From NCBI GenBank assembly GCA_031409655.1, contig JANNXQ010000032.1, forward strand, positions 35,984-99,983: DNA of 64,000 nt, written 5' to 3'. The notes under the pieces were generated by a model, which was not told where the DNA came from, did no database searches, and was given only the letters and a program-made list of their open reading frames with translations. Of this stretch, positions 1 to 64,000 are shown in pieces. The first letter of the stretch is position 1; each line of letters begins with the position of its first letter. The translations under genes were made by a program, and so were the position numbers. This DNA is from Chthoniobacteraceae bacterium (GTDB lineage: Bacteria; Verrucomicrobiota; Verrucomicrobiia; Chthoniobacterales; Chthoniobacteraceae).

Positions 1-381
1 GTCTTCCCCACCGCGGCAGCGCTGGCGGGCGCGAAAATCCCGGAGTCCGTGCGGCTCGACGGGGTCAATCTTCTCCCGCACCTCACTGGGGAAAAATCCG
101 CCGCCCCGCATGAGCGTCTCTTCTGGCGCACCGGCGGCGGGGCTTCCTGGGCGATGCGCGAAGGCCGCTACAAGCTCGTGCGTTTCGCGAAGCAGCCGGA
201 CCAGCTCTTCGACCTCGAAGCGGATCTCGCGGAGAGCAAAGATCTCGCGGCGGAAAAACCGGAGATCGTCGCGCGCCTGAAAGTCCCGCTCGAAGCCTGG
301 AACGCCGAGCTCATCGCCCCGATTTTCGAAAGCCCGCGCGCGAACAAGCCGGCACGGAAGCGCGAGCCCGCAAAGCTGTAG
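1..381 (+). CDS. Sulfatase-family protein, C-terminal part (5'-truncated by window)
   Basis: Frame 1 is open from base 1: VFPTAAALAG...LDGVNLLP...AMREGRYKLV...QLFDLEADLAESKDLA, the typical sulfatase C-terminal pattern. Confidence 0.85.
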   Translation, partial: VFPTAAALAGAKIPESVRLDGVNLLPHLTGEKSAAPHERLFWRTGGGASWAMREGRYKLVRFAKQPDQLFDLEADLAESKDLAAEKPEIVARLKVPLEAWNAELIAPIFESPRANKPARKREPAKL

Positions 382-414
382 CGCGTTGCACCACTCGCCC
401 TGGCGCGGCCAGCG

Positions 415-1722
415 TTAGACAGCGGGAAACTCCGCGCGATTGCGCCAGAGATAAAGCAGGCGCCGGGAGGAATTCGGATGCGTGGATCCGCGATCGTTGA
501 TCTCTTCCTCAAGCGCAAAGAGGATGCGATCCGGCTGGCTCTCCACGAGCCCCGTGAGGGCCTCCATCTCGCGCAGCCCCAGACCGCCGGGCCGGCTCAG
601 GAGATCGCGGATGGGGATGGGGATCTTCGCCACTCCACGCAAGGCACGCATCCGGCCGATCGTCTCTTCCAGGGCATCGTCATCCGCGTCGCCGCTTTTG
701 AAGATGAAATTGTAGAAGCCGCGGAGCGACGAAGTTTCATGCTCCGCGAGCCGGCGCTGGATGCCCTGCTCCAACTGCGCGCGGGCCTGCTCCGCATCGA
801 CGCTGCCAAAGGGCAGCGCGTCTTCGTAAGTCTGGAGCAGATCCTTGATCGGTACATGCGCGTGCTCGCGTTTGGCCTCCATGACGCGCAGGAGCAGGGC
901 GGCGCGGGCTTCCTGCTCGAGTCCGATTTTCAGGTCGCAGGTCAGGGCCGGGAGCAGACCCGCGGCGCGGGCGCCGTGATCGTCGCAGAGGAATTCCACG
1001 AGCCGGATCTGGGTCGTCCAGGTGGAGTAACCGACCCAGCGCGCAAAGCCGAGGGCGAGGAGCGGCGCGCCGAGGAGCAGATCCGTGCCGCGCAGGAAAT
1101 GCGAGAGGACGAGCGTGAGCACGCCGGCCAGGAGCGCATGGATGAGGAGACAGCGGCTGGCGATTGGCGAGTAGGGAAAGACGTGGCCGAGTTCATGACC
1201 GATGACGGCCTCGAGTTCCTTTTCATCGAGCAGATGCACGATGGAGCGGTTGAGTTGCACGCTGTTGAAGATCCGCCAGCCGGGGAGCAACTCCAGCCGG
1301 AGGGCGTAGGCGTTCACATCTTTCTCGCGGGCGAGGTAGACCCGCACGCGGTGGCCCGCGAGGCCGAGTCGCTCCTGCACGCGTGCTGTCGCCGCGAGCA
1401 ACGAGTCGCGCGTATGGCGGCCAAACCGCGCGTCGGCCCGCACGGCTTCGAGCGGTTTCCGATTCGTAAAAAACTGCGCGACGACGAAGTCAAACATCCC
1501 GAGGAAGGCCGCGAGAAAGAGCGCCGCGGACTGCCATCCCGGCAGATGCTCCAGCTGCGCCGACCACCAGGCGAGGCCGCCCAGAATGCCCGCCACTTGG
1601 CAGACGATCACGGATAGGGAGCGCCGCTCGTGCGCCCGGAAGCTCGCGAGCAGGGTCTCGCGGGTCGGCGTCGCGAGCCGCCGCGGCTCCGAGAGCGGGT
1701 GCGCGGCTTCGGAGGACATCAT
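415..1722 (-). CDS. M48 (HtpX/Ste24-like) membrane zinc metalloprotease
   Basis: VNAYA, ELEAVIGHELGH (HExxH), downstream EFLCD and C-terminal THP..RR motifs; several TM segments. Confidence 0.85.
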   Translation of the reverse strand: MMSSEAAHPLSEPRRLATPTRETLLASFRAHERRSLSVIVCQVAGILGGLAWWSAQLEHLPGWQSAALFLAAFLGMFDFVVAQFFTNRKPLEAVRADARFGRHTRDSLLAATARVQERLGLAGHRVRVYLAREKDVNAYALRLELLPGWRIFNSVQLNRSIVHLLDEKELEAVIGHELGHVFPYSPIASRCLLIHALLAGVLTLVLSHFLRGTDLLLGAPLLALGFARWVGYSTWTTQIRLVEFLCDDHGARAAGLLPALTCDLKIGLEQEARAALLLRVMEAKREHAHVPIKDLLQTYEDALPFGSVDAEQARAQLEQGIQRRLAEHETSSLRGFYNFIFKSGDADDDALEETIGRMRALRGVAKIPIPIRDLLSRPGGLGLREMEALTGLVESQPDRILFALEEEINDRGSTHPNSSRRLLYLWRNRAEFPAV

Positions 1723-1728
1723 CGCGCT

Positions 1729-2421
1729 TTAGGTGATGGTCTGAAAGAGCCCGCGGATCATGCCTACCGAAGGCCGCGCCCGCGTTTGATAGATGAGCTT
1801 ACCCGGGCCCGTGAAGCGCACGACGAAACCTTCCCCCGAGAAGAAGGAATCCTTGAGCGACTTCGTCAGCACGACGGATTCGTAAGCCAAGGTCTGGGAG
1901 AAGGCGACGATGTTGCGATTATCGAGCACGAAGCGCTCGCCTTCGGCCAAGGTCTCCTCGATGACGCCGCCGTAGCTCGAGAGGAAGAGCGTCCCGACGC
2001 CATCGGTCTTCAGGAAAAAGAGGCCGCGCGTGGCGAGGAGGCCCTTCAGGCCGGCGTAGTGCAGCTTAAACCCGAGATCCGGCGTGCAAGCGAGGAAGGC
2101 CCCGGGTGCCAGCAGGAGGCCACCTTCCGCCGCCACCTCCACGATCCGGATCTCCCCCATCTGCGCGGGCGCGAGCATGAGGTGCTGGGCGTCGCGTTTT
2201 GCCTGATAGACGACACTGAAAAGACTCTCCCCGCCAAAGACGCTGCGCATCCCGCCAAAGACCCCGCGCTTTTCTCCCCGCTGCAAGCCGAGCTTCACCT
2301 CGATGTGAAAGCCGGGGGTCATCGCTTGCATGGCCCCGGGTTGCGCGAGGATGGATTCGCCCTCGCTCATATCGAGGCGCAGGGTGGAGAAGGCAGGTGC
2401 GTGGAGGACTTGGTGCCGCAT
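1729..2421 (-). CDS. AIM24 / TIGR00266 family protein
   Basis: GESILAQPGAM, GGESLF, GAFLA, G.GTLFLSSYG, FSGEGFVVRFTGPGKLIYQTR motifs. Confidence 0.9.
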   Translation of the reverse strand: MRHQVLHAPAFSTLRLDMSEGESILAQPGAMQAMTPGFHIEVKLGLQRGEKRGVFGGMRSVFGGESLFSVVYQAKRDAQHLMLAPAQMGEIRIVEVAAEGGLLLAPGAFLACTPDLGFKLHYAGLKGLLATRGLFFLKTDGVGTLFLSSYGGVIEETLAEGERFVLDNRNIVAFSQTLAYESVVLTKSLKDSFFSGEGFVVRFTGPGKLIYQTRARPSVGMIRGLFQTIT

Positions 2422-2504
2422 GGATCAAGCCCGAGGGCACACGAAGTATGCTGCGGCGCGAAGGAAAAACTGCGGACGCTCCCGGAGCGCCAGAAAGCAG
2501 CGTC

Positions 2505-2738
2505 TCAGATTTCCGAGTCCGCCTGACCGCTCATCTTCTTCCGCATGACGTAGCCGATGAAGGCGATGAGGAGCATGATGCCGAGGAAGATGAAGAGGGC
2601 GACCATTCGGCTCACCCCCAAGGCATCCTGAATGAAGGTGATGCAGATGTCATAGATGACGATCTGAATGAACCAGCGAACGATGCCGCCGAAGCCGCCG
2701 CGCGCGGCCAGGATGGGGGGATAAGTGAGACGGTCCAT
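2505..2738 (-). CDS. Small membrane protein (2 hydrophobic segments)
   Basis: ATG at 2738; host-like codons; hydrophobic stretches followed by RKK. Confidence 0.65.
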   Translation of the reverse strand: MDRLTYPPILAARGGFGGIVRWFIQIVIYDICITFIQDALGVSRMVALFIFLGIMLLIAFIGYVMRKKMSGQADSEI

Positions 2739-2911
2739 AGATCCTCCGAAGGCTCTGCTTTCGTTGGCGGCCGACAAGCAAAAAGTGCTGATTTCGCGGA
2801 TAGCTTCACGGCACAGACTTCGCTAACCATGCCTCTTCGAGTCCGTGATTTGGGAGATGTCGGCGCACCGCGTGTTCCAGGGATCGGCCGTTCCACGTCC
2901 ATGCACTTGAG

Positions 2912-5011
2912 ATGAAAACCGAGATCACGCGCTTCTGCGAAGGATGCCTCGCGGCCATCGCACCTCTCGGTTCTGCTTTGGCGGACACGGCGGAGCAGCT
3001 CGGGACGCGCCCAGATCTCGGCGGCGCGCGCGGGACCGTTGCCGAGTTGCAGACGCGGTTGCGCTCGCTCTCCGAGAAACTCGCGAATCAAAACACGCAC
3101 CTCCTCATTTTCGGCCCGCTGAAGAGCGGCAAATCGACGCTCATGAACGCCATCAGCGGCGCCTATGTGAGCGAGGTGACGTCCCTGCCGGGCTACCCCG
3201 CGCTGGTCTTTGTGCAGCATGCGCCGGAGCCGTCTTTCTCCGCGACGCGCTTCAATGGGCGCGAATCCACCTTCCCTGATGCGCGCGTGCTCAAAGGGGT
3301 GATCGAAGACGGCCACCTCGCCCTGGCCGAACAGCTCCGGGCGGCCGAGGCGCGCGGGGCGGACTTTGATCCGCGACGGGACTTTGCGGAGGCCATCCGG
3401 CGCATCGATGTGAAGCTGCCGATCGAGAGCCTCGCGGAATCCAGCACCGTGCTCGTGGATACTCCCGGACTCTATAGCCGGATGAATTTTGGCTACGATG
3501 TGCTGACCCGGGAGTTTCGCGACACCGCGGCGTGCGCGGTCTTCGTGGTCAAGACGGACAATCTTTTCCTGGAGCAGGTCTTCGCCGAGTTCAATCAACT
3601 GCTCGACCTTTTCAGCCGCATCTTCCTGGTGGTGAATGTGGACTCGGGAAAGCGCGATCTGCAGCCGGATGGGTCGCTGCTGCCGAGCGCCGAAAGCGAG
3701 AGCCCGGAGCGGGTCATCGAGGCTTTCAAGACCCTCTCGATGGCCGGGCCAGTGCGGCGGGCGCAGGAGGAAGGGCGGGTGCGCATCCACGCTATCGATC
3801 TCCTGCACGCCGCGGCCGCGCGGCTCACGAGCGCCGCCGCGACGGCGGCGGCTCCGGAGGTGGGGAACAGCGCGGCCTTCGAGGCCTTTCTGCGCGATCT
3901 CACGGACTATCTAAATGGCAGCACCTACACGCGCGAATTCATCCGCGACAGCCTGCGGCAATGCGAGACGCTGGGTGCGGACGTGAACGCGCTCGTCGCC
4001 GGGCCGGAGGTGAGTGCGCTGCATAAAAAGCAGGACGCCATCGCCGCCGAGATCGCCCGGCTGGATGAGCGCATCGCCGCCTACGATCGCCTGCTGAAGC
4101 TGGACTGGCGCGCCACTTTCACCGACGCCCGCGTCGATAATGCGCGCCGCAGCGCCACTGCCGCGCAAGCTGCCTCCGGCGAGCTTGGCCGGAAGATGCT
4201 GGAAGCACTCGATCGCTGGTACGCCTCCAGCGACAGCCTCAAATCACTCGAGAAACAGTATTGGAATCCCTTGCTCAGCAAAGCCTGTGGGGTCGCCAGC
4301 GAAGACACCGTGAAGCACCTCCGCCGCGCCCTCGCCGGCCCCCTGGGCGGCGCAGCCCCGGGTCCCGAGACTTTGCAGGACCTGCGCACCCTCGGCGTCG
4401 AACTCGGCGCGAGCGCCGCGGCCGCGCTGACCAGTTTGAAGGCCAAGGATGCCGAGCCCTTCCGCATCTCCGTGAAGTCCGACTCCGTGCCCGTGCGGCG
4501 GCTCGCCGCGGATTGGCTGAGCTTCCGCGGTGCCGCGGCCGTGGCGGACCACCTCTTCGGCGAAGACCGCACCCGGGAGATCGCGGCCTGGGTGAAAGAG
4601 CAGCGCCTGCCGGCTTCGAGTCGCGCCGCATTCCTCGGCCTCATCGAATCGACGGTCAGCGACAAATTCCCGGAAGCCCCAGCGAGATCCGCTTCGTTCC
4701 TGCTGGAACACTACATCGAAAAATTCTCCGAGAACGTGACCGCAGGCCTCGAGAAGGGGCTCGCCAAGGACGTCCGGCTGCGTGCTGAACGACAGGGGCC
4801 GAACGAGCAGAACGCGCAGGTCGTGGCGAGCCTGCGGCAACTGCTCGCGCAGGCCGCCAGGGTCCGGGCCGAAATCGCCCAGATCGCCAAACAGGAAGCC
4901 GCGCGCCCGTCCCCTCCAACGCCACCCAAGTCCGGGGCGAAACGTGAGGATTCCTTGCGTGCCGACAGTTTTTTCTCCAACGATGTATCCGCACCGCCTC
5001 CCCGCACGTAG
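2912..5011 (+). CDS. Dynamin-like (BDLP/DLP) GTPase
   Basis: G1 GPLKSGKST..NA, G3 LVDTPG, dynamin_N-like spacing, long helical C-terminal stalk. Confidence 0.8.
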   Translation: MKTEITRFCEGCLAAIAPLGSALADTAEQLGTRPDLGGARGTVAELQTRLRSLSEKLANQNTHLLIFGPLKSGKSTLMNAISGAYVSEVTSLPGYPALVFVQHAPEPSFSATRFNGRESTFPDARVLKGVIEDGHLALAEQLRAAEARGADFDPRRDFAEAIRRIDVKLPIESLAESSTVLVDTPGLYSRMNFGYDVLTREFRDTAACAVFVVKTDNLFLEQVFAEFNQLLDLFSRIFLVVNVDSGKRDLQPDGSLLPSAESESPERVIEAFKTLSMAGPVRRAQEEGRVRIHAIDLLHAAAARLTSAAATAAAPEVGNSAAFEAFLRDLTDYLNGSTYTREFIRDSLRQCETLGADVNALVAGPEVSALHKKQDAIAAEIARLDERIAAYDRLLKLDWRATFTDARVDNARRSATAAQAASGELGRKMLEALDRWYASSDSLKSLEKQYWNPLLSKACGVASEDTVKHLRRALAGPLGGAAPGPETLQDLRTLGVELGASAAAALTSLKAKDAEPFRISVKSDSVPVRRLAADWLSFRGAAAVADHLFGEDRTREIAAWVKEQRLPASSRAAFLGLIESTVSDKFPEAPARSASFLLEHYIEKFSENVTAGLEKGLAKDVRLRAERQGPNEQNAQVVASLRQLLAQAARVRAEIAQIAKQEAARPSPPTPPKSGAKREDSLRADSFFSNDVSAPPPRT

Positions 5012-5052
5012 TGCCCCCCAACCAGTAAGTTTCATCCATATACTTTTGCACC

Positions 5053-5628
5053 ATGATTAACGAAACCCTTCAGGAACAAGCCGCCATCTACGTCTCGGGC
5101 GCAATGACGGCACCGGAACGCGAACAATTCGAACTCGTCCTGGAGTTTCATGAGGAACTGCGGAGTTTCGCAGGCCAACTCTCCGAGGTCGGGGCGGCGG
5201 TGTCGGCCTCCCGCACCCGGGCCGGAGCTGCCGGACCGTCGGCTGCGCTCAAGACCCGCGTGCTCGCGGCGATCGCTGATCGCCCGCAGCAGACAACTCC
5301 CGAAGGCATGGTGATGACGGGCCCGGACGGTCTGGTCCAGTGGGTGAACTCTGCTTTCAGCAAGATGTGCGGCTACAGCCTCGAGGAGTTGCGCGGGAAA
5401 AAGCCCGGCAGCATTCTTCAGGGTGAAAAGACGGACCTCGGCACTGCGGATCGGATGCGGAGCGCAGTGCATGAGTGCCGCCCCTGCCACGAGACGATCC
5501 TGAACTACCACAAGAACGGCACCCCCTACTGGGTCGAGATCGCCATCACGCCGATCTTCGACGACGCCGGACAGCCACTCTGGATCGTGGCCCGCGAACG
5601 CGAGATCAAGGACCGCATCGCGGCGTAA
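5053..5628 (+). CDS. Anti-sigma-domain-like N-terminus fused to a PAS (LOV-like, Cys-less) domain
   Basis: N-term AAIYVSGAMTAPEREQFE...PSAALKTRVLAAI; C-term WVNSAFSKMCGYSLEELRGKKPGSILQG...NYHKNGTPYWVEIAITPI. Confidence 0.8.
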   Translation: MINETLQEQAAIYVSGAMTAPEREQFELVLEFHEELRSFAGQLSEVGAAVSASRTRAGAAGPSAALKTRVLAAIADRPQQTTPEGMVMTGPDGLVQWVNSAFSKMCGYSLEELRGKKPGSILQGEKTDLGTADRMRSAVHECRPCHETILNYHKNGTPYWVEIAITPIFDDAGQPLWIVAREREIKDRIAA

Positions 5629-5643
5629 TCTCAGCCTCCGCAG

Positions 5644-5997
5644 CTACTCAAAGTAAGTGTCTTCGTGGGAGTAGGGCGGGGCGCAGCAGCAGAGGAAACG
5701 CAACGCCTCACGGGCGGCGATGGTGTGCCGGGCTCCGGCGGGAATGAGCACGCAGTCACCGGGCCCGACGGCGCGGGACTCGCCGTCGATCTCCACGTCG
5801 CCAGCGCCTTCGAGGATGAAATAAAACTCCTCGGCCAGCTTGTGAAAGTGCCGCTGGGTGGCTGAACCCGCCGGCACTCGAGCTTCCGCCAGGCTTTGCA
5901 ACTGCACGGGGGCATTCGTGCGATCGAGAATGCTCCGGATGGTCGAGCCATCCTTCGAGGTGAACGGCTTTTGGTTGGCGAGGTTTTGCACGGTCAT
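5644..5997 (-). CDS. Cupin-domain protein
   Basis: HFH...EEFYFILEG and GDCVLIPAGARHTI cupin motifs; start taken at ATG 5997. Confidence 0.9.
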   Translation of the reverse strand: MTVQNLANQKPFTSKDGSTIRSILDRTNAPVQLQSLAEARVPAGSATQRHFHKLAEEFYFILEGAGDVEIDGESRAVGPGDCVLIPAGARHTIAAREALRFLCCCAPPYSHEDTYFE

Positions 5998-6103
5998 GGC
6001 GGGATGATGGAATAGGCGTTGCCAAACGCCCCGGCCAGTCTTGTTCACCGATCACTCTCGCCACCTCTTGCATCTCCTCGCCCGGATCGCCCATCCTCCG
6101 CCC

Positions 6104-6961
6104 ATGCACTTCTTCCACGGCTGCACTGCTCTCATCACTGGCGCCTCGTCGGGCTTCGGCGCGGAATTCGCGCGGCAGCTTGCGCCCCACGCGCGCTCGC
6201 TCATCCTCGTCGCGCGGCGGCTGGATCGGCTCGAGGAGATCAAGCGCCAACTGGATCGCCCCGGGCTCACCATTCACTGCCACTCCGCGGACCTCGCCGA
6301 CGAAGTGCAGGTCGAGGCCTTCCTCGCCTCGCTCATGGCCAGCGGCGAACGCGTCACCCTGCTCATCAACAACGCCGGACTCGGCGACCATGGCTACTTT
6401 GAAAATAGCGAGTGGTCGCGGGTCAAGCGGATGCTCGACGTGAACATCCACGCGCTCACGCGGCTCACCCATGCGCTGCTCCCCGAGCTCGTCCGCACCG
6501 GGCGGGGGGCCATCTTGAATTTGAGCTCCATCGCGAGTCTCGTCCCGGTGCCAAAGCTCAGCGTCTATTCCGCCGCGAAGGCTTATGTGACGAGCTTCTC
6601 CGAAGGCTTGCGCGCGGAATTGCGCGGCACGGGCGTCTCCGTTACGGCGCTTTGTCCGGGGCCGGTGGATACGGAGTTTTTCGACATCGCCGAACGCGGC
6701 TCGCCGGAGGACTCCGCACCCGCGCCCGCCATCCTGAAGATCTCCATGGAGGAAGTCGTGAGCACGGGGCTGAAAGCGGTGGCCCGCGACCGCGCGCGAG
6801 TGATCCCCGGCTGGCTGGTCTGGTTCACGATGTCGGCCGCGGCCCTGGTCCCCATTTTCATCCTGCGTCTCTTCCTGGCCAAGCGGCGTAACACCGTTGA
6901 AGCAACTCGCGTGCTTTTCGCTAGTCACTCCCCCGGCGACCCTCGAAGCTCCCGCCCATGA
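6104..6961 (+). CDS. Short-chain dehydrogenase/reductase (SDR)
   Basis: TGASSGFG, NNAG, SS..., YSAAK, PGPVDT. Confidence 0.95.
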   Translation: MHFFHGCTALITGASSGFGAEFARQLAPHARSLILVARRLDRLEEIKRQLDRPGLTIHCHSADLADEVQVEAFLASLMASGERVTLLINNAGLGDHGYFENSEWSRVKRMLDVNIHALTRLTHALLPELVRTGRGAILNLSSIASLVPVPKLSVYSAAKAYVTSFSEGLRAELRGTGVSVTALCPGPVDTEFFDIAERGSPEDSAPAPAILKISMEEVVSTGLKAVARDRARVIPGWLVWFTMSAAALVPIFILRLFLAKRRNTVEATRVLFASHSPGDPRSSRP

Positions 6962-7278
6962 TCGATAACGTCCGCCTCTTCTACTTTGTCTTCGGCCTCA
7001 TCACCCTCGTGGGAGGAGTCCAGGGATTCCTCACTGGGAGCAAAGCGTCGCTCATCGCAGGTGGGATCTCCGGCTTCCTGCTGCTCGTCGCGGGCTGGCT
7101 GGTCCAGACCGGGAAGACGATGCCTGGGCTGATTCTCGGGCTCGTCATCACGTTCGCTTTGGCGGGAAGATTCCTGCCGTTGTTCCTGAAAAAGGGCGAC
7201 TGGTGGCCCGCAGGCGTCGAGGGAATCCTCGGCCTGATCGGCGTGGTTCTGACCGTGGTCGCGCTGATCAAGCGCTAG
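6958..7278 (+). CDS. TMEM14-family membrane protein
   Basis: GG.QGF..GSKASLIAG motif, 4 TM segments; ATGA overlap with the SDR stop. Confidence 0.85.
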   Translation: MIDNVRLFYFVFGLITLVGGVQGFLTGSKASLIAGGISGFLLLVAGWLVQTGKTMPGLILGLVITFALAGRFLPLFLKKGDWWPAGVEGILGLIGVVLTVVALIKR

Positions 7279-7292
7279 TTGCTTCTTTGGAA

Positions 7293-8630
7293 ATGCGCGG
7301 GCGACTTCGTTTCCCAGGTTGGCCGCTCGCGGCCGCGCTCCTCGCGCTCATCCCAGTGGCGTGCCGCAAACCCGCGCCGCCGGTGATCGAAGTCCCCGCG
7401 ACTCCCACGCCGAGGCTGGCGGCGCTCCCCACGCCCACCCCACCTCCGCCGGCCACACCGCCCCCGGAGCCAACCCCGCCTCCGCCACCTTATGTCCCGG
7501 CAAAGCGGCTCGAAGTCGGAAAGATCTTCAACGGGATCCAGTATCACGTGACCCTCGAAACAGAACGCGGAGGCACCGCCACTGCCGAGCGCGAAGATCC
7601 CGCCAGCTACGTGGCCGAGCTCACGCTCAAGGTAAAGGTGCCCAAGGCGCACCATTCCCTCGAGGATCTCACGAAGCTCAACGATCAGCTCGCCACGCTC
7701 CTCCCCGGTCTCCCGGCGATGCTCGAGAAAGCGAATGTGTCGCCGACTTTCGAGGACTTGTATCGTCGCAAATGCGCCCAACTCCGCTCCAGCATCAACC
7801 GCCTCGACGCGGTCCTCTCCCGCCACAATTTCTTCGACTGCGAGACCGTCCTCGAACTGCAGCATCCGCAGACGAAGCGCCGGGCTCTGCTCATCCAGGC
7901 GGACATGGATACCGACATGGATGGCTCCGATCCCGACCGCGTGCCGGAGATCGATGGCTCCTCCGCGACTTTCCAGCCGATGACCAGCTATCGCTGGCCG
8001 AAGAAAAGCACCACGGTGAACTCCTTCGTCCCGCCCCTCGAGGCGAAGATCAAACAATACGAGGAGGAACTCGCCCAAGCGTCGACGAGTGCGGCCCGGA
8101 AGGCTTTCCTCAAGTCTGAACGCGACGACGCGCGGGTGCGGATCGCCGACTTGAAATCCGGGAGCTTCCTCGTCGCGAAGTTGGATCCCTTCATCGTGCT
8201 GCCAACGCCGATGTTGACGAAATCGGGCGCCTTTGCGCCGTCGATCGGGGACTACTGCCTCGTCATCCACGGAGGAAAGCTCTTCCCCGCCATCGTCGGC
8301 GACGCCGGCCCGACGACGAAAATGGGCGAGGCCTCGCTCCGCATCTGCAAGGAAATCGAGCCGAAAGCCGGTGCCGAACAGCGCGCGGAGAATGACCTCA
8401 AGGTGACGTATCTCGTCTTTCCCGGCAGCCGCGAAAAACCGTTCGGCCCGCCCAATCTCGACCAATGGCGGAGTCGCTGCGAAGCGCTCCTGACAGAGTT
8501 TGGCGGTTACGGAGGCGAGCTCGCAAAATGGGAGTCCCCGGTGAAGCCCGCCCCGCCCGCAACCCCCGCACCAGCGTCGCCGGCGCCGACCCCACCAGTG
8601 CCGGAGACCAAACCTGCGCCGACACCATAG
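7293..8630 (+). CDS. Glycoside hydrolase family 75 (chitosanase-like) lipoprotein
   Basis: ADMDTDMDGS, PFIVLP, GD...IVGDAGP..KMGEASL; lipobox-like IPVAC; Pro/Thr-rich linkers. Confidence 0.8.
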   Translation: MRGRLRFPGWPLAAALLALIPVACRKPAPPVIEVPATPTPRLAALPTPTPPPPATPPPEPTPPPPPYVPAKRLEVGKIFNGIQYHVTLETERGGTATAEREDPASYVAELTLKVKVPKAHHSLEDLTKLNDQLATLLPGLPAMLEKANVSPTFEDLYRRKCAQLRSSINRLDAVLSRHNFFDCETVLELQHPQTKRRALLIQADMDTDMDGSDPDRVPEIDGSSATFQPMTSYRWPKKSTTVNSFVPPLEAKIKQYEEELAQASTSAARKAFLKSERDDARVRIADLKSGSFLVAKLDPFIVLPTPMLTKSGAFAPSIGDYCLVIHGGKLFPAIVGDAGPTTKMGEASLRICKEIEPKAGAEQRAENDLKVTYLVFPGSREKPFGPPNLDQWRSRCEALLTEFGGYGGELAKWESPVKPAPPATPAPASPAPTPPVPETKPAPTP

Positions 8631-8696
8631 GCGAAGCGTCGCCGGGGCGTTTTCCCGCTTGCCCGCGCGGGCGCGGCCCGCTGTCTTCACCTGGCA

Positions 8697-9989
8697 ATGA
8701 GCAGCGAAGCCAACTCCCGGCGGTCCACTTACATTCTCGTCGGGCTGATTCTAGGGGCCGTTCTCGGCGCGATGGCGCGCGCCTGGTGGGGCGGTCCGGG
8801 GCTCGACGCCGCCGTGGTCAATGTCATCAAACCGATCGGCTCGATCTTCCTGCGGCTCATCTTCATGGTGGTGGTGCCGCTGATCATCTCGGCGATCGTC
8901 CTCGGCGTGGTGGAACTCGGCGACGTCCGCCAGCTCGGGGCGGTCGGCTGGCGTTGCCTCGGGCTCACCCTGCTGCTTTCAGGCGCGAGCGTGGTCGTGG
9001 GGCTCGGCATGGTGAACATCTTTCAACCCGGACATCGGATCGATCCGACGCTGCGCGAAAAACTCGTCGAGCAATACACCACGCAAGCCGGCGAAAAGAT
9101 CGCGCAAGCCAGCGCGAAGAAACCGCTCTCGCAAACCCTGCTCGATCTCATCCCCCAGAATCCGCTGGAAGAATCCGTCAACGCCTTCAACCCCGAGAAG
9201 GCCAATGGCGGACTGATCGCGGTAATGGTTTTCAGCCTCTTCATCGGTGGCGCGATGATCATGCTCGCCCCGGAAACTGTGGCGCCGCTGAAGGCGCTGC
9301 TGGAGGCGATCTTCCGCGTGTGTCTAAAGATCATCGACTTCGCCATGACCCTGGCGCCGGTCTGCGTCACCTGCCTCAGCTTTGCGCTCACCGCCACGAC
9401 TGGCCTGGAACTGCTCGGCGCGCTCGGCGCGTATCTCGGCGTGGTGCTTGGGGGCATGGCGCTGCACCAGTTTGGCATCTACTCCGCGGTGCTCGCGCTG
9501 TTCGGACGAAAGTCGCCGCGCGCTTTTTTCCGCGAAGCGAAGGAGGCAATCGTCACGGCCTTCAGCACCTCTTCGAGCAATGCCACCCTGCCTGTCGCCA
9601 TCCGCGTCGCGGAGGAAAACCTGCGGCTGCCGCCGAAGATTTCGCGCTTCGTCCTGACCGTCGGCGCGAGCGCGAACCAGAACGGCACCGCGCTCTACGA
9701 AGGCGTCACCGTGCTTTTCCTGGCGCAAGTCTTCGGCGTCGAACTCTCGCTCGGCCAGCAACTCGTCGTCGCGCTGATGTGCATCCTCGCCGGAGTCGGC
9801 ACGGCGGGCGTGCCGGGCGGTTCGCTGCCCCTCGTGGTGGGCGTGCTCATGACCATCGGCGTCCCGGCGCAGGCCATCGCGATCATCCTTGGCATCGACC
9901 GCTTCCTCGATATGTGCCGCACCGCGCTGAATGTGACTGGGGACCTGGTGATCGCGACGGTGCTCTCGCGCGGCTCAGAGACCCGATGA
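8697..9989 (+). CDS. Dicarboxylate/amino acid:cation symporter (DAACS, GltP-like)
   Basis: AFSTSSSNATLP, NQNGTALYE, GTAGVPGG, DRFLDMCRTALNVTGD. Confidence 0.95.
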   Translation: MSSEANSRRSTYILVGLILGAVLGAMARAWWGGPGLDAAVVNVIKPIGSIFLRLIFMVVVPLIISAIVLGVVELGDVRQLGAVGWRCLGLTLLLSGASVVVGLGMVNIFQPGHRIDPTLREKLVEQYTTQAGEKIAQASAKKPLSQTLLDLIPQNPLEESVNAFNPEKANGGLIAVMVFSLFIGGAMIMLAPETVAPLKALLEAIFRVCLKIIDFAMTLAPVCVTCLSFALTATTGLELLGALGAYLGVVLGGMALHQFGIYSAVLALFGRKSPRAFFREAKEAIVTAFSTSSSNATLPVAIRVAEENLRLPPKISRFVLTVGASANQNGTALYEGVTVLFLAQVFGVELSLGQQLVVALMCILAGVGTAGVPGGSLPLVVGVLMTIGVPAQAIAIILGIDRFLDMCRTALNVTGDLVIATVLSRGSETR

Positions 9990-10924
9990 AGGCGGCGGTC
10001 TGCACGCTCTTCGAAGGGCACTACCACCACGGCGTTGCGGTGCTGGTGAATTCGCTCCACGCACATGGCTTCCGCGGCACGGTGTGGATCGGGTTTCGCG
10101 GGGATTTGCCGCCATGGGCGGATGCGGCTCGCGAGACCGATGGCGGCGCGGAGATGAAGGTGGGCGTGGGCGTGACGCTGCGCTTCGTGCGACTTGCAAC
10201 CAAGGACCACCTGACCAACTACAAGGCGACCTTCATGCTCGAAGTCATGGAGCGCCATGATCCAGCAGCGGAGGCGGTCTTCTACTTCGATCCCGATATT
10301 GTCGTCGCGGGTCGTTGGGGATTCTATGAGGAATGGGTCGAGTGCGGCGTGGCACTTTGTGAAGACGTGAATTCACCCAAGCCCGAGACCCACCCGATCC
10401 GCGGCGCCTGGCGAAAGTTCGGCGCCACCCACGGTCTCACCCTGACCCCGCGCACTTCCTCCTATGTGAACGCCGGATTTATTGGCACGAGCCGAGAGGC
10501 GTTACCTTTCCTGCAAAGCTGGATCACCGTGCTCGAACTCCTGAAACGCGAGCACGACGTCGGCTCGATTCTGAATTGGGAAGACAAAGACCGCACCTTC
10601 GCATTCTTTCGCCCCGATCAAGATGCGCTCAATATGACGATCGAAGCGTCGCCGATCGCGTTAAGCATCGTGGGCAAAGACGGGATGGGTTTCAGTGGGG
10701 GCGGCTACATCATGTATCACGCCCTGGGCGCACCGAAGCCGTGGCGGAAGCACTTTATCTGGGAGGCAGTGAAAGGCTGGCCACCCACGACTCCCGACAA
10801 AGCCTTCGTCGCCCACGCGAACGGACCAATCGCGGTCTATTCCACCTTCGCGCTCGCGTGGCGGCGGTTCGCTCTGCTTGTGGCCGGAGCGATCTGCCGC
10901 GTCGTCCGCAAAGGCGGATGGTAA
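9986..10924 (+). CDS. Putative GT-A fold (GT8-like) glycosyltransferase
   Basis: Starts at the ATGA overlap (9986); VLVNSL, FYFDPDIVV (DxD), YVNAGF, DQDALN, H..G..KPW. Confidence 0.7.
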   Translation: MKAAVCTLFEGHYHHGVAVLVNSLHAHGFRGTVWIGFRGDLPPWADAARETDGGAEMKVGVGVTLRFVRLATKDHLTNYKATFMLEVMERHDPAAEAVFYFDPDIVVAGRWGFYEEWVECGVALCEDVNSPKPETHPIRGAWRKFGATHGLTLTPRTSSYVNAGFIGTSREALPFLQSWITVLELLKREHDVGSILNWEDKDRTFAFFRPDQDALNMTIEASPIALSIVGKDGMGFSGGGYIMYHALGAPKPWRKHFIWEAVKGWPPTTPDKAFVAHANGPIAVYSTFALAWRRFALLVAGAICRVVRKGGW

Positions 10925-10943
10925 AATACGCTCGCCGCTAACC

Positions 10944-10968
10944 TACTAAGTCGCTGCCGACCTTAGTA
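10944..10968. terminator. Hairpin between the convergent GT gene and rplK
   Basis: TACTAAGTCG-ctgc-CGA(c)CTTAGTA inverted repeat overlapping the rplK stop; no clear U-tract. Confidence 0.35.
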
Positions 10969-11388
10969 CTCGATCTCGACGCCCATCTGACGGGCCGTGC
11001 CGGCGATCGTCTTCGCTGCGGCCTTTTCGTCGCGAGCGTTCATATCCTTCATCTTGCGAGCGACGATCTCCGCCATCTGCTTCTTAGTCAGCTTGCCGAC
11101 CTTTTGCTTGTTCGGTTCCTTGCTGCCGGCGGCAATGTTCAGCGCCTTCTTGATGAGCGCGGAGGCCGGGGGTTGCTTGGTGATGAAGGTGAAGCTCTTG
11201 TCCTTATAGACGGTGATTACCACCGGAAGGATATCGCCCGCCTGCTTCTGCGTGGCGGCGTTGAACTCCTTGCAGAACGCCATGATGTTCACGCCTTGCT
11301 GACCGAGAGCGGGGCCCACGGGAGGCGCTGGGTTTGCGGCGCCTGCGGGGATCTGAAGTTTGATTGAACCGACGATTTCTTTAGCCAT
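10963..11388 (-). CDS. rplK: 50S ribosomal protein L11
   Basis: [34 protein letters not shown]...GTARQMG. Confidence 0.99.
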
Positions 11389-11397
11389 CTGAGCGGA

Positions 11398-11484
11398 AGT
11401 TGAGAGTTGTTAGTTGAGAGTTGAGAGCCGTCCTGGGTGCGGGCTGAGGGTGAATGCTAATTCTTAAATGCCAATTCCTAAATG
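11398..11484. repeat. Short tandem heptamer-like repeats in the nusG-rplK spacer
   Basis: AGTTGAG-AGTTGTT-AGTTGAG-AGTTGAG plus two copies of ATGCYAATTCYTAAATG. Confidence 0.6.
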
Positions 11485-11486
11485 AC

Positions 11487-12071
11487 TTAGGCGCGTTCGA
11501 TCTGCCAGTATTCGAGTTCGACGATCGTTTCGCGGCCGAAAATGCTGACACTGACCCGCAGGCGGCCACGGTCCGGGTCGATTTCGGTGACGACGCCGTT
11601 CTGATTTTGGAAAGGCCCGTCGGAAACCTTGACGGTCTCGCCAATGGAGAAGCTGATCTTCGGCTTCACCGAATCCTCGGCCCCGCGCATCTGCGCGAGC
11701 ATGGCATCCACTTCATTCTGCCTCATCGGCACGGGGTGCGCCGGACGTCCGTCGCGCTCCTTGGTGCCGGCAAAGCCGATCACGCCCACGGTGTCCTTGA
11801 TGAAGTACCAAGTCTTGTCCACGAGTTGCCGATTATCATCGAGCATCCACATGTTCACGATGAGGTAACCGGGGTAAAACTTACGGGTCGTCTCGCTCTT
11901 CTTCCCGCGCTTGATCTCGGAAATCCGCTCGATGGGTAGAACCACATCGAACACGTAGTCGCCCATCTCCTCGGTCTTGACCCGCTTCACGAGATTGTCG
12001 TGAACCTTCTGCTCCTGTCCGGCGAGGACATGGACAACGAACCACTGTTTGCGCTTTTCTTCTTCAGTCAT
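11487..12071 (-). CDS. nusG: Transcription termination/antitermination factor NusG
   Basis: WFVVHV..GQE, KFYPGYL, KOW GETVKVSDGPF, VSIFGRET.VELEY. Confidence 0.99.
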   Translation of the reverse strand: MTEEEKRKQWFVVHVLAGQEQKVHDNLVKRVKTEEMGDYVFDVVLPIERISEIKRGKKSETTRKFYPGYLIVNMWMLDDNRQLVDKTWYFIKDTVGVIGFAGTKERDGRPAHPVPMRQNEVDAMLAQMRGAEDSVKPKISFSIGETVKVSDGPFQNQNGVVTEIDPDRGRLRVSVSIFGRETIVELEYWQIERA

Positions 12072-12082
12072 GGGGTGATCGG

Positions 12083-12388
12083 TTACTTCAGCAACTTGCC
12101 CATGACGACCGTCATCATGAAATCCCAGCCAGCGACATAGCCGCTGAGGAGGAGCATGGCGATGATGACGACGAGCGTCGAGTCGATGAGTTCTTTATAC
12201 TTCTTCGAGCCTTTTTCCTTCGGCTCCCAAGGCCACGAAGCCTTCGCGAGTTCGACTCTCACTTCACCGGTGAAATCACGGATGTGCTTCCGGTAATAGA
12301 GGAGCGCCGCCAGCGCCGCAATCCCAACCAGCCACGTGAAAATCGTGATTGGCCAGCTACCACCGATAAGAAATAGATCCGGGTTCAT
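12083..12388 (-). CDS. secE: Preprotein translocase subunit SecE
   Basis: EVRVELAKASWP...EL..ST.VV; located between tRNA-Trp and nusG. Confidence 0.95.
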   Translation of the reverse strand: MNPDLFLIGGSWPITIFTWLVGIAALAALLYYRKHIRDFTGEVRVELAKASWPWEPKEKGSKKYKELIDSTLVVIIAMLLLSGYVAGWDFMMTVVMGKLLK

Positions 12389-12401
12389 TCAGGAAAGGGA
12401 G

Positions 12402-12474
12402 CACGCCAGGAGGGACTCGAACCCCCAACAAGCGGTTTTGGAGACCGCTGCTCTACCAATTGAGCTACTGGCGT
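12402..12474 (-). tRNA. tRNA-Trp (CCA)
   Basis: Cloverleaf: acceptor ACGCCAG/CTGGCGT, anticodon arm GCGGT-CT-CCA-AA-ACCGC, T-loop TTCGAGT; 3' CCA not encoded. Confidence 0.98.
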
Positions 12475-12482
12475 AAGGCTCG

Positions 12483-12573
12483 TCTCTTCCTCTTCCTCTT
12501 GACCTTCCTCTTCCTCGATGTTCCCCCCAGCGGGGAGGAAGATTAAGAGGAATTGGAGGAGGAAGATTTGGAG
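12483..12573. repeat. Inverted hexamer-repeat element (CTCTTC)n ... (GAGGAA)n between tuf and tRNA-Trp
   Basis: Pyrimidine arm ~12483-12516, purine arm ~12535-12573. Confidence 0.7.
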
Positions 12574-12577
12574 CAGT

Positions 12578-13774
12578 TTAGGGTGTGATGATTTCGGCGA
12601 TGCGGCCGGCACCGACGGTCTTGCCGCCTTCGCGGATGGCAAAGCGCATGGTCTTTTCCATGGCGACGGGGGTGATGAGTTCGACTTCGACCGAGACGTT
12701 ATCGCCAGGCATGACCATCTCGACACCATCTGGGAGTTTGACCGAGCCGGTCACGTCCGTGGTGCGGAAATAGAACTGCGGGCGGTAGTTCGAGAAGAAC
12801 GGGGTGTGACGGCCGCCTTCTTCTTTCGAGAGGACGTAGATCTCAGCCTTGAACTTGGTGTGGGGCTTGATCGAGCCGGGTTTGGCGATGACCATGCCGC
12901 GCTCGACGTCGTCCTTCTTGGTACCGCGGAGCAGCAGACCGACGTTGTCGCCGGCGCGCGCTTCGTCGAGCAGCTTACGGAACATTTCGATGTCGGTGAC
13001 CGTGGTCTTCGCCGTGGGGCGGATGCCGACGAGTTCGACTTCTTCCATCTTCTTAAGGATGCCGCGCTCGACACGACCGGTGGCGACGGTGCCGCGACCT
13101 TCGATGTTGAACACGTCTTCCACGGGCATCAGGAAGGGCAGATCGATCGGGCGATCCGGGAGCGGGATATACTCATCCACGGCGTCCATGAGATCGGCGA
13201 TGCACTTGGCGTCCGCGTGGTTCGGATCGGCGCAGGCAAGAGCCTTCACTGCGGAACCCTTGATGATTGGAATCTTGTCGCCGGGGAATTCGTAAACGTT
13301 GAGCAGGTCGCGCACTTCCATCTCGACGAGTTCGAGCAACTCGGGGTCATCGACCATGTCGCACTTGTTCATGAAAACGACGATCGAAGGCACGCCGACC
13401 TGGCGGGCAAGGAGAATATGCTCGCGGGTCTGCGGCATCGGGCCGTCCGCGGCGGAGACGACGAGGATCGCACCGTCCATCTGGGCGGCGCCGGTGATCA
13501 TGTTCTTCACGTAGTCGGCATGGCCGGGGCAGTCCACATGCGCGTAGTGGCGCTTCTCGGTCTGATACTCGACGTGCGCAGTATTGATGGTGATGCCGCG
13601 CGCCTTCTCCTCGGGAGCGGCGTCGATGTCGGCGTAGCCCTTGGCAACGGCGAATCCTTTCTTGGAAAGAATGGTGGTGATTGCCGCGGTGAGCGTGGTC
13701 TTGCCATGATCGACGTGGCCGATCGTGCCGACGTTCACATGCGGTTTGTTGCGTTCGAATTGCGCCTTTGCCAT
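12578..13774 (-). CDS. tuf: Elongation factor Tu
   Basis: [23 protein letters not shown], full-length 398 aa. Confidence 0.99.
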
Positions 13775-13850
13775 ACGGTCAGGAGGTTGGTTGGTTGGTT
13801 TCTGTTGGTTGTTTTGGGATTAAAGCTGCGCCAGTGCGGAGTAAAGAGAG

Positions 13851-13923
13851 AGCCTGCGATCGGGATTGAACCGATGACCTCGTCCTTACCAAGGACGTGC
13901 TCTACCAACTGAGCTACGCAGGC
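13851..13923 (-). tRNA. tRNA-Thr (GGT)
   Basis: Acceptor GCCTGCG/CGCAGGC, anticodon arm CGTCC-TT-GGT-AA-GGACG, T-loop TTCAATC; CCA not encoded. Confidence 0.98.
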
Positions 13924-14055
13924 TTACTCTCCAGTGACTCACATCACCAGGCCGCTTGCCGGGTCAAAGAGGGCGAAAAAGCCCGCACCGAAGCGGGTTT
14001 GCGCCGCGATCGATTCAGGCTTGGTCGCGCTCTTCTCTCCGAAAAGCGAGTGCGG

Positions 14056-14083
14056 AAGCTAGCAAACCACCCCCCCCTGTCAA
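14056..14083 (-). promoter_or_regulatory. Sigma70-type promoter for the tRNA-Thr/tuf unit
   Basis: Minus strand TTGACA-16 nt-TAGCTT with extended TGn. Confidence 0.7.
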
Positions 14084-14368
14084 AATGAATTTCGGGAATC
14101 TTCTGCCCGCCTGCCCGGAGGCCCAAAAAGGGCGTCGACTCGCAATCACCGGACCCCAAAACTAGCCGAAGGCGCAGGCATTGCGGAATCGGCAGAGGTG
14201 CTCCTCACGAGAGCGGTGCGTCGTTGCACTCGGGCCCCACTTGGCGACTGAAAATCACCTTTCCCAGAGCGCCCTCTGCCTTGTCCAATCGCAGGACGCC
14301 GACGACACCTCGCGAGATGCGTCCCCTCCGCGCATCCTCGCTGGTGTCGATCGTTGTCGCTGCGGTGA

Positions 14369-14452
14369 GCCTGGGAGGGCCGCCGTCCCGTGCGGCCATC
14401 CCCTGCGCAACGCGGAGCGTTTACTCACGGCCAGACGGCGGCGCTCCCGGGC
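14369..14452. repeat. REPIN-like inverted repeat (GGGAG-GGCCGCCGTC ... GACGGCGGCGCTCCC)
   Basis: Terminal inverted arms directly after the PHP gene stop; one similar arm at ~27360-27375. Confidence 0.6.
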
Positions 14453-15726
14453 TACTTCGGGACGGCGGGCTGCGTCCAGGCGCGCTCGACTTCGCCTTCG
14501 GCGGATGGGTTCGCCTTCGGCTTCGTGGAGGTGATGCGGGCGCGGATGTAGAGTTCGTCGCCTGTGAAGGTGTAACCCGCGCTCGGGCCGGTGACCTTCG
14601 ACAGCATGGCGCCGACTTCCGCGCTGTAGCGGCGCGTGGTGCGCAGGGTCTCGCCTTCCTTGCCGAGCACGACTTCGCTTTTCGGGTCGTAGCCTTGGCG
14701 CGTGCCGAAGAATTCCGTGGTGTAAGTGACGCCCGGTTCGGTGGCGATCTCCACGGCGAGGCCGGTGGCGTCGCGGCGCACGTCTTTCAAGGTCACGCCG
14801 GAGCTGGCGTAGAAGTCGCCGGCTTCCATCGCGGTGACGAGCTTTGCGGCATCCAGAGAATCCGCGCGGACCATGACCCAGCCGCGGCCCGCGAGGCTCT
14901 TCTTCGGGTCGGCGGTGTGGTAGTTGTGTGCGTCGTCGGTGCCGACTCCGAAGACGACGGATTTGCCGAGCTGGCCGAGGCGGGCGGTGAGGATCACGTC
15001 CCAGATGCGGTCGGTACTGGCGTGCTGCTCGTCGCCATCGGTGAAGGTGCCGGGGTGCCCATTGTACACTTCGAAGAAGCGCTCGCGATCGACCTGCGCC
15101 ATCTCCTCGGCGGTGAGCGCCCATTTGAAGTTCGGATGATTGATGTGGGCAAACATCGGGACGCCAGTGCGCGCGCGCTGCTCGGCGACGGCGGCGAGGT
15201 TGTTTTCCAGTGTCTCGACGATGCTCTTCCCGCCCTGCGGTTTGATGAGTTCGCGCACATTGATCGCGCCCATGTGGATCGGCACCTTGATGAAATTGTC
15301 CGTGATCTCCTCGGCCTGGATCAGCAGGAATTGCTCGGGCTTCTCGAAGCGCCCACGGAATTCGCTGAGCATCTTCAGCCGCACCTGGCGCTGGCCATCC
15401 GCCTCGCGCTGCTCGACCCACGGCGCGCCGAACTTTGCCAAATACTTCGCAAACGCGGCCGCTCCACCTTTGTTCTTTTCAACGCTCACCCAGTACTCGT
15501 GATCGGCGAGGACATTGTGATCCGAGAGCGCGAGGAAATGGTAGCCGTGCTGCGCATACCAGTCGGCGATCATCTCCGGGTAATCGTCGCCATCGCTCCA
15601 CAGCGAGTGGGTGTGCAGATTGCCCTTCCACCAGCGGGCCGGCGACGCCGCAAAGCTCGTGGCCGCAAGCGCCGAAAGGGCGAGGATGAAAAGGAGCGGC
15701 GCGCGCTTGGACGGGGAGGAATTCAC
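14452..15726 (-). CDS. Secreted PHP-domain (CehA/McbA-like) metallohydrolase
   Basis: Signal peptide; KGNLHTHSLWSDG, LSDHN, INHPN, EVYNG, TDDAH; GTG start uncertain. Confidence 0.85.
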   Translation of the reverse strand: MNSSPSKRAPLLFILALSALAATSFAASPARWWKGNLHTHSLWSDGDDYPEMIADWYAQHGYHFLALSDHNVLADHEYWVSVEKNKGGAAAFAKYLAKFGAPWVEQREADGQRQVRLKMLSEFRGRFEKPEQFLLIQAEEITDNFIKVPIHMGAINVRELIKPQGGKSIVETLENNLAAVAEQRARTGVPMFAHINHPNFKWALTAEEMAQVDRERFFEVYNGHPGTFTDGDEQHASTDRIWDVILTARLGQLGKSVVFGVGTDDAHNYHTADPKKSLAGRGWVMVRADSLDAAKLVTAMEAGDFYASSGVTLKDVRRDATGLAVEIATEPGVTYTTEFFGTRQGYDPKSEVVLGKEGETLRTTRRYSAEVGAMLSKVTGPSAGYTFTGDELYIRARITSTKPKANPSAEGEVERAWTQPAVPK

Positions 15727-15783
15727 GCAGGCGATGTTGCGCGTGCGGTCGCGACCGCGGCAACGCAATTCCCCCTCGGGCCG

Positions 15784-16707
15784 CTACGCCTTGGCCTCAA
15801 ATTGCTGCATCACGCGGAAGATCCGATAGCGTTCGTCGATGTCCGCCTGCGTGAGGCTGCGCAACCGTTCGAGGCTGAAGGCTTCCACATTGAAACTCGC
15901 CAGCACGGAGCCCCAGACCACGGCCTTGGAAAGATCGGCGAAGGTGATGTCGCCTTGGCAAGTGCTGGCGAGATAACCCGCGAGACCGCCGGCAAAAGTA
16001 TCACCCGCACCAGTCGGATCGTGGATGTCTTCGAGCGGGTAGGCGCCGCAGGAGAAGAACTGCGCATTTTCCCCGAAGAGCAGGCACCCGTGCTCGCCCT
16101 TTTTCAGCGCGACGAAACGCGGGCCCATGCTCTGGATCTTGCGCCCGGCCTTGATCAGGCTGGTCTCGCCGGTGAGCTGGCGCGCTTCGCCGTCATTGAG
16201 GATGAGCATATCCACGCGGGCGAGCAGCGCCTTCAGGTCGTCGAGGGCGATGTTGATCCAGAGGTCCATGGTGTCCGCGATGACGAACCGCGGGCGCTGC
16301 ATCTGATCCAGGACGTGGCCCTGAAGACTGGGCGCGATATTCGCGAGGAGCACCAGCGGCGTCGCGCGATACGCATCGGGCAGCGCGGGCGTGAAATGCT
16401 CGAAGACGTTCAGCTCCACGCTGCGGGTCTCGCGCGTGTTCAGATCCCACATGTATTCGCCGGACCAGCGGAAGGTCTTGCCCGGCACGATTTGCAGTCC
16501 GGCGAGGTCGATCTTGCGGCTGCCAAAGTAGTCGATGTGCGACTTTGGAAAATCATCCCCGACGATGCCGACGAGATTCACTGGCCCGAAGAAACTGGCG
16601 CTGACGCTGGCATAACTGGCCGAGCCGCCGAGCAGATCAGCGTGTTCTTCGAGGGGAGTTTTGACGAAATCGAGCGCGATGGAACCAACGATGAGGACGG
16701 AGGACAT
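15784..16707 (-). CDS. PfkB/ribokinase-family carbohydrate kinase
   Basis: LGGSA, NDGEA, KKGEHG, DPTGAGDTFAGG. Confidence 0.95.
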   Translation of the reverse strand: MSSVLIVGSIALDFVKTPLEEHADLLGGSASYASVSASFFGPVNLVGIVGDDFPKSHIDYFGSRKIDLAGLQIVPGKTFRWSGEYMWDLNTRETRSVELNVFEHFTPALPDAYRATPLVLLANIAPSLQGHVLDQMQRPRFVIADTMDLWINIALDDLKALLARVDMLILNDGEARQLTGETSLIKAGRKIQSMGPRFVALKKGEHGCLLFGENAQFFSCGAYPLEDIHDPTGAGDTFAGGLAGYLASTCQGDITFADLSKAVVWGSVLASFNVEAFSLERLRSLTQADIDERYRIFRVMQQFEAKA

Positions 16708-16713
16708 GGGCAG

Positions 16714-16750
16714 TTAAGATTTAGGATTTAGCATTTAGCATTTGCAGATG
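16714..16750. repeat. Tandem heptamer-like repeats (ATTTAGG/ATTTAGC) in the asd-pfkB spacer
   Basis: AAG-ATTTAGG-ATTTAGC-ATTTAGC-ATTTGC. Confidence 0.55.
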
Positions 16751-16782
16751 GGCGCTGCGCGCGATGGGGTCGCGTGGCGCGG

Positions 16783-17793
16783 TTACTTTCCGCTACCGAG
16801 GCGCTCGGCGATTTGCACGGCGTTGAGCGCGGCGCCTTTGAGGAGTTGGTCGCCGGCGACCCAGAAGGCGAGGGCGTTGTCCAGGGCGCAGTCGTAGCGG
16901 AGGCGGCCGACCTGGCAGTTGTCCTTTTCGGCGGCGTAAAGCGGGAGCGGGTATTCGTTCTTCGCGGGGTTGTCCACCACGTCGAGGCCGGGCGCTTTGC
17001 CGAGGACTTCGCGGGCGCGATCGAGCGAGACTGGGCGCTCAAATTCCGCCGTCACCGCGACGGAATGCGCGCGATAGACCGGCACGCGGACGCAGGTCAC
17101 CGAAGCCTTGAAGGTCGGGTGATGCATGATGCGCCGGCCTTCGTTTTGCATCTTCATCTCTTCCTTCGTGTAGCCAGTCTCGAGGAAGTTATCGACGTGC
17201 GGCAGGACGTTGAAGGCGATCTGGTGCGGATACACTTTCTTCTCGATCGGCTCGCCATTGGCAATGGCCTGCACTTGCTGGCGCAGTTCCTCGATGGCCT
17301 GCGCGCCCGTGCCACTCACGGCCTGATAGCTGGAGGCAAAGATGCGCTTCACGCGGAATTCACGATGCAACGGGAAGAGCGCCATGAGCGTGATCGCGGT
17401 GGTGCAATTCGGATTCGCGATGATACCTTGGTGCTTCTCGATGTCGTCGCCATTGATTTCCGGGACGACGAGCGGCACGTGCGAGTCCATGCGGAAGCAC
17501 GAGGAATTATCCACCACCACACAGCCGGCCTGCACGGCGTGCGGCGCGAATTCTTTCGAAATACTCCCGCCGGCACTGAAGAGTGCGATATCGACCCCGG
17601 CGAAGGCATCCGCGGTGAGTTCCTGGATGGTGATCTCTTCGCCCTTGAAAGGCAGCGCCTTCCCCGCTGATCGCGCAGAGGCGAGCAGGGTGAGTTTGGA
17701 GACCGGAAACCCGCGTTTCTCGAGCGTCTTCATCATTTCGATGCCGACGGCTCCGGTGGCTCCAACGATGGCGACGTGCTTGGGATTGCTCAT
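16783..17793 (-). CDS. asd: Aspartate-semialdehyde dehydrogenase
   Basis: VGATGAVG, DNSS, VVPEIN, NPNCTT, YQAVSG.G, KGAALNAVQIAE. Confidence 0.98.
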   Translation of the reverse strand: MSNPKHVAIVGATGAVGIEMMKTLEKRGFPVSKLTLLASARSAGKALPFKGEEITIQELTADAFAGVDIALFSAGGSISKEFAPHAVQAGCVVVDNSSCFRMDSHVPLVVPEINGDDIEKHQGIIANPNCTTAITLMALFPLHREFRVKRIFASSYQAVSGTGAQAIEELRQQVQAIANGEPIEKKVYPHQIAFNVLPHVDNFLETGYTKEEMKMQNEGRRIMHHPTFKASVTCVRVPVYRAHSVAVTAEFERPVSLDRAREVLGKAPGLDVVDNPAKNEYPLPLYAAEKDNCQVGRLRYDCALDNALAFWVAGDQLLKGAALNAVQIAERLGSGK

Positions 17794-17892
17794 AAAAGCG
17801 GGCGCGCACCCTAGGGGCGGGGTCGGGCGGAGGCAAGCGCCGGAGGGAGGTGGGGCAAAGTTTGTGGAAAGATGGGGCCGGCGGCGGAAAGA

Positions 17893-17991
17893 AACGCCAA
17901 ACTTCAAACGCTAAACTTCAAACATCAAACACGGAGGGCCGGTCGCCGAGTTCGTTTGGCGTTTAGTGTTTAGCGTTTGAAGTTTGGCGTT
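17893..17991. repeat. Inverted heptamer-repeat element (AAACNNY)n ... (RNNGTTT)n
   Basis: AACGCCAAACTTCAAACGCTAAAC at left is the exact reverse complement of GTTTAGCGTTTGAAGTTTGGCGTT at right. Confidence 0.85.
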
Positions 17992-18025
17992 CATTCCCAG
18001 CCGTCCCGAACACCTCGCCCCTCGC

Positions 18026-19408
18026 TTAAAGCACCACCGGCTCCCCAGGGGCCGGGATCACGAACTCGCTCTCCGGCAAATCCGCCTGCAAGGTGGATCG
18101 GAACCACTCGAGCGCCGCCGTGTCGCCATGGACGAGCAGCACCTTCTTCGGCCGCACCTTGTTCACGTAAGCGCGGATGCTCTCCCGCGTGGCGTGGGCG
18201 CTGAAATTGAAGACCTCGGTCTGACAGCGCAAGGGCTGCGCAGGACGCGCCGGATCGAGTTGGATCATCTCGCCCGGCGCCGTCGCCCGCAGCCGACCGG
18301 CCGGAGATTCGGGATCCGCATACCCGACGAAAAGCATCGTCTGATTCGGGTCGCTGATGAAATGGCGGGCGTAGCTGTTGGAGATCGTTTTCTCCGTCAT
18401 CATGCCGCTCGAAAGCGCGTAAATGCGGCGCGGCTTCACTGGCGTGGCGTCGGCAGCTTTGCCGGCCATGGTGAAAGGCGCGACGGTATGGAGGAGATCG
18501 AGATCGGGGCGCTGCCGGGGGACTTGATACGCGAGCTTGTCGTAGATTTCCGTGATCTTCGTGCCGAGACCGCCGATGTAGATCGGGCAAAGCGGGAGCA
18601 GCCCTTTGCGGCGGAATTCGTAAAACATCGCCAGTAGCTCCTGCGTCTTGCCGAGCGCAAAGATGGGGATGAAAACCGCGCCGCCACGATCGAAAGCTGC
18701 CTGGATCGCCTTGGCGAAACGCAACTCCTCGGCGGCCCGCGTGAAACCCTCGGGCATCGCTCGTTCGCCATTCGTGGTCTCCATGATGAGCACGTCGAGC
18801 GGCTCCTCCGGAAAACGCGCGGCCTGCATCACCGTCTGATCGCCGAACTGCACATCGCCCGAGTACAAGATGGTGCGACCTTCCGTGCGGATGAGCGTGC
18901 CGACGGAACCGAGGATGTGCCCGGCGTCGAAAAACTCCACGGAGACCTCCGCCAGTTCGTCGGGCCGGAGCCGCTCGCCGGTGAGATCAAACCGCGTGTG
19001 CAACGGCGCAGTCCGCCAGCGTTTCTCGCAGAGATCCACCTCGCGATGCGTAAAGTGCGGGCGCGGCATGAGCCCGTCGTCGCACTTGTATTGCATGACG
19101 TTTGCCGAATTGTGCAGCATCTGGCCGCTCAGCAGCCGGGTGCCTTCCGTCATGAAGACCGGCGCGCGCGGCTGCTGCCGCATGAGCACCGGGAGCGAGC
19201 CCAGGTGATCCTGATGCGCGTGGGAAAGCACGATGGCCTCCGCGCTATCCGCGGGCAGACGATCGAGCAGCGGCAACCCCTCCGGTCCGTCGAGCCGCGG
19301 ATGCATCCCCGCATCGAGGATCAAGCGCTTCCCCGCTGCCTCGAGACTATAGCAATTGGCGCCGATCTCGGCAGCGCGGGTCAGATTCGTAAAAGTGATA
19401 CCGGACAT
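18026..19408 (-). CDS. MBL-fold beta-CASP RNA-processing nuclease (CPSF73/YSH1-like)
   Basis: SHAHQDH, AGHILGS, YSGD, METT, FALGKTQE, FSAHA, VHGD. Confidence 0.95.
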   Translation of the reverse strand: MSGITFTNLTRAAEIGANCYSLEAAGKRLILDAGMHPRLDGPEGLPLLDRLPADSAEAIVLSHAHQDHLGSLPVLMRQQPRAPVFMTEGTRLLSGQMLHNSANVMQYKCDDGLMPRPHFTHREVDLCEKRWRTAPLHTRFDLTGERLRPDELAEVSVEFFDAGHILGSVGTLIRTEGRTILYSGDVQFGDQTVMQAARFPEEPLDVLIMETTNGERAMPEGFTRAAEELRFAKAIQAAFDRGGAVFIPIFALGKTQELLAMFYEFRRKGLLPLCPIYIGGLGTKITEIYDKLAYQVPRQRPDLDLLHTVAPFTMAGKAADATPVKPRRIYALSSGMMTEKTISNSYARHFISDPNQTMLFVGYADPESPAGRLRATAPGEMIQLDPARPAQPLRCQTEVFNFSAHATRESIRAYVNKVRPKKVLLVHGDTAALEWFRSTLQADLPESEFVIPAPGEPVVL

Positions 19409-20103
19409 GCCGTGCGGTAGAGCATGTGCAGCCGCCCGCCCTTTGGCAAGACACGCCACACGTGAGCTGAATCACGGTGCGACCATGCGCCGCCGAGGCG
19501 CACAAAGCGCGGGCCTGGGGCCCTGCCGAGCGCCGACCTCGAGTCCACGCGCTCTCTTGGAGACACGCCTCCGAGTTCTGCCGTATTGCGTGAGCCCGCG
19601 TCACCGCGTCATCTCCGTGACGTCAGCTTTCCATCGCCTCACCATGCAGTTCGCCCCCAGAGTCGAGGCAGGCAGAGCTCTTCTACCGCAATGCAATTCC
19701 TCAACTGCCAGTAGTGCGACGCTTCGGTCCCGCTCCCTCGCAGTCCGCGATTGCCCCCCAGTGCGCTGGTAGATTGGTCGAAAGGACGCGCGAAAAAAGT
19801 GGGCTTTCTCGCTCCAACTGCTCCTCATCCGAAAATTCCATACCTCAAAACTGGCAATCCTCCCATGCTGACCACTCCGAAAATCAGCCCTGATCGACTG
19901 TTTTGTAGGATGGACACTGACACTTTGCATACGCCAATCGCCACGCAAGAATGCGTCGATTTCTTCTTGTCGAATTCTGACGGTTCTGAATAATGCAGGG
20001 GTCAAATGCGCCAAACAAAGAGGTTTTCAGCCCCGTGAAACGCTTCGACTTCTAAAAGTTCAAAGCCCAACCAGATTATCCGATTCAACCAACCCAAACT
20101 CAC

Positions 20104-21168
20104 ATGACCACAAAAAACACTAAACTTGCAGGTCTTGCTTTGGCGGCTGCCTGCGCCGCAGTTCTCGCCCCAACCGCAAATGCGCTCGTGCTGCGCTACG
20201 AAGAGGCCGGTTTCGGCAAAAACGTCGGCGACCTTTTCGAGAAGGGACCGGTCACATTAAAAATTCAGGACTGGGACGCTGGCACTACCTACACGACCGC
20301 AGTCGGCGGTCAGCTTCCCATTGGAACTACCCGTGGTAACGGCCAGGATGGTACCGGCGTGCAGACGAATCTTGGCGGTGTTACTGAATTGAACGCCCCC
20401 GCCGGAGTCTTGGTGACTCAAGCTGCTCAATCCCGTCCGTTGGGCCTGCTCGGTGCAGGAGCTGCGAGCAACGACGATACTTGGGGGATCGCAAAGATCA
20501 CCGATATCCGAGATTCAAATGGCCTGACGATCTGGTCGTCCATCGGAAAAGGCGCAGAACTTACGGCGCTCTTCTACGGCGAACAGGATACATACTTTAA
20601 GCAAACTGCTGCAGATACCCTGACCTCCAGCGGCGTGGGTCTTCGGATTGATCTTTGGGAACAGAATCTCCCAACGCCTGCTGGTCAAACCTTCAATCCC
20701 AGCCTCGGGCCAGGCGGTCGGGATGCCGGCGGCCTTGGCTACACGACGGTCACGGAGGGCACTAAGATTCTTACGTTGCAGTCAACTCCTGGCTTCTTGC
20801 ATTTAGACGGCACGTTGGGCGGCAGTGCAGCCGAATTCGAAACCCGCTTCAATGTTGCCGGTGGCAAAGGAAGCGGTGATGCCTACATGAACGTAATCGG
20901 CGGAACGGAAGCAGCGCGGTTCGACACGAACCAAGTTAGCAGCAATGTTTCTGCCCCGGGGCTTTTCTCGGATATCGCGATCTCCTTCACAAACGACTCC
21001 CGCACCTTGGCTCAAGGCAACTCGACGAATAAGTTCGACTGGCTCGTCACCAGTGACGACCCCATCAAGGGGAACGTCATTCCTGAGCCCACCTCTGCCC
21101 TTGTTGGCTTGGGTTGCACCTTGGCGATGTTCGCCGGACGCCGTCGCAAGGTCGCCACTGTCGCTTAA
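20104..21168 (+). CDS. Secreted PEP-CTERM sorting-domain protein
   Basis: Signal peptide ending ANA; C-terminal IPEPTS + hydrophobic helix + RRRK. Confidence 0.95.
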   Translation: MTTKNTKLAGLALAAACAAVLAPTANALVLRYEEAGFGKNVGDLFEKGPVTLKIQDWDAGTTYTTAVGGQLPIGTTRGNGQDGTGVQTNLGGVTELNAPAGVLVTQAAQSRPLGLLGAGAASNDDTWGIAKITDIRDSNGLTIWSSIGKGAELTALFYGEQDTYFKQTAADTLTSSGVGLRIDLWEQNLPTPAGQTFNPSLGPGGRDAGGLGYTTVTEGTKILTLQSTPGFLHLDGTLGGSAAEFETRFNVAGGKGSGDAYMNVIGGTEAARFDTNQVSSNVSAPGLFSDIAISFTNDSRTLAQGNSTNKFDWLVTSDDPIKGNVIPEPTSALVGLGCTLAMFAGRRRKVATVA

Positions 21169-21213
21169 CGAAACTATCCGGCGTGAGTTGAACTCACGTC
21201 TCAAGACTCAAAT

Positions 21214-21252
21214 GCCCCGGTCAGCTAGATGCTGGCCGGGGCGTTTCTTTTT
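21214..21252 (+). terminator. Rho-independent terminator of the PEP-CTERM gene
   Basis: GCCCCGGTCAGC-tagat-GCTGGCCGGGGC followed by GTTTCTTTTT. Confidence 0.85.
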
Positions 21253-21737
21253 AGGGAATCGGTCGCGGCTCTGGGGGATCGAGTCGCTCACCCATCGCGA
21301 CCCGGCACCAACTCGCCCGATCGCCGGGTGAGAGTCATTGAGCACCACGTCGGGCCTAAAGCGACCTTCGCGGAAGAAGCAGACCCCGGAGCGTCCGCGT
21401 TTCCGGAGCGATCACCTTATTTTTGAAAAATGGTATCACTGACGACGCCCCCGTCGGCTTTCGTCGGATGCGGTAGCTTCCGCAGTTTTCAGACCCTTCC
21501 ACACGGGCACTTTCGTGGGAGGCTCTGGACACCATTGCTAGGCGCAAGAGCCGTGTCCCCGATTTCGGGCTCTTCCATCCATCGTCCGAATCCGGAACCT
21601 TTGCCGATGCTGCGGAAGTGACAAACTCACGGTCGCAAAACGCCGAAAAATGGGCCTCGGAGCTTAGGTGATTCTGGGAACTGACACACCAGAACAGCCT
21701 CGCCTGTTCCCTTCGCGTGAAGCAACCTGGACGAGCC

Positions 21738-21971
21738 TTATTCGCCGTCCGAGCCAATCGCTTCGACCGGACAGCCTTCCATGGCTTCTTTGGAAAGCCG
21801 CTCCTCGTCTTCGTTCTCGGGCTGTTTGTAGAGGTAGCTGTGGCCGCCGTCGTCGTTGCGCATGAAATTTGCGGGCGCGGTTTCGCGGCAGAGATCGCAG
21901 TCGATGCACTGGTCATCCACGTAGAATTTCCCGGGAACGTTTTCGGGGTATTTGTTAACGGCGTCGGCCAT
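21738..21971 (-). CDS. Ferredoxin (single cluster)
   Basis: YVDDQCIDCDLC...CPVEAIG. Confidence 0.95.
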   Translation of the reverse strand: MADAVNKYPENVPGKFYVDDQCIDCDLCRETAPANFMRNDDGGHSYLYKQPENEDEERLSKEAMEGCPVEAIGSDGE

Positions 21972-22197
21972 GATTTTAGCGATTTCCTAGATTCAATTTC
22001 GAGCGCCCGAAAATAGGGGTGAAATCCGCTCTGGCAATGAGTTTTTCCAATTTCGGTCCCACGCAGATTCGGGTCGAATTGTTTTGCGCGGGACGAAATG
22101 AGAGGCGTCGCTCGAAGGGTGCGCTGAGTTGGCACTGAAGTGGAGCGGAGCCTTACTGGAGGGCGAAAACTACCTCAGCAACGCCAGCCCGGCGCTC

Positions 22198-25100
22198 TCA
22201 CGGTTTTTTCAGCGACTCCAGCCAAGCCAGCAAGTTTGCGAGGTCCGCTGGCGTGAATGCGTTCAGCAAGCCTTCGGGCATCATTGATTGCTCGCGAGTG
22301 CCGCGCTCGGTGATGTCCGCCTTTTCGACGAGGGTCGTCTGCCCGGCGACATTGCGCAGATCGAGGCTGTCGCCGCCTTCCCGCGTGACGAACCCTTCGG
22401 TCTGCTCGCCTTTCTTCGTTTTCACCCAGACGGTCTCGAAACCTTGCGCGAGCTTGGCGCCTGGCTTGAGGATGCTCTCGGTAAGGGCGGCGCGGTCGTA
22501 GATTTTCGCGACGGCGGAAAGGACCGGGCCTTTCGGCGGCTCGTCGGCACTCACGGTGTGGCACGCGATGCAGCCGGCGCGCAGATACAGCTCCTGCCCG
22601 GCCTTGGCGTCGCCGCCCTTTTGCACGGCGGCGAAGACCTCCTCGTATTTCATCGTGCCGATCGTCGGCATTGCAGTGGTCGATTCGGAAAGGCCGAGCG
22701 CCTGGTAGGCGAAGAGCGCGGCTTCGGCGACGGCGTTGTTCGGGTCTTTGAGATGCGCCTTCACCTGATCGGCGAACGACTTCGCCTTCGTCTGTGCGAT
22801 GACGCCGAGCAGGCTCGCCGTCCCTTCGGGTTTTGCCCACAGCTTCTTCACGGCTTCCTGCGCGTAATCTCGCTCTTTGCCTTTCGAGACGGTGCTCGTG
22901 GCGAGGTTCACGAGGATGATTTGCGCGAGCGTGCGCTTCGCGGCGTCGCTGCCGAGCGCGAGGTTTTCGTAGGCGTAGAGGTTGTTCATCGCCGGTGCGG
23001 CGCGGGTGAAATCCTCGAAGGCCGCGGTGAGCGCGGGGTGCGGAAGCGGGTGACCGGCGAGTGGACTGAACGCGGCAACCGCGGCGTCGAGTGCGGCGAT
23101 GCGCAATTCCTCCACGCCGATCTTCTGCTGATTGCCGCGCTGGATCAGGCGCATGGCGCGGGCGCGCAATTCGGGCGCTTCGTCGGGGCGGTTCACGATC
23201 GCCACTGCGGCGACGAGTCCGGCGGCGGGCAGCACGTTATCCGGCGAAAACATGCCTTCGAGGGCGGTGAGCTTCGCGGGCGTGTCGTTGCCGGCCTTGG
23301 CGAGCATCAGGTCGATGAGGCCGGGATACCCGACCTTTGTCTGATACATCCGCTCGACGAGCCACTTCGCGTCCTCCTCGTTGCTCGCTTCGAGCGCGGT
23401 CTTCAGCGCGGCGGTGATCTTCGGCGTCTCGCTCCACGCGATGGGTTGATAGACCGGGCCGCTCGTATCGGGCCGCGTGCCCCACCACACTTTCGGGTCT
23501 TCGTAAGGCGCGTCCTGATTCGCGAGGCGGCAGAGGGCGTTGAGGAGGCCGCGGCGGAGTCCGGGGAGCGCGCCCGTCCCGGGCGCTGGCGACGGCGTCC
23601 CGCCGTCGCGGACTTTCGTGGACGCGTCCTCCGCAGTTCGAGGCGCATCAGTGCTTGGCGCGCCCTCGGAATTTCGTCGCGGCGGGACGCGACGACCAGC
23701 GCCCGAGACGGGCGCGCTCCCCAGACGCGCAATCAAGCCGTCCACGACTTCGGGCGTGTAGATCCCGTAGAGCGCGCGCAAGGCGCCGGGCTGCACTTTC
23801 GCGTCGGCGGAATCGAGCGAGGCGAGGCAAGGCTGCACCGCCTTCAATTCGCTGAGCGCCCGCACGGCGAGGTGCGCGACGACCGGATCGGCGTCGGCGA
23901 CGAGCGGGAGGATGGCGGGCGCGGCGTCGGTCTTGTGCATCCGGCGTAGCGCGGTGATCGCGGCGGCGCGGACGCGGGGGTTTTGATCGGCAAGAAACTG
24001 GCTCAGCGGCTTTGAGGGAATGTCGGTTGTCTTGCCCGCGCCGTCGGCCAGCGCCCGCAGCGTGTATTCCACAGTGTCGATCTTCTTTAGCATGTCCGCG
24101 AAGACCGCTGTGCCACCAGGCGCGAGCTTGTGCTTGATTTGCACGGCGGTGTAGAGCGCGGCGATCCACTGCTCGACGGGCCGATTCACTTTCGCTGGCG
24201 CCATCGCCATGCCGAGCATCATTCCAATGCGACCGGCCGAGTTCGGATCCTTCGCGCGGCGGATGAACTCGCGTTGTCCGGCCTGCCGCAGGGTCGCGCT
24301 GTCCGAGAGAATCGCTTCAAGCAGCGTGTCGTCACCGGCTTTTGCAAAATCCGGCACCTCCAACTTCGGCTTATCCTTCTTCACCACCCGCAGAACATAC
24401 CCCGCGTTCGGCCCGTTGTAGTTGAAGGTCGCGCCTTCCCAGCTCGTGATGAAGAGCGCGCCGCTCGCGTCCACGTCCATGTCGGTCGGGCGCGTCAGGG
24501 CGATCCACTTGTTCTGCTTCACCGGCGGGCGTTTGTGCGTCGAGGTCGGGTCGAGATCGGCGCCGGGCTCGCCCACTTTCCAGCCGGCGCCGTCGGGCAC
24601 GAGGTCGTCGTGATACATGATCCCGCCCGCGCCCCACTCGACGGTGAAGAGGCCCTTCGGCAGGCCGGGTTCATCGAGCCAGAGCGCGCCGCAGGGGCTG
24701 CCGCCGCCGAGATCGGCGAGCGCGTCGAGGCGGTCTTCGGGGAAGTTTTTGAAGAGATACGGGTAGCCCAGGTGCGCGCCGGGTGGGACGAAGCTCAGGC
24801 GCACGTTCCAGCCGCCGCCGTCGTTGGTGTTGTCGCGGGTGAAAAGGTCGAGCGTGGGGGAGACGGCCGCGTCGTAGATATTCCGCTGGCCGCGCGAGAC
24901 GATCTCAAAGCCGGTGCCATCGGGCCGGATGCGCACGATGCCGCCGCCGCGCATTGAGAGCGTGGTGCCGTCTTTCGCTCGCGCCTTCACGAAGCCGTAG
25001 TCGCCCACGGCGATGTAGATGAAGCCGTCGATCGCAAGCCGGCAGCCGTTGGTGGTGTGATCCGCGCCGCGGAAGGCGAGGTCAAAGCCGAGGCCAGTGA

Positions 25101-25638
25101 GGATGTCTTCCTGCTTGTCGGATTTCCCGTCGCCGTCGGTGTCGGTGTAGGCGGTGAGGTTCGGCGGGTGCATCACATAGAGCGTGCCGGGGAGATCAAG
25201 GAGCAGGGGCGCCCCCGCCCCGTGTTGCGGACTCGGGGCGAGGGCGCCCCTGCTCCTTGGCACGCCGTCCCAGATGACCCCGCGCGGGCTCTCCATCTCG
25301 GCGAAGGTCTTGAACTCATCCGCGCGACCGTCGCCGTCGGTGTCGCGCATCCGCACCACTTTGCCGGGCTTCTTCTCCGCCGTGTTGCGATCGCGTCCGA
25401 GCGAGCCGTTTTCGTCGATGGCGACGAAGATGGTGCCGTCGATCGCAGCGCTCACGCTAGTCGGGTAGCCGCCCATCGGCGGCAGTGCGAAGACGGTGGC
25501 CTCGTAGCCCTCCGGCAGCGTCACGGTCGTGAGGATTTCGGCCTCGGTGCGCACTGGCAGTTCGCCGTTTTTCTTTTGGGCAAAAGCGGGGGCGGCGAGG
25601 AGCGCGGCGGAGAGCAGGGTTAAGGCGGGTGATTTCAT
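22198..25638 (-). CDS. PVC-type membrane-bound dehydrogenase-like / heme-binding CxxCH protein (beta-propeller + HEAT + cytochrome c) carrying two in-frame palindromic insertions
   Basis: Signal peptide MKSPALTLL..AFA; DTDGDG.AD, DGFIYIAVGD.G, G.RNIYD, HEAT-like repeats, CIACH, LTESILKP, QSMMPEGL. Confidence 0.9.
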   Translation of the reverse strand: MKSPALTLLSAALLAAPAFAQKKNGELPVRTEAEILTTVTLPEGYEATVFALPPMGGYPTSVSAAIDGTIFVAIDENGSLGRDRNTAEKKPGKVVRMRDTDGDGRADEFKTFAEMESPRGVIWDGVPRSRGALAPSPQHGAGAPLLLDLPGTLYVMHPPNLTAYTDTDGDGKSDKQEDILTGLGFDLAFRGADHTTNGCRLAIDGFIYIAVGDYGFVKARAKDGTTLSMRGGGIVRIRPDGTGFEIVSRGQRNIYDAAVSPTLDLFTRDNTNDGGGWNVRLSFVPPGAHLGYPYLFKNFPEDRLDALADLGGGSPCGALWLDEPGLPKGLFTVEWGAGGIMYHDDLVPDGAGWKVGEPGADLDPTSTHKRPPVKQNKWIALTRPTDMDVDASGALFITSWEGATFNYNGPNAGYVLRVVKKDKPKLEVPDFAKAGDDTLLEAILSDSATLRQAGQREFIRRAKDPNSAGRIGMMLGMAMAPAKVNRPVEQWIAALYTAVQIKHKLAPGGTAVFADMLKKIDTVEYTLRALADGAGKTTDIPSKPLSQFLADQNPRVRAAAITALRRMHKTDAAPAILPLVADADPVVAHLAVRALSELKAVQPCLASLDSADAKVQPGALRALYGIYTPEVVDGLIARLGSAPVSGAGRRVPPRRNSEGAPSTDAPRTAEDASTKVRDGGTPSPAPGTGALPGLRRGLLNALCRLANQDAPYEDPKVWWGTRPDTSGPVYQPIAWSETPKITAALKTALEASNEEDAKWLVERMYQTKVGYPGLIDLMLAKAGNDTPAKLTALEGMFSPDNVLPAAGLVAAVAIVNRPDEAPELRARAMRLIQRGNQQKIGVEELRIAALDAAVAAFSPLAGHPLPHPALTAAFEDFTRAAPAMNNLYAYENLALGSDAAKRTLAQIILVNLATSTVSKGKERDYAQEAVKKLWAKPEGTASLLGVIAQTKAKSFADQVKAHLKDPNNAVAEAALFAYQALGLSESTTAMPTIGTMKYEEVFAAVQKGGDAKAGQELYLRAGCIACHTVSADEPPKGPVLSAVAKIYDRAALTESILKPGAKLAQGFETVWVKTKKGEQTEGFVTREGGDSLDLRNVAGQTTLVEKADITERGTREQSMMPEGLLNAFTPADLANLLAWLESLKKP
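23563..23722. repeat. REPIN-like palindromic element (family B), in frame within a CDS
   Basis: GGGGAGCGCGCCCGTCCCGGGCGCTGG ... CCAGCGCCCGAGACGGGCGCGCTCCCC; same arm at 25845-25900. Confidence 0.9.
25197..25259. repeat. REP-like palindrome (family A), in frame within a CDS
   Basis: CAAGGAGCAGGGGCGCCC ... GGGCGCCCCTGCTCCTTG, 63 bp; homologous copies at 31432 and 44244. Confidence 0.9.
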
Positions 25639-25694
25639 CGAGGTGCGGTTTGCAAGGATCGTCGCGACTGGAAAGTGAACGACGTGGCGGCGGT

Positions 25695-25901
25695 TCCGGG
25701 GAGCAGGCGCGTCTCGCGGGTGGGTTTCGGCGTCTCGCCGGAACGAACTTTTGCAGTCGTCCGGTTCGGCAAGAGCTCCCCGCCTCGAAGAACATGCCGG
25801 ATTTCGGCACGGAGGTGAAGCTTCTGAGCGACCGGACGGCGTGGGAAGTTCGTGGCGGCGAGACGCCGCCACCAGCGCCCGGGACGGGCGCGCTCCCCGG
25901 A
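25695..25901. repeat. REPIN-like palindromic element (family B), intergenic
   Basis: TCCGGGGAGC ... CCAGCGCCCGGGACGGGCGCGCTCCCCGGA with internal GGCGTCTCGCC/GGCGAGACGCC arms. Confidence 0.85.
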
Positions 25902-25923
25902 GCTTCCGGTCGATCGCCTTGGG

Positions 25924-27297
25924 TTACTTCACCAGCGCGACTTCGAAGGCGTGCGGCTTGGGCTGATTCGCCTGGTAGATCTGATCTTCGATGCCCTTCG
26001 CGGCGGCGAGCAGTTCGGCGACTTTCGCCTTCTGGCCGTTGTACCACTCTTCGAAAGCGGCCTTCTTGTCCGCGAGCTGCGGGTCATTGGCGTCGGCGGC
26101 TTTTTGCAGGTCGCGGCGCTTGCCTTTGAGCATCGCGTATTGGCCGCGGAGCGGATTGTAAGCGGTGTCGTTGCGCTGCTTGTTGAGCACCGCGACGGCG
26201 AGTGCCTGCTGGTATTGCGGCGTCTTCGCATTGCCCTGGAGTTCCACGCCGCGGGCGAATTGCGCTTCCGTAAAGATGCCGACTTCCGTGCCGTCGATGC
26301 GCAGCGTGTATTTGCCTTTCGGGAGCTGGAGCACCGTCACCTTTTGATTGCTGTAGCGATGCCCGAGCGCGGTGATTTGCACACCTTCCGCCGCATCCGG
26401 CGGCAGCACCCACGGCAGCGCGCTCTCCAGCGCCGTGAAGCTGAGCTCGCCGTCCGCCAGCGCGAGACCGTCCACCTTGGCGCTCGCGCCGATGGACTTT
26501 GGCCCACCGGGCAGCGCTTCGATGACGATCTGCGAGACCTGCGTCTTCTTCACCATGTCCGCGATGATCGACGCCGCCATGACCGTCTGACCCACCGGTC
26601 CGGGATGCACGGCGTCCTTGATCATCGTCCAGTCCGGGTCGGTCTTGCGTTTACCGAGGGTGAGATTGTTTAGCGGCGAATACATATCGACGAAACCGAG
26701 GCCGCGAACCTGCGCCTGTTCGCGGAGCCACGCGCCGTAGAGGCCGAGCACGCCATTGTAGAAGGTGTCCCGCGGCTCCTGGCCACCTTTCACGCGCGCC
26801 GCCCGGGCGTCGTGCATCGTGGGGGTCATCGGGATGGCCGTGGCACCGAGCGCGGAGATGCGCTCGAGCAGCGTGGTCATGTCCGCGGTGTAGGTGTCGA
26901 AGACCGCCTGATCGAAGCCCTTGTAGCTGCCGTCATTCATGCCGAGGAGGATGGTCACGTACTTCGGCATGTAGGGCGCCACGTCTTCGTCGAAGCGGGT
27001 GAGCGCGTCCTTCGCCCGATCGCCGCCGACGCCGGCATTGTGAAAGTGCAGCCGCAGCTTCGGGTAGCGGGTGTAGAAGTAATTTTCCACGTACTGCGTG
27101 TAGAGGCACTGGTGGGTGATCGAGTCGCCGAGGAAGACCACGCTGTCGCCGTCCTTCAGATCCATCTCCTTCACGATCTTCTTGAACTGCGGAGGTGCCA
27201 CCGGCGCCGCAGGCGCGGGCAGCGCTTTCTCTTGGGCAAAGACCGGCGCCGCGAGCACGCAGAGGGTGGCGAAGGAGGAGACGAGGAGGCGATTCAT
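25924..27297 (-). CDS. Secreted SGNH/GDSL hydrolase
   Basis: FLGDSIT, NAGVGG, LGMNDG, DAVHP; signal peptide from ATG 27297. Confidence 0.92.
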   Translation of the reverse strand: MNRLLVSSFATLCVLAAPVFAQEKALPAPAAPVAPPQFKKIVKEMDLKDGDSVVFLGDSITHQCLYTQYVENYFYTRYPKLRLHFHNAGVGGDRAKDALTRFDEDVAPYMPKYVTILLGMNDGSYKGFDQAVFDTYTADMTTLLERISALGATAIPMTPTMHDARAARVKGGQEPRDTFYNGVLGLYGAWLREQAQVRGLGFVDMYSPLNNLTLGKRKTDPDWTMIKDAVHPGPVGQTVMAASIIADMVKKTQVSQIVIEALPGGPKSIGASAKVDGLALADGELSFTALESALPWVLPPDAAEGVQITALGHRYSNQKVTVLQLPKGKYTLRIDGTEVGIFTEAQFARGVELQGNAKTPQYQQALAVAVLNKQRNDTAYNPLRGQYAMLKGKRRDLQKAADANDPQLADKKAAFEEWYNGQKAKVAELLAAAKGIEDQIYQANQPKPHAFEVALVK

Positions 27298-27411
27298 GGG
27301 TGGGGTGGGTGGTGGAGTGTGGGAGGAGAACCGCGCGAGCCAGCGGCTCTTGGGACAAAACGGCGGCGCTCCCAGATTGCCAGCTGCCCCGCTTCGACTA
27401 CCTTCCCGGCC

Positions 27412-27624
27412 ATGCAAGACCTCGGGAAGCTGCTCCTCATCGCCGGCCTCGCGCTGGCGGCGATCGGCGCGCTGCTCTGGAAGACCGGCAGCCTCGGCGG
27501 CCTCGGAAAACTCCCCGGCGACATCTTCGTCCAAAAGGGCGGCTCGAGCTTCTACTTCCCAATCGTGACCTGCATCGTCATCAGCCTCGTGCTGACGCTG
27601 GTGATGTGGCTAGTGCGAAAGTAG
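27412..27624 (+). CDS. DUF2905-family small membrane protein
   Basis: LGKLPGDI...FYFPIVTCIVIS. Confidence 0.9.
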   Translation: MQDLGKLLLIAGLALAAIGALLWKTGSLGGLGKLPGDIFVQKGGSSFYFPIVTCIVISLVLTLVMWLVRK

Positions 27625-27631
27625 CGCCGCC

Positions 27632-28855
27632 TCAGCTCTTCCCCGAACTCAGCCCGAAGGCCTCGTGTACGAGATTCGCGGCCTCCACGATCTTACCTTC
27701 CTCGATGATCACGGCGGTCTTGATCTCGCTGGTCGAGATCATCTGGATGTTGATCCCGCCATTACTCAACGCGGCGAACATCTTCGCCGCCACGCCGCTG
27801 TGCGAGCGCATGCCGATGCCGACGATGCTCAGCTTCGCGATGCCATCCTGAGTCTCGATGCCGTTCGCGCCGATTTCTTTGACCACGGGGTCGAGCACCT
27901 TGGTCGCCTTGGGCAGGTCGTCTTTACTGAGGGTAAAGGAGATGTCATTCGTGTCTCCGATGCTGTCGCTCTGCACGATCATATCGACGCTGAGATTCGC
28001 CGCCGCCAGAGCGGTAAAGATTTTCGCGGCGTTGCCAGGACGATCGGGGATCTGACGCAAGGTGAACTTGGCCTGGTTCTTCTCGATGCTGACGCCGCGG
28101 ACGACGACGTTTTCCATATTCTTGGTCTCCTCTTTGACGATGGTTCCGGGGTTGTGGTTGAAAGAGCTGCGGACTTCAAAGACGACGCCAAACTTCTTGG
28201 CAAACTCGACGGACCGCGACTGCATGACCTTTGAGCCGCTGGAAGCCATCTCCAGCATCTCGTCGTAGCTGATCTCCTCGATCTTTGTCGCCGTAGGGAC
28301 GATGCGCGGATCGCAGGTATAGACGCCGTCCACATCCGTGAAGATCTGGCAAACGTCGGCCTTGATCGCGGCGGCGATGGCGATCGCCGTGAGGTCGCTG
28401 CCGCCACGTCCGAGGGTGGTGATGCGCCCATCGGTGGTCCCGCCCTGGAAGCCGGCGACGATGACGATCTGCCCGTCGTCGAGGTGCTCGTGGACCTGCT
28501 TCGGGGTGATATTCGCGATCTTTGCCTTGGTGTGGACGCCGTCGGTGATGATGCCCGCCTGCGCGCCGGTCAGGCTCACGGCCTTTTTCCCCAGCGCATT
28601 GATGGCCATGGCGGTGAGCGCGATCGTCGTCTGCTCGCCAGTGGCGAGGAGCACGTCCATCTCCCGCTCGCTCGGCGCGGAGGACACGTCCTTCGCCAGC
28701 TTGATGAGCCCATCAGTCACCCCGCTCATCGCCGAGACGACGACCACGACCCGGTGCCCCGCCTCCTGCGTCTCGATCACGCGGCGGGCGACGTTTTTGA
28801 TCCGGTCGGGATTGCCGACGGAGGTGCCGCCATATTTTTGGACGATCAGACTCAT
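27632..28855 (-). CDS. lysC: Aspartate kinase (2 ACT domains)
   Basis: QKYGGTSV, VVSAM, TTLGRGGSD, DVDGVY, STSEIK. Confidence 0.98.
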   Translation of the reverse strand: MSLIVQKYGGTSVGNPDRIKNVARRVIETQEAGHRVVVVVSAMSGVTDGLIKLAKDVSSAPSEREMDVLLATGEQTTIALTAMAINALGKKAVSLTGAQAGIITDGVHTKAKIANITPKQVHEHLDDGQIVIVAGFQGGTTDGRITTLGRGGSDLTAIAIAAAIKADVCQIFTDVDGVYTCDPRIVPTATKIEEISYDEMLEMASSGSKVMQSRSVEFAKKFGVVFEVRSSFNHNPGTIVKEETKNMENVVVRGVSIEKNQAKFTLRQIPDRPGNAAKIFTALAAANLSVDMIVQSDSIGDTNDISFTLSKDDLPKATKVLDPVVKEIGANGIETQDGIAKLSIVGIGMRSHSGVAAKMFAALSNGGINIQMISTSEIKTAVIIEEGKIVEAANLVHEAFGLSSGKS

Positions 28856-28872
28856 GGAGGAAAAGGGCGCGA

Positions 28873-28901
28873 ATCTTTGTGCGCGGCGGGCGGGGTGTCA
28901 A
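28873..28901 (-). promoter_or_regulatory. Possible sigma70 promoter of lysC
   Basis: Perfect TTGACA, 17 nt spacer, weak -10 AAAGAT. Confidence 0.4.
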
Positions 28902-29031
28902 AGCATTCCCCGGCGCCCGCAGCCTTGGCCGCAGGGAGCCCTTTTCCGCCGCGCTCGGAAGCCGGCCCGGCCGCGGAGTTTGCCGCAATTAATTTTTTGC
29001 AACCGCCAGCCCGCCGGGCTAACAACTGCCC

Positions 29032-29706
29032 ATGCCCGACGATGACGAGCAATCCGACGAAAAGGTCTGGGACGAATATGACTGGGAGCGTTTTCTCCAG
29101 CAGCAAGACCTGAAGACGGAGAAGTACATGGAGCTGATGGAGAGGTACATCGACGACCCCAACCGGGATCAAATCATCGCCCGCGAGATGGGCTGGTATC
29201 ACCTGCTCGACAAAGACGGCGCCAAATGGGCTGAGGAAGTGGACTCAAATTTTGCCGACGACGCCTCCTGCGAAGCGGCCGACGAGTCGGAGGAAGGGGA
29301 CGCGGCGCATGAGGGCGAAGAGGGCTTCGAGGTCCACCCGCTCTACCAGGCGTCCTTTGCGCTCACGGTCTGGATCGATCAGCTTTTTGAGGAAAACCGC
29401 ACGCTGCACAGTCACCCCATCGCGGTGAAGCTCTCGACGCAGGCGGCGGTGGCCAGCGCCAAGCTCGCTGCCGCTTTGAGCGATGACTATGTGGATGAGA
29501 TCGGGATGACCATCGCCTACCTGAAGCGCGCGCTGAAGGCCATCAGCCTCAGCATGGAGGCCGCGACGCAGCTCCGGAATGACGTCCACCTCGACCCCGA
29601 CCGGCACGGCACGCTGAATCAGCGCCTCTTCCAGATCCGCGACGGGATCATCGAGCTCATGGGCACGTATCGGTCCGAATTCCGGCGCCGGTACGACGGG
29701 CAGTGA
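29032..29706 (+). CDS. Conserved-looking acidic hypothetical protein
   Basis: Host codon usage; WDEYDWERFL...IAREMGW and IAYLKRALKA helical segments; no family recognised. Confidence 0.8.
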   Translation: MPDDDEQSDEKVWDEYDWERFLQQQDLKTEKYMELMERYIDDPNRDQIIAREMGWYHLLDKDGAKWAEEVDSNFADDASCEAADESEEGDAAHEGEEGFEVHPLYQASFALTVWIDQLFEENRTLHSHPIAVKLSTQAAVASAKLAAALSDDYVDEIGMTIAYLKRALKAISLSMEAATQLRNDVHLDPDRHGTLNQRLFQIRDGIIELMGTYRSEFRRRYDGQ

Positions 29707-29829
29707 GCAGGTGGATGGCGCGCTCCGAGCGCCATGGCAAACCACCGCGCGGCAGCGCCTACTTTGAATCAGCGCCTGGCGGCGAGATTGGTACCCATGG
29801 CGCTCGGAGCGCGCCATCCACCGGGGCCC

Positions 29830-30471
29830 ATGAATAACCCCCCGGTCCCTGCGTCCAAAGGTCAGCCGTCCGAGGCCGAAGACGTGCTCTCTGGTCCCCC
29901 AGACCTCGAGCTCGTCGCCCGAGCCCAGGCCGGCGATACCCACGCTTTCAATGACCTCGTCACCCGCTACCGCAGCCGCGCCTTTGCCATGACCTACAAT
30001 ATGGTCCGCAACGAACAAGACGCCTGGGACCTCGCCCAGGACGGCTTCCTGAAGGCCTGGAAGTCCATCGGGCGCTTTCGCGGGCAATCGTCCTTTTACA
30101 CCTGGCTCTACCGCATTCTCATGAATGTGAGCATCGACTGGCTGCGCAAAAAGCACATCCAAGGCGGCACCGAATTCGACGATCAGATCGGGCTGCGGAA
30201 TATCGCGCCCGGCGCCACCACCGCACCGCGGGGCGAACTGGAGCCGGCGGAGAAAATCTCGGACGGCGAGATCCGCACCCGGATCGATGCGGCCATCGAG
30301 CGCCTCTCGCCCGAGCACCGCACCGTGATCGTCATGCGCGAGATCGACGGTCTGGAGTATTCCGAGATCGCCGAGCAGGTCGGCTGCTCCATCGGCACGG
30401 TGATGTCCCGCCTTTTCTACGCCCGCAAAAAACTCCAAGCCATGCTCCGAGACGTCTATGAAAGCATTTGA
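29830..30471 (+). CDS. ECF sigma factor (RpoE-like)
   Basis: DAWDLAQDGFLKAW..FRGQSSFYTWLYRI; region 4 YSEIAE...GTVMSRLFYAR; start uncertain. Confidence 0.95.
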   Translation: MNNPPVPASKGQPSEAEDVLSGPPDLELVARAQAGDTHAFNDLVTRYRSRAFAMTYNMVRNEQDAWDLAQDGFLKAWKSIGRFRGQSSFYTWLYRILMNVSIDWLRKKHIQGGTEFDDQIGLRNIAPGATTAPRGELEPAEKISDGEIRTRIDAAIERLSPEHRTVIVMREIDGLEYSEIAEQVGCSIGTVMSRLFYARKKLQAMLRDVYESI

Positions 30472-30976
30472 AGAACAATTCACCGCCTGGGTGGACGGCC
30501 AACTGACCGGCGAAGAACTCGCCGCCTTTGAACGCGAACTCGCGGCCCACCCGGAAGCCCGCACCGACCAGGCCGCCGCCAAGAAGCTCGGCGAACTCCT
30601 CCGTCGCCACCCAAGTGCGCCGCCGCTCGCCAATCCCGACTTTTTCAATCTCCAGCTTCTGCAACGCCTCGAGGCCGAGCAGCCAAAAGTGCCCTCCGGC
30701 GACGGCCGCGAACGCGCGCCCTGGTTCTGGCCGCTCTCGCGCCTGGCCTGGGCTGGAGCCGCCTGCCTGCTGATCTCCTTCGCGTTATTCCGGGCGTGGA
30801 TCCCGGTGGGCAGCAGCCCTGGCCAGAGCGGCGCGCCGTATTTCGCCCAAGTGATCGAAAGCTGGCCCGCGGAAGACTCCATCTCCGCGACCACCGTTTA
30901 CACTCCCGAGGACAACGTCACCGTCCTCTGGATCGACGGCCTCGAGCACGTCCCCGCGAACTACGCCATCCAGTAA
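30458..30976 (+). CDS. Membrane-anchored anti-sigma factor
   Basis: AWVDGQL...AFERELA N-terminal ASD-like segment, single TM, overlaps the ECF gene end. Confidence 0.8.
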   Translation: MKAFEEQFTAWVDGQLTGEELAAFERELAAHPEARTDQAAAKKLGELLRRHPSAPPLANPDFFNLQLLQRLEAEQPKVPSGDGRERAPWFWPLSRLAWAGAACLLISFALFRAWIPVGSSPGQSGAPYFAQVIESWPAEDSISATTVYTPEDNVTVLWIDGLEHVPANYAIQ

Positions 30977-30980
30977 CGGT

Positions 30981-31424
30981 ATGCGCTGCCTCCTCGTTCT
31001 CGCCCTCCTCGCCGCCCTGGCTCCCGTAGCCGCGGCGGAGGACGTGCTCTGGAGCGCCGTGGTCCTCGCCACGAATGAGGCAAAACCGAAGGATGCGCCG
31101 AAGGAGTTGCAGGAATTCGCGCCGCGGCTGAAGCGCGTCTTTGGCTACAATCAGTTTGCCGTCGTCGGCACTGCCGCCAAGCCCCTCGTCAGCGGCAGCG
31201 AAAGCTGGCTGGTGCCGACGCCAAATTTCTGGTTCGGCGTGAAAGCGCGGCGCACCACCTCGGTCGAAGCGCGCGGCGGTTACCTGCTCACCCTCCAGCT
31301 TTTTCAGGACAAACGCCTGCTCGTGGACAGCGAGACGCGCCTCGCGCCGGGCAGCCCGCTTTTCATCCGCGGCCCCCAATGCGGCGGCGGCCAGATCGTC
31401 TTCGTGCTCCAAGTCCAGCGGTAG
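30981..31424 (+). CDS. Secreted hypothetical protein, third gene of the ECF operon
   Basis: ATG at 30981, signal peptide, open to TAG 31424. Confidence 0.75.
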   Translation: MRCLLVLALLAALAPVAAAEDVLWSAVVLATNEAKPKDAPKELQEFAPRLKRVFGYNQFAVVGTAAKPLVSGSESWLVPTPNFWFGVKARRTTSVEARGGYLLTLQLFQDKRLLVDSETRLAPGSPLFIRGPQCGGGQIVFVLQVQR

Positions 31425-31431
31425 CGGCGGT

Positions 31432-31497
31432 TTCAAGGAGCAGGGGCGCCCTCGCCCCGAGTATCTCCTTGGGGCGAGGGCGCCCCAACTCCTTGAA
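31432..31497. repeat. REP-like palindrome (family A), intergenic
   Basis: TTCAAGGAGCAGGGGCGCCCTCGCCCC ... GGGGCGAGGGCGCCCCAACTCCTTGAA. Confidence 0.9.
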
Positions 31498-31610
31498 GGT
31501 GCGTCCGATGACCAGCGCGGATTCGGTGGGCAGAAATTAACAAGATCCGCTATGCACTCTCACGCACTCGAGAGTCCCCCTCTCCAGCGAGTCCCACCAC
31601 CCATTTCCCC

Positions 31611-34600
31611 ATGAAATACCTCCTCCCCACCGTCTTCCTCACCGTCGCTGCGACCGCCGCCTTTGCCGACGACATCGGCATCCGCGTCCGCTTCGGCCTC
31701 AACGATAAAGAAGCCACCCCGTGGAACGGCACGGTCGCCGTCGCACCCGGTCGTGTGGCGCTGATTGGCGGCTGGCGTTTTGCCCAGGATGATGCGGTGG
31801 ACGGCATCACCGGATGGAAGACGCGCACGCGCCCCGCCGTGCTCGACAAGCGCAGCAACAATCCGAAGAAAGCCGGCGGCAAGCGGGCGCAAGCCGCGGC
31901 GACTGGCGTGGCGATGAGCGACAATGGCGTGCTGATTTCCTTCACCGAGGTGACGGAGGATTCGCAGGTCACGATCAAGACGCCGCAGGGTGACATCGCC
32001 TTCAAACTCGGCGATGTGCCGTTTGGCAAAATGTCCACGCAGCTTAGTGGTGCGGTGGAAATCGAGCGCACCGCCGCTTCCATCCCGCTCACCGATGCGC
32101 GCAGCGACGACGATTACCCGAGCGCCGCGGTCGGCCCCGATGGCAACGCGTGGATCGCGTACGCCAGCTACACGCCGGGTCTGGACCGCGACGAACGCGC
32201 GAAGAGCTACGACAAGGAACCCGCGGATTTCAACTTCCTCGCGACCGCGCCGGGGGCCGATCAGCTCTGGCTGCGCAACGTGCAAGGCCACGAGAATGGC
32301 GCGCCGATCGCGATCACCGGACCGGGACGGGACATCTACAAGAGCGCGGTGGCGGTGGACGGATCCGGACGCGTGTGGGTCGTGTGGTCCGAGAATGCGA
32401 ACTACCAAGCGTTTCCCAACAATGGCGCCGCGAGCTTCGACATCTGGGCGCGATCGGTGAAGGACGGCATTCCAGGCGAGCCGCTGAAGCTGTCCGATTC
32501 TCCGGAAAGCGACGTCTGGCCGGCGGCGGCGACCGACGCGAAAGGCCGCGTGTGGGTCGCGTGGCAAGGCGCGAAGGATCGCGTGTTCCGCATTTTCGCG
32601 CGGCATCAGGACGGCGAAGGCTGGAGCGCCGCGGAGCAAGTGAGCACGCAATCGCGCAACTGCTGGGCACCCGCGATCACCGCGGCGAAGGACGGTCGCA
32701 TCGCCATCGCGTGGGACACTTACGACAAAGGCGACTACGACGTGTGGACGCGCGAGTTCGACGGCACGGGTAAGGCCGGCGAAGCGCGCCCCGTCGCCAA
32801 CACGCCCGACTACGAAGCGCGGCCGGCGCTGACCTACGATCGCGATGGAGCGCTCTGGATTTCCTGGGAACACGGCGGACCCACGTGGGGCAAGGATTTC
32901 GGCGCGTATGCGGCCACCGGCATCGGCCTTTACCGCGACCGGCAGATCGGCCTCGCGATCCTGAAGGACGGCAAGTGGATGCAGCCCGCGGCGGGATTCG
33001 CCAGCGCGCTGCCTGGCGGCACAGGCAGAGCTCGCAAGCAAAACAACCAGCGCGTCCCCGCGATCGAGCCTGGCGCCGAGACCCGCCAGGCCGGCGAAGA
33101 AGCCGAGGCCTCGAAGGACAACGCGCACAACAATCTCGCCCGCATCGTCTGCGACCGCGCGGGCCGCGTGTGGCTCTTCGCCCGCGCCCGGCAGAATGAC
33201 TTCCGCACGCCGCTCGGTTCGCTCTGGTTCAATTGGGCAACCTATTACGACGGCGTGAAGTGGGTCGGCCCCATCCTCATCCCGCACTCTGACAATTTGC
33301 TCTACAACACGCCCGCCGTCGTTGCCTTGAAAGAGGGCGGCCTGCTCGTCGCGCACTCCAGCGATCACCGCCAGGACCGCCACATTGCGCGCAAAGCCGG
33401 GGGTGGAAACGCCGCGCTCGATTCGGACAAGGACCCTTTTGACAACGACCTCTTCATCAGCCGCCTGAGCCAGCCCGGTGCGGCGGCACCCGCGCAACTC
33501 GTCGCCAGAAAACAAACGCCGAACGCGCAGGCGGCCCCTTCACCCGCCACCATCGCCGAGCGCGCAGCCATCGCCCGCTGCCGCGACTATCGCGCGAAAG
33601 TGGACGGCACGGAGTTGCAGCTTCTGCGCGGGGAGTTTCACCGCCACACCGAGATCAGCGGCGACGGCGGCAACGACGGCCCGCTCGAAGACATGTGGCG
33701 CTACGCCATCGACGTGGCCGCGATGGACTGGCTCGGCTGCGGCGATCACGACAACGGCGGCGGCCGCGAATACCCGTGGTGGCTGACGCAGAAAACGACC
33801 GACGCGTTTTACCTGCCGGGCTCCTTCGCCCCGATGTACACCTACGAGCGCAGTGTTCGTTATCCGGAAGGGCATCGCAACGTCGTCTTTGCCCGGCGCG
33901 GCATTCGCACGCTGCCGCGTCTGCCGATCAGCGCCCGTGACTTCGACGGCCCCGCGCCCGACACGCAGATGCTCTACAAATACCTGCGGCTTTTCGACGG
34001 CGTCTGCGCCTCGCACACCAGCGCCACGAGCATGGGCACCGACTGGCGGGACTGGGATTCCGTGGTCGAACCGATGGTCGAGATTTATCAAGGCGCCCGC
34101 CAAAACTACGAGTATCCCGGCGCCCCGCGCTGCCCCACGGCGGACGACGCGATCGGCGGCTGGGAGCCAAAGGGCTTCGTGAATCTCGCCTTCGCGAAAG
34201 GCTACAAGATGAGCTTTCAGGCGAGCAGCGATCACGGCTCCACGCACATCAGCTACGCGCTCGTCTATGCCGAAGACCGCTCCCGCGAGAGCCTCGTGAA
34301 AGCGATGAAAGCGCGCCACACCTACGGCGCCACCGACAACATCATCGCCGACTTCCGCTGCACCGCGGGCGGCCAGGAACACATGATGGGCGACGACTTC
34401 ACCGCCACCGAGCCGCCGCAACTCCGCGTGAAACTGCTCGGCACCGCGCCCTTTGCGAAAGTCATCATCATCAAGGACGGCGTGGAGATCGAAACGAAGA
34501 CGCCGAACACGGATCAGGTCGAGTTCACCTGGACCGACCCGAATCCGACACCCGGAAAAACGAGCTACTACTATGTCCGCGGCGAACAGAGTGACGCGGA

Positions 34601-34655
34601 GAAGCAGCTCGTCTGGGTCTCGCCGATGTGGATCAAGTTTGAGCCGAAGAAGTGA
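31611..34655 (+). CDS. Large secreted protein: beta-propeller-like repeats plus C-terminal PHP/CehA-McbA-like metallohydrolase domain
   Basis: Signal peptide; repeated P...D..G..W.AW; GEFHRHTEIS.DG, GDHD, GHRNV, VEIYQ, ASSDH, YYYVR.EQ..WVSPMW. Confidence 0.85.
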   Translation: MKYLLPTVFLTVAATAAFADDIGIRVRFGLNDKEATPWNGTVAVAPGRVALIGGWRFAQDDAVDGITGWKTRTRPAVLDKRSNNPKKAGGKRAQAAATGVAMSDNGVLISFTEVTEDSQVTIKTPQGDIAFKLGDVPFGKMSTQLSGAVEIERTAASIPLTDARSDDDYPSAAVGPDGNAWIAYASYTPGLDRDERAKSYDKEPADFNFLATAPGADQLWLRNVQGHENGAPIAITGPGRDIYKSAVAVDGSGRVWVVWSENANYQAFPNNGAASFDIWARSVKDGIPGEPLKLSDSPESDVWPAAATDAKGRVWVAWQGAKDRVFRIFARHQDGEGWSAAEQVSTQSRNCWAPAITAAKDGRIAIAWDTYDKGDYDVWTREFDGTGKAGEARPVANTPDYEARPALTYDRDGALWISWEHGGPTWGKDFGAYAATGIGLYRDRQIGLAILKDGKWMQPAAGFASALPGGTGRARKQNNQRVPAIEPGAETRQAGEEAEASKDNAHNNLARIVCDRAGRVWLFARARQNDFRTPLGSLWFNWATYYDGVKWVGPILIPHSDNLLYNTPAVVALKEGGLLVAHSSDHRQDRHIARKAGGGNAALDSDKDPFDNDLFISRLSQPGAAAPAQLVARKQTPNAQAAPSPATIAERAAIARCRDYRAKVDGTELQLLRGEFHRHTEISGDGGNDGPLEDMWRYAIDVAAMDWLGCGDHDNGGGREYPWWLTQKTTDAFYLPGSFAPMYTYERSVRYPEGHRNVVFARRGIRTLPRLPISARDFDGPAPDTQMLYKYLRLFDGVCASHTSATSMGTDWRDWDSVVEPMVEIYQGARQNYEYPGAPRCPTADDAIGGWEPKGFVNLAFAKGYKMSFQASSDHGSTHISYALVYAEDRSRESLVKAMKARHTYGATDNIIADFRCTAGGQEHMMGDDFTATEPPQLRVKLLGTAPFAKVIIIKDGVEIETKTPNTDQVEFTWTDPNPTPGKTSYYYVRGEQSDAEKQLVWVSPMWIKFEPKK

Positions 34656-35791
34656 GCGCACGTTGGGCGTTTGCGCTGACGCTAATTTTCATCGCCTCAG
34701 TCGCATTCGCGCACAATCCAGACACCAGCTACGCCCGCATCGGCATCACTGCCGACCACCTCGATGTCCGGCTGACCTTCGATCTTTTCTCGTTGGAAAA
34801 GATCACCGGCATTGATGCCGATCACGATCAGCAGGTCACGCGCGAGGAACTCCAGCGCGCCGCGCCGGAGCTGCAGCGTTTCCTCCAGACCCACGTTCAT
34901 TTTGAAATCGATGGCGCACCCGCCGCGCTCGACTCAGCCGCGCCGCCAGAGTGGCCGCGCGACGCCGGAGCTGCGCTCGCCGCCAAGGACTGGCACAGCG
35001 CCGCCGCGCTCGTCGCATTTCCATTTCGCCTTTTGCTGAAAAAGCCGGCCCGCGATGTCACTGTGACGTTTGATGTCTTCGAGCGACTCGGGGCCGGCTA
35101 CACCATCTTGGGAGCCTTCGAATGTCGCGGCCAGCGCGAAGAGGTCATCTTCACGCAACCCGAGCCGGACTATCTCTTCGACACAACCTACGTGGAAGGA
35201 AGCGAACTCCCGCGCGCGGAAGCATTGCTGCTCGCAAATCTCCGCCGCTTCGTCCGCCTCGGCGTCGAACACATTTTCCTCGGCTACGATCACCTCTGCT
35301 TCCTCCTCGCGCTGCTCGTGGTGAGCCGCTTTCGCGAGCTGGTGAAGATCGTCACGTCCTTCACCGTCGCGCACAGCCTCACGCTCATCCTCGCCGCGCT
35401 CGGCGTTGCGCGGCTCCCGTCGCGCCTCGTCGAATGCGCCATCGCCCTCACCATCGTCTATGTCGCCGCGGAAAATCTCTGGCGGAAAAACTTCGCGCAT
35501 CGCTGGCTCCTCACCTTCGCCTTCGGCCTCATCCACGGCTTCGGTTTTGCCGGCGTGATCGCGGAACTCGGGCTGCCCGCCGTCTATCGCGTGCGCTGCT
35601 TGTTGGCGTTCAATGTCGGCGTCGAAATCGGCCAGCTCGCCATCGTCGCGCTCGCGTTTCCCTGCATCGTGCTCCTCGGAAAATGGCGCTACGGTGCGCG
35701 CGTCACGGCCGTCTTCAGCATCCTGCTCGGTCTCTTCGGCCTCGGCTGGTTCTTCGAACGCGCCTTCCACCTTGGCTTCATGCCGGTGTGA
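34652..35791 (+). CDS. HupE/UreJ-family membrane protein
   Basis: Signal peptide ending AH; GVEHIFLGYDHL, FTVAHSLTL, FGLIHGFGFA, FNVGVEIGQ. Confidence 0.9.
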   Translation: MSARWAFALTLIFIASVAFAHNPDTSYARIGITADHLDVRLTFDLFSLEKITGIDADHDQQVTREELQRAAPELQRFLQTHVHFEIDGAPAALDSAAPPEWPRDAGAALAAKDWHSAAALVAFPFRLLLKKPARDVTVTFDVFERLGAGYTILGAFECRGQREEVIFTQPEPDYLFDTTYVEGSELPRAEALLLANLRRFVRLGVEHIFLGYDHLCFLLALLVVSRFRELVKIVTSFTVAHSLTLILAALGVARLPSRLVECAIALTIVYVAAENLWRKNFAHRWLLTFAFGLIHGFGFAGVIAELGLPAVYRVRCLLAFNVGVEIGQLAIVALAFPCIVLLGKWRYGARVTAVFSILLGLFGLGWFFERAFHLGFMPV

Positions 35792-35800
35792 GTTGACGGG

Positions 35801-37696
35801 TTACGCGCAGGCCGCCCGGATCGCCTCCAGCTCTTCCCAACGGGCAAAGAGCTTCGGCACTTTGGCGCGAGCGGCTTCCAGTTGCGCCTCGAGTTCCGAC
35901 CACTGGCCACCGTGCTTCATGTAGGCATCGGGCGCGGCGAGCATCGCCTCGACCCGCCCGGCTTCCGTCTCCGCGGCGTGGATGTCCGCCTCGATGGTCT
36001 CCAGCTCCCGCGTCTCCTTGTAGCTGAGCTTCCGCTTTTTCGCGGCAACCGGTGCTGAAGCAGCGACCGCAGCAGTACTTGCCACCTTGGGTATGCTCGC
36101 CGCCGCCGTCCGGCTCGCGCGCTTTTCCAGGTAGTAGTCGTAGCCACCCGCATTCAGCGTCACCACGCCACCGCCTTCAAAAGCCAGCGTGTGCGTGCAG
36201 ACGCGATTCAGAAAATAGCGATCGTGACTCACGACCACGACCACACCGCCGAAGCCGAGCAGGGCTTCCTCGAGCAGCCGCAGCGTCGCGAGATCCAGAT
36301 CATTCGTTGGCTCGTCGAGGATGATGATGTTCCCGCCGCGCTTCAGGATTTTCGCGAGCAGGATGCGGCTCCGCTCGCCGCCGCTCAGGTGCGCGATCTT
36401 CGTATTGATCCGGTCGTCAGTGAAAAGGAACCGCCGCAGGTAACTGCGCAGCGTGATGGTTTCTTCGCCAAGCCGCACGTGCTCCTGCCCTTCGCCCACT
36501 TCCTCCCAGACGGTCTTTTCGTCATCGAGCGCGAGGCGGTTTTGATCCACGTAATTGAGCTGCGTGCGCGCGCCGATCTCCACCTTTCCGAGCGTCGGCT
36601 CGAGCTGGCCGATCATGATCTTCAGCAGCGTCGATTTCCCGATGCCGTTGCGCCCGACCACCCCGAGGCGCAGGCCCGCGGCGAGGTCGAGATTAACATC
36701 GTTGAAGAGCATCCGTCCGCCGAGCTGCATGCCGATCCCGGTCATGGTGATCACGCGGTTCGCCAGCTTCGGCGCGGGCGGGATGATCAGCTCCACATCG
36801 ATCTCCTGCTCCGGCGGACCCTTCGCCGCTTCCTCAAAGTAACGCTCGATGCGGTCCACGGATTTTGTCCGGCGAGCGCTCGGTCCTTTGCGCACCCAGG
36901 CGAGTTCGTGTTTCAGAAACTGCTGCCGCTTGTGCTCCACGCGTTCCTCGGTGACCGCGCGCTCGGCTTTGGACACCAGGAATTCGCTGTAGCTGCCGTC
37001 GTAGTTCAGGAAAGTGCCGCGCGAGAGTTCGACGATGCGCGTGGCGATGCGATCGAGGAAATACCGGTCGTGCGTGACGAAGAGACAGGCCCCGGGATAA
37101 CGCGAAAGGAAATCTTCGAGCCACTCGATGGACTCCGTGTCGAGATGGTTCGTCGGCTCATCGAGGATCAGAAAATCCGGCCGCGCGAGCAGCGCCCGGC
37201 AAAGCGCGACCCGCCGCTTTTCTCCGCCGCTCAACGTGCCGACGATGCGATCCAGCGCCGGCGCGTGCAGATTCGTGGCGAGGCTCCCGATCCGATGATC
37301 CAGCGTCCAGCCATCGAAGTGATTGATGCGATCCAGCAACTCCGCGCCACCGGTGCTTTCCGCTGGAAGATTTTCGTACTCGTCGATGAGCTCGATGACC
37401 CGTTGCGCCCCGGCGCGGATGTTTTCCTCCACGGTCTTCGTGTCATCCAGATCGAAGACCTGCGGCAGGTAGCCCGTGACGAGATCGCGTTTGCGCGTGA
37501 AGAGCCCGCCATCTGGCTCGAGCGTCCCGGCGGCGATGCGGAGAAAGGTCGATTTGCCCGAACCATTGCGCCCGACAAGCCCGATGCGCTCGCCTTCATG
37601 CACCGCGAGCGTCGCGCGATCGAGCACGACGTCGGGTCCGTAACGGACGACGAGTTCACTGGCACTGGCGATGACGGCGGCAGAAGGATCGGGCAT
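35801..37696 (-). CDS. uup: ABC-F family ATPase (Uup-like)
   Basis: Two ABC cassettes (GRNGSGKST/GRNGIGKST, LSGGE, DEPTN), no TM, C-terminal KLSYKE.RELE domain. Confidence 0.9.
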   Translation of the reverse strand: MPDPSAAVIASASELVVRYGPDVVLDRATLAVHEGERIGLVGRNGSGKSTFLRIAAGTLEPDGGLFTRKRDLVTGYLPQVFDLDDTKTVEENIRAGAQRVIELIDEYENLPAESTGGAELLDRINHFDGWTLDHRIGSLATNLHAPALDRIVGTLSGGEKRRVALCRALLARPDFLILDEPTNHLDTESIEWLEDFLSRYPGACLFVTHDRYFLDRIATRIVELSRGTFLNYDGSYSEFLVSKAERAVTEERVEHKRQQFLKHELAWVRKGPSARRTKSVDRIERYFEEAAKGPPEQEIDVELIIPPAPKLANRVITMTGIGMQLGGRMLFNDVNLDLAAGLRLGVVGRNGIGKSTLLKIMIGQLEPTLGKVEIGARTQLNYVDQNRLALDDEKTVWEEVGEGQEHVRLGEETITLRSYLRRFLFTDDRINTKIAHLSGGERSRILLAKILKRGGNIIILDEPTNDLDLATLRLLEEALLGFGGVVVVVSHDRYFLNRVCTHTLAFEGGGVVTLNAGGYDYYLEKRASRTAAASIPKVASTAAVAASAPVAAKKRKLSYKETRELETIEADIHAAETEAGRVEAMLAAPDAYMKHGGQWSELEAQLEAARAKVPKLFARWEELEAIRAACA

Positions 37697-37752
37697 GGAG
37701 GCGGAGGCAATACACTAACCTGAGCGAATTGCACCCCACGCGGCGAAATCGC

Positions 37753-39303
37753 TCACTCCTCCGCGGCGAGCGTCTCGAGGCGCGTGCCGATCAACCCGTG
37801 CAGGATGACCGTGCCGAAGAAGAGCGCGGCGATGAGTGGGATCAGCCCGCCGATATCGCGGAAGATCATCGTGACGACGGCGCTCGCGAAGATCTGCACG
37901 ACGAAGTTGATCCCGAATGCTGCGGCCAGGGCGCCGCGCTTCATCCAGAGTGAAAGCCAAGCCACGAAGTGCAGAAAAAAGAGCAGCTGCGCCAGTGCGT
38001 ATGCGCAGAAGAGAAACGCATTTGTCCCTGTGGTATCCAGATTGCGAATGAGGTCTGGCCAGACGAGGAGGGCGCCGAGCGCCGCGTAAGTCGCGGCAGG
38101 GATGAGCGTCGGGAGGCAGCCGAGAATTTTGCTGTAAGCGATCTGCCGAATGCTCATCGGCAGCGTCGCCAGCGAGGAGAGCGTCTTCCATTGCCGTTCG
38201 ATGCGGAAGACGCGGGCCGCGGCGAAAGCCATCTCCAGCGCGAGCACCGCCAGCATCCAGCCCAGCATCGTCCCGCCGATCTCATCCCAGTCTGACGGTC
38301 CGCCCCACCTCGTCGGCGAGAATCGCATGCTCGCGAAGGGCAGGATGTAGAGGCCGAACTTCGCCGCGATCGCAGTCTTCCCGCCCGCGACAAAGTAGAA
38401 ATCCTTCCACGCCAGAGCGCGATTCCACGCCCGCCCCGCACCCGTCCGGCGGAAGATCGACGTGCTCCGCGCCAGCGCGCCGCGCGACGGTCCGGCCTCG
38501 GCTTGCTCGTTGCAGAAAACATCGAAGACCGCCCACGCGAGCAGGAAGCACCCGGCGCCGAGCACGAGATTGCTCCCGATCTGCCAGCACCACGGACCTT
38601 CCGCAAAGCCAGTCCGCAGAATCTCCGTGAGCCGCTTGAAAGGCGACGCCTCCGAGATCCAGCCGGCGACCGTGTCCAGCGTCGTGACCCAGGGGGCGTC
38701 GCGCACCGTCGCACCGAAACGCCGCGCCAGCCCGGTGACGAAACTAACGACCGGCACGATCACAAAACCCACGATGAGCACCAGCGCGGTGAGCACTGCC
38801 GCCGCGCTGCTCCGGCGGCAGACGACGGAGCAGAGCAACGCCAGATTACTGAGGAAAACGATGAACGCACCCAGCGTGCAGTAGCAGGCGAGGATCTGGC
38901 CGACGCTCACGCCGCCGAGCGAGACGGCGAGCAGGGTGAAAGGAAACTGCGCGATTAGCAGGAGCAGCGCACCGAGCACGCGGCTGGTCGATTTTCCGAG
39001 GAGGATCGAGAGCGGGTTCAGATTCGTCATCCGCAGCAGGCCGAGGGTCATCTCTTCCTTTTCCTCCGTGATCGCGGACGAGAAATAACTCAGCCCCGCG
39101 AGGACGATGAAGCAGCAGTTGATCGTCATCACCGTCTGGAAAAAGCGCAGCCCTGGAGCATTCGACCAACCCATCTGCAACTGCGTAAAAGAGAGGAAGA
39201 GCAGGATCACAATGATCAGCCCGCTGCGCGCAAAGTAGGTGAGCTTTGCGCGGACATCTTCGCGCATGGACCGGGCGAAAAGAGCGAGGAGCGGGGAGGT
39301 CAT
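37753..39303 (-). CDS. ABC-2 type permease (module 2)
   Basis: ITEEKEEMTLGLL.MT.L....I.LGK; second repeat ERQWKTLSSL..LP; many TMs. Confidence 0.85.
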   Translation of the reverse strand: MTSPLLALFARSMREDVRAKLTYFARSGLIIVILLFLSFTQLQMGWSNAPGLRFFQTVMTINCCFIVLAGLSYFSSAITEEKEEMTLGLLRMTNLNPLSILLGKSTSRVLGALLLLIAQFPFTLLAVSLGGVSVGQILACYCTLGAFIVFLSNLALLCSVVCRRSSAAAVLTALVLIVGFVIVPVVSFVTGLARRFGATVRDAPWVTTLDTVAGWISEASPFKRLTEILRTGFAEGPWCWQIGSNLVLGAGCFLLAWAVFDVFCNEQAEAGPSRGALARSTSIFRRTGAGRAWNRALAWKDFYFVAGGKTAIAAKFGLYILPFASMRFSPTRWGGPSDWDEIGGTMLGWMLAVLALEMAFAAARVFRIERQWKTLSSLATLPMSIRQIAYSKILGCLPTLIPAATYAALGALLVWPDLIRNLDTTGTNAFLFCAYALAQLLFFLHFVAWLSLWMKRGALAAAFGINFVVQIFASAVVTMIFRDIGGLIPLIAALFFGTVILHGLIGTRLETLAAEE

Positions 39304-39448
39304 TTGGACTGCGGTGACTTGTCACCGCTTTGTGGTGGCGGAAACTTGTTTCCGGAGGTGGGGTCTGGCGGATCGCAGCGAATCTCCCGCCGCCACTGCG
39401 GACAAGTCCGCACCCCCACAAAGCGGCGACAAGTCGCCGCAGTCCAAA
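39303..39448. repeat. REPIN-like element (family C) TTTGGACTGCGG...CCGCAGTCCAAA
   Basis: Arms TTTGGACTGCGGTGACTTGTCACCGCTTTGTGG / CCACAAAGCGGCGACAAGTCGCCGCAGTCCAAA with two internal degenerate units. Confidence 0.9.
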
Positions 39449-39460
39449 GCGCGGCGGCTC

Positions 39461-39578
39461 GTTCGATGTTCGATGTTCGACGTTGGATGTTCGATGTTTG
39501 TCCTGACGCGCAGGTGGATGCCTTGCTGCACCGACCGAAGAACATCGAACGTCGAACACTGAACATCGAACATCGAAC
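39461..39578. repeat. Inverted heptamer element (GTTCGAT)n ... (ATCGAAC)n
   Basis: About five heptamers per arm; same unit at 49062 and 55650. Confidence 0.9.
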
Positions 39579-39592
39579 GGCCTTGGCCCCGC

Positions 39593-40567
39593 TCACGTCC
39601 GCACCCCCGGCTCGGTGAGGTCCATGAAGGCTTGGTTCAGATGCTTCACGTCTTCCTGGAAACTGACCACTTCGCCACCAGCGGTGAGCGCGGCCTGGAG
39701 GATGGCGTTCACCGGGAGTTGCGCGCGGTCGAAGGTGAGGGTGTAGCGGGCGGCGTGGCCATTTTCATTTGGCAGTGGCGGGGCGACGCGGGCCATGCCG
39801 GGCAGGAGGGAGAGCGCAGTGGCCGTGGCGGGATGTTCGGCGGCGAGCGCGAGCTGGTAGTTGGCAGTGGTGCCGTCGCCATTGGCAATCAGGCCGCGCA
39901 TGGTGCCGGTGTATTTCACGGTGCCGCGATCGAGGATCGTCACGTGATCGCAGAGCGTGGCGAGCTCGCTGAGGATGTGGCTGCTGATGAAGATGGTTTT
40001 CCCCAGCCGGCGCAGTTCTTCGAGGATTTCCATGAGCTCGATGCGGGCCCGTGGGTCGAGGCCGCTGGCGGGTTCATCGAGCAGGAGCAGATCGGGATCG
40101 TGGACGAGCACTCGGGCGAGGCTCACGCGCTGTTGCATCCCGCGGGAGAGACCGTTGATGAGGTCGTCTTTTCGGCCCGTCATGTCCGTGAGCGCGAGCA
40201 CGTCGCCGATGGTTTTGTCCCGCTGCGCCTGGCCCAGCCCGTAGGCCGCGCCGAAGAAGTCCAGGTACTCGAAGACGGTCATCTGCCGGTACATCGAGAA
40301 GTGATCCGGCATGAAGCCGATCTTGCGCCGGACTTCATTGCGCCGCGCCACGAGATCCTGGCCGAAGATGCCGATCGACCCCGCTTGCGGCTTGAGCAGC
40401 GTGGCGAGGACCTTGAGCGTGGTGGTCTTGCCCGCGCCGTTCGGGCCGACGAAGCCGTGGATGGATTGCCGCTGCACGGTGAAGGTCACGCCGGCGACGG
40501 CTTGGTGGGTCTTGTAGCGATGGCGCAGGTCGCGGATGTCGATGGCGGGAGTCGGATCGGTGATCAT
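39593..40567 (-). CDS. ABC transporter ATP-binding protein (module 2)
   Basis: GPNGAGKTT, LSRGMQQR, LLLDEPASGLDP, SSH. Confidence 0.95.
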   Translation of the reverse strand: MITDPTPAIDIRDLRHRYKTHQAVAGVTFTVQRQSIHGFVGPNGAGKTTTLKVLATLLKPQAGSIGIFGQDLVARRNEVRRKIGFMPDHFSMYRQMTVFEYLDFFGAAYGLGQAQRDKTIGDVLALTDMTGRKDDLINGLSRGMQQRVSLARVLVHDPDLLLLDEPASGLDPRARIELMEILEELRRLGKTIFISSHILSELATLCDHVTILDRGTVKYTGTMRGLIANGDGTTANYQLALAAEHPATATALSLLPGMARVAPPLPNENGHAARYTLTFDRAQLPVNAILQAALTAGGEVVSFQEDVKHLNQAFMDLTEPGVRT

Positions 40568-40605
40568 TAAGGGCTTACATATTCATCCGACTCCGGCTCG
40601 TTTTG

Positions 40606-40690
40606 GAACCGCGAAGCGGCGAAGGAGCGAAGGTGGAAGAGACGATGGTATCCAAAGCATTCTCTTCGCTCCTTCGCTCCTTCGCGGTTC
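40606..40690. repeat. Inverted repeat (family D) GAACCGCGAAG-(GAGCGAAG)n ... (CTTCGCTC)n-CTTCGCGGTTC
   Basis: Arms 40606-40633 and 40664-40690. Confidence 0.85.
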
Positions 40691-40707
40691 ACACCCAAGT
40701 GCGGGCG

Positions 40708-42435
40708 TCATGGGCGGAAGATATCCTGCACGTAGAGCACGTAGCCATTCTCCTTGGTGAAACCCTCCCCGCGCATCCGGAAGCCTTCCGGCGCGCGGGC
40801 GAAGATCCAGAGCTGGCCTTGATCCGGCGGCAGCGGGCGTTGCGGGATGGATTGTTGAAAGCTCTCCGTCCCGCCAATCGCGCGGGCCTGGAGCAAGGGG
40901 AGCATTGCGCGCAGTGAATCTGCGGCCAGCTTTTCCGCGGACTCGCCGAAATAGGATTGCGTCAGGGGCTGAAGGACGTCTTTCCCAAAAGCCATCGACA
41001 TCGAACTCGAACCAGAGGCGACGAGTGACCAGTGCGCATCCTTCCGCTCCATGGCGTACATGTAATCGCCGTGGCGCAGATGCATCGCTTTTACTTCGCG
41101 GGGAAAACCCGGCCCCGGCGAGACCGTGAACTCTTTCACCGAGGCTCCGTTCAACTCCCACTTCCCGACCGTCACGCTGGTGTCGTCGCCCTGCATCACG
41201 GCGCGATGCACGAAGGGCCGTGCCGAGTAGAGCGGGATGTCAATCAGGAAGCGGCCTTCGCGTCCGTTGAAGATTCGCCCGCGCACGCCATCCGATTGCG
41301 GGACCGCCGAGTAGTAGCTCGCCGACGATTCGTGGCGCAGCGTGTAGAGATCGCCGCGGGTGGCAAAGGCGCTGATCCACTGCATCGTGTCGCAGCGTCC
41401 GCCGCCAAGCGCGCGGGCGATGGTGAGCGAGTGGACCGTCTGACTTTCCCCGTAGCCGCGCCGGCCGACGACGGCAAAAAGCCAGCCAAAGACCGCGACC
41501 GTCCCGAGGAAGAGGCCGATGGAGAGCCGGTAATCGAGGCGGCGTGCCCAGCGAAACTGCGCCGGCCCGACGAGGAGCAGATAGACGAAGGCGAAGGAAT
41601 TCAGCAGCCACCAGCTCACCTTCGGACGGGTGAGGGACGCGAGCCGGGTGAAGAGGGTTTGCTCAAGGTCATAGATCACGGGCTCCTGGCCCTTCTTGAG
41701 TTCCGGCGCGGAAAATCCGCGATCGGAGAAGAGCGTGTCACCCGCGTCCCGCCGCGTCTTTGGCACGCGAAGCACCGTGCCCGCGCCGACGCGCCCCCAC
41801 TCACCCTCGATATTCAGCACCGCGAGCGCTTCGTCGAATTGCGGATACGCACCGCCCGCGCCATGCAACACCGCCACCACGCCACCGCGGCGGAGCCAGT
41901 CCAGGAAAGCGTCACGACGTGCGGCTTCCCAGCGCGGCTGGTAGTCGAGCGCCACGGCGTCGAGTCCGTCCGTCACCGCCACACTCGTCGGAAAGAGATC
42001 GTCGGGAAACGCGCGGAGGCTGCCCGCGCCGGCGAAGGGATTCGCCGGATCGGTGAGCAGCACCCGCGCGGGCGGCGCGCTCGCCGGGCTCGGAATCTCC
42101 GTGCTCTCCCTCGGCCCGCGTCCCCAGTTCAGCCGAAACTCCGTGCCCTCCCGCACGAAGATCTGAAATTGCACCCACCGCTCCTGCTGCGCCGCGAGAT
42201 ACACCGGCTGCACGACTTCCGCGTCGCGCACATTGAGCCCCCGACTTTCCTCCAGCGCCACTTCGCCATCGAAAGGCCGCGCGCTCGGATTCGCGATCAG
42301 GATCGAAACCGGGTTGAAGCGATTCGGCACCGTGCGTCCGTCGAAGCCCCAGAAGGTCTGCCGCACCTCCAGCGCCCGCGCCGGCAGATCCAGCAGGAAA
42401 AAGAGCGCAACGATCAACGGCCCGAGGCGGAGCAT
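40708..42435 (-). CDS. Secreted/membrane accessory protein of ABC module 2 (GATase-like segment + 2 TM)
   Basis: Signal peptide from ATG 42435 (in-frame GTG 42495 also possible); DGLDAVAL...WLRRGG; YLLLVGP TM hairpin; paralog of 45262-47121. Confidence 0.8.
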   Translation of the reverse strand: MLRLGPLIVALFFLLDLPARALEVRQTFWGFDGRTVPNRFNPVSILIANPSARPFDGEVALEESRGLNVRDAEVVQPVYLAAQQERWVQFQIFVREGTEFRLNWGRGPRESTEIPSPASAPPARVLLTDPANPFAGAGSLRAFPDDLFPTSVAVTDGLDAVALDYQPRWEAARRDAFLDWLRRGGVVAVLHGAGGAYPQFDEALAVLNIEGEWGRVGAGTVLRVPKTRRDAGDTLFSDRGFSAPELKKGQEPVIYDLEQTLFTRLASLTRPKVSWWLLNSFAFVYLLLVGPAQFRWARRLDYRLSIGLFLGTVAVFGWLFAVVGRRGYGESQTVHSLTIARALGGGRCDTMQWISAFATRGDLYTLRHESSASYYSAVPQSDGVRGRIFNGREGRFLIDIPLYSARPFVHRAVMQGDDTSVTVGKWELNGASVKEFTVSPGPGFPREVKAMHLRHGDYMYAMERKDAHWSLVASGSSSMSMAFGKDVLQPLTQSYFGESAEKLAADSLRAMLPLLQARAIGGTESFQQSIPQRPLPPDQGQLWIFARAPEGFRMRGEGFTKENGYVLYVQDIFRP

Positions 42436-42491
42436 GTGGCGGCAGCGTAGAGGTTCCCCACCGCGGCGCGCAATCCGGGACACCGACAACT

Positions 42492-44318
42492 TCACCGCCG
42501 GAGGTAGTGATCCGCGCGAGTCAGGCACAGGGAGCGGATGAAAAGAAACACGTGAAAGTAGAAGAGGAAGTTGATGACGATCAGCGGCCAGACGCTTCCC
42601 AAGGGCGTGCCAAGGCTGCGGATTTCCGATCCCTCATTGAGCACGAGCAGGCAACCGGGCGAGAGGAGGTAAAGATAGTCGAGCGTTTCCCGGGGGAGGG
42701 AGAGCGGCAGCTTTTCCAGACCTAGCGCGAGGAGCAGCGGCACGCCGCCGCACCAGGCAGCGAGGGCTCCGACGGCGGTGGCGATGGCCCGGAAACGGGT
42801 GCGCGCGCGGAGTCCGATCCAGAGTGCGAGCCACGAGAACAGCGGGAGATAGATGACAACGCTGAGCACCACGCACACGGCGTAGACGGTTGGTCCGTCG
42901 CTCCCGATTCGGAAATCTCGTTGGCGGAACCCTGAGAGGTAACCCCACTCATTGCTCCACTCCGCGACGCCCAGCGTGAGCAGCGGAATCCCGAGCACGA
43001 GCGCCATCCGGCGGAGCGCGTGGGCTTTCTCGGCCACGATTTTGGCGGCGCTCAGCGGCGTGGTGAGGAGCACGTCGAGCGATTGCTGCACGCGCTCGGA
43101 GACGATGGTGTTGGCCGATTGGACGGAAAGAAAAAGCGCGGCGACGATCCAAGCGAGGACGGTGAAAATCGTGAAGGTGTCGTTGTCGCGTCCGGAGTCG
43201 CCGACACCTGCGACGAACCACACACCGCCGACGAGCACCTCGAGCACGAGGAGGATACGCACGAGGTGGTGTGGCTGGCCGAGTCCGGTGCGCGTCGTCT
43301 CGCGCCAGGAGATGGGAGCATACACGGGCAGCGCGTCCCGGGCGCGCAGCACCAGCACATTGCCGAAGCGCCGATTGCCGCGCGTCATCACGGCATCGAG
43401 CCAGCGGAAAACGCGCCGGAACCAATTGCCCGGCGGCGCAAAAGCGCGCCGCACCAAACCGACTCGGGCGACCACCATCAGCAACGCGATTGAAACGAGC
43501 AGCCCGGCACTTTTGAAGAGTACCGCCGGGATCACCGCATCGCCGCTCGCGCTTAATATCCGCAGCAGATCTTCGCGGAGGTGGACGAGGAGGAGCAGGG
43601 GATTGAAGTGAGCCCCAACGTCCACACCGATCGCGAAGCTGGAATTGCGCATCGCGAACAGCAGAAAGATCGGCCCGGCATAGAGCAGGATGGCCAAGAG
43701 ATACGTTAGCACGAACGCCGAAACCGTGGTCCGGCACCACGCCGAGCAGGCCAGGGCCAGCGCGCCGAGCTGCAGGCAGGCGAGCGCGAGCACCCAGACG
43801 CACATGAAGAGCTCCCGGAGCTCAAGACCGCCGAGAGAATATGCCACGGCACCGAGCGGCACGCCGAGGAGGAGGAAGGTGAACATCGGCACGAGCCCGC
43901 CGAGATATTTCTGGAGCACGATTTGCCACGGGCGCAGTTCGGTGAGGAAGAGCAGCACCAGCGAGTCGCGCTCTTTTTCCTCGGTGATCCGCCCGCACAT
44001 CAGCGCGGGGAGGAAGAGCGCGATGGCGCCGAGTTCGAGATAGAGCAAGAGCTCGAAAAGCTGGCGGCCGGCACCCAGCATCCCGGTGGTGGCGGTCGTT
44101 CCCGCCCAGAAAAAATTTGGCACCGAGAGCGCGAACAGACCGTAGAGCAGCACGGCAAAGAGAACGCGCAGCACGTAGGTGCGGCGCCGGGCGGCGGTCT
44201 CGGTGAGTTCCTTCGTGAGCAGCGGGAGCGAGAAGAGCGCGCGCAAGGAGAAGGGGCGCCCTCGCCCCGTCGCTGCTGAAACTGGGGGCGGTGGCGCCCC
44301 TGCTCCTTGGGCGGTCAC
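42492..44318 (-). CDS. ABC-2 type permease (module 1)
   Basis: PLLTKEL...RRRTY, ITEEKERDSLVLL.LT, IVSERVQQSLDVLLTTPL; GTGA-coupled start. Confidence 0.85.
   Translation of the reverse strand: MTAQGAGAPPPPVSAATGRGRPFSLRALFSLPLLTKELTETAARRRTYVLRVLFAVLLYGLFALSVPNFFWAGTTATTGMLGAGRQLFELLLYLELGAIALFLPALMCGRITEEKERDSLVLLFLTELRPWQIVLQKYLGGLVPMFTFLLLGVPLGAVAYSLGGLELRELFMCVWVLALACLQLGALALACSAWCRTTVSAFVLTYLLAILLYAGPIFLLFAMRNSSFAIGVDVGAHFNPLLLLVHLREDLLRILSASGDAVIPAVLFKSAGLLVSIALLMVVARVGLVRRAFAPPGNWFRRVFRWLDAVMTRGNRRFGNVLVLRARDALPVYAPISWRETTRTGLGQPHHLVRILLVLEVLVGGVWFVAGVGDSGRDNDTFTIFTVLAWIVAALFLSVQSANTIVSERVQQSLDVLLTTPLSAAKIVAEKAHALRRMALVLGIPLLTLGVAEWSNEWGYLSGFRQRDFRIGSDGPTVYAVCVVLSVVIYLPLFSWLALWIGLRARTRFRAIATAVGALAAWCGGVPLLLALGLEKLPLSLPRETLDYLYLLSPGCLLVLNEGSEIRSLGTPLGSVWPLIVINFLFYFHVFLFIRSLCLTRADHYLRR
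44244..44309. repeat. REP-like palindrome (family A), in frame at the permease N-terminus
   Basis: CAAGGAGAAGGGGCGCCCTCGCCCC ... GGGGCGGTGGCGCCCCTGCTCCTTG, 66 bp. Confidence 0.85.
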
Positions 44319-45265
44319 GCCGTCTTGCCCTCGGTGAGTTTCATGAAGGCCGTCTCCATATCCATCGCGTCCGGCTGGAACATACGGACGCGGGCGCCAA
44401 GGCCGCAGAGCGCGGCGTGGAAATCCTCAATGCTGCATTCGTCTTCGCGGAGCTGTACGGCCAGCCGGTCGGACTGCTCTTCGACGCTCGCGACATGGGG
44501 GAGCGCACGGATCCTGGCGGCGAGTTCCGGCGTCTGATTCGCGAGCTGGAGATGCACCGTGCGGCGCAGGCTGAGCGTGCGGAAGATGTCCGCGAGCGAG
44601 CCGTGCGCGATCATCTTCCCAGCCTCGATGATCCCGATGCTGGAGCAGAACTGCGCGAGCTCATGCAGGATGTGCGAGGAGACGATGATGGTCTTGCCCA
44701 TCGCCTGGAGTTCCTTGAGCAACTCGCGCATCTCGATGCGCGCCCGCGGATCGAGGCCGCTCGCCGGCTCATCGAGCAGGAGCAGATCGGGATCGTGCAG
44801 GAGCACGCGCGCGAGGCTGAGGCGCTGCTTCATCCCGCGTGAGAGTCCGTCCACCGGCGCGTCGTGCTTTTCCGAAAGATCCGTGAGCGCGAGCACGTCG
44901 GCGATGAGCGCCTTCCGCCGCGCGGGCGCGATGGCGCAGGCGGCGGCGAAAAAGTGCAGGTACTCGCCCGCGGTGAGATCGTCATACACGCCGAAGAAAT
45001 CCGGCATGTAGCCGATCTTGCGGCGAACGAGCGGCGCGGCGCGCACGGCGTCCAGGCCATCCACGATGGCGCGCCCGCCGGTGGGCTTCAGCAGGGTGGC
45101 GAGCACCTTGATCGTCGAAGTTTTCCCCGCGCCATTCGGCCCGATGAAGCCGAAGATTTCCCCGCGCGCGATGGAGAAGCTGAGTCCGCGCACCGCCTCG
45201 GTGCTGCCGTAGCGCACGGTGAGATTTTCGAGGACGACGAGCGGCGTGGTGGTGCTGGGAGTCAT
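44315..45265 (-). CDS. ABC transporter ATP-binding protein (module 1)
   Basis: GPNGAGKTS, LSRGMKQR, LLLDEPASGLDP; close paralog of 39593-40567. Confidence 0.95.
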   Translation of the reverse strand: MTPSTTTPLVVLENLTVRYGSTEAVRGLSFSIARGEIFGFIGPNGAGKTSTIKVLATLLKPTGGRAIVDGLDAVRAAPLVRRKIGYMPDFFGVYDDLTAGEYLHFFAAACAIAPARRKALIADVLALTDLSEKHDAPVDGLSRGMKQRLSLARVLLHDPDLLLLDEPASGLDPRARIEMRELLKELQAMGKTIIVSSHILHELAQFCSSIGIIEAGKMIAHGSLADIFRTLSLRRTVHLQLANQTPELAARIRALPHVASVEEQSDRLAVQLREDECSIEDFHAALCGLGARVRMFQPDAMDMETAFMKLTEGKTA

Positions 45266-47121
45266 TGGAAAAAGAGGCGGCGATAAATCTGAATGTCAGT
45301 GCCCACGCGACGCACGGCGACGAGCAGCCACTGGCGAGGATCGTGGCGATCGCTCATCCCGAGGTCTTCGCAGAGCGCGTTACCGTTGGGGGCGATGGCT
45401 TCGATCGGTGCATCCTCGGCGTCCATGCCGATGGTCCTCTTCACGAAAGGTGCGGGAAATTCCCTCGACCCTTGGTGGTAGAATAACGAACCATGATCCA
45501 CGATCGAAAACTGATGCACGGTCGATACCTGCCAGCCATGCGCCTCTTCTCGCAATTTCGCGCCGTCGGTTGGCTTTTTCCAGTTTGATTCCGAGGGCTC
45601 GAAAAGATCCCACGGCAGCCCAGAGTCGTCCTTGCCGCCGAAGGCAAGAGTTCGCACGATCGACGGCGACCATTGCTGCAACGAACGCTGCAATTCGTAG
45701 CGCGCGGGAAATTGTCCGAGGTAACGCGGCGTGCGGTCTTCTCCGCTCCACGCCAGGCCTCGGTAGTCGGCGCGCATCGGGGGCAGCGGTACGGCCAGCG
45801 TTGCAACGAGGGTCTCGCTGACCGCGCGCGCGCGGGGAACTAGTGTAAGTTCAAAGCGATTCGTCCGCAGCACACGGCCATCGGGGCCGATATCCTTGAT
45901 CGTGACCGCGCCGCGATGGGCGGTCTGGCCGAGGGAACGATTGGCGAGGAAGATCGTCGCCGCGGTCGCCGCCAAGACCGCGACGGGAAAAAGCACCCAC
46001 GTCCAGCGCCGTGCCCGCAGCCGCCCCAGGAGCAGCCAGTCGAGCGGCCCGACCACCGCCACAAGGACCGCGAGGATGCCGAAGACCTGCCAGGCCGGGA
46101 GGAGCTGCACATTCCGCGGCATCAAGACCTGAAAGAAACTGGCCACGTCCTCGTTCTTGCGCCACCGGTTCCCGGCATTCACGGGAGTGCTGAGTTGGGT
46201 GGGCGCATTCGCGTCCCGAGCCCAAAGAAAATCCGCCGCCTTCGTCCATGACTCGTCCGAAACCGTGGATGCCAAAATCACGCACCGTCCCAGTCCCACG
46301 TAACCTCTGAGCATTCCTGGAGCACGACCGCCGCTGGCCTCGATCGGCACGCCGCCGCGACCCGCTGCGATGACGCGATCCAGCGCCGCACGTAGCTCGT
46401 CCGCATTTTCCGAGACACCGAGGAGCGCCAGACCACCGCCAGCTTCCAGCCAGCGGACCAGCGCTTCGGCAGAACGCGGGCGCAGTCGCTCGAGCGCGCT
46501 CTCCCGCAGGATCACGAGATCGAAGGCGCAGCAGACGAGCGGATCGACCGGAAAATCCTCGGGCTCGAAAAAGATCGGCGCGGTCGCGGTGGATTCGGCA
46601 TCGCTGCGCTTCGCCAAATCACGGGAACCCAACGGGCGAAGGCGATGCCACGTCGGCGTTCCGTCCGGCGCGTGCGTCTGACCTCCCGGCCCCGCGCAGA
46701 TGGCGATCACACTTCGGCGCTCCTCCCTACGTGCTTCCGGCGCAAAAGGCGCGGTGCCGAGCGCGATCCGCCCATTCGCCGTGAGGAAGGTGAGCGTCGC
46801 CTCGAGACCCAGGCCGGGGTAGCGCGGTGGCAGCGGCGGCGTGAGCAAGCGCAGGGTCTGCGGGCCACCGGTGAGGAAGACCTCTGGCGTCGTCCAGCGG
46901 AGCACAGGCTGGGTGTTTTGCGAGAGGGCGATCTCGACGCGTCCTTCCAGCAGACCCGCGCCGCGGTGCGTGAGCCGCAGATCGAAAAGCGCCGGCGCAC
47001 CACTTCGCGGCTGCATGGCGAGCGGCAGCACGTCGGCTTGCAAGGCGCCGGCACCGCGCGCGTCGGCCCCGACGAGCAAGAGCGCAAACAGGAGCAAGGT
47101 GAGCCTGGGAGGAGCCGCCAT
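45262..47121 (-). CDS. Secreted/membrane accessory protein of ABC module 1
   Basis: Signal peptide from ATG 47121 (in-frame GTG 47190 possible); FDLVIL...WLEAGG; VVGPLDW...WTWVLFP TM hairpin. Confidence 0.8.
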   Translation of the reverse strand: MAAPPRLTLLLFALLLVGADARGAGALQADVLPLAMQPRSGAPALFDLRLTHRGAGLLEGRVEIALSQNTQPVLRWTTPEVFLTGGPQTLRLLTPPLPPRYPGLGLEATLTFLTANGRIALGTAPFAPEARREERRSVIAICAGPGGQTHAPDGTPTWHRLRPLGSRDLAKRSDAESTATAPIFFEPEDFPVDPLVCCAFDLVILRESALERLRPRSAEALVRWLEAGGGLALLGVSENADELRAALDRVIAAGRGGVPIEASGGRAPGMLRGYVGLGRCVILASTVSDESWTKAADFLWARDANAPTQLSTPVNAGNRWRKNEDVASFFQVLMPRNVQLLPAWQVFGILAVLVAVVGPLDWLLLGRLRARRWTWVLFPVAVLAATAATIFLANRSLGQTAHRGAVTIKDIGPDGRVLRTNRFELTLVPRARAVSETLVATLAVPLPPMRADYRGLAWSGEDRTPRYLGQFPARYELQRSLQQWSPSIVRTLAFGGKDDSGLPWDLFEPSESNWKKPTDGAKLREEAHGWQVSTVHQFSIVDHGSLFYHQGSREFPAPFVKRTIGMDAEDAPIEAIAPNGNALCEDLGMSDRHDPRQWLLVAVRRVGTDIQIYRRLFFQ

Positions 47122-47186
47122 CTCCCTCGGAGACTGGCACACGGCTTTTCGTTCAAAAAGCACGATCCCTCGCCGCCGCCGAAACT

Positions 47187-49051
47187 TCACCGCAGCCCGA
47201 AAGCGCCGCGCTGAAACCACCACCACTCGACGAGCAGGACGACGAAGCCGGCGCAGGCGAGCGCCCACCAGAGGGAGCGGTCGGCCTTCGGCACAGTGCT
47301 CGCGGCGGCGACGGTGAGGGCGTCGGCGAATTCGATTTGATCCACGCCGGCGAGCGAAGTCTCGGCGGGCGAGAGCAGGCTGGCGCCGAGGTGGCGGACT
47401 TCGGTCCCGGCGGCGGAGAGCGTGTAGTCGCCCGCGCGCGGGGCGGCGAGACCGGTGAGTTGGCCGCGGTCGTCGGAGCGTTCGTCGCGCTGAAAGTTGC
47501 CGGGTCCGGTGAGGCGATACGATGTGGCCGGCGCGAGAGTCAGCGGCGGGAGCACGCCGGTGCGGCTGGCGTTCGTTTCGGCGAGGCCGCTCTGCTGGAG
47601 CGCGGCTTGCACGACATTCGAGACGAAGATGGGGAAGCCGACGCGATACGGCAGCGTGGAGCGGTCCGTGTGAAAGAGCAGCGCCACGCGCAGGGCGTCG
47701 CCTTCCCTGCGCTCGAGGATCAGCGGACCGTGCGAACCGTGCGCGACGATTTCGTAGCCGAGATTGGCGAGCATCTCCTCGCTCGCGCCGGCGGCAAAGG
47801 CGGGCTGATCGAGGAAGACGACATCGGCGAGCGTGACGTGCTGGAGGAGCGGGGATTCGCGGCGCCAGTCGATCGCCGTCGTGCTCTCGGCATTCACGAC
47901 GATGAGCATTTGCACATCCTCCGGGACGAGGCCGACGGTGCATCGCGTGCGCGCAGGGAGCGCGAGTTCCGCGGCATCATCCGTGATGACGAGATCGAAG
48001 GCCGCGGGCGAGACTGCGCCGTCCTCGGGGAAAAGGGCGACGCCATCGAGCGAGGCGAGCGCGTGGCGATAGGCGGTCATCTTTTGCGGACACCAGATGG
48101 CGAGCGGACGGGCGGCGGGGAGATCGAGCCAGGCGGTGTTATCGGCGGCGAGGGAATCGGGGCCGGCCATCGTGAGGCGCGCGCGGAGTTGCACAGGCTG
48201 ATCCGTCGCGATCTGGAAGACGAGACGCGGGGTGGTGCCCTTGGTGAGCGTCACGCTTTCCGTGCCGACGACCGCATCGCCCTGCACCAGTTCCAGCGTG
48301 CCGTTCGCCGTCTCGGTGTTCGCGGAGGCCGCGAGTTGCACGAAGACTTCCCACTTTCCGCCCGAGCCGCGCCGGGCGTTGCAGCCGATGATGCCGTAGT
48401 TCGGCGCGGCTTCCGCGAGGCGCTGGAAGTCGATCTGGAAGGACAACTCGAAGTTTGTGCGCGCGGGAAAATTGCCGTCGGAGAAGAGCAGCACTTTGTC
48501 GAAGGCGGCATTGCGCGCGAGCGCCTGGGCCATGCGGAGTGCTTCGTCGAGATCGCCGGCCACGTCCTCGACGGCGAGCGAGTCGAGTGCTTCGCGCAGC
48601 TCGCGGCGGTTGTTCGTGAAGGCGGTGAGCCGGCGCGCACTTTTGCTGAAAGCGAGGAGCGCGATCTCCTGATCAGGCGGCATCGCGTCCAGCAGATCGC
48701 GGACGCGCTTCTTCGCGGCGTCGAGGCGCGACACGCCATTTTCGTCCGTCGCAGCCATGCTTGCGGAGATGTCGATGAGCACCGGCAACCGCGCCGCCCG
48801 CGAACTTTCCCGCCGGAGAAAAGGCTGCATCGCCGCGAGCACGAGCAGCGTGAGGAGGAGGATTTGCAGGAGCAGGAGGAGGTTGCGTTTGAACTTTTGA
48901 AAGGGCGAGTTCACCCGCTGATCCGCGAGCACTTGGCGCCACAGGATGAGTGAAGGGATCATCTGCCGCGGGCGCTTGAGCTTTAAGAAATAGAAAGCGA
49001 TCAGCGGGATGAGCAGGAGGAAAAGCCAGGCGCTGGAGAGGGCGGAGAAGC

Positions 49052-49055
<4 letters not shown>
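47187..49055 (-). CDS. BatA-like N-terminus + vWA domain membrane protein
   Basis: PLIAFYFLK...PSL.LW N-terminal motif; MIDAS DISASM, FSDG; C-terminal EWW TM. Confidence 0.92.
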
Positions 49056-49170
<115 letters not shown>

Positions 49171-49174
<4 letters not shown>

Positions 49175-50058
49175 ACGATCCACCCCTTCCGCCGCATCAT
49201 CTCAAAAACCACCAGCTCCATCGGCTCCGCGGCGCTGATCGACAGAAACTTCCCCGACCGCTGCTGGCACAGCGTCGTCAGCCGGGCTTGATGCGCGAGG
49301 CGGTATTCGTGGTAGAGGCCGAGCAGGTCGCCGGCGCTGGAGATGTCGAGGTGATCGCGCGTCTCGCAGTCCACGAAACGCAGGTCGCCTGCGAGCTCCG
49401 GCGCGAGTTCGGCGGGGCCGAGGATTTGCACGGCAAAGATCTCGAGCCCGGCGCCGTCGAGCTGGCTGAAGCTCCGGCGCAGATCGCCGCCGGTGAGAAA
49501 ATCGCTGAGCACCACGACCACACCGCGACCGGAGTGCTGGCGGAGAAAATCTTCGATCCCGCGCTCGACCGGGGCGTTGCCGCCGGGCTCGATGCCTTCG
49601 AGGAAGGTGAAGAGTTTTCCCAGCGAAGCGCGGCCCGTGCAGGGCCGGAGGCGTGCGCCGCGTCCGCCGAGCACGCCCGCGCTCACCTTTTCCTGCGCGC
49701 GCAGCCCGAGCACGCCGAAGACCGTCGCGAGCTTCCGCGCGAGTTCCCACTTTCCCTCAAAGGCCATCGACTCCGACGCATCCACGAGCACCGCGACGTG
49801 CCGCTCTTCCTCCTGATGAAACTGCTTCACGTAAGGCCGCTCGATGCGCGCGAAGATATTCCAATCCACGAAGCGCACATCGTCGCCCGGCGAGTAATCA
49901 CGGAAGTCGCAGAACTCCGTGCTCGTGCCGCCTTTCGCCGCGAGATGTTCGCCGCGGGCGCGGTTGGTAAAGTGCCGCGTCGCGTTGATCCGCAGCCGCG
50001 CAAGCCGATCGAGGTCGCGATTCGTGAGCAGCGAAGTCAGTTGCGGCGCTTCGGCCAT
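49171..50058 (-). CDS. DUF58 family protein
   Basis: EF.DFRDYSPGDDVRFVDWN..AR, VKQF, DASESM, LSDFL. Confidence 0.95.
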
Positions 50059-50064
50059 GATTGC

Positions 50065-51066
<1,002 letters not shown>

Positions 51067-51117
51067 GGGTGGTGGGCGTTGCGACGAGGGTCAGGTTCTC
51101 GGGGCTTGGGTTGGGGA

Positions 51118-54117
51118 TCAATGTTGATCGTCGGTGCGCTTCCGCTTCCGGGCGAGGAGGCGCTCGGTGGTGGATTGCGGTTCGGCAGGCGAAGGGTCGG
51201 ACGGTTTTACTGGTGGTGGCGCGGCGGGTTTCGGCGGCGCGCTCGGAGCCGATGGCGCGACTGGCGGCGACACTTCGCGCTGCGTCTCCAGCGTGGCTTT
51301 CACTTTCGCTTTCCGCTGCAAAAGCGCGCCCATCGTCTTGCCGCTCTCGTCCTGTTTACGGCGGAGGAAGGTGTCGCGGATGGCGGGCCAGTCGAGCTGG
51401 ATGCGGCGCACGGCGACGTCGAGCGGGATGAGGCAGGCGAGGAGGATCAGGAACCAATCGAAGACCGGGCGCGTGCTCTCGCGCGTGGTGCGCTCCGGGT
51501 GAAAAAGGTCGAGGTCGTTGGCCGTGAGCACGCGGCCGCCGGTGCGTTCGGCGATCTGCTTCAGCACGATGGGGTCGCTCCGGAAGCGCAGATACTCGGG
51601 CGAATACGGCACGGCGAATCCGCCCATCGCCTGTTCGGGTTTCTCGCTGCCCGCGCTGGCCGCGGCGGCGATGACCTGGTAGCGGCCTTTGCCCCAGAGC
51701 GGGAACTGCCCCTGATACCGCCGCGGACCGATCTGCCGGAGCGGCACCGACACGCTTTCACCGCGCGGTCCGGAGACGCGGGCTTCCATCTCGAGAAAAC
51801 GATCGCCCGCCGCGAAGTCTTCGACCGACACAACCCCCGTGCTGCCCGCCGCGGAGCTGCGCAGGCGCAGATCGGTCTTCTGCTCGACGCGCGAAAGTTC
51901 GGTGACGAGCTGCCGCACGAAGGCACGATATTTGTCCCACCCAATCCAATCCTGCGCCCATGCCGGACCGAGGTCGCTGGTCCATGCGGCCGCCGCGCCG
52001 AGACCGAACCGCCAGACCGCGAGCAGGGGGTCGGGCGAGTCCGCGGGATCTTTTCCCGCCGGCACGCGCAGGATGGTGGTGGCGCGCGGCTTGATGGTCG
52101 TGAGCACGTAGCCGCGCAACTGCGGCAGCGCGTCGATGCCTTTCAAAATCGGCGACGGAAACTCGACCTCGGGCGTGAAGACCTTGTTTTGCAGCATTGA
52201 GCGTTTGAGCGTCTTCGCTTCCTTGATGAAGATGCTCGGGAGCTGATTCGGATCTGCGGGAAAATAATAACGGCCGCCGGTCTGGCCGGCGATGGCTTGC
52301 ATGATCGAGATGTCCTGCCCGCCGTGCGGATTGATCGCGATCATCGAGACGCTCACCTTCGCATCCACGAACTCCTGCACGAGCGCGGGCGTGGGCGGCG
52401 ATGGATCGCCGTCGCTGATCACGATGAGGTGTTTCGTAGCCGCGTCGCTTTGCACCAGACCGGCGAGACCCAGCTTCATCGGCGTGTTGAAATCCGGCAT
52501 GTCGCCCGGCTCGGCTTTATTGATCAGCGGGACGAGGCGTTCGTATTCCCCGGCGGGCGTGAGCGGGAAGATCCAGTTGTAACCCGTGGGACTGCCGCCA
52601 CCCCACGCGTAGGCGATGAGCCCCACTTCGTCCTGCGCGCCGAGCACGCGGATCGCTTCCTTCGCGATGCGTTTCGCCCAAGTGTTGCCCTCGGCGAATT
52701 CGCAGGTGTGCAGGATGATCGCGAGCGCGCCCTTTGGCAGCACCTTCTTCTGCTTCACATCCATCTCGACGGGCAGCGCCTCCTCGACCGCGGTGCGATG
52801 GAAGCCGCCCGGCCCGTAACTCTGCGGTCCGCCGAGCATCAGGAAGCCGCTGCCATTATTGTACACCGCGTCGCGCAGCGCTTGAAATTGCACGGGGTCG
52901 AAGGCGTCCGCGGGCGCGTTCGCGAAGACGATGAGGTCGTAAGGCAGCAGCGACAGCGCATCGCGCGGAAACTCGTAAGCCATCCGCACCTGCACCACGC
53001 GTTCGCTTTCCTTCATCGCCTGCACCAGCGGTTCCCAATCGCGCGCATCGCCGCGCGCTTCGGTGACGACGAGCACCTTGCCCTCGCCGCGCAGAAAGAG
53101 ATCGCCGATCGCGACGTTATTCTCCGCCCAGCCGTCCTCGCCCTTCGGCACGGCGATCGTGGCCACGTATTCGTAAAAGCCCGGCTCGCGCAGATAGAGC
53201 GGCAGCGCGAAGCGATTGCGCCCCGCCTCGAACTCCACGTCTTTCTCGAAGATCGTCTTCCCATTCTCCGAAAGGGTGAGTTTGCCAGCGCCTTTCGTCA
53301 GCGCCTGGAGCAGCACATTCGCCTCGTAAGTCTCGCCCGCCTTGACGACGCGCGGGAGGTCGAGCCGCTCGAGCCACACTTCCTTTTCGTAGGCGAAGGC
53401 GATGGGCAGCACGTCCACCGCGATCCCGCGGGATTTGAGCGCATCGAGCTGCGCGGCCACGGCGCTCTCGGTTTCGTTGCCATCGGTGATGAGCACGATG
53501 CGCCCTTGATTCTGCTCCGGCAGCATCGCCGCGGAGAGGCTCAGGGCCTTGGCGAGATCGGTGCCGTCCTTCGCGATGCGCGAGTTCATCGCTTCAAAAG
53601 GGAAGCTCGGACGCGGCGGCAATTCGACCGCGGCATCGCGCCCGAAGACGACGAGTCCCGCTTCGTCCTTCGGCGGTTTTTTCCCCACGGTTTGCATCAC
53701 CCACGCCAGCGCTTGATCGCTCACCTTCGCGCCCATCGAGTCGGAAACATCGAGCGCATAGACGATGGAAAGCGCATCCGAGCGCCGCACCGCGCGCGGC
53801 TCGGCGAGGAGCACGATGAAGAGGGCGGCCAGCGTGAATCGCGTGATCAGCGCCACGAGCGCGCGCCCTTTTCCCAAGCCGGAAAAGCCCGCGAGATGCA
53901 GCCACCAGATCCACGGCAGCGCGAGGGTGAGCCAGAAAGCCGGACGATAGGTGAAGCGCAGCAGCCCGCGCATTTCCGCGACCACACAGGCGCCGAGGAA
54001 GAGCGCGAGGAAGATGATCAGCGGCAGCGCGGCGCGCCAGGTGATGGGCGTGCGGGCTGCGGGCACCATCGTCCGCAGGAGGCGGAGCCGTGCCGGGGAG
54101 AAAATGCTGCTGGCCAA
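51118..54117 (-). CDS. vWA + glutamine-amidotransferase-like + second degenerate vWA membrane protein
   Basis: DVSDSM, ITDGNET; YDLIVFAN...GFLMLGGPQSYG.GG; ISDG; W.FGLG; start TTG 54117 or ATG 54069. Confidence 0.9.
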   Translation of the reverse strand: MASSIFSPARLRLLRTMVPAARTPITWRAALPLIIFLALFLGACVVAEMRGLLRFTYRPAFWLTLALPWIWWLHLAGFSGLGKGRALVALITRFTLAALFIVLLAEPRAVRRSDALSIVYALDVSDSMGAKVSDQALAWVMQTVGKKPPKDEAGLVVFGRDAAVELPPRPSFPFEAMNSRIAKDGTDLAKALSLSAAMLPEQNQGRIVLITDGNETESAVAAQLDALKSRGIAVDVLPIAFAYEKEVWLERLDLPRVVKAGETYEANVLLQALTKGAGKLTLSENGKTIFEKDVEFEAGRNRFALPLYLREPGFYEYVATIAVPKGEDGWAENNVAIGDLFLRGEGKVLVVTEARGDARDWEPLVQAMKESERVVQVRMAYEFPRDALSLLPYDLIVFANAPADAFDPVQFQALRDAVYNNGSGFLMLGGPQSYGPGGFHRTAVEEALPVEMDVKQKKVLPKGALAIILHTCEFAEGNTWAKRIAKEAIRVLGAQDEVGLIAYAWGGGSPTGYNWIFPLTPAGEYERLVPLINKAEPGDMPDFNTPMKLGLAGLVQSDAATKHLIVISDGDPSPPTPALVQEFVDAKVSVSMIAINPHGGQDISIMQAIAGQTGGRYYFPADPNQLPSIFIKEAKTLKRSMLQNKVFTPEVEFPSPILKGIDALPQLRGYVLTTIKPRATTILRVPAGKDPADSPDPLLAVWRFGLGAAAAWTSDLGPAWAQDWIGWDKYRAFVRQLVTELSRVEQKTDLRLRSSAAGSTGVVSVEDFAAGDRFLEMEARVSGPRGESVSVPLRQIGPRRYQGQFPLWGKGRYQVIAAAASAGSEKPEQAMGGFAVPYSPEYLRFRSDPIVLKQIAERTGGRVLTANDLDLFHPERTTRESTRPVFDWFLILLACLIPLDVAVRRIQLDWPAIRDTFLRRKQDESGKTMGALLQRKAKVKATLETQREVSPPVAPSAPSAPPKPAAPPPVKPSDPSPAEPQSTTERLLARKRKRTDDQH

Positions 54118-54148
54118 GGGGTGAAAGCAGGCTCGAAGGCGGCCCCGA

Positions 54149-54436
54149 CTACCGCGCGAGCAGTTGGAGGAAGCACACGATGATCCGCCGCGAAAGACTC
54201 TCGTCGAGCCATCCGAACGGACGCAACGCAGTGCGCCGGATGGGCCGCGCGAGATCGGTGCAGGCGATGAGCGTCTCGCGACCCCAGCGCACTTCCACGC
54301 GCAAGGCCGTGAGCGCGACGCCGGATTTCAGCGGGCACACCAGCACCGTCGGCAGTGCCGCCAGCGCCTCGTCCTGCAAGGCGACGAGATTCGGCACGGC
54401 ACCTTTCGCCGTCGAGCAGTAGAGCGCCAGCCTCAC
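54149..54436 (-). CDS. CcdB/PemK-fold type II toxin-like protein
   Basis: P.LVALQDE.L..LPTVLVCPL...VRWGRETLIACTDL..PI resembles CcdB; GTGA-coupled to the antitoxin. Confidence 0.7.
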   Translation of the reverse strand: MRLALYCSTAKGAVPNLVALQDEALAALPTVLVCPLKSGVALTALRVEVRWGRETLIACTDLARPIRRTALRPFGWLDESLSRRIIVCFLQLLAR

Positions 54437-54696
54437 GCTTCGTGGACGGGAAACTCGTCGTTGACCGCGAGCGTCTGACGGCACACGGCGTCGGTGTACT
54501 GCTCGCCCACGGTGTCCGCAAAGCGGGCGCGCTCGCGACGGGCTTCCTCCCGGTCGATGAGTTCCTGCACCCAGACCGAACGCGGCGAATCCCCTCGCAG
54601 CGCATCAATCTTCCGGTACGCCTCGAGGCTCAGGGTGAGCGTCGCGCGACCCGCGGCAGCGACCGCTTTTCGCGGCGACTTTTTTGCGACTTTCAT
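54433..54696 (-). CDS. Ribbon-helix-helix antitoxin-like protein
   Basis: 87 aa; ATLTLS...KIDALRG..PRSVWVQELI RHH pattern, acidic C-terminus, directly upstream of the toxin. Confidence 0.7.
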   Translation of the reverse strand: MKVAKKSPRKAVAAAGRATLTLSLEAYRKIDALRGDSPRSVWVQELIDREEARRERARFADTVGEQYTDAVCRQTLAVNDEFPVHEA

Positions 54697-54702
54697 GCGC
54701 GC

Positions 54703-54731
54703 AACGTGCCTGCCGCGGAAGGTGGCGTCAA
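54703..54731 (-). promoter_or_regulatory. Putative leaderless sigma70 promoter of the TA pair
   Basis: TTGACG-17 nt-CACGTT-6 nt-ATG; the -35 overlaps the NHL gene stop. Confidence 0.5.
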
Positions 54732-55804
54732 GGTGCGCCGCCCGGCAGGCGGAGCGCGACGATGCGGCGGTTTTTCGTATCAGCGACGAAGACGCGGCCC
54801 CGTGCGTCGATGGCGAGCCCCCACGGCGTGCCAAACTCGCCTTCGCCCATGCCGCTGCGGCCGAACTGGCCGAGCAGCCGCCCGGCGAGACTCACCTGGG
54901 AAAGGCGACCGGCGCCGTATTCGACGATGTGCAGCGTGCCGTCGGGGGCGGGCGCGATGTCGTAAGGGAGATTGAAGGTGAGGGCGTTTCCATTTTCGCC
55001 GAGCAGGCCGAGAAATGCGCCGGCGTCGGTGAAGATGAGGACGCGGTTGTTGATCGCATCGGCGACGAAGAGCCGGCCGTCGATCCACGAGAGTCCCGAC
55101 GGGCGCTGAAATTGCCCCAGCCCGGTGCCGAAACTGCCGAAGCTCGCGAGCCACTCGCCTTCGCGCGTGAATTTCTGCACGCGATCGTTCCCTCCGTATT
55201 CGCAGATGTAGAGATTCTCCGCGGCGTCCTTGCAGATCCCCACGGGATAGAAAAATTCGCCGTTCGCCGAGCCCTTGCGTCCGATGTCTTTCAGCCACGT
55301 CCCGTGCGCATCGAACCAGACCACGCGATGATAGTGCGTATCGCAGACCACGACGCGGCCATCGCGCAGGACCACGATTCCCTCGGGCTTTCCGACCGAT
55401 ACCTCGAGCATCTGCCACTGCCGCCGCAGCGCATCGTCCGGGCCGTAGATGAGCACGCGCCCGGCGGTGTCGAGCACCGCGAGTTCGCCGTCATTGCCCG
55501 TGGCCACGCTGCGCGGTGTGGGGAGCGAGGCGCCGTCGGGCGGGAGGTTCCAGGTCTTCCATTCGCGCGGCTGGAGCACGGGTGTGTGGTCGCTCCGCCG
55601 GCAGCTCGTGAAGGTGAAGCAAAGCGCGAGAGCCACGATGAGCGGAGCCGTTCGATGTTCGATGTTCGACGTTCGATGTTCGATGTTTTCCGTTGGAAGC
55701 GGCCGCATTCGCGAACTGGCAAACATCGAACTGGCAAACATCGAACGTCGAACATCGAACATCGAACATCGAACCAACCACCCGAACGCTTGCGACCACT
55801 TCAT
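54728..55804 (-). CDS. NHL-repeat beta-propeller lipoprotein with a heptamer repeat in its N-terminus
   Basis: G...GEF.YP.GI, DRVQKF, GQFQRP.G, VADT.N.RI repeats; lipobox FTSC; ATGA-coupled start. Confidence 0.88.
   Translation of the reverse strand: MKWSQAFGWLVRCSMFDVRRSMFASSMFASSRMRPLPTENIEHRTSNIEHRTAPLIVALALCFTFTSCRRSDHTPVLQPREWKTWNLPPDGASLPTPRSVATGNDGELAVLDTAGRVLIYGPDDALRRQWQMLEVSVGKPEGIVVLRDGRVVVCDTHYHRVVWFDAHGTWLKDIGRKGSANGEFFYPVGICKDAAENLYICEYGGNDRVQKFTREGEWLASFGSFGTGLGQFQRPSGLSWIDGRLFVADAINNRVLIFTDAGAFLGLLGENGNALTFNLPYDIAPAPDGTLHIVEYGAGRLSQVSLAGRLLGQFGRSGMGEGEFGTPWGLAIDARGRVFVADTKNRRIVALRLPGGAP
55650..55774. repeat. Inverted heptamer element (GTTCGAT)n ... (ATCGAAC)n in frame in the NHL gene
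   Basis: Same unit as 39461 and 49062. Confidence 0.9.
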
Positions 55805-56709
55805 TCGCGCAGGCGGATCATGGCCGGTTCGCCTTCGCGGAGGAGCGGGCCGGATGGGCGGTGAAAGAAACGCCGGCGGGTGGCGGCGCCGAGGTGGTGC
55901 AGTTCCACCTCGGCGATGGCGCCGCGAAAGTGCGCCGCGCTCACGACGATCGGGCTGATGTGCGCGGGCTCGATGGCGATCTGCTCGGGCCGAAAACACC
56001 GCGCCTCGTCGCCCGATTCATCGAGCCACAGCTCGGCTTCGGCGGCAGTGAGCCAGTTGCCCGGTCCGAGCGCGGACATCAGTTCCGGCGAGCCCGGATC
56101 GGAGTACAGCGCGGCGACTGCGCCGACGTGGAGGACTGCGCCGGCGTGCAGGCAGACCACCCGGCTTGCTTCCCCGAGGACGCGCTCCGGTTCATGCGTG
56201 GCAAAGACGAGGGACGCACCGCTCGCGGCGAGGTGCTCGCGCACGATTTTCCAGTAGCCATCGACGCGCGCGGGATCGACATGCGTGAGCGGTTCGTCGA
56301 GGACGACCGCCTCCGCTTTCATCAAGAGCGCGCGTGCGACCGCGAGCCGCGCCCGCTCGCCCGCGCTCAATTCCCCCGGCTTCGCCGCGCTGCGCTCCGC
56401 GAGATCGAAGGCCTCGAGCGTGGCGTCAATTTCCGCCGCCGGAGCCCGCACGATCTGCAAATGCTCGCGCACCGTGCAGTGCGGCCAAAGCCCGCCATTT
56501 TGCGGCGCCCACGCGACCGTGCGCGGGCCGGCGATGATGCCGCGCGCGGGTTTCTCAAAGCCGACGAGCACATTGAGCAGCGACGTCTTTCCCGCGCCGG
56601 ACCAGCCGAGGATGGCGGTGACGCCGCGGCGGATTTCCAGCGAGGCGTCGCGCAATCGAGCCGGGCCGAGCGAGACGCGGTCGAGGGTCCAGAGGGGTTC
56701 ATCGGCCAT
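55801..56709 (-). CDS. ABC importer ATP-binding protein
   Basis: GWSGAGKTS, LSAGE, LDEP, ATH; short TOBE-like tail. Confidence 0.9.
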   Translation of the reverse strand: MADEPLWTLDRVSLGPARLRDASLEIRRGVTAILGWSGAGKTSLLNVLVGFEKPARGIIAGPRTVAWAPQNGGLWPHCTVREHLQIVRAPAAEIDATLEAFDLAERSAAKPGELSAGERARLAVARALLMKAEAVVLDEPLTHVDPARVDGYWKIVREHLAASGASLVFATHEPERVLGEASRVVCLHAGAVLHVGAVAALYSDPGSPELMSALGPGNWLTAAEAELWLDESGDEARCFRPEQIAIEPAHISPIVVSAAHFRGAIAEVELHHLGAATRRRFFHRPSGPLLREGEPAMIRLRE

Positions 56710-58048
56710 CGCGCCGTGGATAGAAGCGCGCGATGGGGGCGGTCAACAGTAGAAGCGTGACCGGCGCGAGAAAGGCGGCGAGCAACATGGCCGAGAGCAC
56801 CTCGGTCTGGCCGTAGTGTGCGAGATTATGCAGCCGCGCGAAGACCGGCGTGAAGCCCACCGGCGCGAGGATCGACGACGCGGTGAATTCGCCGAAGGCC
56901 CAATAAAAGAGCAGCGCGAAGCAGGCGAAACGGCGGCGGCCATCGAGTTGCCAGAGCAGGCGAAAGGAGGGCGCTCGGGAAAGGCGGGCGACGTGCAGGG
57001 CGGGATTCGGCTCCGTGGCCGCGAGCCGCCAGCGGAGGAGCAGCGCGAGGGGGAGCAGCAGGAGGGTGAGGGCGAGCAGGAGCGGCAGCGGCGTATCGTA
57101 GGCGGGGCGGAGCAGCGGGAGATGGAAAAGCGTGACCAGCAGGAGAGCGAGGACCAGCGCGCCGAGCAGGCCGGGAGCGCCCGTGAGCCACGCGACACCC
57201 GAGACTCGTCGAAGCGACGCGCGTCCGGCGGCGGTCGCGCACACGGCGGCCCCGAGCGCCACCGCGAGGCTCGCGGTGAGTTCGCGGGCGAGGGTGAAAT
57301 TTGCGGCGAGCGTGGAGAGGCCGGTGAGCGCTTGAGCGCCGATGATCGCGAGCGGCAGCAAGCCGCCGGCGATGGCGGCGCACGCGAGATAGAAGTTCGC
57401 GGCGACGCTGATCCGCCGAGTCGGCGGAGCCCACCCGCCTTCCGCGGCGGAACCGATGGCGCGGCTGAGCGCGAGGAGCACGAGCAGTTGCAGCGCGAGC
57501 GGCCACGCGGCGAGGCGGAGTGATTCGCGCAGCGCGAGGCCGCCAGCGTGCGCATCGAAAAGGGTGACCGCCCACGTCTGCACATTCCACAGCGATGCCA
57601 GCTCGAAATCCGCGAAGGCCAGCAGGAAGACGAGACCGCCCGCGAGCCACGGACCACTGGCCGCCGAGCGGAGGAGAAAGCGGCGCCGCTCGCGGGCGGT
57701 AGGCGCCAGCAAGGCGTGGCAGTGCCGCGCCTCCGCCGAAGCCAGCGGCGGTACGAAGTGCAGCGCGATGACGGCGACCGGGACGAGCCGCAACAGGAGG
57801 GCGAAAAAATGGAGCAGCGGAAGTCCCGCCGGCACGGCCATCGCCCGCAAAGCGAGGGGCGCATAGGCGTAGCTGACGAGCAGCGCGGGCAGCAGAAACG
57901 GCACGAGCAGGAGCGCCCAGCTCCAGGAGCGCCTCCGTTCCGACAGCGCGGCGAGGCTGCGCACGAGCGGCACCGCGAGGGCGACGGCGAGCCCCGCGAG
58001 CACTAGAGATCGGGCGGCATCGGCAAAGACGAGCAGCGGGAAACTCAC
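56699..58048 (-). CDS. Fe(III)/FbpB-like ABC permease (two half-domains, divergent)
   Basis: Two repeats ending F.LAFADFE and F.WAFGEFTAS; GTGA-coupled start 58048. Confidence 0.75.
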   Translation of the reverse strand: MSFPLLVFADAARSLVLAGLAVALAVPLVRSLAALSERRRSWSWALLLVPFLLPALLVSYAYAPLALRAMAVPAGLPLLHFFALLLRLVPVAVIALHFVPPLASAEARHCHALLAPTARERRRFLLRSAASGPWLAGGLVFLLAFADFELASLWNVQTWAVTLFDAHAGGLALRESLRLAAWPLALQLLVLLALSRAIGSAAEGGWAPPTRRISVAANFYLACAAIAGGLLPLAIIGAQALTGLSTLAANFTLARELTASLAVALGAAVCATAAGRASLRRVSGVAWLTGAPGLLGALVLALLLVTLFHLPLLRPAYDTPLPLLLALTLLLLPLALLLRWRLAATEPNPALHVARLSRAPSFRLLWQLDGRRRFACFALLFYWAFGEFTASSILAPVGFTPVFARLHNLAHYGQTEVLSAMLLAAFLAPVTLLLLTAPIARFYPRRDGR

Positions 58049-59067
58049 CGCAGATATTCCCCCCTGAGCCACGCCAGACATTCGGCTCGGGCGGGTCCGA
58101 GTTGCGTGAGATCCACGCCCGCTTTCGCCCACTCCGCCAGCTCGCGGACCTCGGCGGGCACTTGATCCACGGGCACCGGGCCAAGCGGAATCTGGCGCGA
58201 CTTCGACCGCGCGAGCGCGAGTTCCGTCTCCGCGGAGAGCAGGAAATCCACGAGCTTCCGCGCGGCCTCTTCGCGCTTCGTGCCGCGGATGATGGCAACG
58301 GTATTCGGGATGCAAATGGTGGCGTAATTTTCGTCACTCACGAGTACTGGCTGCCACTGTAGTAGCTTGCCTGCGTCGAACGCCGCGAAGAAATCGTCCG
58401 AATCCGTGTAGCCGAAATGACAGGCTCCGCCAACCACTGCATCCTTCGTAGCACCGTTGCCGTTTAGCTCGCGGACCCCGCGCCGCCTCCAGTCGCGGTG
58501 CCATGCCTGAACTGCAGGCCCGCCCCATTTATGCCAAAGCACACTGTAGTGCGTGAGCGTGGTCCCGTAGAGCGGCTTGGCAATACACATCTGCGAAGGA
58601 TCGAAGAGCGCGAGCACGCCCTTGTCCAACCGGTCCATAGCTTCGCGGTCCGGGGCGCCGAAGTTCGCGATCAACACACGCATCCGCGCAGCGAAGCCGG
58701 TCCAGTGGCCCCCGGCGTCCTTGTACTTCGCGGGGATGCGCTCCCAGCCGGAGCCGCGATACGGCGCGAGCACGCCCTTTTCCTGCAAGTCGAGCGTGCC
58801 GAGCAGTTCGTTGTTCCAGAAGACATCGCAACGCGGCGCGTCTTTTTCGCGCACGAGGAGTTCGGTGAGGCCGAGCGATTTTGTGGCCTCGGTGTCGTAG
58901 CGCGTGGCGACGGCGAGGCCGGTCTGGCGGGTGAAATCACGGAGGATTTCCTCCGCGAAGATCGAGTCGTGCGCGCAATAAACGACGAGCGGGCTGGCCC
59001 CGCGCTGGGTGAAAAACCACGCGCCGATCAGCGCGCCGAGGATGATCAGAGGAAGCGCGCGGCGCAT
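58045..59067 (-). CDS. Fe(III)/FbpA-AfuA-like ABC substrate-binding protein
   Basis: LVVYCAHD, EKDAPRCDVFW, WTGF..R.RV, AKPLYGTT, TDSDD, IPNTVAII. Confidence 0.88.
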   Translation of the reverse strand: MRRALPLIILGALIGAWFFTQRGASPLVVYCAHDSIFAEEILRDFTRQTGLAVATRYDTEATKSLGLTELLVREKDAPRCDVFWNNELLGTLDLQEKGVLAPYRGSGWERIPAKYKDAGGHWTGFAARMRVLIANFGAPDREAMDRLDKGVLALFDPSQMCIAKPLYGTTLTHYSVLWHKWGGPAVQAWHRDWRRRGVRELNGNGATKDAVVGGACHFGYTDSDDFFAAFDAGKLLQWQPVLVSDENYATICIPNTVAIIRGTKREEAARKLVDFLLSAETELALARSKSRQIPLGPVPVDQVPAEVRELAEWAKAGVDLTQLGPARAECLAWLRGEYLR

Positions 59068-60620
59068 CACTTCGCGGGCAGCGCGTCGAAGTATTTCTTG
59101 ATGGCCTCGTGGTAGCCGGTCGGCACCTGCTCCTGCTGGATCGCTTCGCTCACGCCCTGTTTCACCCGCTGCATCCCCTCGCGAAATTCCTCCGACCGCG
59201 CGCCGGTCTCGCCGACTTCCTTCGTCTTCCACTCGAGCAGCATCTTGCCCGCGGTCAGTCGCGACGGGGATTTCTCGCTCTTGAATCCGGTCTTCGCCGA
59301 TTCGTCCTCCGGCCGTTTCGCGCCGTTGCCGATGCCCGGTCCCATCCCCGAGCCGCCCTGACCGGGCTGAAGCCCCGCACATTTCGCGGCAAAAAGCGCG
59401 GCGTAGTCGCTCATCCCGTTGCAGCTCTTGCACGCCTCGCCGTCGAGTTGGCCGAGTTCACAGAGCTGCCTCGCCATCTGCAAATTCTTGAGCGCGTCTT
59501 CGAGCGCCTGGCCGTCCTTCATCGCCTGCGCGAGCTGCGAGAGTTCCTGCTCGCTGAGTTGCAGCGAATCCGCCGCGCCGTCCATCCCGCTCTTCGAGTT
59601 CTGGCCGAGTTGATCGAGCGCGCGTTGCAGCGCGGCGGCGAGTTGCGGGGAGTTCATCTCCTGCTTCATGGACTGCGCGAGTTCATTGAGCTGCTGCGCG
59701 AGCTTCTCGCGAGCGGCGCGCTTTTCGGCGGAGTCCGGCATCTGCTCGAGCTTCCGGAGTTGCTCGCGCAGCTCGGCGATCTCCTTCTTCACCGCGGTGA
59801 CGTCGCCTTTTTTCAACTCCTCGCGCCACTGCTGCAGCTTCTTCGGATCGGCGGTGCCGAAGCTTTGCCCGGCCTTGTCGAAACGCGGCAGTTCGTTGTT
59901 CACCTTCCGCCACATTTCGCCGAGTTCGCGCTGCTGCTCGGCGAGCCGCTGGAGGGTCGGCTCCTTTTGCTGGGGCTTGGCTTCCTTGAAAGTCTTGTCG
60001 AGTTCCGCGAGCGCGCGCTGCACCTGCTCCGTCTGCCGGTTTGCTTCCGCCGCCAGTTGTTCGCTGCGCAATGCTGTCGCCTTCCGCGTCTCCCGGAGCT
60101 TCTGCTCCTGCTGGCTGGCCGTCCGCCGCGCCTCCTCCTTGCGGAAGGGATCGAGCTGCGGAAGAAACCGAATGCCGACGGCGAGAATCACGAGCGCCGC
60201 CGCGACTTGCCACAGACCACGCTGCCAGCGGAAGGGCACGAGCTTCGCCGCCTGCAACTCCGCGGCGCGCTGCTCGGCCTGCTCGACGACGATGGGGCGA
60301 AATTCACCGGGCGCCTCATCCAGGAGCGCTGCGGTCAGGAAGAGATCGTGGCTCTCCGACCGCGCATCGACGAGCCGCGCCACCTCGCTGATCGCCGGCC
60401 GCCGCGTGAGGGCGAGCGCGCCGAGGAGCGACAGGGCGGGGATCGCGAAAAGCGAAAGCAGCGTGAAGTGATCGGGAAGCAAGCCGAGCAGACGCGCGGC
60501 CAGCAGCAGCGCCAGATAGAGCGCCGCGCTGGCGAGCGCGACCTGTCGCCACCGCCCGCCGAGGCGCGCGACGAAAAGCCGGGTGCCGGTCTGCCGCAGC
60601 AATCGCTGTGTATGGCTCAT
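59067..60620 (-). CDS. Membrane-anchored coiled-coil protein of the type found in MoxR/vWA clusters
   Basis: Three TM segments, long Q/E/L heptad region, Gly-rich linker, C-terminal VP.GY.EAIKKYF. Confidence 0.8.
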   Translation of the reverse strand: MSHTQRLLRQTGTRLFVARLGGRWRQVALASAALYLALLLAARLLGLLPDHFTLLSLFAIPALSLLGALALTRRPAISEVARLVDARSESHDLFLTAALLDEAPGEFRPIVVEQAEQRAAELQAAKLVPFRWQRGLWQVAAALVILAVGIRFLPQLDPFRKEEARRTASQQEQKLRETRKATALRSEQLAAEANRQTEQVQRALAELDKTFKEAKPQQKEPTLQRLAEQQRELGEMWRKVNNELPRFDKAGQSFGTADPKKLQQWREELKKGDVTAVKKEIAELREQLRKLEQMPDSAEKRAAREKLAQQLNELAQSMKQEMNSPQLAAALQRALDQLGQNSKSGMDGAADSLQLSEQELSQLAQAMKDGQALEDALKNLQMARQLCELGQLDGEACKSCNGMSDYAALFAAKCAGLQPGQGGSGMGPGIGNGAKRPEDESAKTGFKSEKSPSRLTAGKMLLEWKTKEVGETGARSEEFREGMQRVKQGVSEAIQQEQVPTGYHEAIKKYFDALPAK

Positions 60621-60674
60621 GTGCGTCGCATGAATACTGCCACGCCCGGCGCGCGGCAATGGAGGATCGTCGTG

Positions 60675-61025
60675 CTATGACCCGGTCTTCATCCGGCGCA
60701 CCACCTTTTGGGTCGTGCTGCGTTTCTTATCGGTCAGGCGGGTCTTCCGTTTGCGGAGCTGGCGGGCGAGCTTGTCGGTCACGAGGTCGAGCGCGGCGTA
60801 GAGATCCTCCGCGCTCTGCTCCGCATGGATGTCCGGGCCGGCGATCGCGAGGTGCACTTTGACCGAATAGCGTTCCTTCGTCCGGGCGCTTTCGTCGTGG
60901 ATGAGCACGATGTGCGCGGCGACGATGTCGCTGGCGAGATCTTCCAGATGAAGAATTTTCCCGGCCGCGAACTGGTGGATGGCGGCGGTGAGGCGGACGT
61001 TGCGGGGGCTGATGTGGATTTGCAT
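60675..61025 (-). CDS. hpf: Ribosome hibernation promoting factor (short HPF/RaiA)
   Basis: MQIHIS.RNV.LT.AI, DLYAALDLV.DKL.RQLRK.K. Confidence 0.93.
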   Translation of the reverse strand: MQIHISPRNVRLTAAIHQFAAGKILHLEDLASDIVAAHIVLIHDESARTKERYSVKVHLAIAGPDIHAEQSAEDLYAALDLVTDKLARQLRKRKTRLTDKKRSTTQKVVRRMKTGS

Positions 61026-61192
61026 GTGCGTGCAAGATGTAGCGCCAACCCCGCCCGTGGCAATCGGCGCCGCGTGCAAAAAACAGCCGGGCATCCTTCG
61101 CCGGACGATGCTTAGCTTAATCCGAAGCGATCCATCAAGAATGAGTATTCAACGAAGTCGCGGGTTCGATTGTATAAGACGGGAACAAACCC

Positions 61193-62107
61193 ATGAAACG
61201 CATCTCGATCGCAAAATCTGGTGACTGGACGGCCCTCGACGCCTACCTCCGCGACGTCGGCCAGTCGGCCACACCCACGGAGGAAGAGACGACCGCGCTG
61301 GGCATCCGTGCCGCTGCGGGCGACGTCGCAGCGCAGGAGCAGCTCGTGCGCGATCACCTGCGGCTCGTGGTGAAGATCGCGCATCATTACGCTGGGTTTG
61401 GGCTGCCGCTCGCCGATCTCGTCTCCGAGGGGAATATCGGGCTCATGCGCGCCGCGGAACTTTACGATCCGAAGTTTGGGACAAAATTCAGCACCTACGC
61501 CTCGGTCTGGATCAAGCAGCGCATGCATCGCGCGATCACCAACCAGGCGCGCGCGGTGCGCATCCCGGTCTGGCGCTCGCAGCGGCTGCGGAAGCTGGCC
61601 CGGCTGAACGACGAACTGAGCGCACAGCTCGGCCGGACGGCGTCCGACGACGATCTCGCGGATCGCCTCGGGCTCTCCGCCGGGCAGATGGCGGAGCTGC
61701 AAGGCGATCGCTTTGACGTGGTCTCGATCGACGCTCCGTCCCATCCCGGCGATGAAAATTCCGCTCCCCTTCACGCCACGATGCCGGACGAAAATGCCGT
61801 GGAACCCGGGGCGCATCTGAGCCGCCAGGAGCTCGTCGAAGAGATCATGGTCTGCCTGCACGATCTCGAGGATCGGGAGCTGCAGATCCTCGCGCTGAAG
61901 TATGGGTTCCAGGCAAAGGGTGCCGTTTCCTTCCGCGAACTCGGGCGGCGCTTTGGCCTGAGCCATGAATGGGTGCGGCGCATCGGCGAGCTCGCGGTGG
62001 TGAAAGTGCGGCGCGCGCTGGAGCATGTCGGCACGGTGCCTGCGGGCGAAAGGCAGCGGCGGCGGGAGCGCGTGCAGGCGCGGATCAGCCAGCTCGCGAC
62101 CGCCTGA
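61193..62107 (+). CDS. Sigma-70 family group 2/3 sigma factor (RpoD/RpoS-like, no region 1.1)
   Basis: LDAYLRDV, LRLVVKIA, DLVSEGNIGLMRAA, KFSTYA, NQARAVRIPV, region 4 HTH. Confidence 0.93.
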   Translation: MKRISIAKSGDWTALDAYLRDVGQSATPTEEETTALGIRAAAGDVAAQEQLVRDHLRLVVKIAHHYAGFGLPLADLVSEGNIGLMRAAELYDPKFGTKFSTYASVWIKQRMHRAITNQARAVRIPVWRSQRLRKLARLNDELSAQLGRTASDDDLADRLGLSAGQMAELQGDRFDVVSIDAPSHPGDENSAPLHATMPDENAVEPGAHLSRQELVEEIMVCLHDLEDRELQILALKYGFQAKGAVSFRELGRRFGLSHEWVRRIGELAVVKVRRALEHVGTVPAGERQRRRERVQARISQLATA

Positions 62108-62171
62108 GCGGAATCGCCAGCGCCGAAATCTTACACGCCAAACGTCCGCCTCGGGCGTATCGTTGAGCACC

Positions 62172-63305
62172 ATGCGCTATTCCCTGCATCTCGCCCGCAT
62201 CGCCGGGATCGATGTGAAAGTTCACGCGACCTTCTTTCTGCTGCTCGCGTACTTCGCGTTCGTCTTCCACCGGGAAGGCGGACCGGCCGCAGCCGTCGAG
62301 GGCGTCTTCTTTGTCCTGCTCGTTTTCCTCTGCGTCCTGCTCCACGAATTTGGCCACGCCCTGGCGGCGCGCCGCTACGGCATCCGCACGCCGGACATCA
62401 CGCTGCTCCCGATCGGCGGCCTCGCCCGGCTCGAGCGCATCCCGGAAAATCCGGTGCAGGAACTCGTCATCGCCATCGCCGGACCGGCGGTGAATGTGGT
62501 GATCGCGGCGGGCCTCTGGGCCTACCTCGGCGTGACGAATGCGCTCCCACATCCGACGATGATCGAGCACGTGGGCGTGAGCCTGCCGATGAAGCTGCTC
62601 GCGGTGAATATCACGCTCATCGTCTTCAATCTGATCCCCGCTTTCCCGATGGATGGCGGTCGCGTGCTCCGGGCCGTGCTCGCCATGCGCATGGACTACG
62701 CGCGCGCCACAAATATCGCCGCCACGATCGGCCAGGGCTGTGCCTTTCTGCTCGGCGCCTGGGGCCTGCTCCACACGCCGCCGAATCCGATGCTGGTCCT
62801 GATCGCGGTCTTCGTCTTTCTCGGCGCAGGTCAGGAGGCCGCTCTCGCACAGCTAAAATCTGCGTCGGTCGGCCTCCACGTTTCTTCCGCCATGGTCACC
62901 CAGTTCCGCGCGCTGCCGCGACACGCGACACTCAATGAGGCCATCGATGCGCTGCTTCAAACTTCGCAGCATGACTTTCCAGTGGTGAGCGAAAGTGGGG
63001 CGGTCTGCGGCATTCTCACCCGCGACGACCTCATCGTCGCCTTGCGCAAATCCGGCGCGGGCACGCCGGTCGCCGAGATCATGCGGGTGAATGTCCCGGC
63101 GGTGCATCCCTCGATGCCTTTTGATCGCGCCTTCACCATGATCCAGGAATCCTCCTGCCCCGCCCTGCCCGTGATCGATGCCGCGGGCCGGTTGGTCGGA
63201 CTTTTCACGCCGGAAAATGTGGGCGAGCTGATGATGGTGCAGTCCGCGCTGGCAAAGTCGCCCGGCGGCCGCGCCTCACGCGTCCCGCCGCTGCCGACGG
63301 CGTGA
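62172..63305 (+). CDS. Site-2 protease (M50) with tandem CBS domains
   Basis: HEFGH, IAGPAVN, FNLIPAFPMDGGR, CBS pair. Confidence 0.96.
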   Translation: MRYSLHLARIAGIDVKVHATFFLLLAYFAFVFHREGGPAAAVEGVFFVLLVFLCVLLHEFGHALAARRYGIRTPDITLLPIGGLARLERIPENPVQELVIAIAGPAVNVVIAAGLWAYLGVTNALPHPTMIEHVGVSLPMKLLAVNITLIVFNLIPAFPMDGGRVLRAVLAMRMDYARATNIAATIGQGCAFLLGAWGLLHTPPNPMLVLIAVFVFLGAGQEAALAQLKSASVGLHVSSAMVTQFRALPRHATLNEAIDALLQTSQHDFPVVSESGAVCGILTRDDLIVALRKSGAGTPVAEIMRVNVPAVHPSMPFDRAFTMIQESSCPALPVIDAAGRLVGLFTPENVGELMMVQSALAKSPGGRASRVPPLPTA

Positions 63306-63370
63306 GCCACGCTTAGTTGCCATCCGAGGGCGGCTCGCTAAATCAGGAGACAAACACAAACCGAAATTCT

Positions 63371-64000
63371 ATGAGCCTCTTCTCCATCATCCTCTTTGTC
63401 GGCACCATGGCCCTCTCCCTTTGGGCGATGGCCCGGGTGAAAAGCGTTTACCACAAGTACAGCCAGGTCGCGGCCGCGTCCGGCGCCACCGGCGCGGAAG
63501 TCGCCGCCGCGATCCTCGATCGTGCCGGCATCCGCGATGTCGAGATCGTCTCGCATGACGAGATGCTCGGCGATCACTACGACCCGATGAACAAGCGCCT
63601 AGTGCTTTCGACGCAGAACTACCACGGCAACTCCCTCGCCGCGCTCGGCGTTTCGGCGCACGAATGCGGCCACGCCATCCAGCACAAGATCGCCTACGCG
63701 CCGCTGCACTGGCGCATGGCCGCGGTCGGCGCGACGAATTTCGCCAGCCAGATCGTCATGTGGCTGCCGCTGGTCGGCATGTTCACCGGCATCCTGAATT
63801 GGTACACCGCCTCGTGGATCATGGCTGCGGCGTGGGGCGTGATCATGCTTTTCAACCTCATCACGCTCCCCGTGGAATTCGACGCCTCGGCCCGCGCGAA
63901 ACGGGTGCTCGGCGAGATGGGTTTCATCGGCACCGATAAGGAAGTCACCGGCGTGCGCAAAGTGCTCGACGCCGCCGGCTGGACCTACGTCGCCGCGCTC
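63371..64000 (+). CDS. Neutral zinc metallopeptidase (YugP/Zn_peptidase_2), 3'-truncated by window
   Basis: Read by hand from ATG 63371: SGATGAEVA, DHYDP, AHECGHAIQH, TLPVEFDASARA, AAGWTYVAA. Confidence 0.95.
   Translation, partial: MSLFSIILFVGTMALSLWAMARVKSVYHKYSQVAAASGATGAEVAAAILDRAGIRDVEIVSHDEMLGDHYDPMNKRLVLSTQNYHGNSLAALGVSAHECGHAIQHKIAYAPLHWRMAAVGATNFASQIVMWLPLVGMFTGILNWYTASWIMAAAWGVIMLFNLITLPVEFDASARAKRVLGEMGFIGTDKEVTGVRKVLDAAGWTYVAAL

What the first reader, a model, noticed from the sequence alone, without database searches (positions are those of the whole stretch)
22198..55804. Palindromic repeat elements that enter coding space while preserving frame or translational coupling
Seen: families A-D and the AACATCG heptamer elements occur both between and inside genes. 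Four copies are in frame within ORFs (23563, 25197, 44244, 55650). Two junctions (39300-39596, 49052-49174) are bridged by repeat-encoded ORFs with 4-nt overlaps at both ends, and a third (40583-40711) nearly so. None disrupts a gene. Known: Rickettsia palindromic elements insert in frame, and REP/REPINs with GTAG/GGAG ends are mobilised by RAYT transposases but are usually extragenic. Inference: an RPE-like system in Verrucomicrobiota that creates new peptide sequence and relay mini-ORFs. The sample is small and purifying selection alone could produce the pattern.
Basis: partly seen in the sequence, partly recalled or inferred. Interest (0 to 1): 0.82.

Follow-up and report, generated by a model that had tools for sequence, protein, structure and literature searches.

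The report
Hairpin repeats bridged by relay ORFs
Several unrelated families of small hairpin repeats have inserted between tightly linked genes of this Verrucomicrobiota bacterium, and at junctions where one gene's stop overlaps the next gene's start the inserts that survive tend to leave a short throw-away reading frame that probably hands ribosomes across, much like the MIRU repeats of mycobacteria.

Summary
All 12 hairpins tested are real (folding z −7 to −13). Two inserts in the 1146-aa gene are in frame, and most orthologs lack them. The relay ORFs 39300-39596 and 49052-49174 overlap both neighbours by 4 nt.

Relay frame is not chance. Genome-wide, 27 of 34 relay-capable junctions are relays (12 expected, p≈1e-7). 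At the orthologous DUF58→BatA junction, 33 of 36 inserts keep an unbroken coupled chain, across two phyla and many unrelated inserts.

It is not one RPE-like system. There are about 28 repeat families: REPs flanking RAYT genes, heptamer arms of four-helix-bundle (4HB) genes, and 9-mer arms of GxxExxY genes. Only 30 of 523 copies lie inside genes, 164 of 212 junctions are uncoupled, and gaps without catalogued repeats show the same frame bias.

Best reading: purifying selection for translational coupling, in a genome without Shine-Dalgarno signals, filters insertions.

Precedents: MIRU relays, attC mini-ORFs, and intragenic REPs in Opitutus terrae. This scan also noted relay ORFs and 4HB heptamer cassettes earlier, in other genomes. 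Translation is unshown.

The parts
22198..25638 (-). PVC-type heme-binding CxxCH protein (DUF7133 / HEAT / cytochrome c), 1146 aa, host of two in-frame inserts
   Evidence: orthologs; model
23559..23726 (.). REP-like double hairpin (GGGGAGCG family, 34 loci), translated in frame as a low-confidence loop (residues 647-691) between two helices
   Evidence: no RAYT partner clearly found
25197..25259 (.). REP doublet (CAAGGAG family, 71 loci), in frame as a low-confidence loop (residues 129-147) between two beta strands; same family flanks the RAYT gene on contig C187
25695..25901 (.). GGGGAGCG-family hairpin, intergenic, upstream of the true start at 25638
29710..29822 (.). GGTGGATGG-family REP hairpin between two + strand genes; crossed by a 44-aa ORF 29703-29837 with a 4-nt overlap upstream and an 8-nt overlap with the ATG at 29830; family flanks a RAYT-like gene on C277
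   Evidence: (read by hand)
31432..31497 (.). CAAGGAG-family REP doublet, intergenic
39300..39596 (-). 98-aa relay ORF, GTGA overlap with the ABC ATPase stop and ATGA overlap with the permease start; spans a TTTGGAG-family hairpin (39303-39448) and an AACATCG heptamer hairpin (39460-39579)
   Evidence: direct 4-nt overlap in empty orthologs L070, L071; no NCBIfam match
40583..40711 (-). 42-aa ORF across a 9-mer-arm hairpin (40606-40693); coupled at the 5' end, not strictly at the 3' end
   Evidence: 9 of 11 inserts at this junction in relatives and window are uncoupled
44244..44310 (.). CAAGGAG-family doublet, 63-nt in-frame insertion after codon 3 of the permease 42492-44318, whose GTG overlaps the upstream stop by 4 nt
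   Evidence: empty ortholog L099; relay ORFs at this junction in L062, L097, L102, L217, L218
49052..49174 (-). 40-aa relay ORF (ATGA at both ends) across an AACATCG heptamer hairpin (49059-49162), at the DUF58→BatA/VWA junction
   Evidence: empty orthologs have a single ATGA overlap
55650..55774 (.). AACATCG heptamer hairpin read as an N-terminal extension of the NHL-repeat gene 54728-55804, whose ATG overlaps the upstream stop by 4 nt
   Evidence: 5 of 5 comparable junctions directly coupled, some with other inserts
17886..17998 (.).

Best explanation
Many unrelated families of 60-230-nt hairpin elements spread through this genome as gene-less versions of small gene-bearing cassettes: REP doublets of RAYT genes, 6/7-mer inverted arms of four-helix-bundle genes, and 9-mer arms of GxxExxY genes. 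The pairing is shown; mobilisation by those proteins is inferred.

They survive mostly between genes. Inside a gene only frame-keeping, stop-free inserts in tolerant loops survive.

At a junction where the stop and start overlap (ATGA), a strong hairpin would cut translational coupling. That should be costly in a genome that lacks Shine-Dalgarno signals (inferred). Selection keeps two outcomes. Either the insert is a multiple of 3 and extends the downstream N-terminus, or ATGA stands at both ends and the insert is 3n+2 long, making a relay ORF. In the second case a ribosome restarts at the first overlap, melts the hairpin, and restarts again on the downstream gene.

The non-random frame is shown; translation of the relay is inferred. 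The peptide itself is probably irrelevant.
For: Genome-wide: 27 relays in 212 junctions against 5 and 4 after in-silico +1/+2 shifts; 27 of 34 relay-capable junctions, 12 expected, p=1.3e-7. One-step relays number 25, fall to 2-5 under ±1/±2 shifts at five positions and stay at 25-26 under +3. Out-of-frame run-on into the next gene is depleted: 8 against 22 and 39.

DUF58→BatA junction: 32 of 84 distinct junctions are direct overlaps. 33 of 36 inserts of 55-382 nt keep a coupled chain: 31 one-step, all with gap = 1 mod 3, and 2 two-step. These fall into about 16 clusters, 14 one-step (p≈1e-5, rough). Peptides are unrelated, and 15 of the 36 have little or no hairpin left. 6 of 7 gene-sized cargoes also end on the BatA start.

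ABC ATPase→permease junction (44315): 5 relays and 1 fusion among 8 inserts of 80 nt or more.

Selection, not element design, is indicated by several results. Element-free gaps show the same bias (37 of 55, 21 expected). Many families give the same outcome. The same family gives relay, fusion or nothing. Only 30 of 523 loci are internal. SD-like motifs precede 198 of 2996 called starts against 1911 of 22263 internal ATGs. Inserts model as low-confidence loops.
Against: 164 of 212 co-directional junctions carry no coupling at all. The effect varies by junction: 4 of 10 inserts coupled at ABC→permease 39300, and 2 of 11 at 40583.

Upstream stops overlapped by ATG/GTG are enriched at element junctions (103 of 212 against 241 of 1029). 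Targeting of overlaps would also predict this.

Gene starts genome-wide come from my own gene model. Related genomes are not independent. No expression data.
Confidence: 0.7

Rival explanations
1. MIRU-like targeting. The elements, or their helper proteins, recognise stop/start overlaps, duplicate ATGA on insertion and carry a built-in phase. The heptamer elements are core-deleted copies of a doubly coupled four-helix-bundle cassette and inherit its relay frame.
For: ATGA stands on both sides of filled DUF58→BatA sites and once in empty ones; some show 5-8 matching bases. The AACATCG-armed 4HB gene on C144 is itself coupled at both ends, between the end of an upstream gene and a BatA-like start. 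Its relatives sit at the same junction, coupled 5' in 13 and 3' in 13 of 16 loci. The cassette's arm unit equals the commonest of four free heptamers tested in 11 of 13 genomes (permutation p=4.5e-5). Overlapped stops are enriched at element junctions.
Against: At 25 genome-wide relays the duplicated stretch is 3-6 nt, hardly more than the stop/start that must be present. Lengths and linkers vary within a family. REP-type, decayed and TA-module inserts give the same phase. Most copies are uncoupled. No catalytic activity of 4HB is known to me (recalled).
Confidence: 0.2
2. The relay ORFs are functional small proteins, or the hairpins are domesticated regulators (attenuators, RNase or gyrase sites) whose ORFs are kept for their product.
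For: Frame is kept over long times: eight 58-nt Schlesneria-group spacers keep length and frame while diverging. Some junctions are filled in many lineages.
Against: Peptides at one junction are unrelated. All 25 relay ORFs score as non-coding in composition. No family match. 32 orthologous junctions do without any insert.
Confidence: 0.06
3. Chance. GC-rich palindromes and stop-free heptamers are open in most frames, and NTGA overlaps are common, so relays appear by accident.
For: The AACATCG and REP families are open in about 0.66-0.77 of frames. About half of called ATG starts read ATGA.
Against: The shift null keeps these properties and gives 2-5 relays, not 25. 31 of 33 capable inserts at DUF58→BatA have gap = 1 mod 3.
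Confidence: 0.03

Closest known systems
MIRU, mycobacterial interspersed repetitive units (Supply et al. 1997, seen only as one passage of review PMC12548453; the original is not held)
   Same: Repeat inserted at a start codon whose ORF becomes coupled with −4 spacing, limiting harm to the downstream gene.
   Different: Here it is many unrelated palindromic families, plus decayed inserts and TA modules, of variable length. The relay frame is not a fixed feature of the element. Multi-step relays occur. That MIRUs are non-palindromic and target DTGA is recalled, not read.
Short ORFs in integron attC sites and ORF-11 in attI1 (passages of review PMC8876359)
   Same: A short ORF crossing a stem-loop lets terminating ribosomes restart and reach the next gene; the peptide sequence matters little.
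   Different: No integron context is proposed here (not searched). The elements sit in ordinary chromosomal operons.
REP/REPIN with RAYT (REPtrons, TIRtrons), including intragenic GTAG REPs of Opitutus terrae (PMC3733652, sections 15-16 and passages)
   Same: REP doublets flank tyrosine transposase genes; repeat-specific partners; in-frame intragenic copies, most numerous in a verrucomicrobium.
   Different: In the parts read, that paper does not test coupling at junctions. The heptamer and 9-mer families have non-transposase partners.
Rickettsia palindromic elements (RPE), as described in PMC3733652
   Same: Palindromes translated in frame inside proteins.
   Different: No homology was tested. 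In-frame internal copies are about 6% of loci here. RPE termini are CGTC-type, which the window's families do not show by eye.
Intergenic heptamer repeats of Beggiatoaceae (PMC4679880, passages) and Xanthomonas/Nostoc (PMC4692102, passages); four helix bundle protein TIGR02436 / PF05635
   Same: Abundant heptamer runs next to stop and start codons, in SD-poor regions in Beggiatoaceae.
   Different: Term searches found no 'helix bundle' or 'intervening sequence' in the first paper and no 'helix' in the second. Here the arms bracket 4HB genes and track the free copies genome by genome.

Membership tests
MIRU | Element-borne ORF coupled to neighbours with −4 spacing | tested here: met
MIRU | One conserved repeat family with an intrinsic ORF (recalled) | tested here: not met
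   about 28 families; variable lengths; unrelated peptides
MIRU | Sequence homology to mycobacterial MIRUs | not tested
   no MIRU sequence was held
MIRU | Insertion duplicates the stop/start overlap | tested here: inconclusive
   ATGA on both sides versus once in empty sites, but selection alone requires it; 3-6 nt shared
REP/REPIN-RAYT (CAAGGAG family: 25197, 31432, 44244) | Same palindromes flank a RAYT gene in the genome | tested here: met
   (64 and 56 arm hits); NF047646 82.8 bits, cut-off 80
REP/REPIN-RAYT (GGTGGATGG family: 29710) | Same palindromes flank a RAYT gene | tested here: inconclusive
   flanks the C277 Y1 gene; NF047646 57 bits, below cut-off
REP/REPIN-RAYT (GGGGAGCG and TTTGGAG families: 23559, 25695, 39303) | Same palindromes flank a RAYT gene | tested here: inconclusive
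   one weak hit and none among 13 Y1 genes; assembly about 95% complete
REP/REPIN-RAYT (heptamer and 9-mer elements) | Arms flank a RAYT gene | tested here: not met
   they flank TIGR02436 or TIGR04256 genes instead, or nothing found
REP/REPIN-RAYT | Cleavage or mobilisation by the RAYT | not testable with these tools
   needs biochemistry
RPE | In-frame insertion into protein-coding genes | tested here: met
RPE | Homology to Rickettsia RPE / CGTC termini | not tested
   no RPE sequence was compared; window families do not show CGTC ends by eye
RPE | Decorated proteins are expressed | not testable with these tools
   needs RNA, ribosome-profiling or proteomic data

The most novel reading that the evidence does not exclude
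In SD-less PVC bacteria, coupled gene junctions are landing sites for a community of tiny selfish cassettes. The heptamer hairpins are non-autonomous copies of a four-helix-bundle cassette with no known transposase, which is aimed at stop/start overlaps and renews its arms together with its free copies. The relay mini-ORFs left behind outlive the hairpins and become obligatory, sequence-free links in operon translation, numbering dozens per genome.
Probability: 0.25. Interest if true: 0.85.

Novelty: new variant of a known kind. Interest (0 to 1): 0.6.

Why it matters
The MIRU relay idea has, as far as the review passage shows, rested on sequence inspection. Here one orthologous junction with about 16 separate fillings in two phyla gives a natural experiment. 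Inserts persist almost only when a chain of 4-nt or 1-nt overlaps is kept. That is population-level evidence that translational coupling is under strong selection, and it names exact alleles for a frameshift test.

It also explains a class of spurious-looking small 'hypothetical proteins' and odd N-terminal extensions in PVC genomes. The link between four-helix-bundle genes and heptamer hairpins offers a testable origin for unexplained bacterial heptamer repeats.

Tried and rejected
RNA runs: none was listed for window 44000-52000, so no reads were laid.

Broken genes: 61 of 294 junctions had paralog hits on both sides. The two loci flagged were kinase and response-regulator gene pairs, not split genes.

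Target-site duplication beyond the stop/start: not found genome-wide. Paralog comparisons at three internal sites gave no clean duplication.

The idea that N-terminal fusions go to hydrophobic N-termini and relays to others: not significant (p=0.19). By eye, most of the 21 fusions precede a signal-peptide-like stretch.

Discarded rows: the ABC44→permease rows used a query in the wrong frame and were replaced. L047 was the wrong ORF. Three loci without a placeable start were dropped.

Literature: 'four helix bundle protein' with 'inverted repeats' gave 0 papers; four-helix-bundle/IVS terms gave nothing relevant; GxxExxY gave one unrelated paper; Shine-Dalgarno with Verrucomicrobia and termination-reinitiation gave 0; MIRU terms gave only the review. 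Subscription papers are not covered and no supplements were read; Additional file 3 of PMC3733652 may bear on O. terrae inserts.

Rfam: no match. A single RPE-like family and pure chance were considered and rejected (see rivals).
Full report
Setting. The window is part of contig C32 of a 6.85-Mb, 306-contig assembly. The closest named homologs of its BatA/VWA gene come from Chthoniobacteraceae, Verrucomicrobiota. The range holds a PVC-type heme-binding protein gene, an aspartate kinase gene and a long MoxR / DUF58 / BatA-VWA / ABC operon on the minus strand.

The observation. All 12 tested fold with z −6.9 to −12.9. The inserts at 23559 and 25197 are in frame in the 1146-aa protein. All 7 usable orthologs lack the 25197 hairpin. 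At 23559, 6 of 8 are empty and two carry other REP-like hairpins in the same loop. In an AlphaFold model (mean pLDDT 70) the inserts fall in low-confidence segments 129-147 and 647-691, between intact strands and helices. The copies at 44244 and 55650 are N-terminal insertions behind starts that overlap the upstream stop by 4 nt. An empty ortholog puts the 63-nt 44244 insert after codon 3. The ORFs 39300-39596 and 49052-49174 overlap both neighbours by 4 nt; 40583-40711 does so only upstream.

Genome-wide catalogue. A de novo search gave 749 hairpins, of which 559 loci fall into 28 named groups. I classified them against my own hexamer gene model (5263 genes, 86.5% coding). Of 523 non-edge loci, 30 are internal and in frame, 24 N-terminal, 7 C-terminal, 1 weak, and 461 intergenic (277 co-directional, 115 convergent, 69 divergent). 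Coding DNA is therefore strongly avoided or purged, and the window is unusually rich in intragenic copies. No split gene appeared at the 61 junctions that paralogs could test.

Not one system. The families have different gene-bearing counterparts. The CAAGGAG family (25197, 31432, 44244) flanks a RAYT above the NF047646 cut-off. The GGTGGATGG family flanks a weaker RAYT-like gene. AACATCG, GGATGAA and CGTCCT arms bracket four-helix-bundle (TIGR02436) genes. A 9-mer family brackets a GxxExxY gene. Another family lies beside a GIY-YIG gene. Only 2 of 300 random genes had the same family on both sides. No clear partner was found for the families at 23559, 39303, 40606 or 17886.

Phase test in the genome. 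I took 212 of the 294 co-directional junctions, those whose upstream stop lies within −12 to +45 nt of the element. A chain of −4/−1 overlaps reaches the downstream ATG in 27, against 5 and 4 after adding 1 or 2 bases in silico. That is 27 of 34 relay-capable junctions, 12 expected, p=1.3e-7. It holds for heptamer (16 of 19) and REP-type (11 of 14) elements. One-step relays number 25, drop to 2-5 for ±1 or ±2 shifts at five positions, and stay at 25-26 for +3. Run-on into the next gene out of frame is depleted: 8 against 22 and 39. Against this, 164 of 212 are uncoupled and 21 are N-terminal fusions. Also, 1029 gaps without a catalogued element show the same bias at a lower rate (37 of 55 capable, 21 expected). 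Several of those control relays look like decayed heptamer hairpins.

Phase test at orthologous junctions. From 40 fetched regions, 79 named loci and the window, 84 distinct DUF58→BatA junctions could be scored. 32 are direct overlaps, 1 is an uncoupled overlap, 8 are short gaps, 7 hold gene-sized cargo, and 36 hold inserts of 55-382 nt. 33 of the 36 keep an unbroken chain. 31 are one-step, all with gap = 1 mod 3 (insert 3n+2 counting one ATGA). Two are two-step, with gap = 0 mod 3. The three failures are those whose BatA start does not read ATGA. The 33 group into about 16 clusters, 14 one-step (p≈1e-5; kin are not independent and the clustering is rough). The fillings include several heptamers, REP doublets and 15 inserts with little hairpin left, and the peptides are unrelated. 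6 of 7 cargoes, by eye HicAB- and VapBC-like, also end on the BatA start. At the 44315 junction, 5 of 8 inserts of 80 nt or more are relays and 1 is a fusion. Other junctions are weaker: 4 of 10 coupled at 39300, and 2 of 11 at 40583.

Why coupling may matter here. SD-like motifs precede 198 of 2996 called starts against 1911 of 22263 internal ATGs, and the upstream region is C-rich. The review PMC12548453 (passages) reports that structure just downstream of a stop lowers coupling efficiency and that ribosomes unwind hairpins. I infer that a relay ORF restores delivery of ribosomes. This step is not shown.

The four-helix-bundle link. The AACATCG-armed 4HB gene on C144 starts on the upstream stop and ends on a BatA-like start, with its arms translated. 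Its relatives in 16 loci sit before the same BatA-like gene, coupled 5' in 13, 3' in 13 and both in 10. Their arm units differ between genomes. In 11 of 13 testable genomes the unit equals the commonest of the four free heptamers searched, and in the other two it is second (p=4.5e-5; counts include the cassette's own arms). So cassette and free copies evolve together. Whether 4HB moves them is untested. No duplication beyond the needed stop/start was seen. A pair of near-identical gene copies shows a 54-nt in-frame loss of a hairpin leaving 15 nt, a route to decayed relays.

Comparison with what is known. In-frame REPs are published, with the most GTAG cases in Opitutus terrae (PMC3733652, sections 15-16). 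Repeat-borne coupling ORFs are described for MIRUs (one passage of PMC12548453; the 1997 paper was not held). Short ORFs across attC hairpins are described for integrons (passages of PMC8876359). This scan has noted relay ORFs and 4HB heptamer cassettes in other genomes. I had reached the relay, MIRU and 4HB readings before seeing those notes. In the searches run I found no paper with a multi-family phase test or the 4HB-heptamer pairing. The library omits most subscription journals.

Verdict. Real and non-random. It works like MIRU and attC relays but is not a member of either. The REP parts are new members of REP/RAYT. The best explanation is a selection filter for translational coupling acting on many hairpin families (0.7), with overlap targeting as the main rival (0.2). 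New variant of a known kind; interest 0.6.

Noticed in passing
L012 (G000:C138) and L009 (G000:C102): Y1/RAYT-type transposase domains lie in frame inside alaS and inside a 1374-aa ORF; the latter is flanked by GTAG-type REPs. The alaS case was noted earlier by the scan.
   Followed up: partly
L055-L057, L059, L062, L064, L066, L076, L077, L079-L081, L083, L109-L113: The MoxR→DUF58 and DUF58→BatA junctions in relatives often hold small cargo genes that look like toxin-antitoxin modules (by eye), so these junctions are hot spots for several kinds of small element.
   Followed up: partly
   Followed up: partly
L174 (G000:C241:4794-5255): A GIY-YIG gene sits beside a TGTCATTCC hairpin family, by eye resembling the CGTC-type repeats said in PMC3733652 to lack a dedicated transposase.
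   Followed up: partly
G000:C56:2279-2347 versus G000:C224: Near-identical gene copies differ by a 54-nt in-frame loss of the hairpin that leaves a 15-nt footprint; may be strain mixture in the assembly.
   Followed up: partly
L137, L146, L148, L151, L156, L158, L159, L161: Schlesneria-group spacers keep 58 nt and an open relay frame while diverging; some switched from a 4-nt to a 1-nt overlap at the 5' end.
   Followed up: partly
L079, L061, L134: Multi-step relays of two or three mini-ORFs; in L079 the repeat unit supplies the ATGA overlaps.
   Followed up: partly
genome-wide: No Shine-Dalgarno enrichment; positions −2 and −1 before called ATG starts are about 55% C.
   Followed up: partly
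G000:C53, C98, C179, C256, C261, C272: GGTGGATGG-family hairpins repeatedly nested within elements with CTAGCAGC termini, possibly a composite MITE.
   Followed up: no
window 17886-17998: The AAACGCC heptamer family has 57 loci but no four-helix-bundle partner in this assembly.
   Followed up: partly
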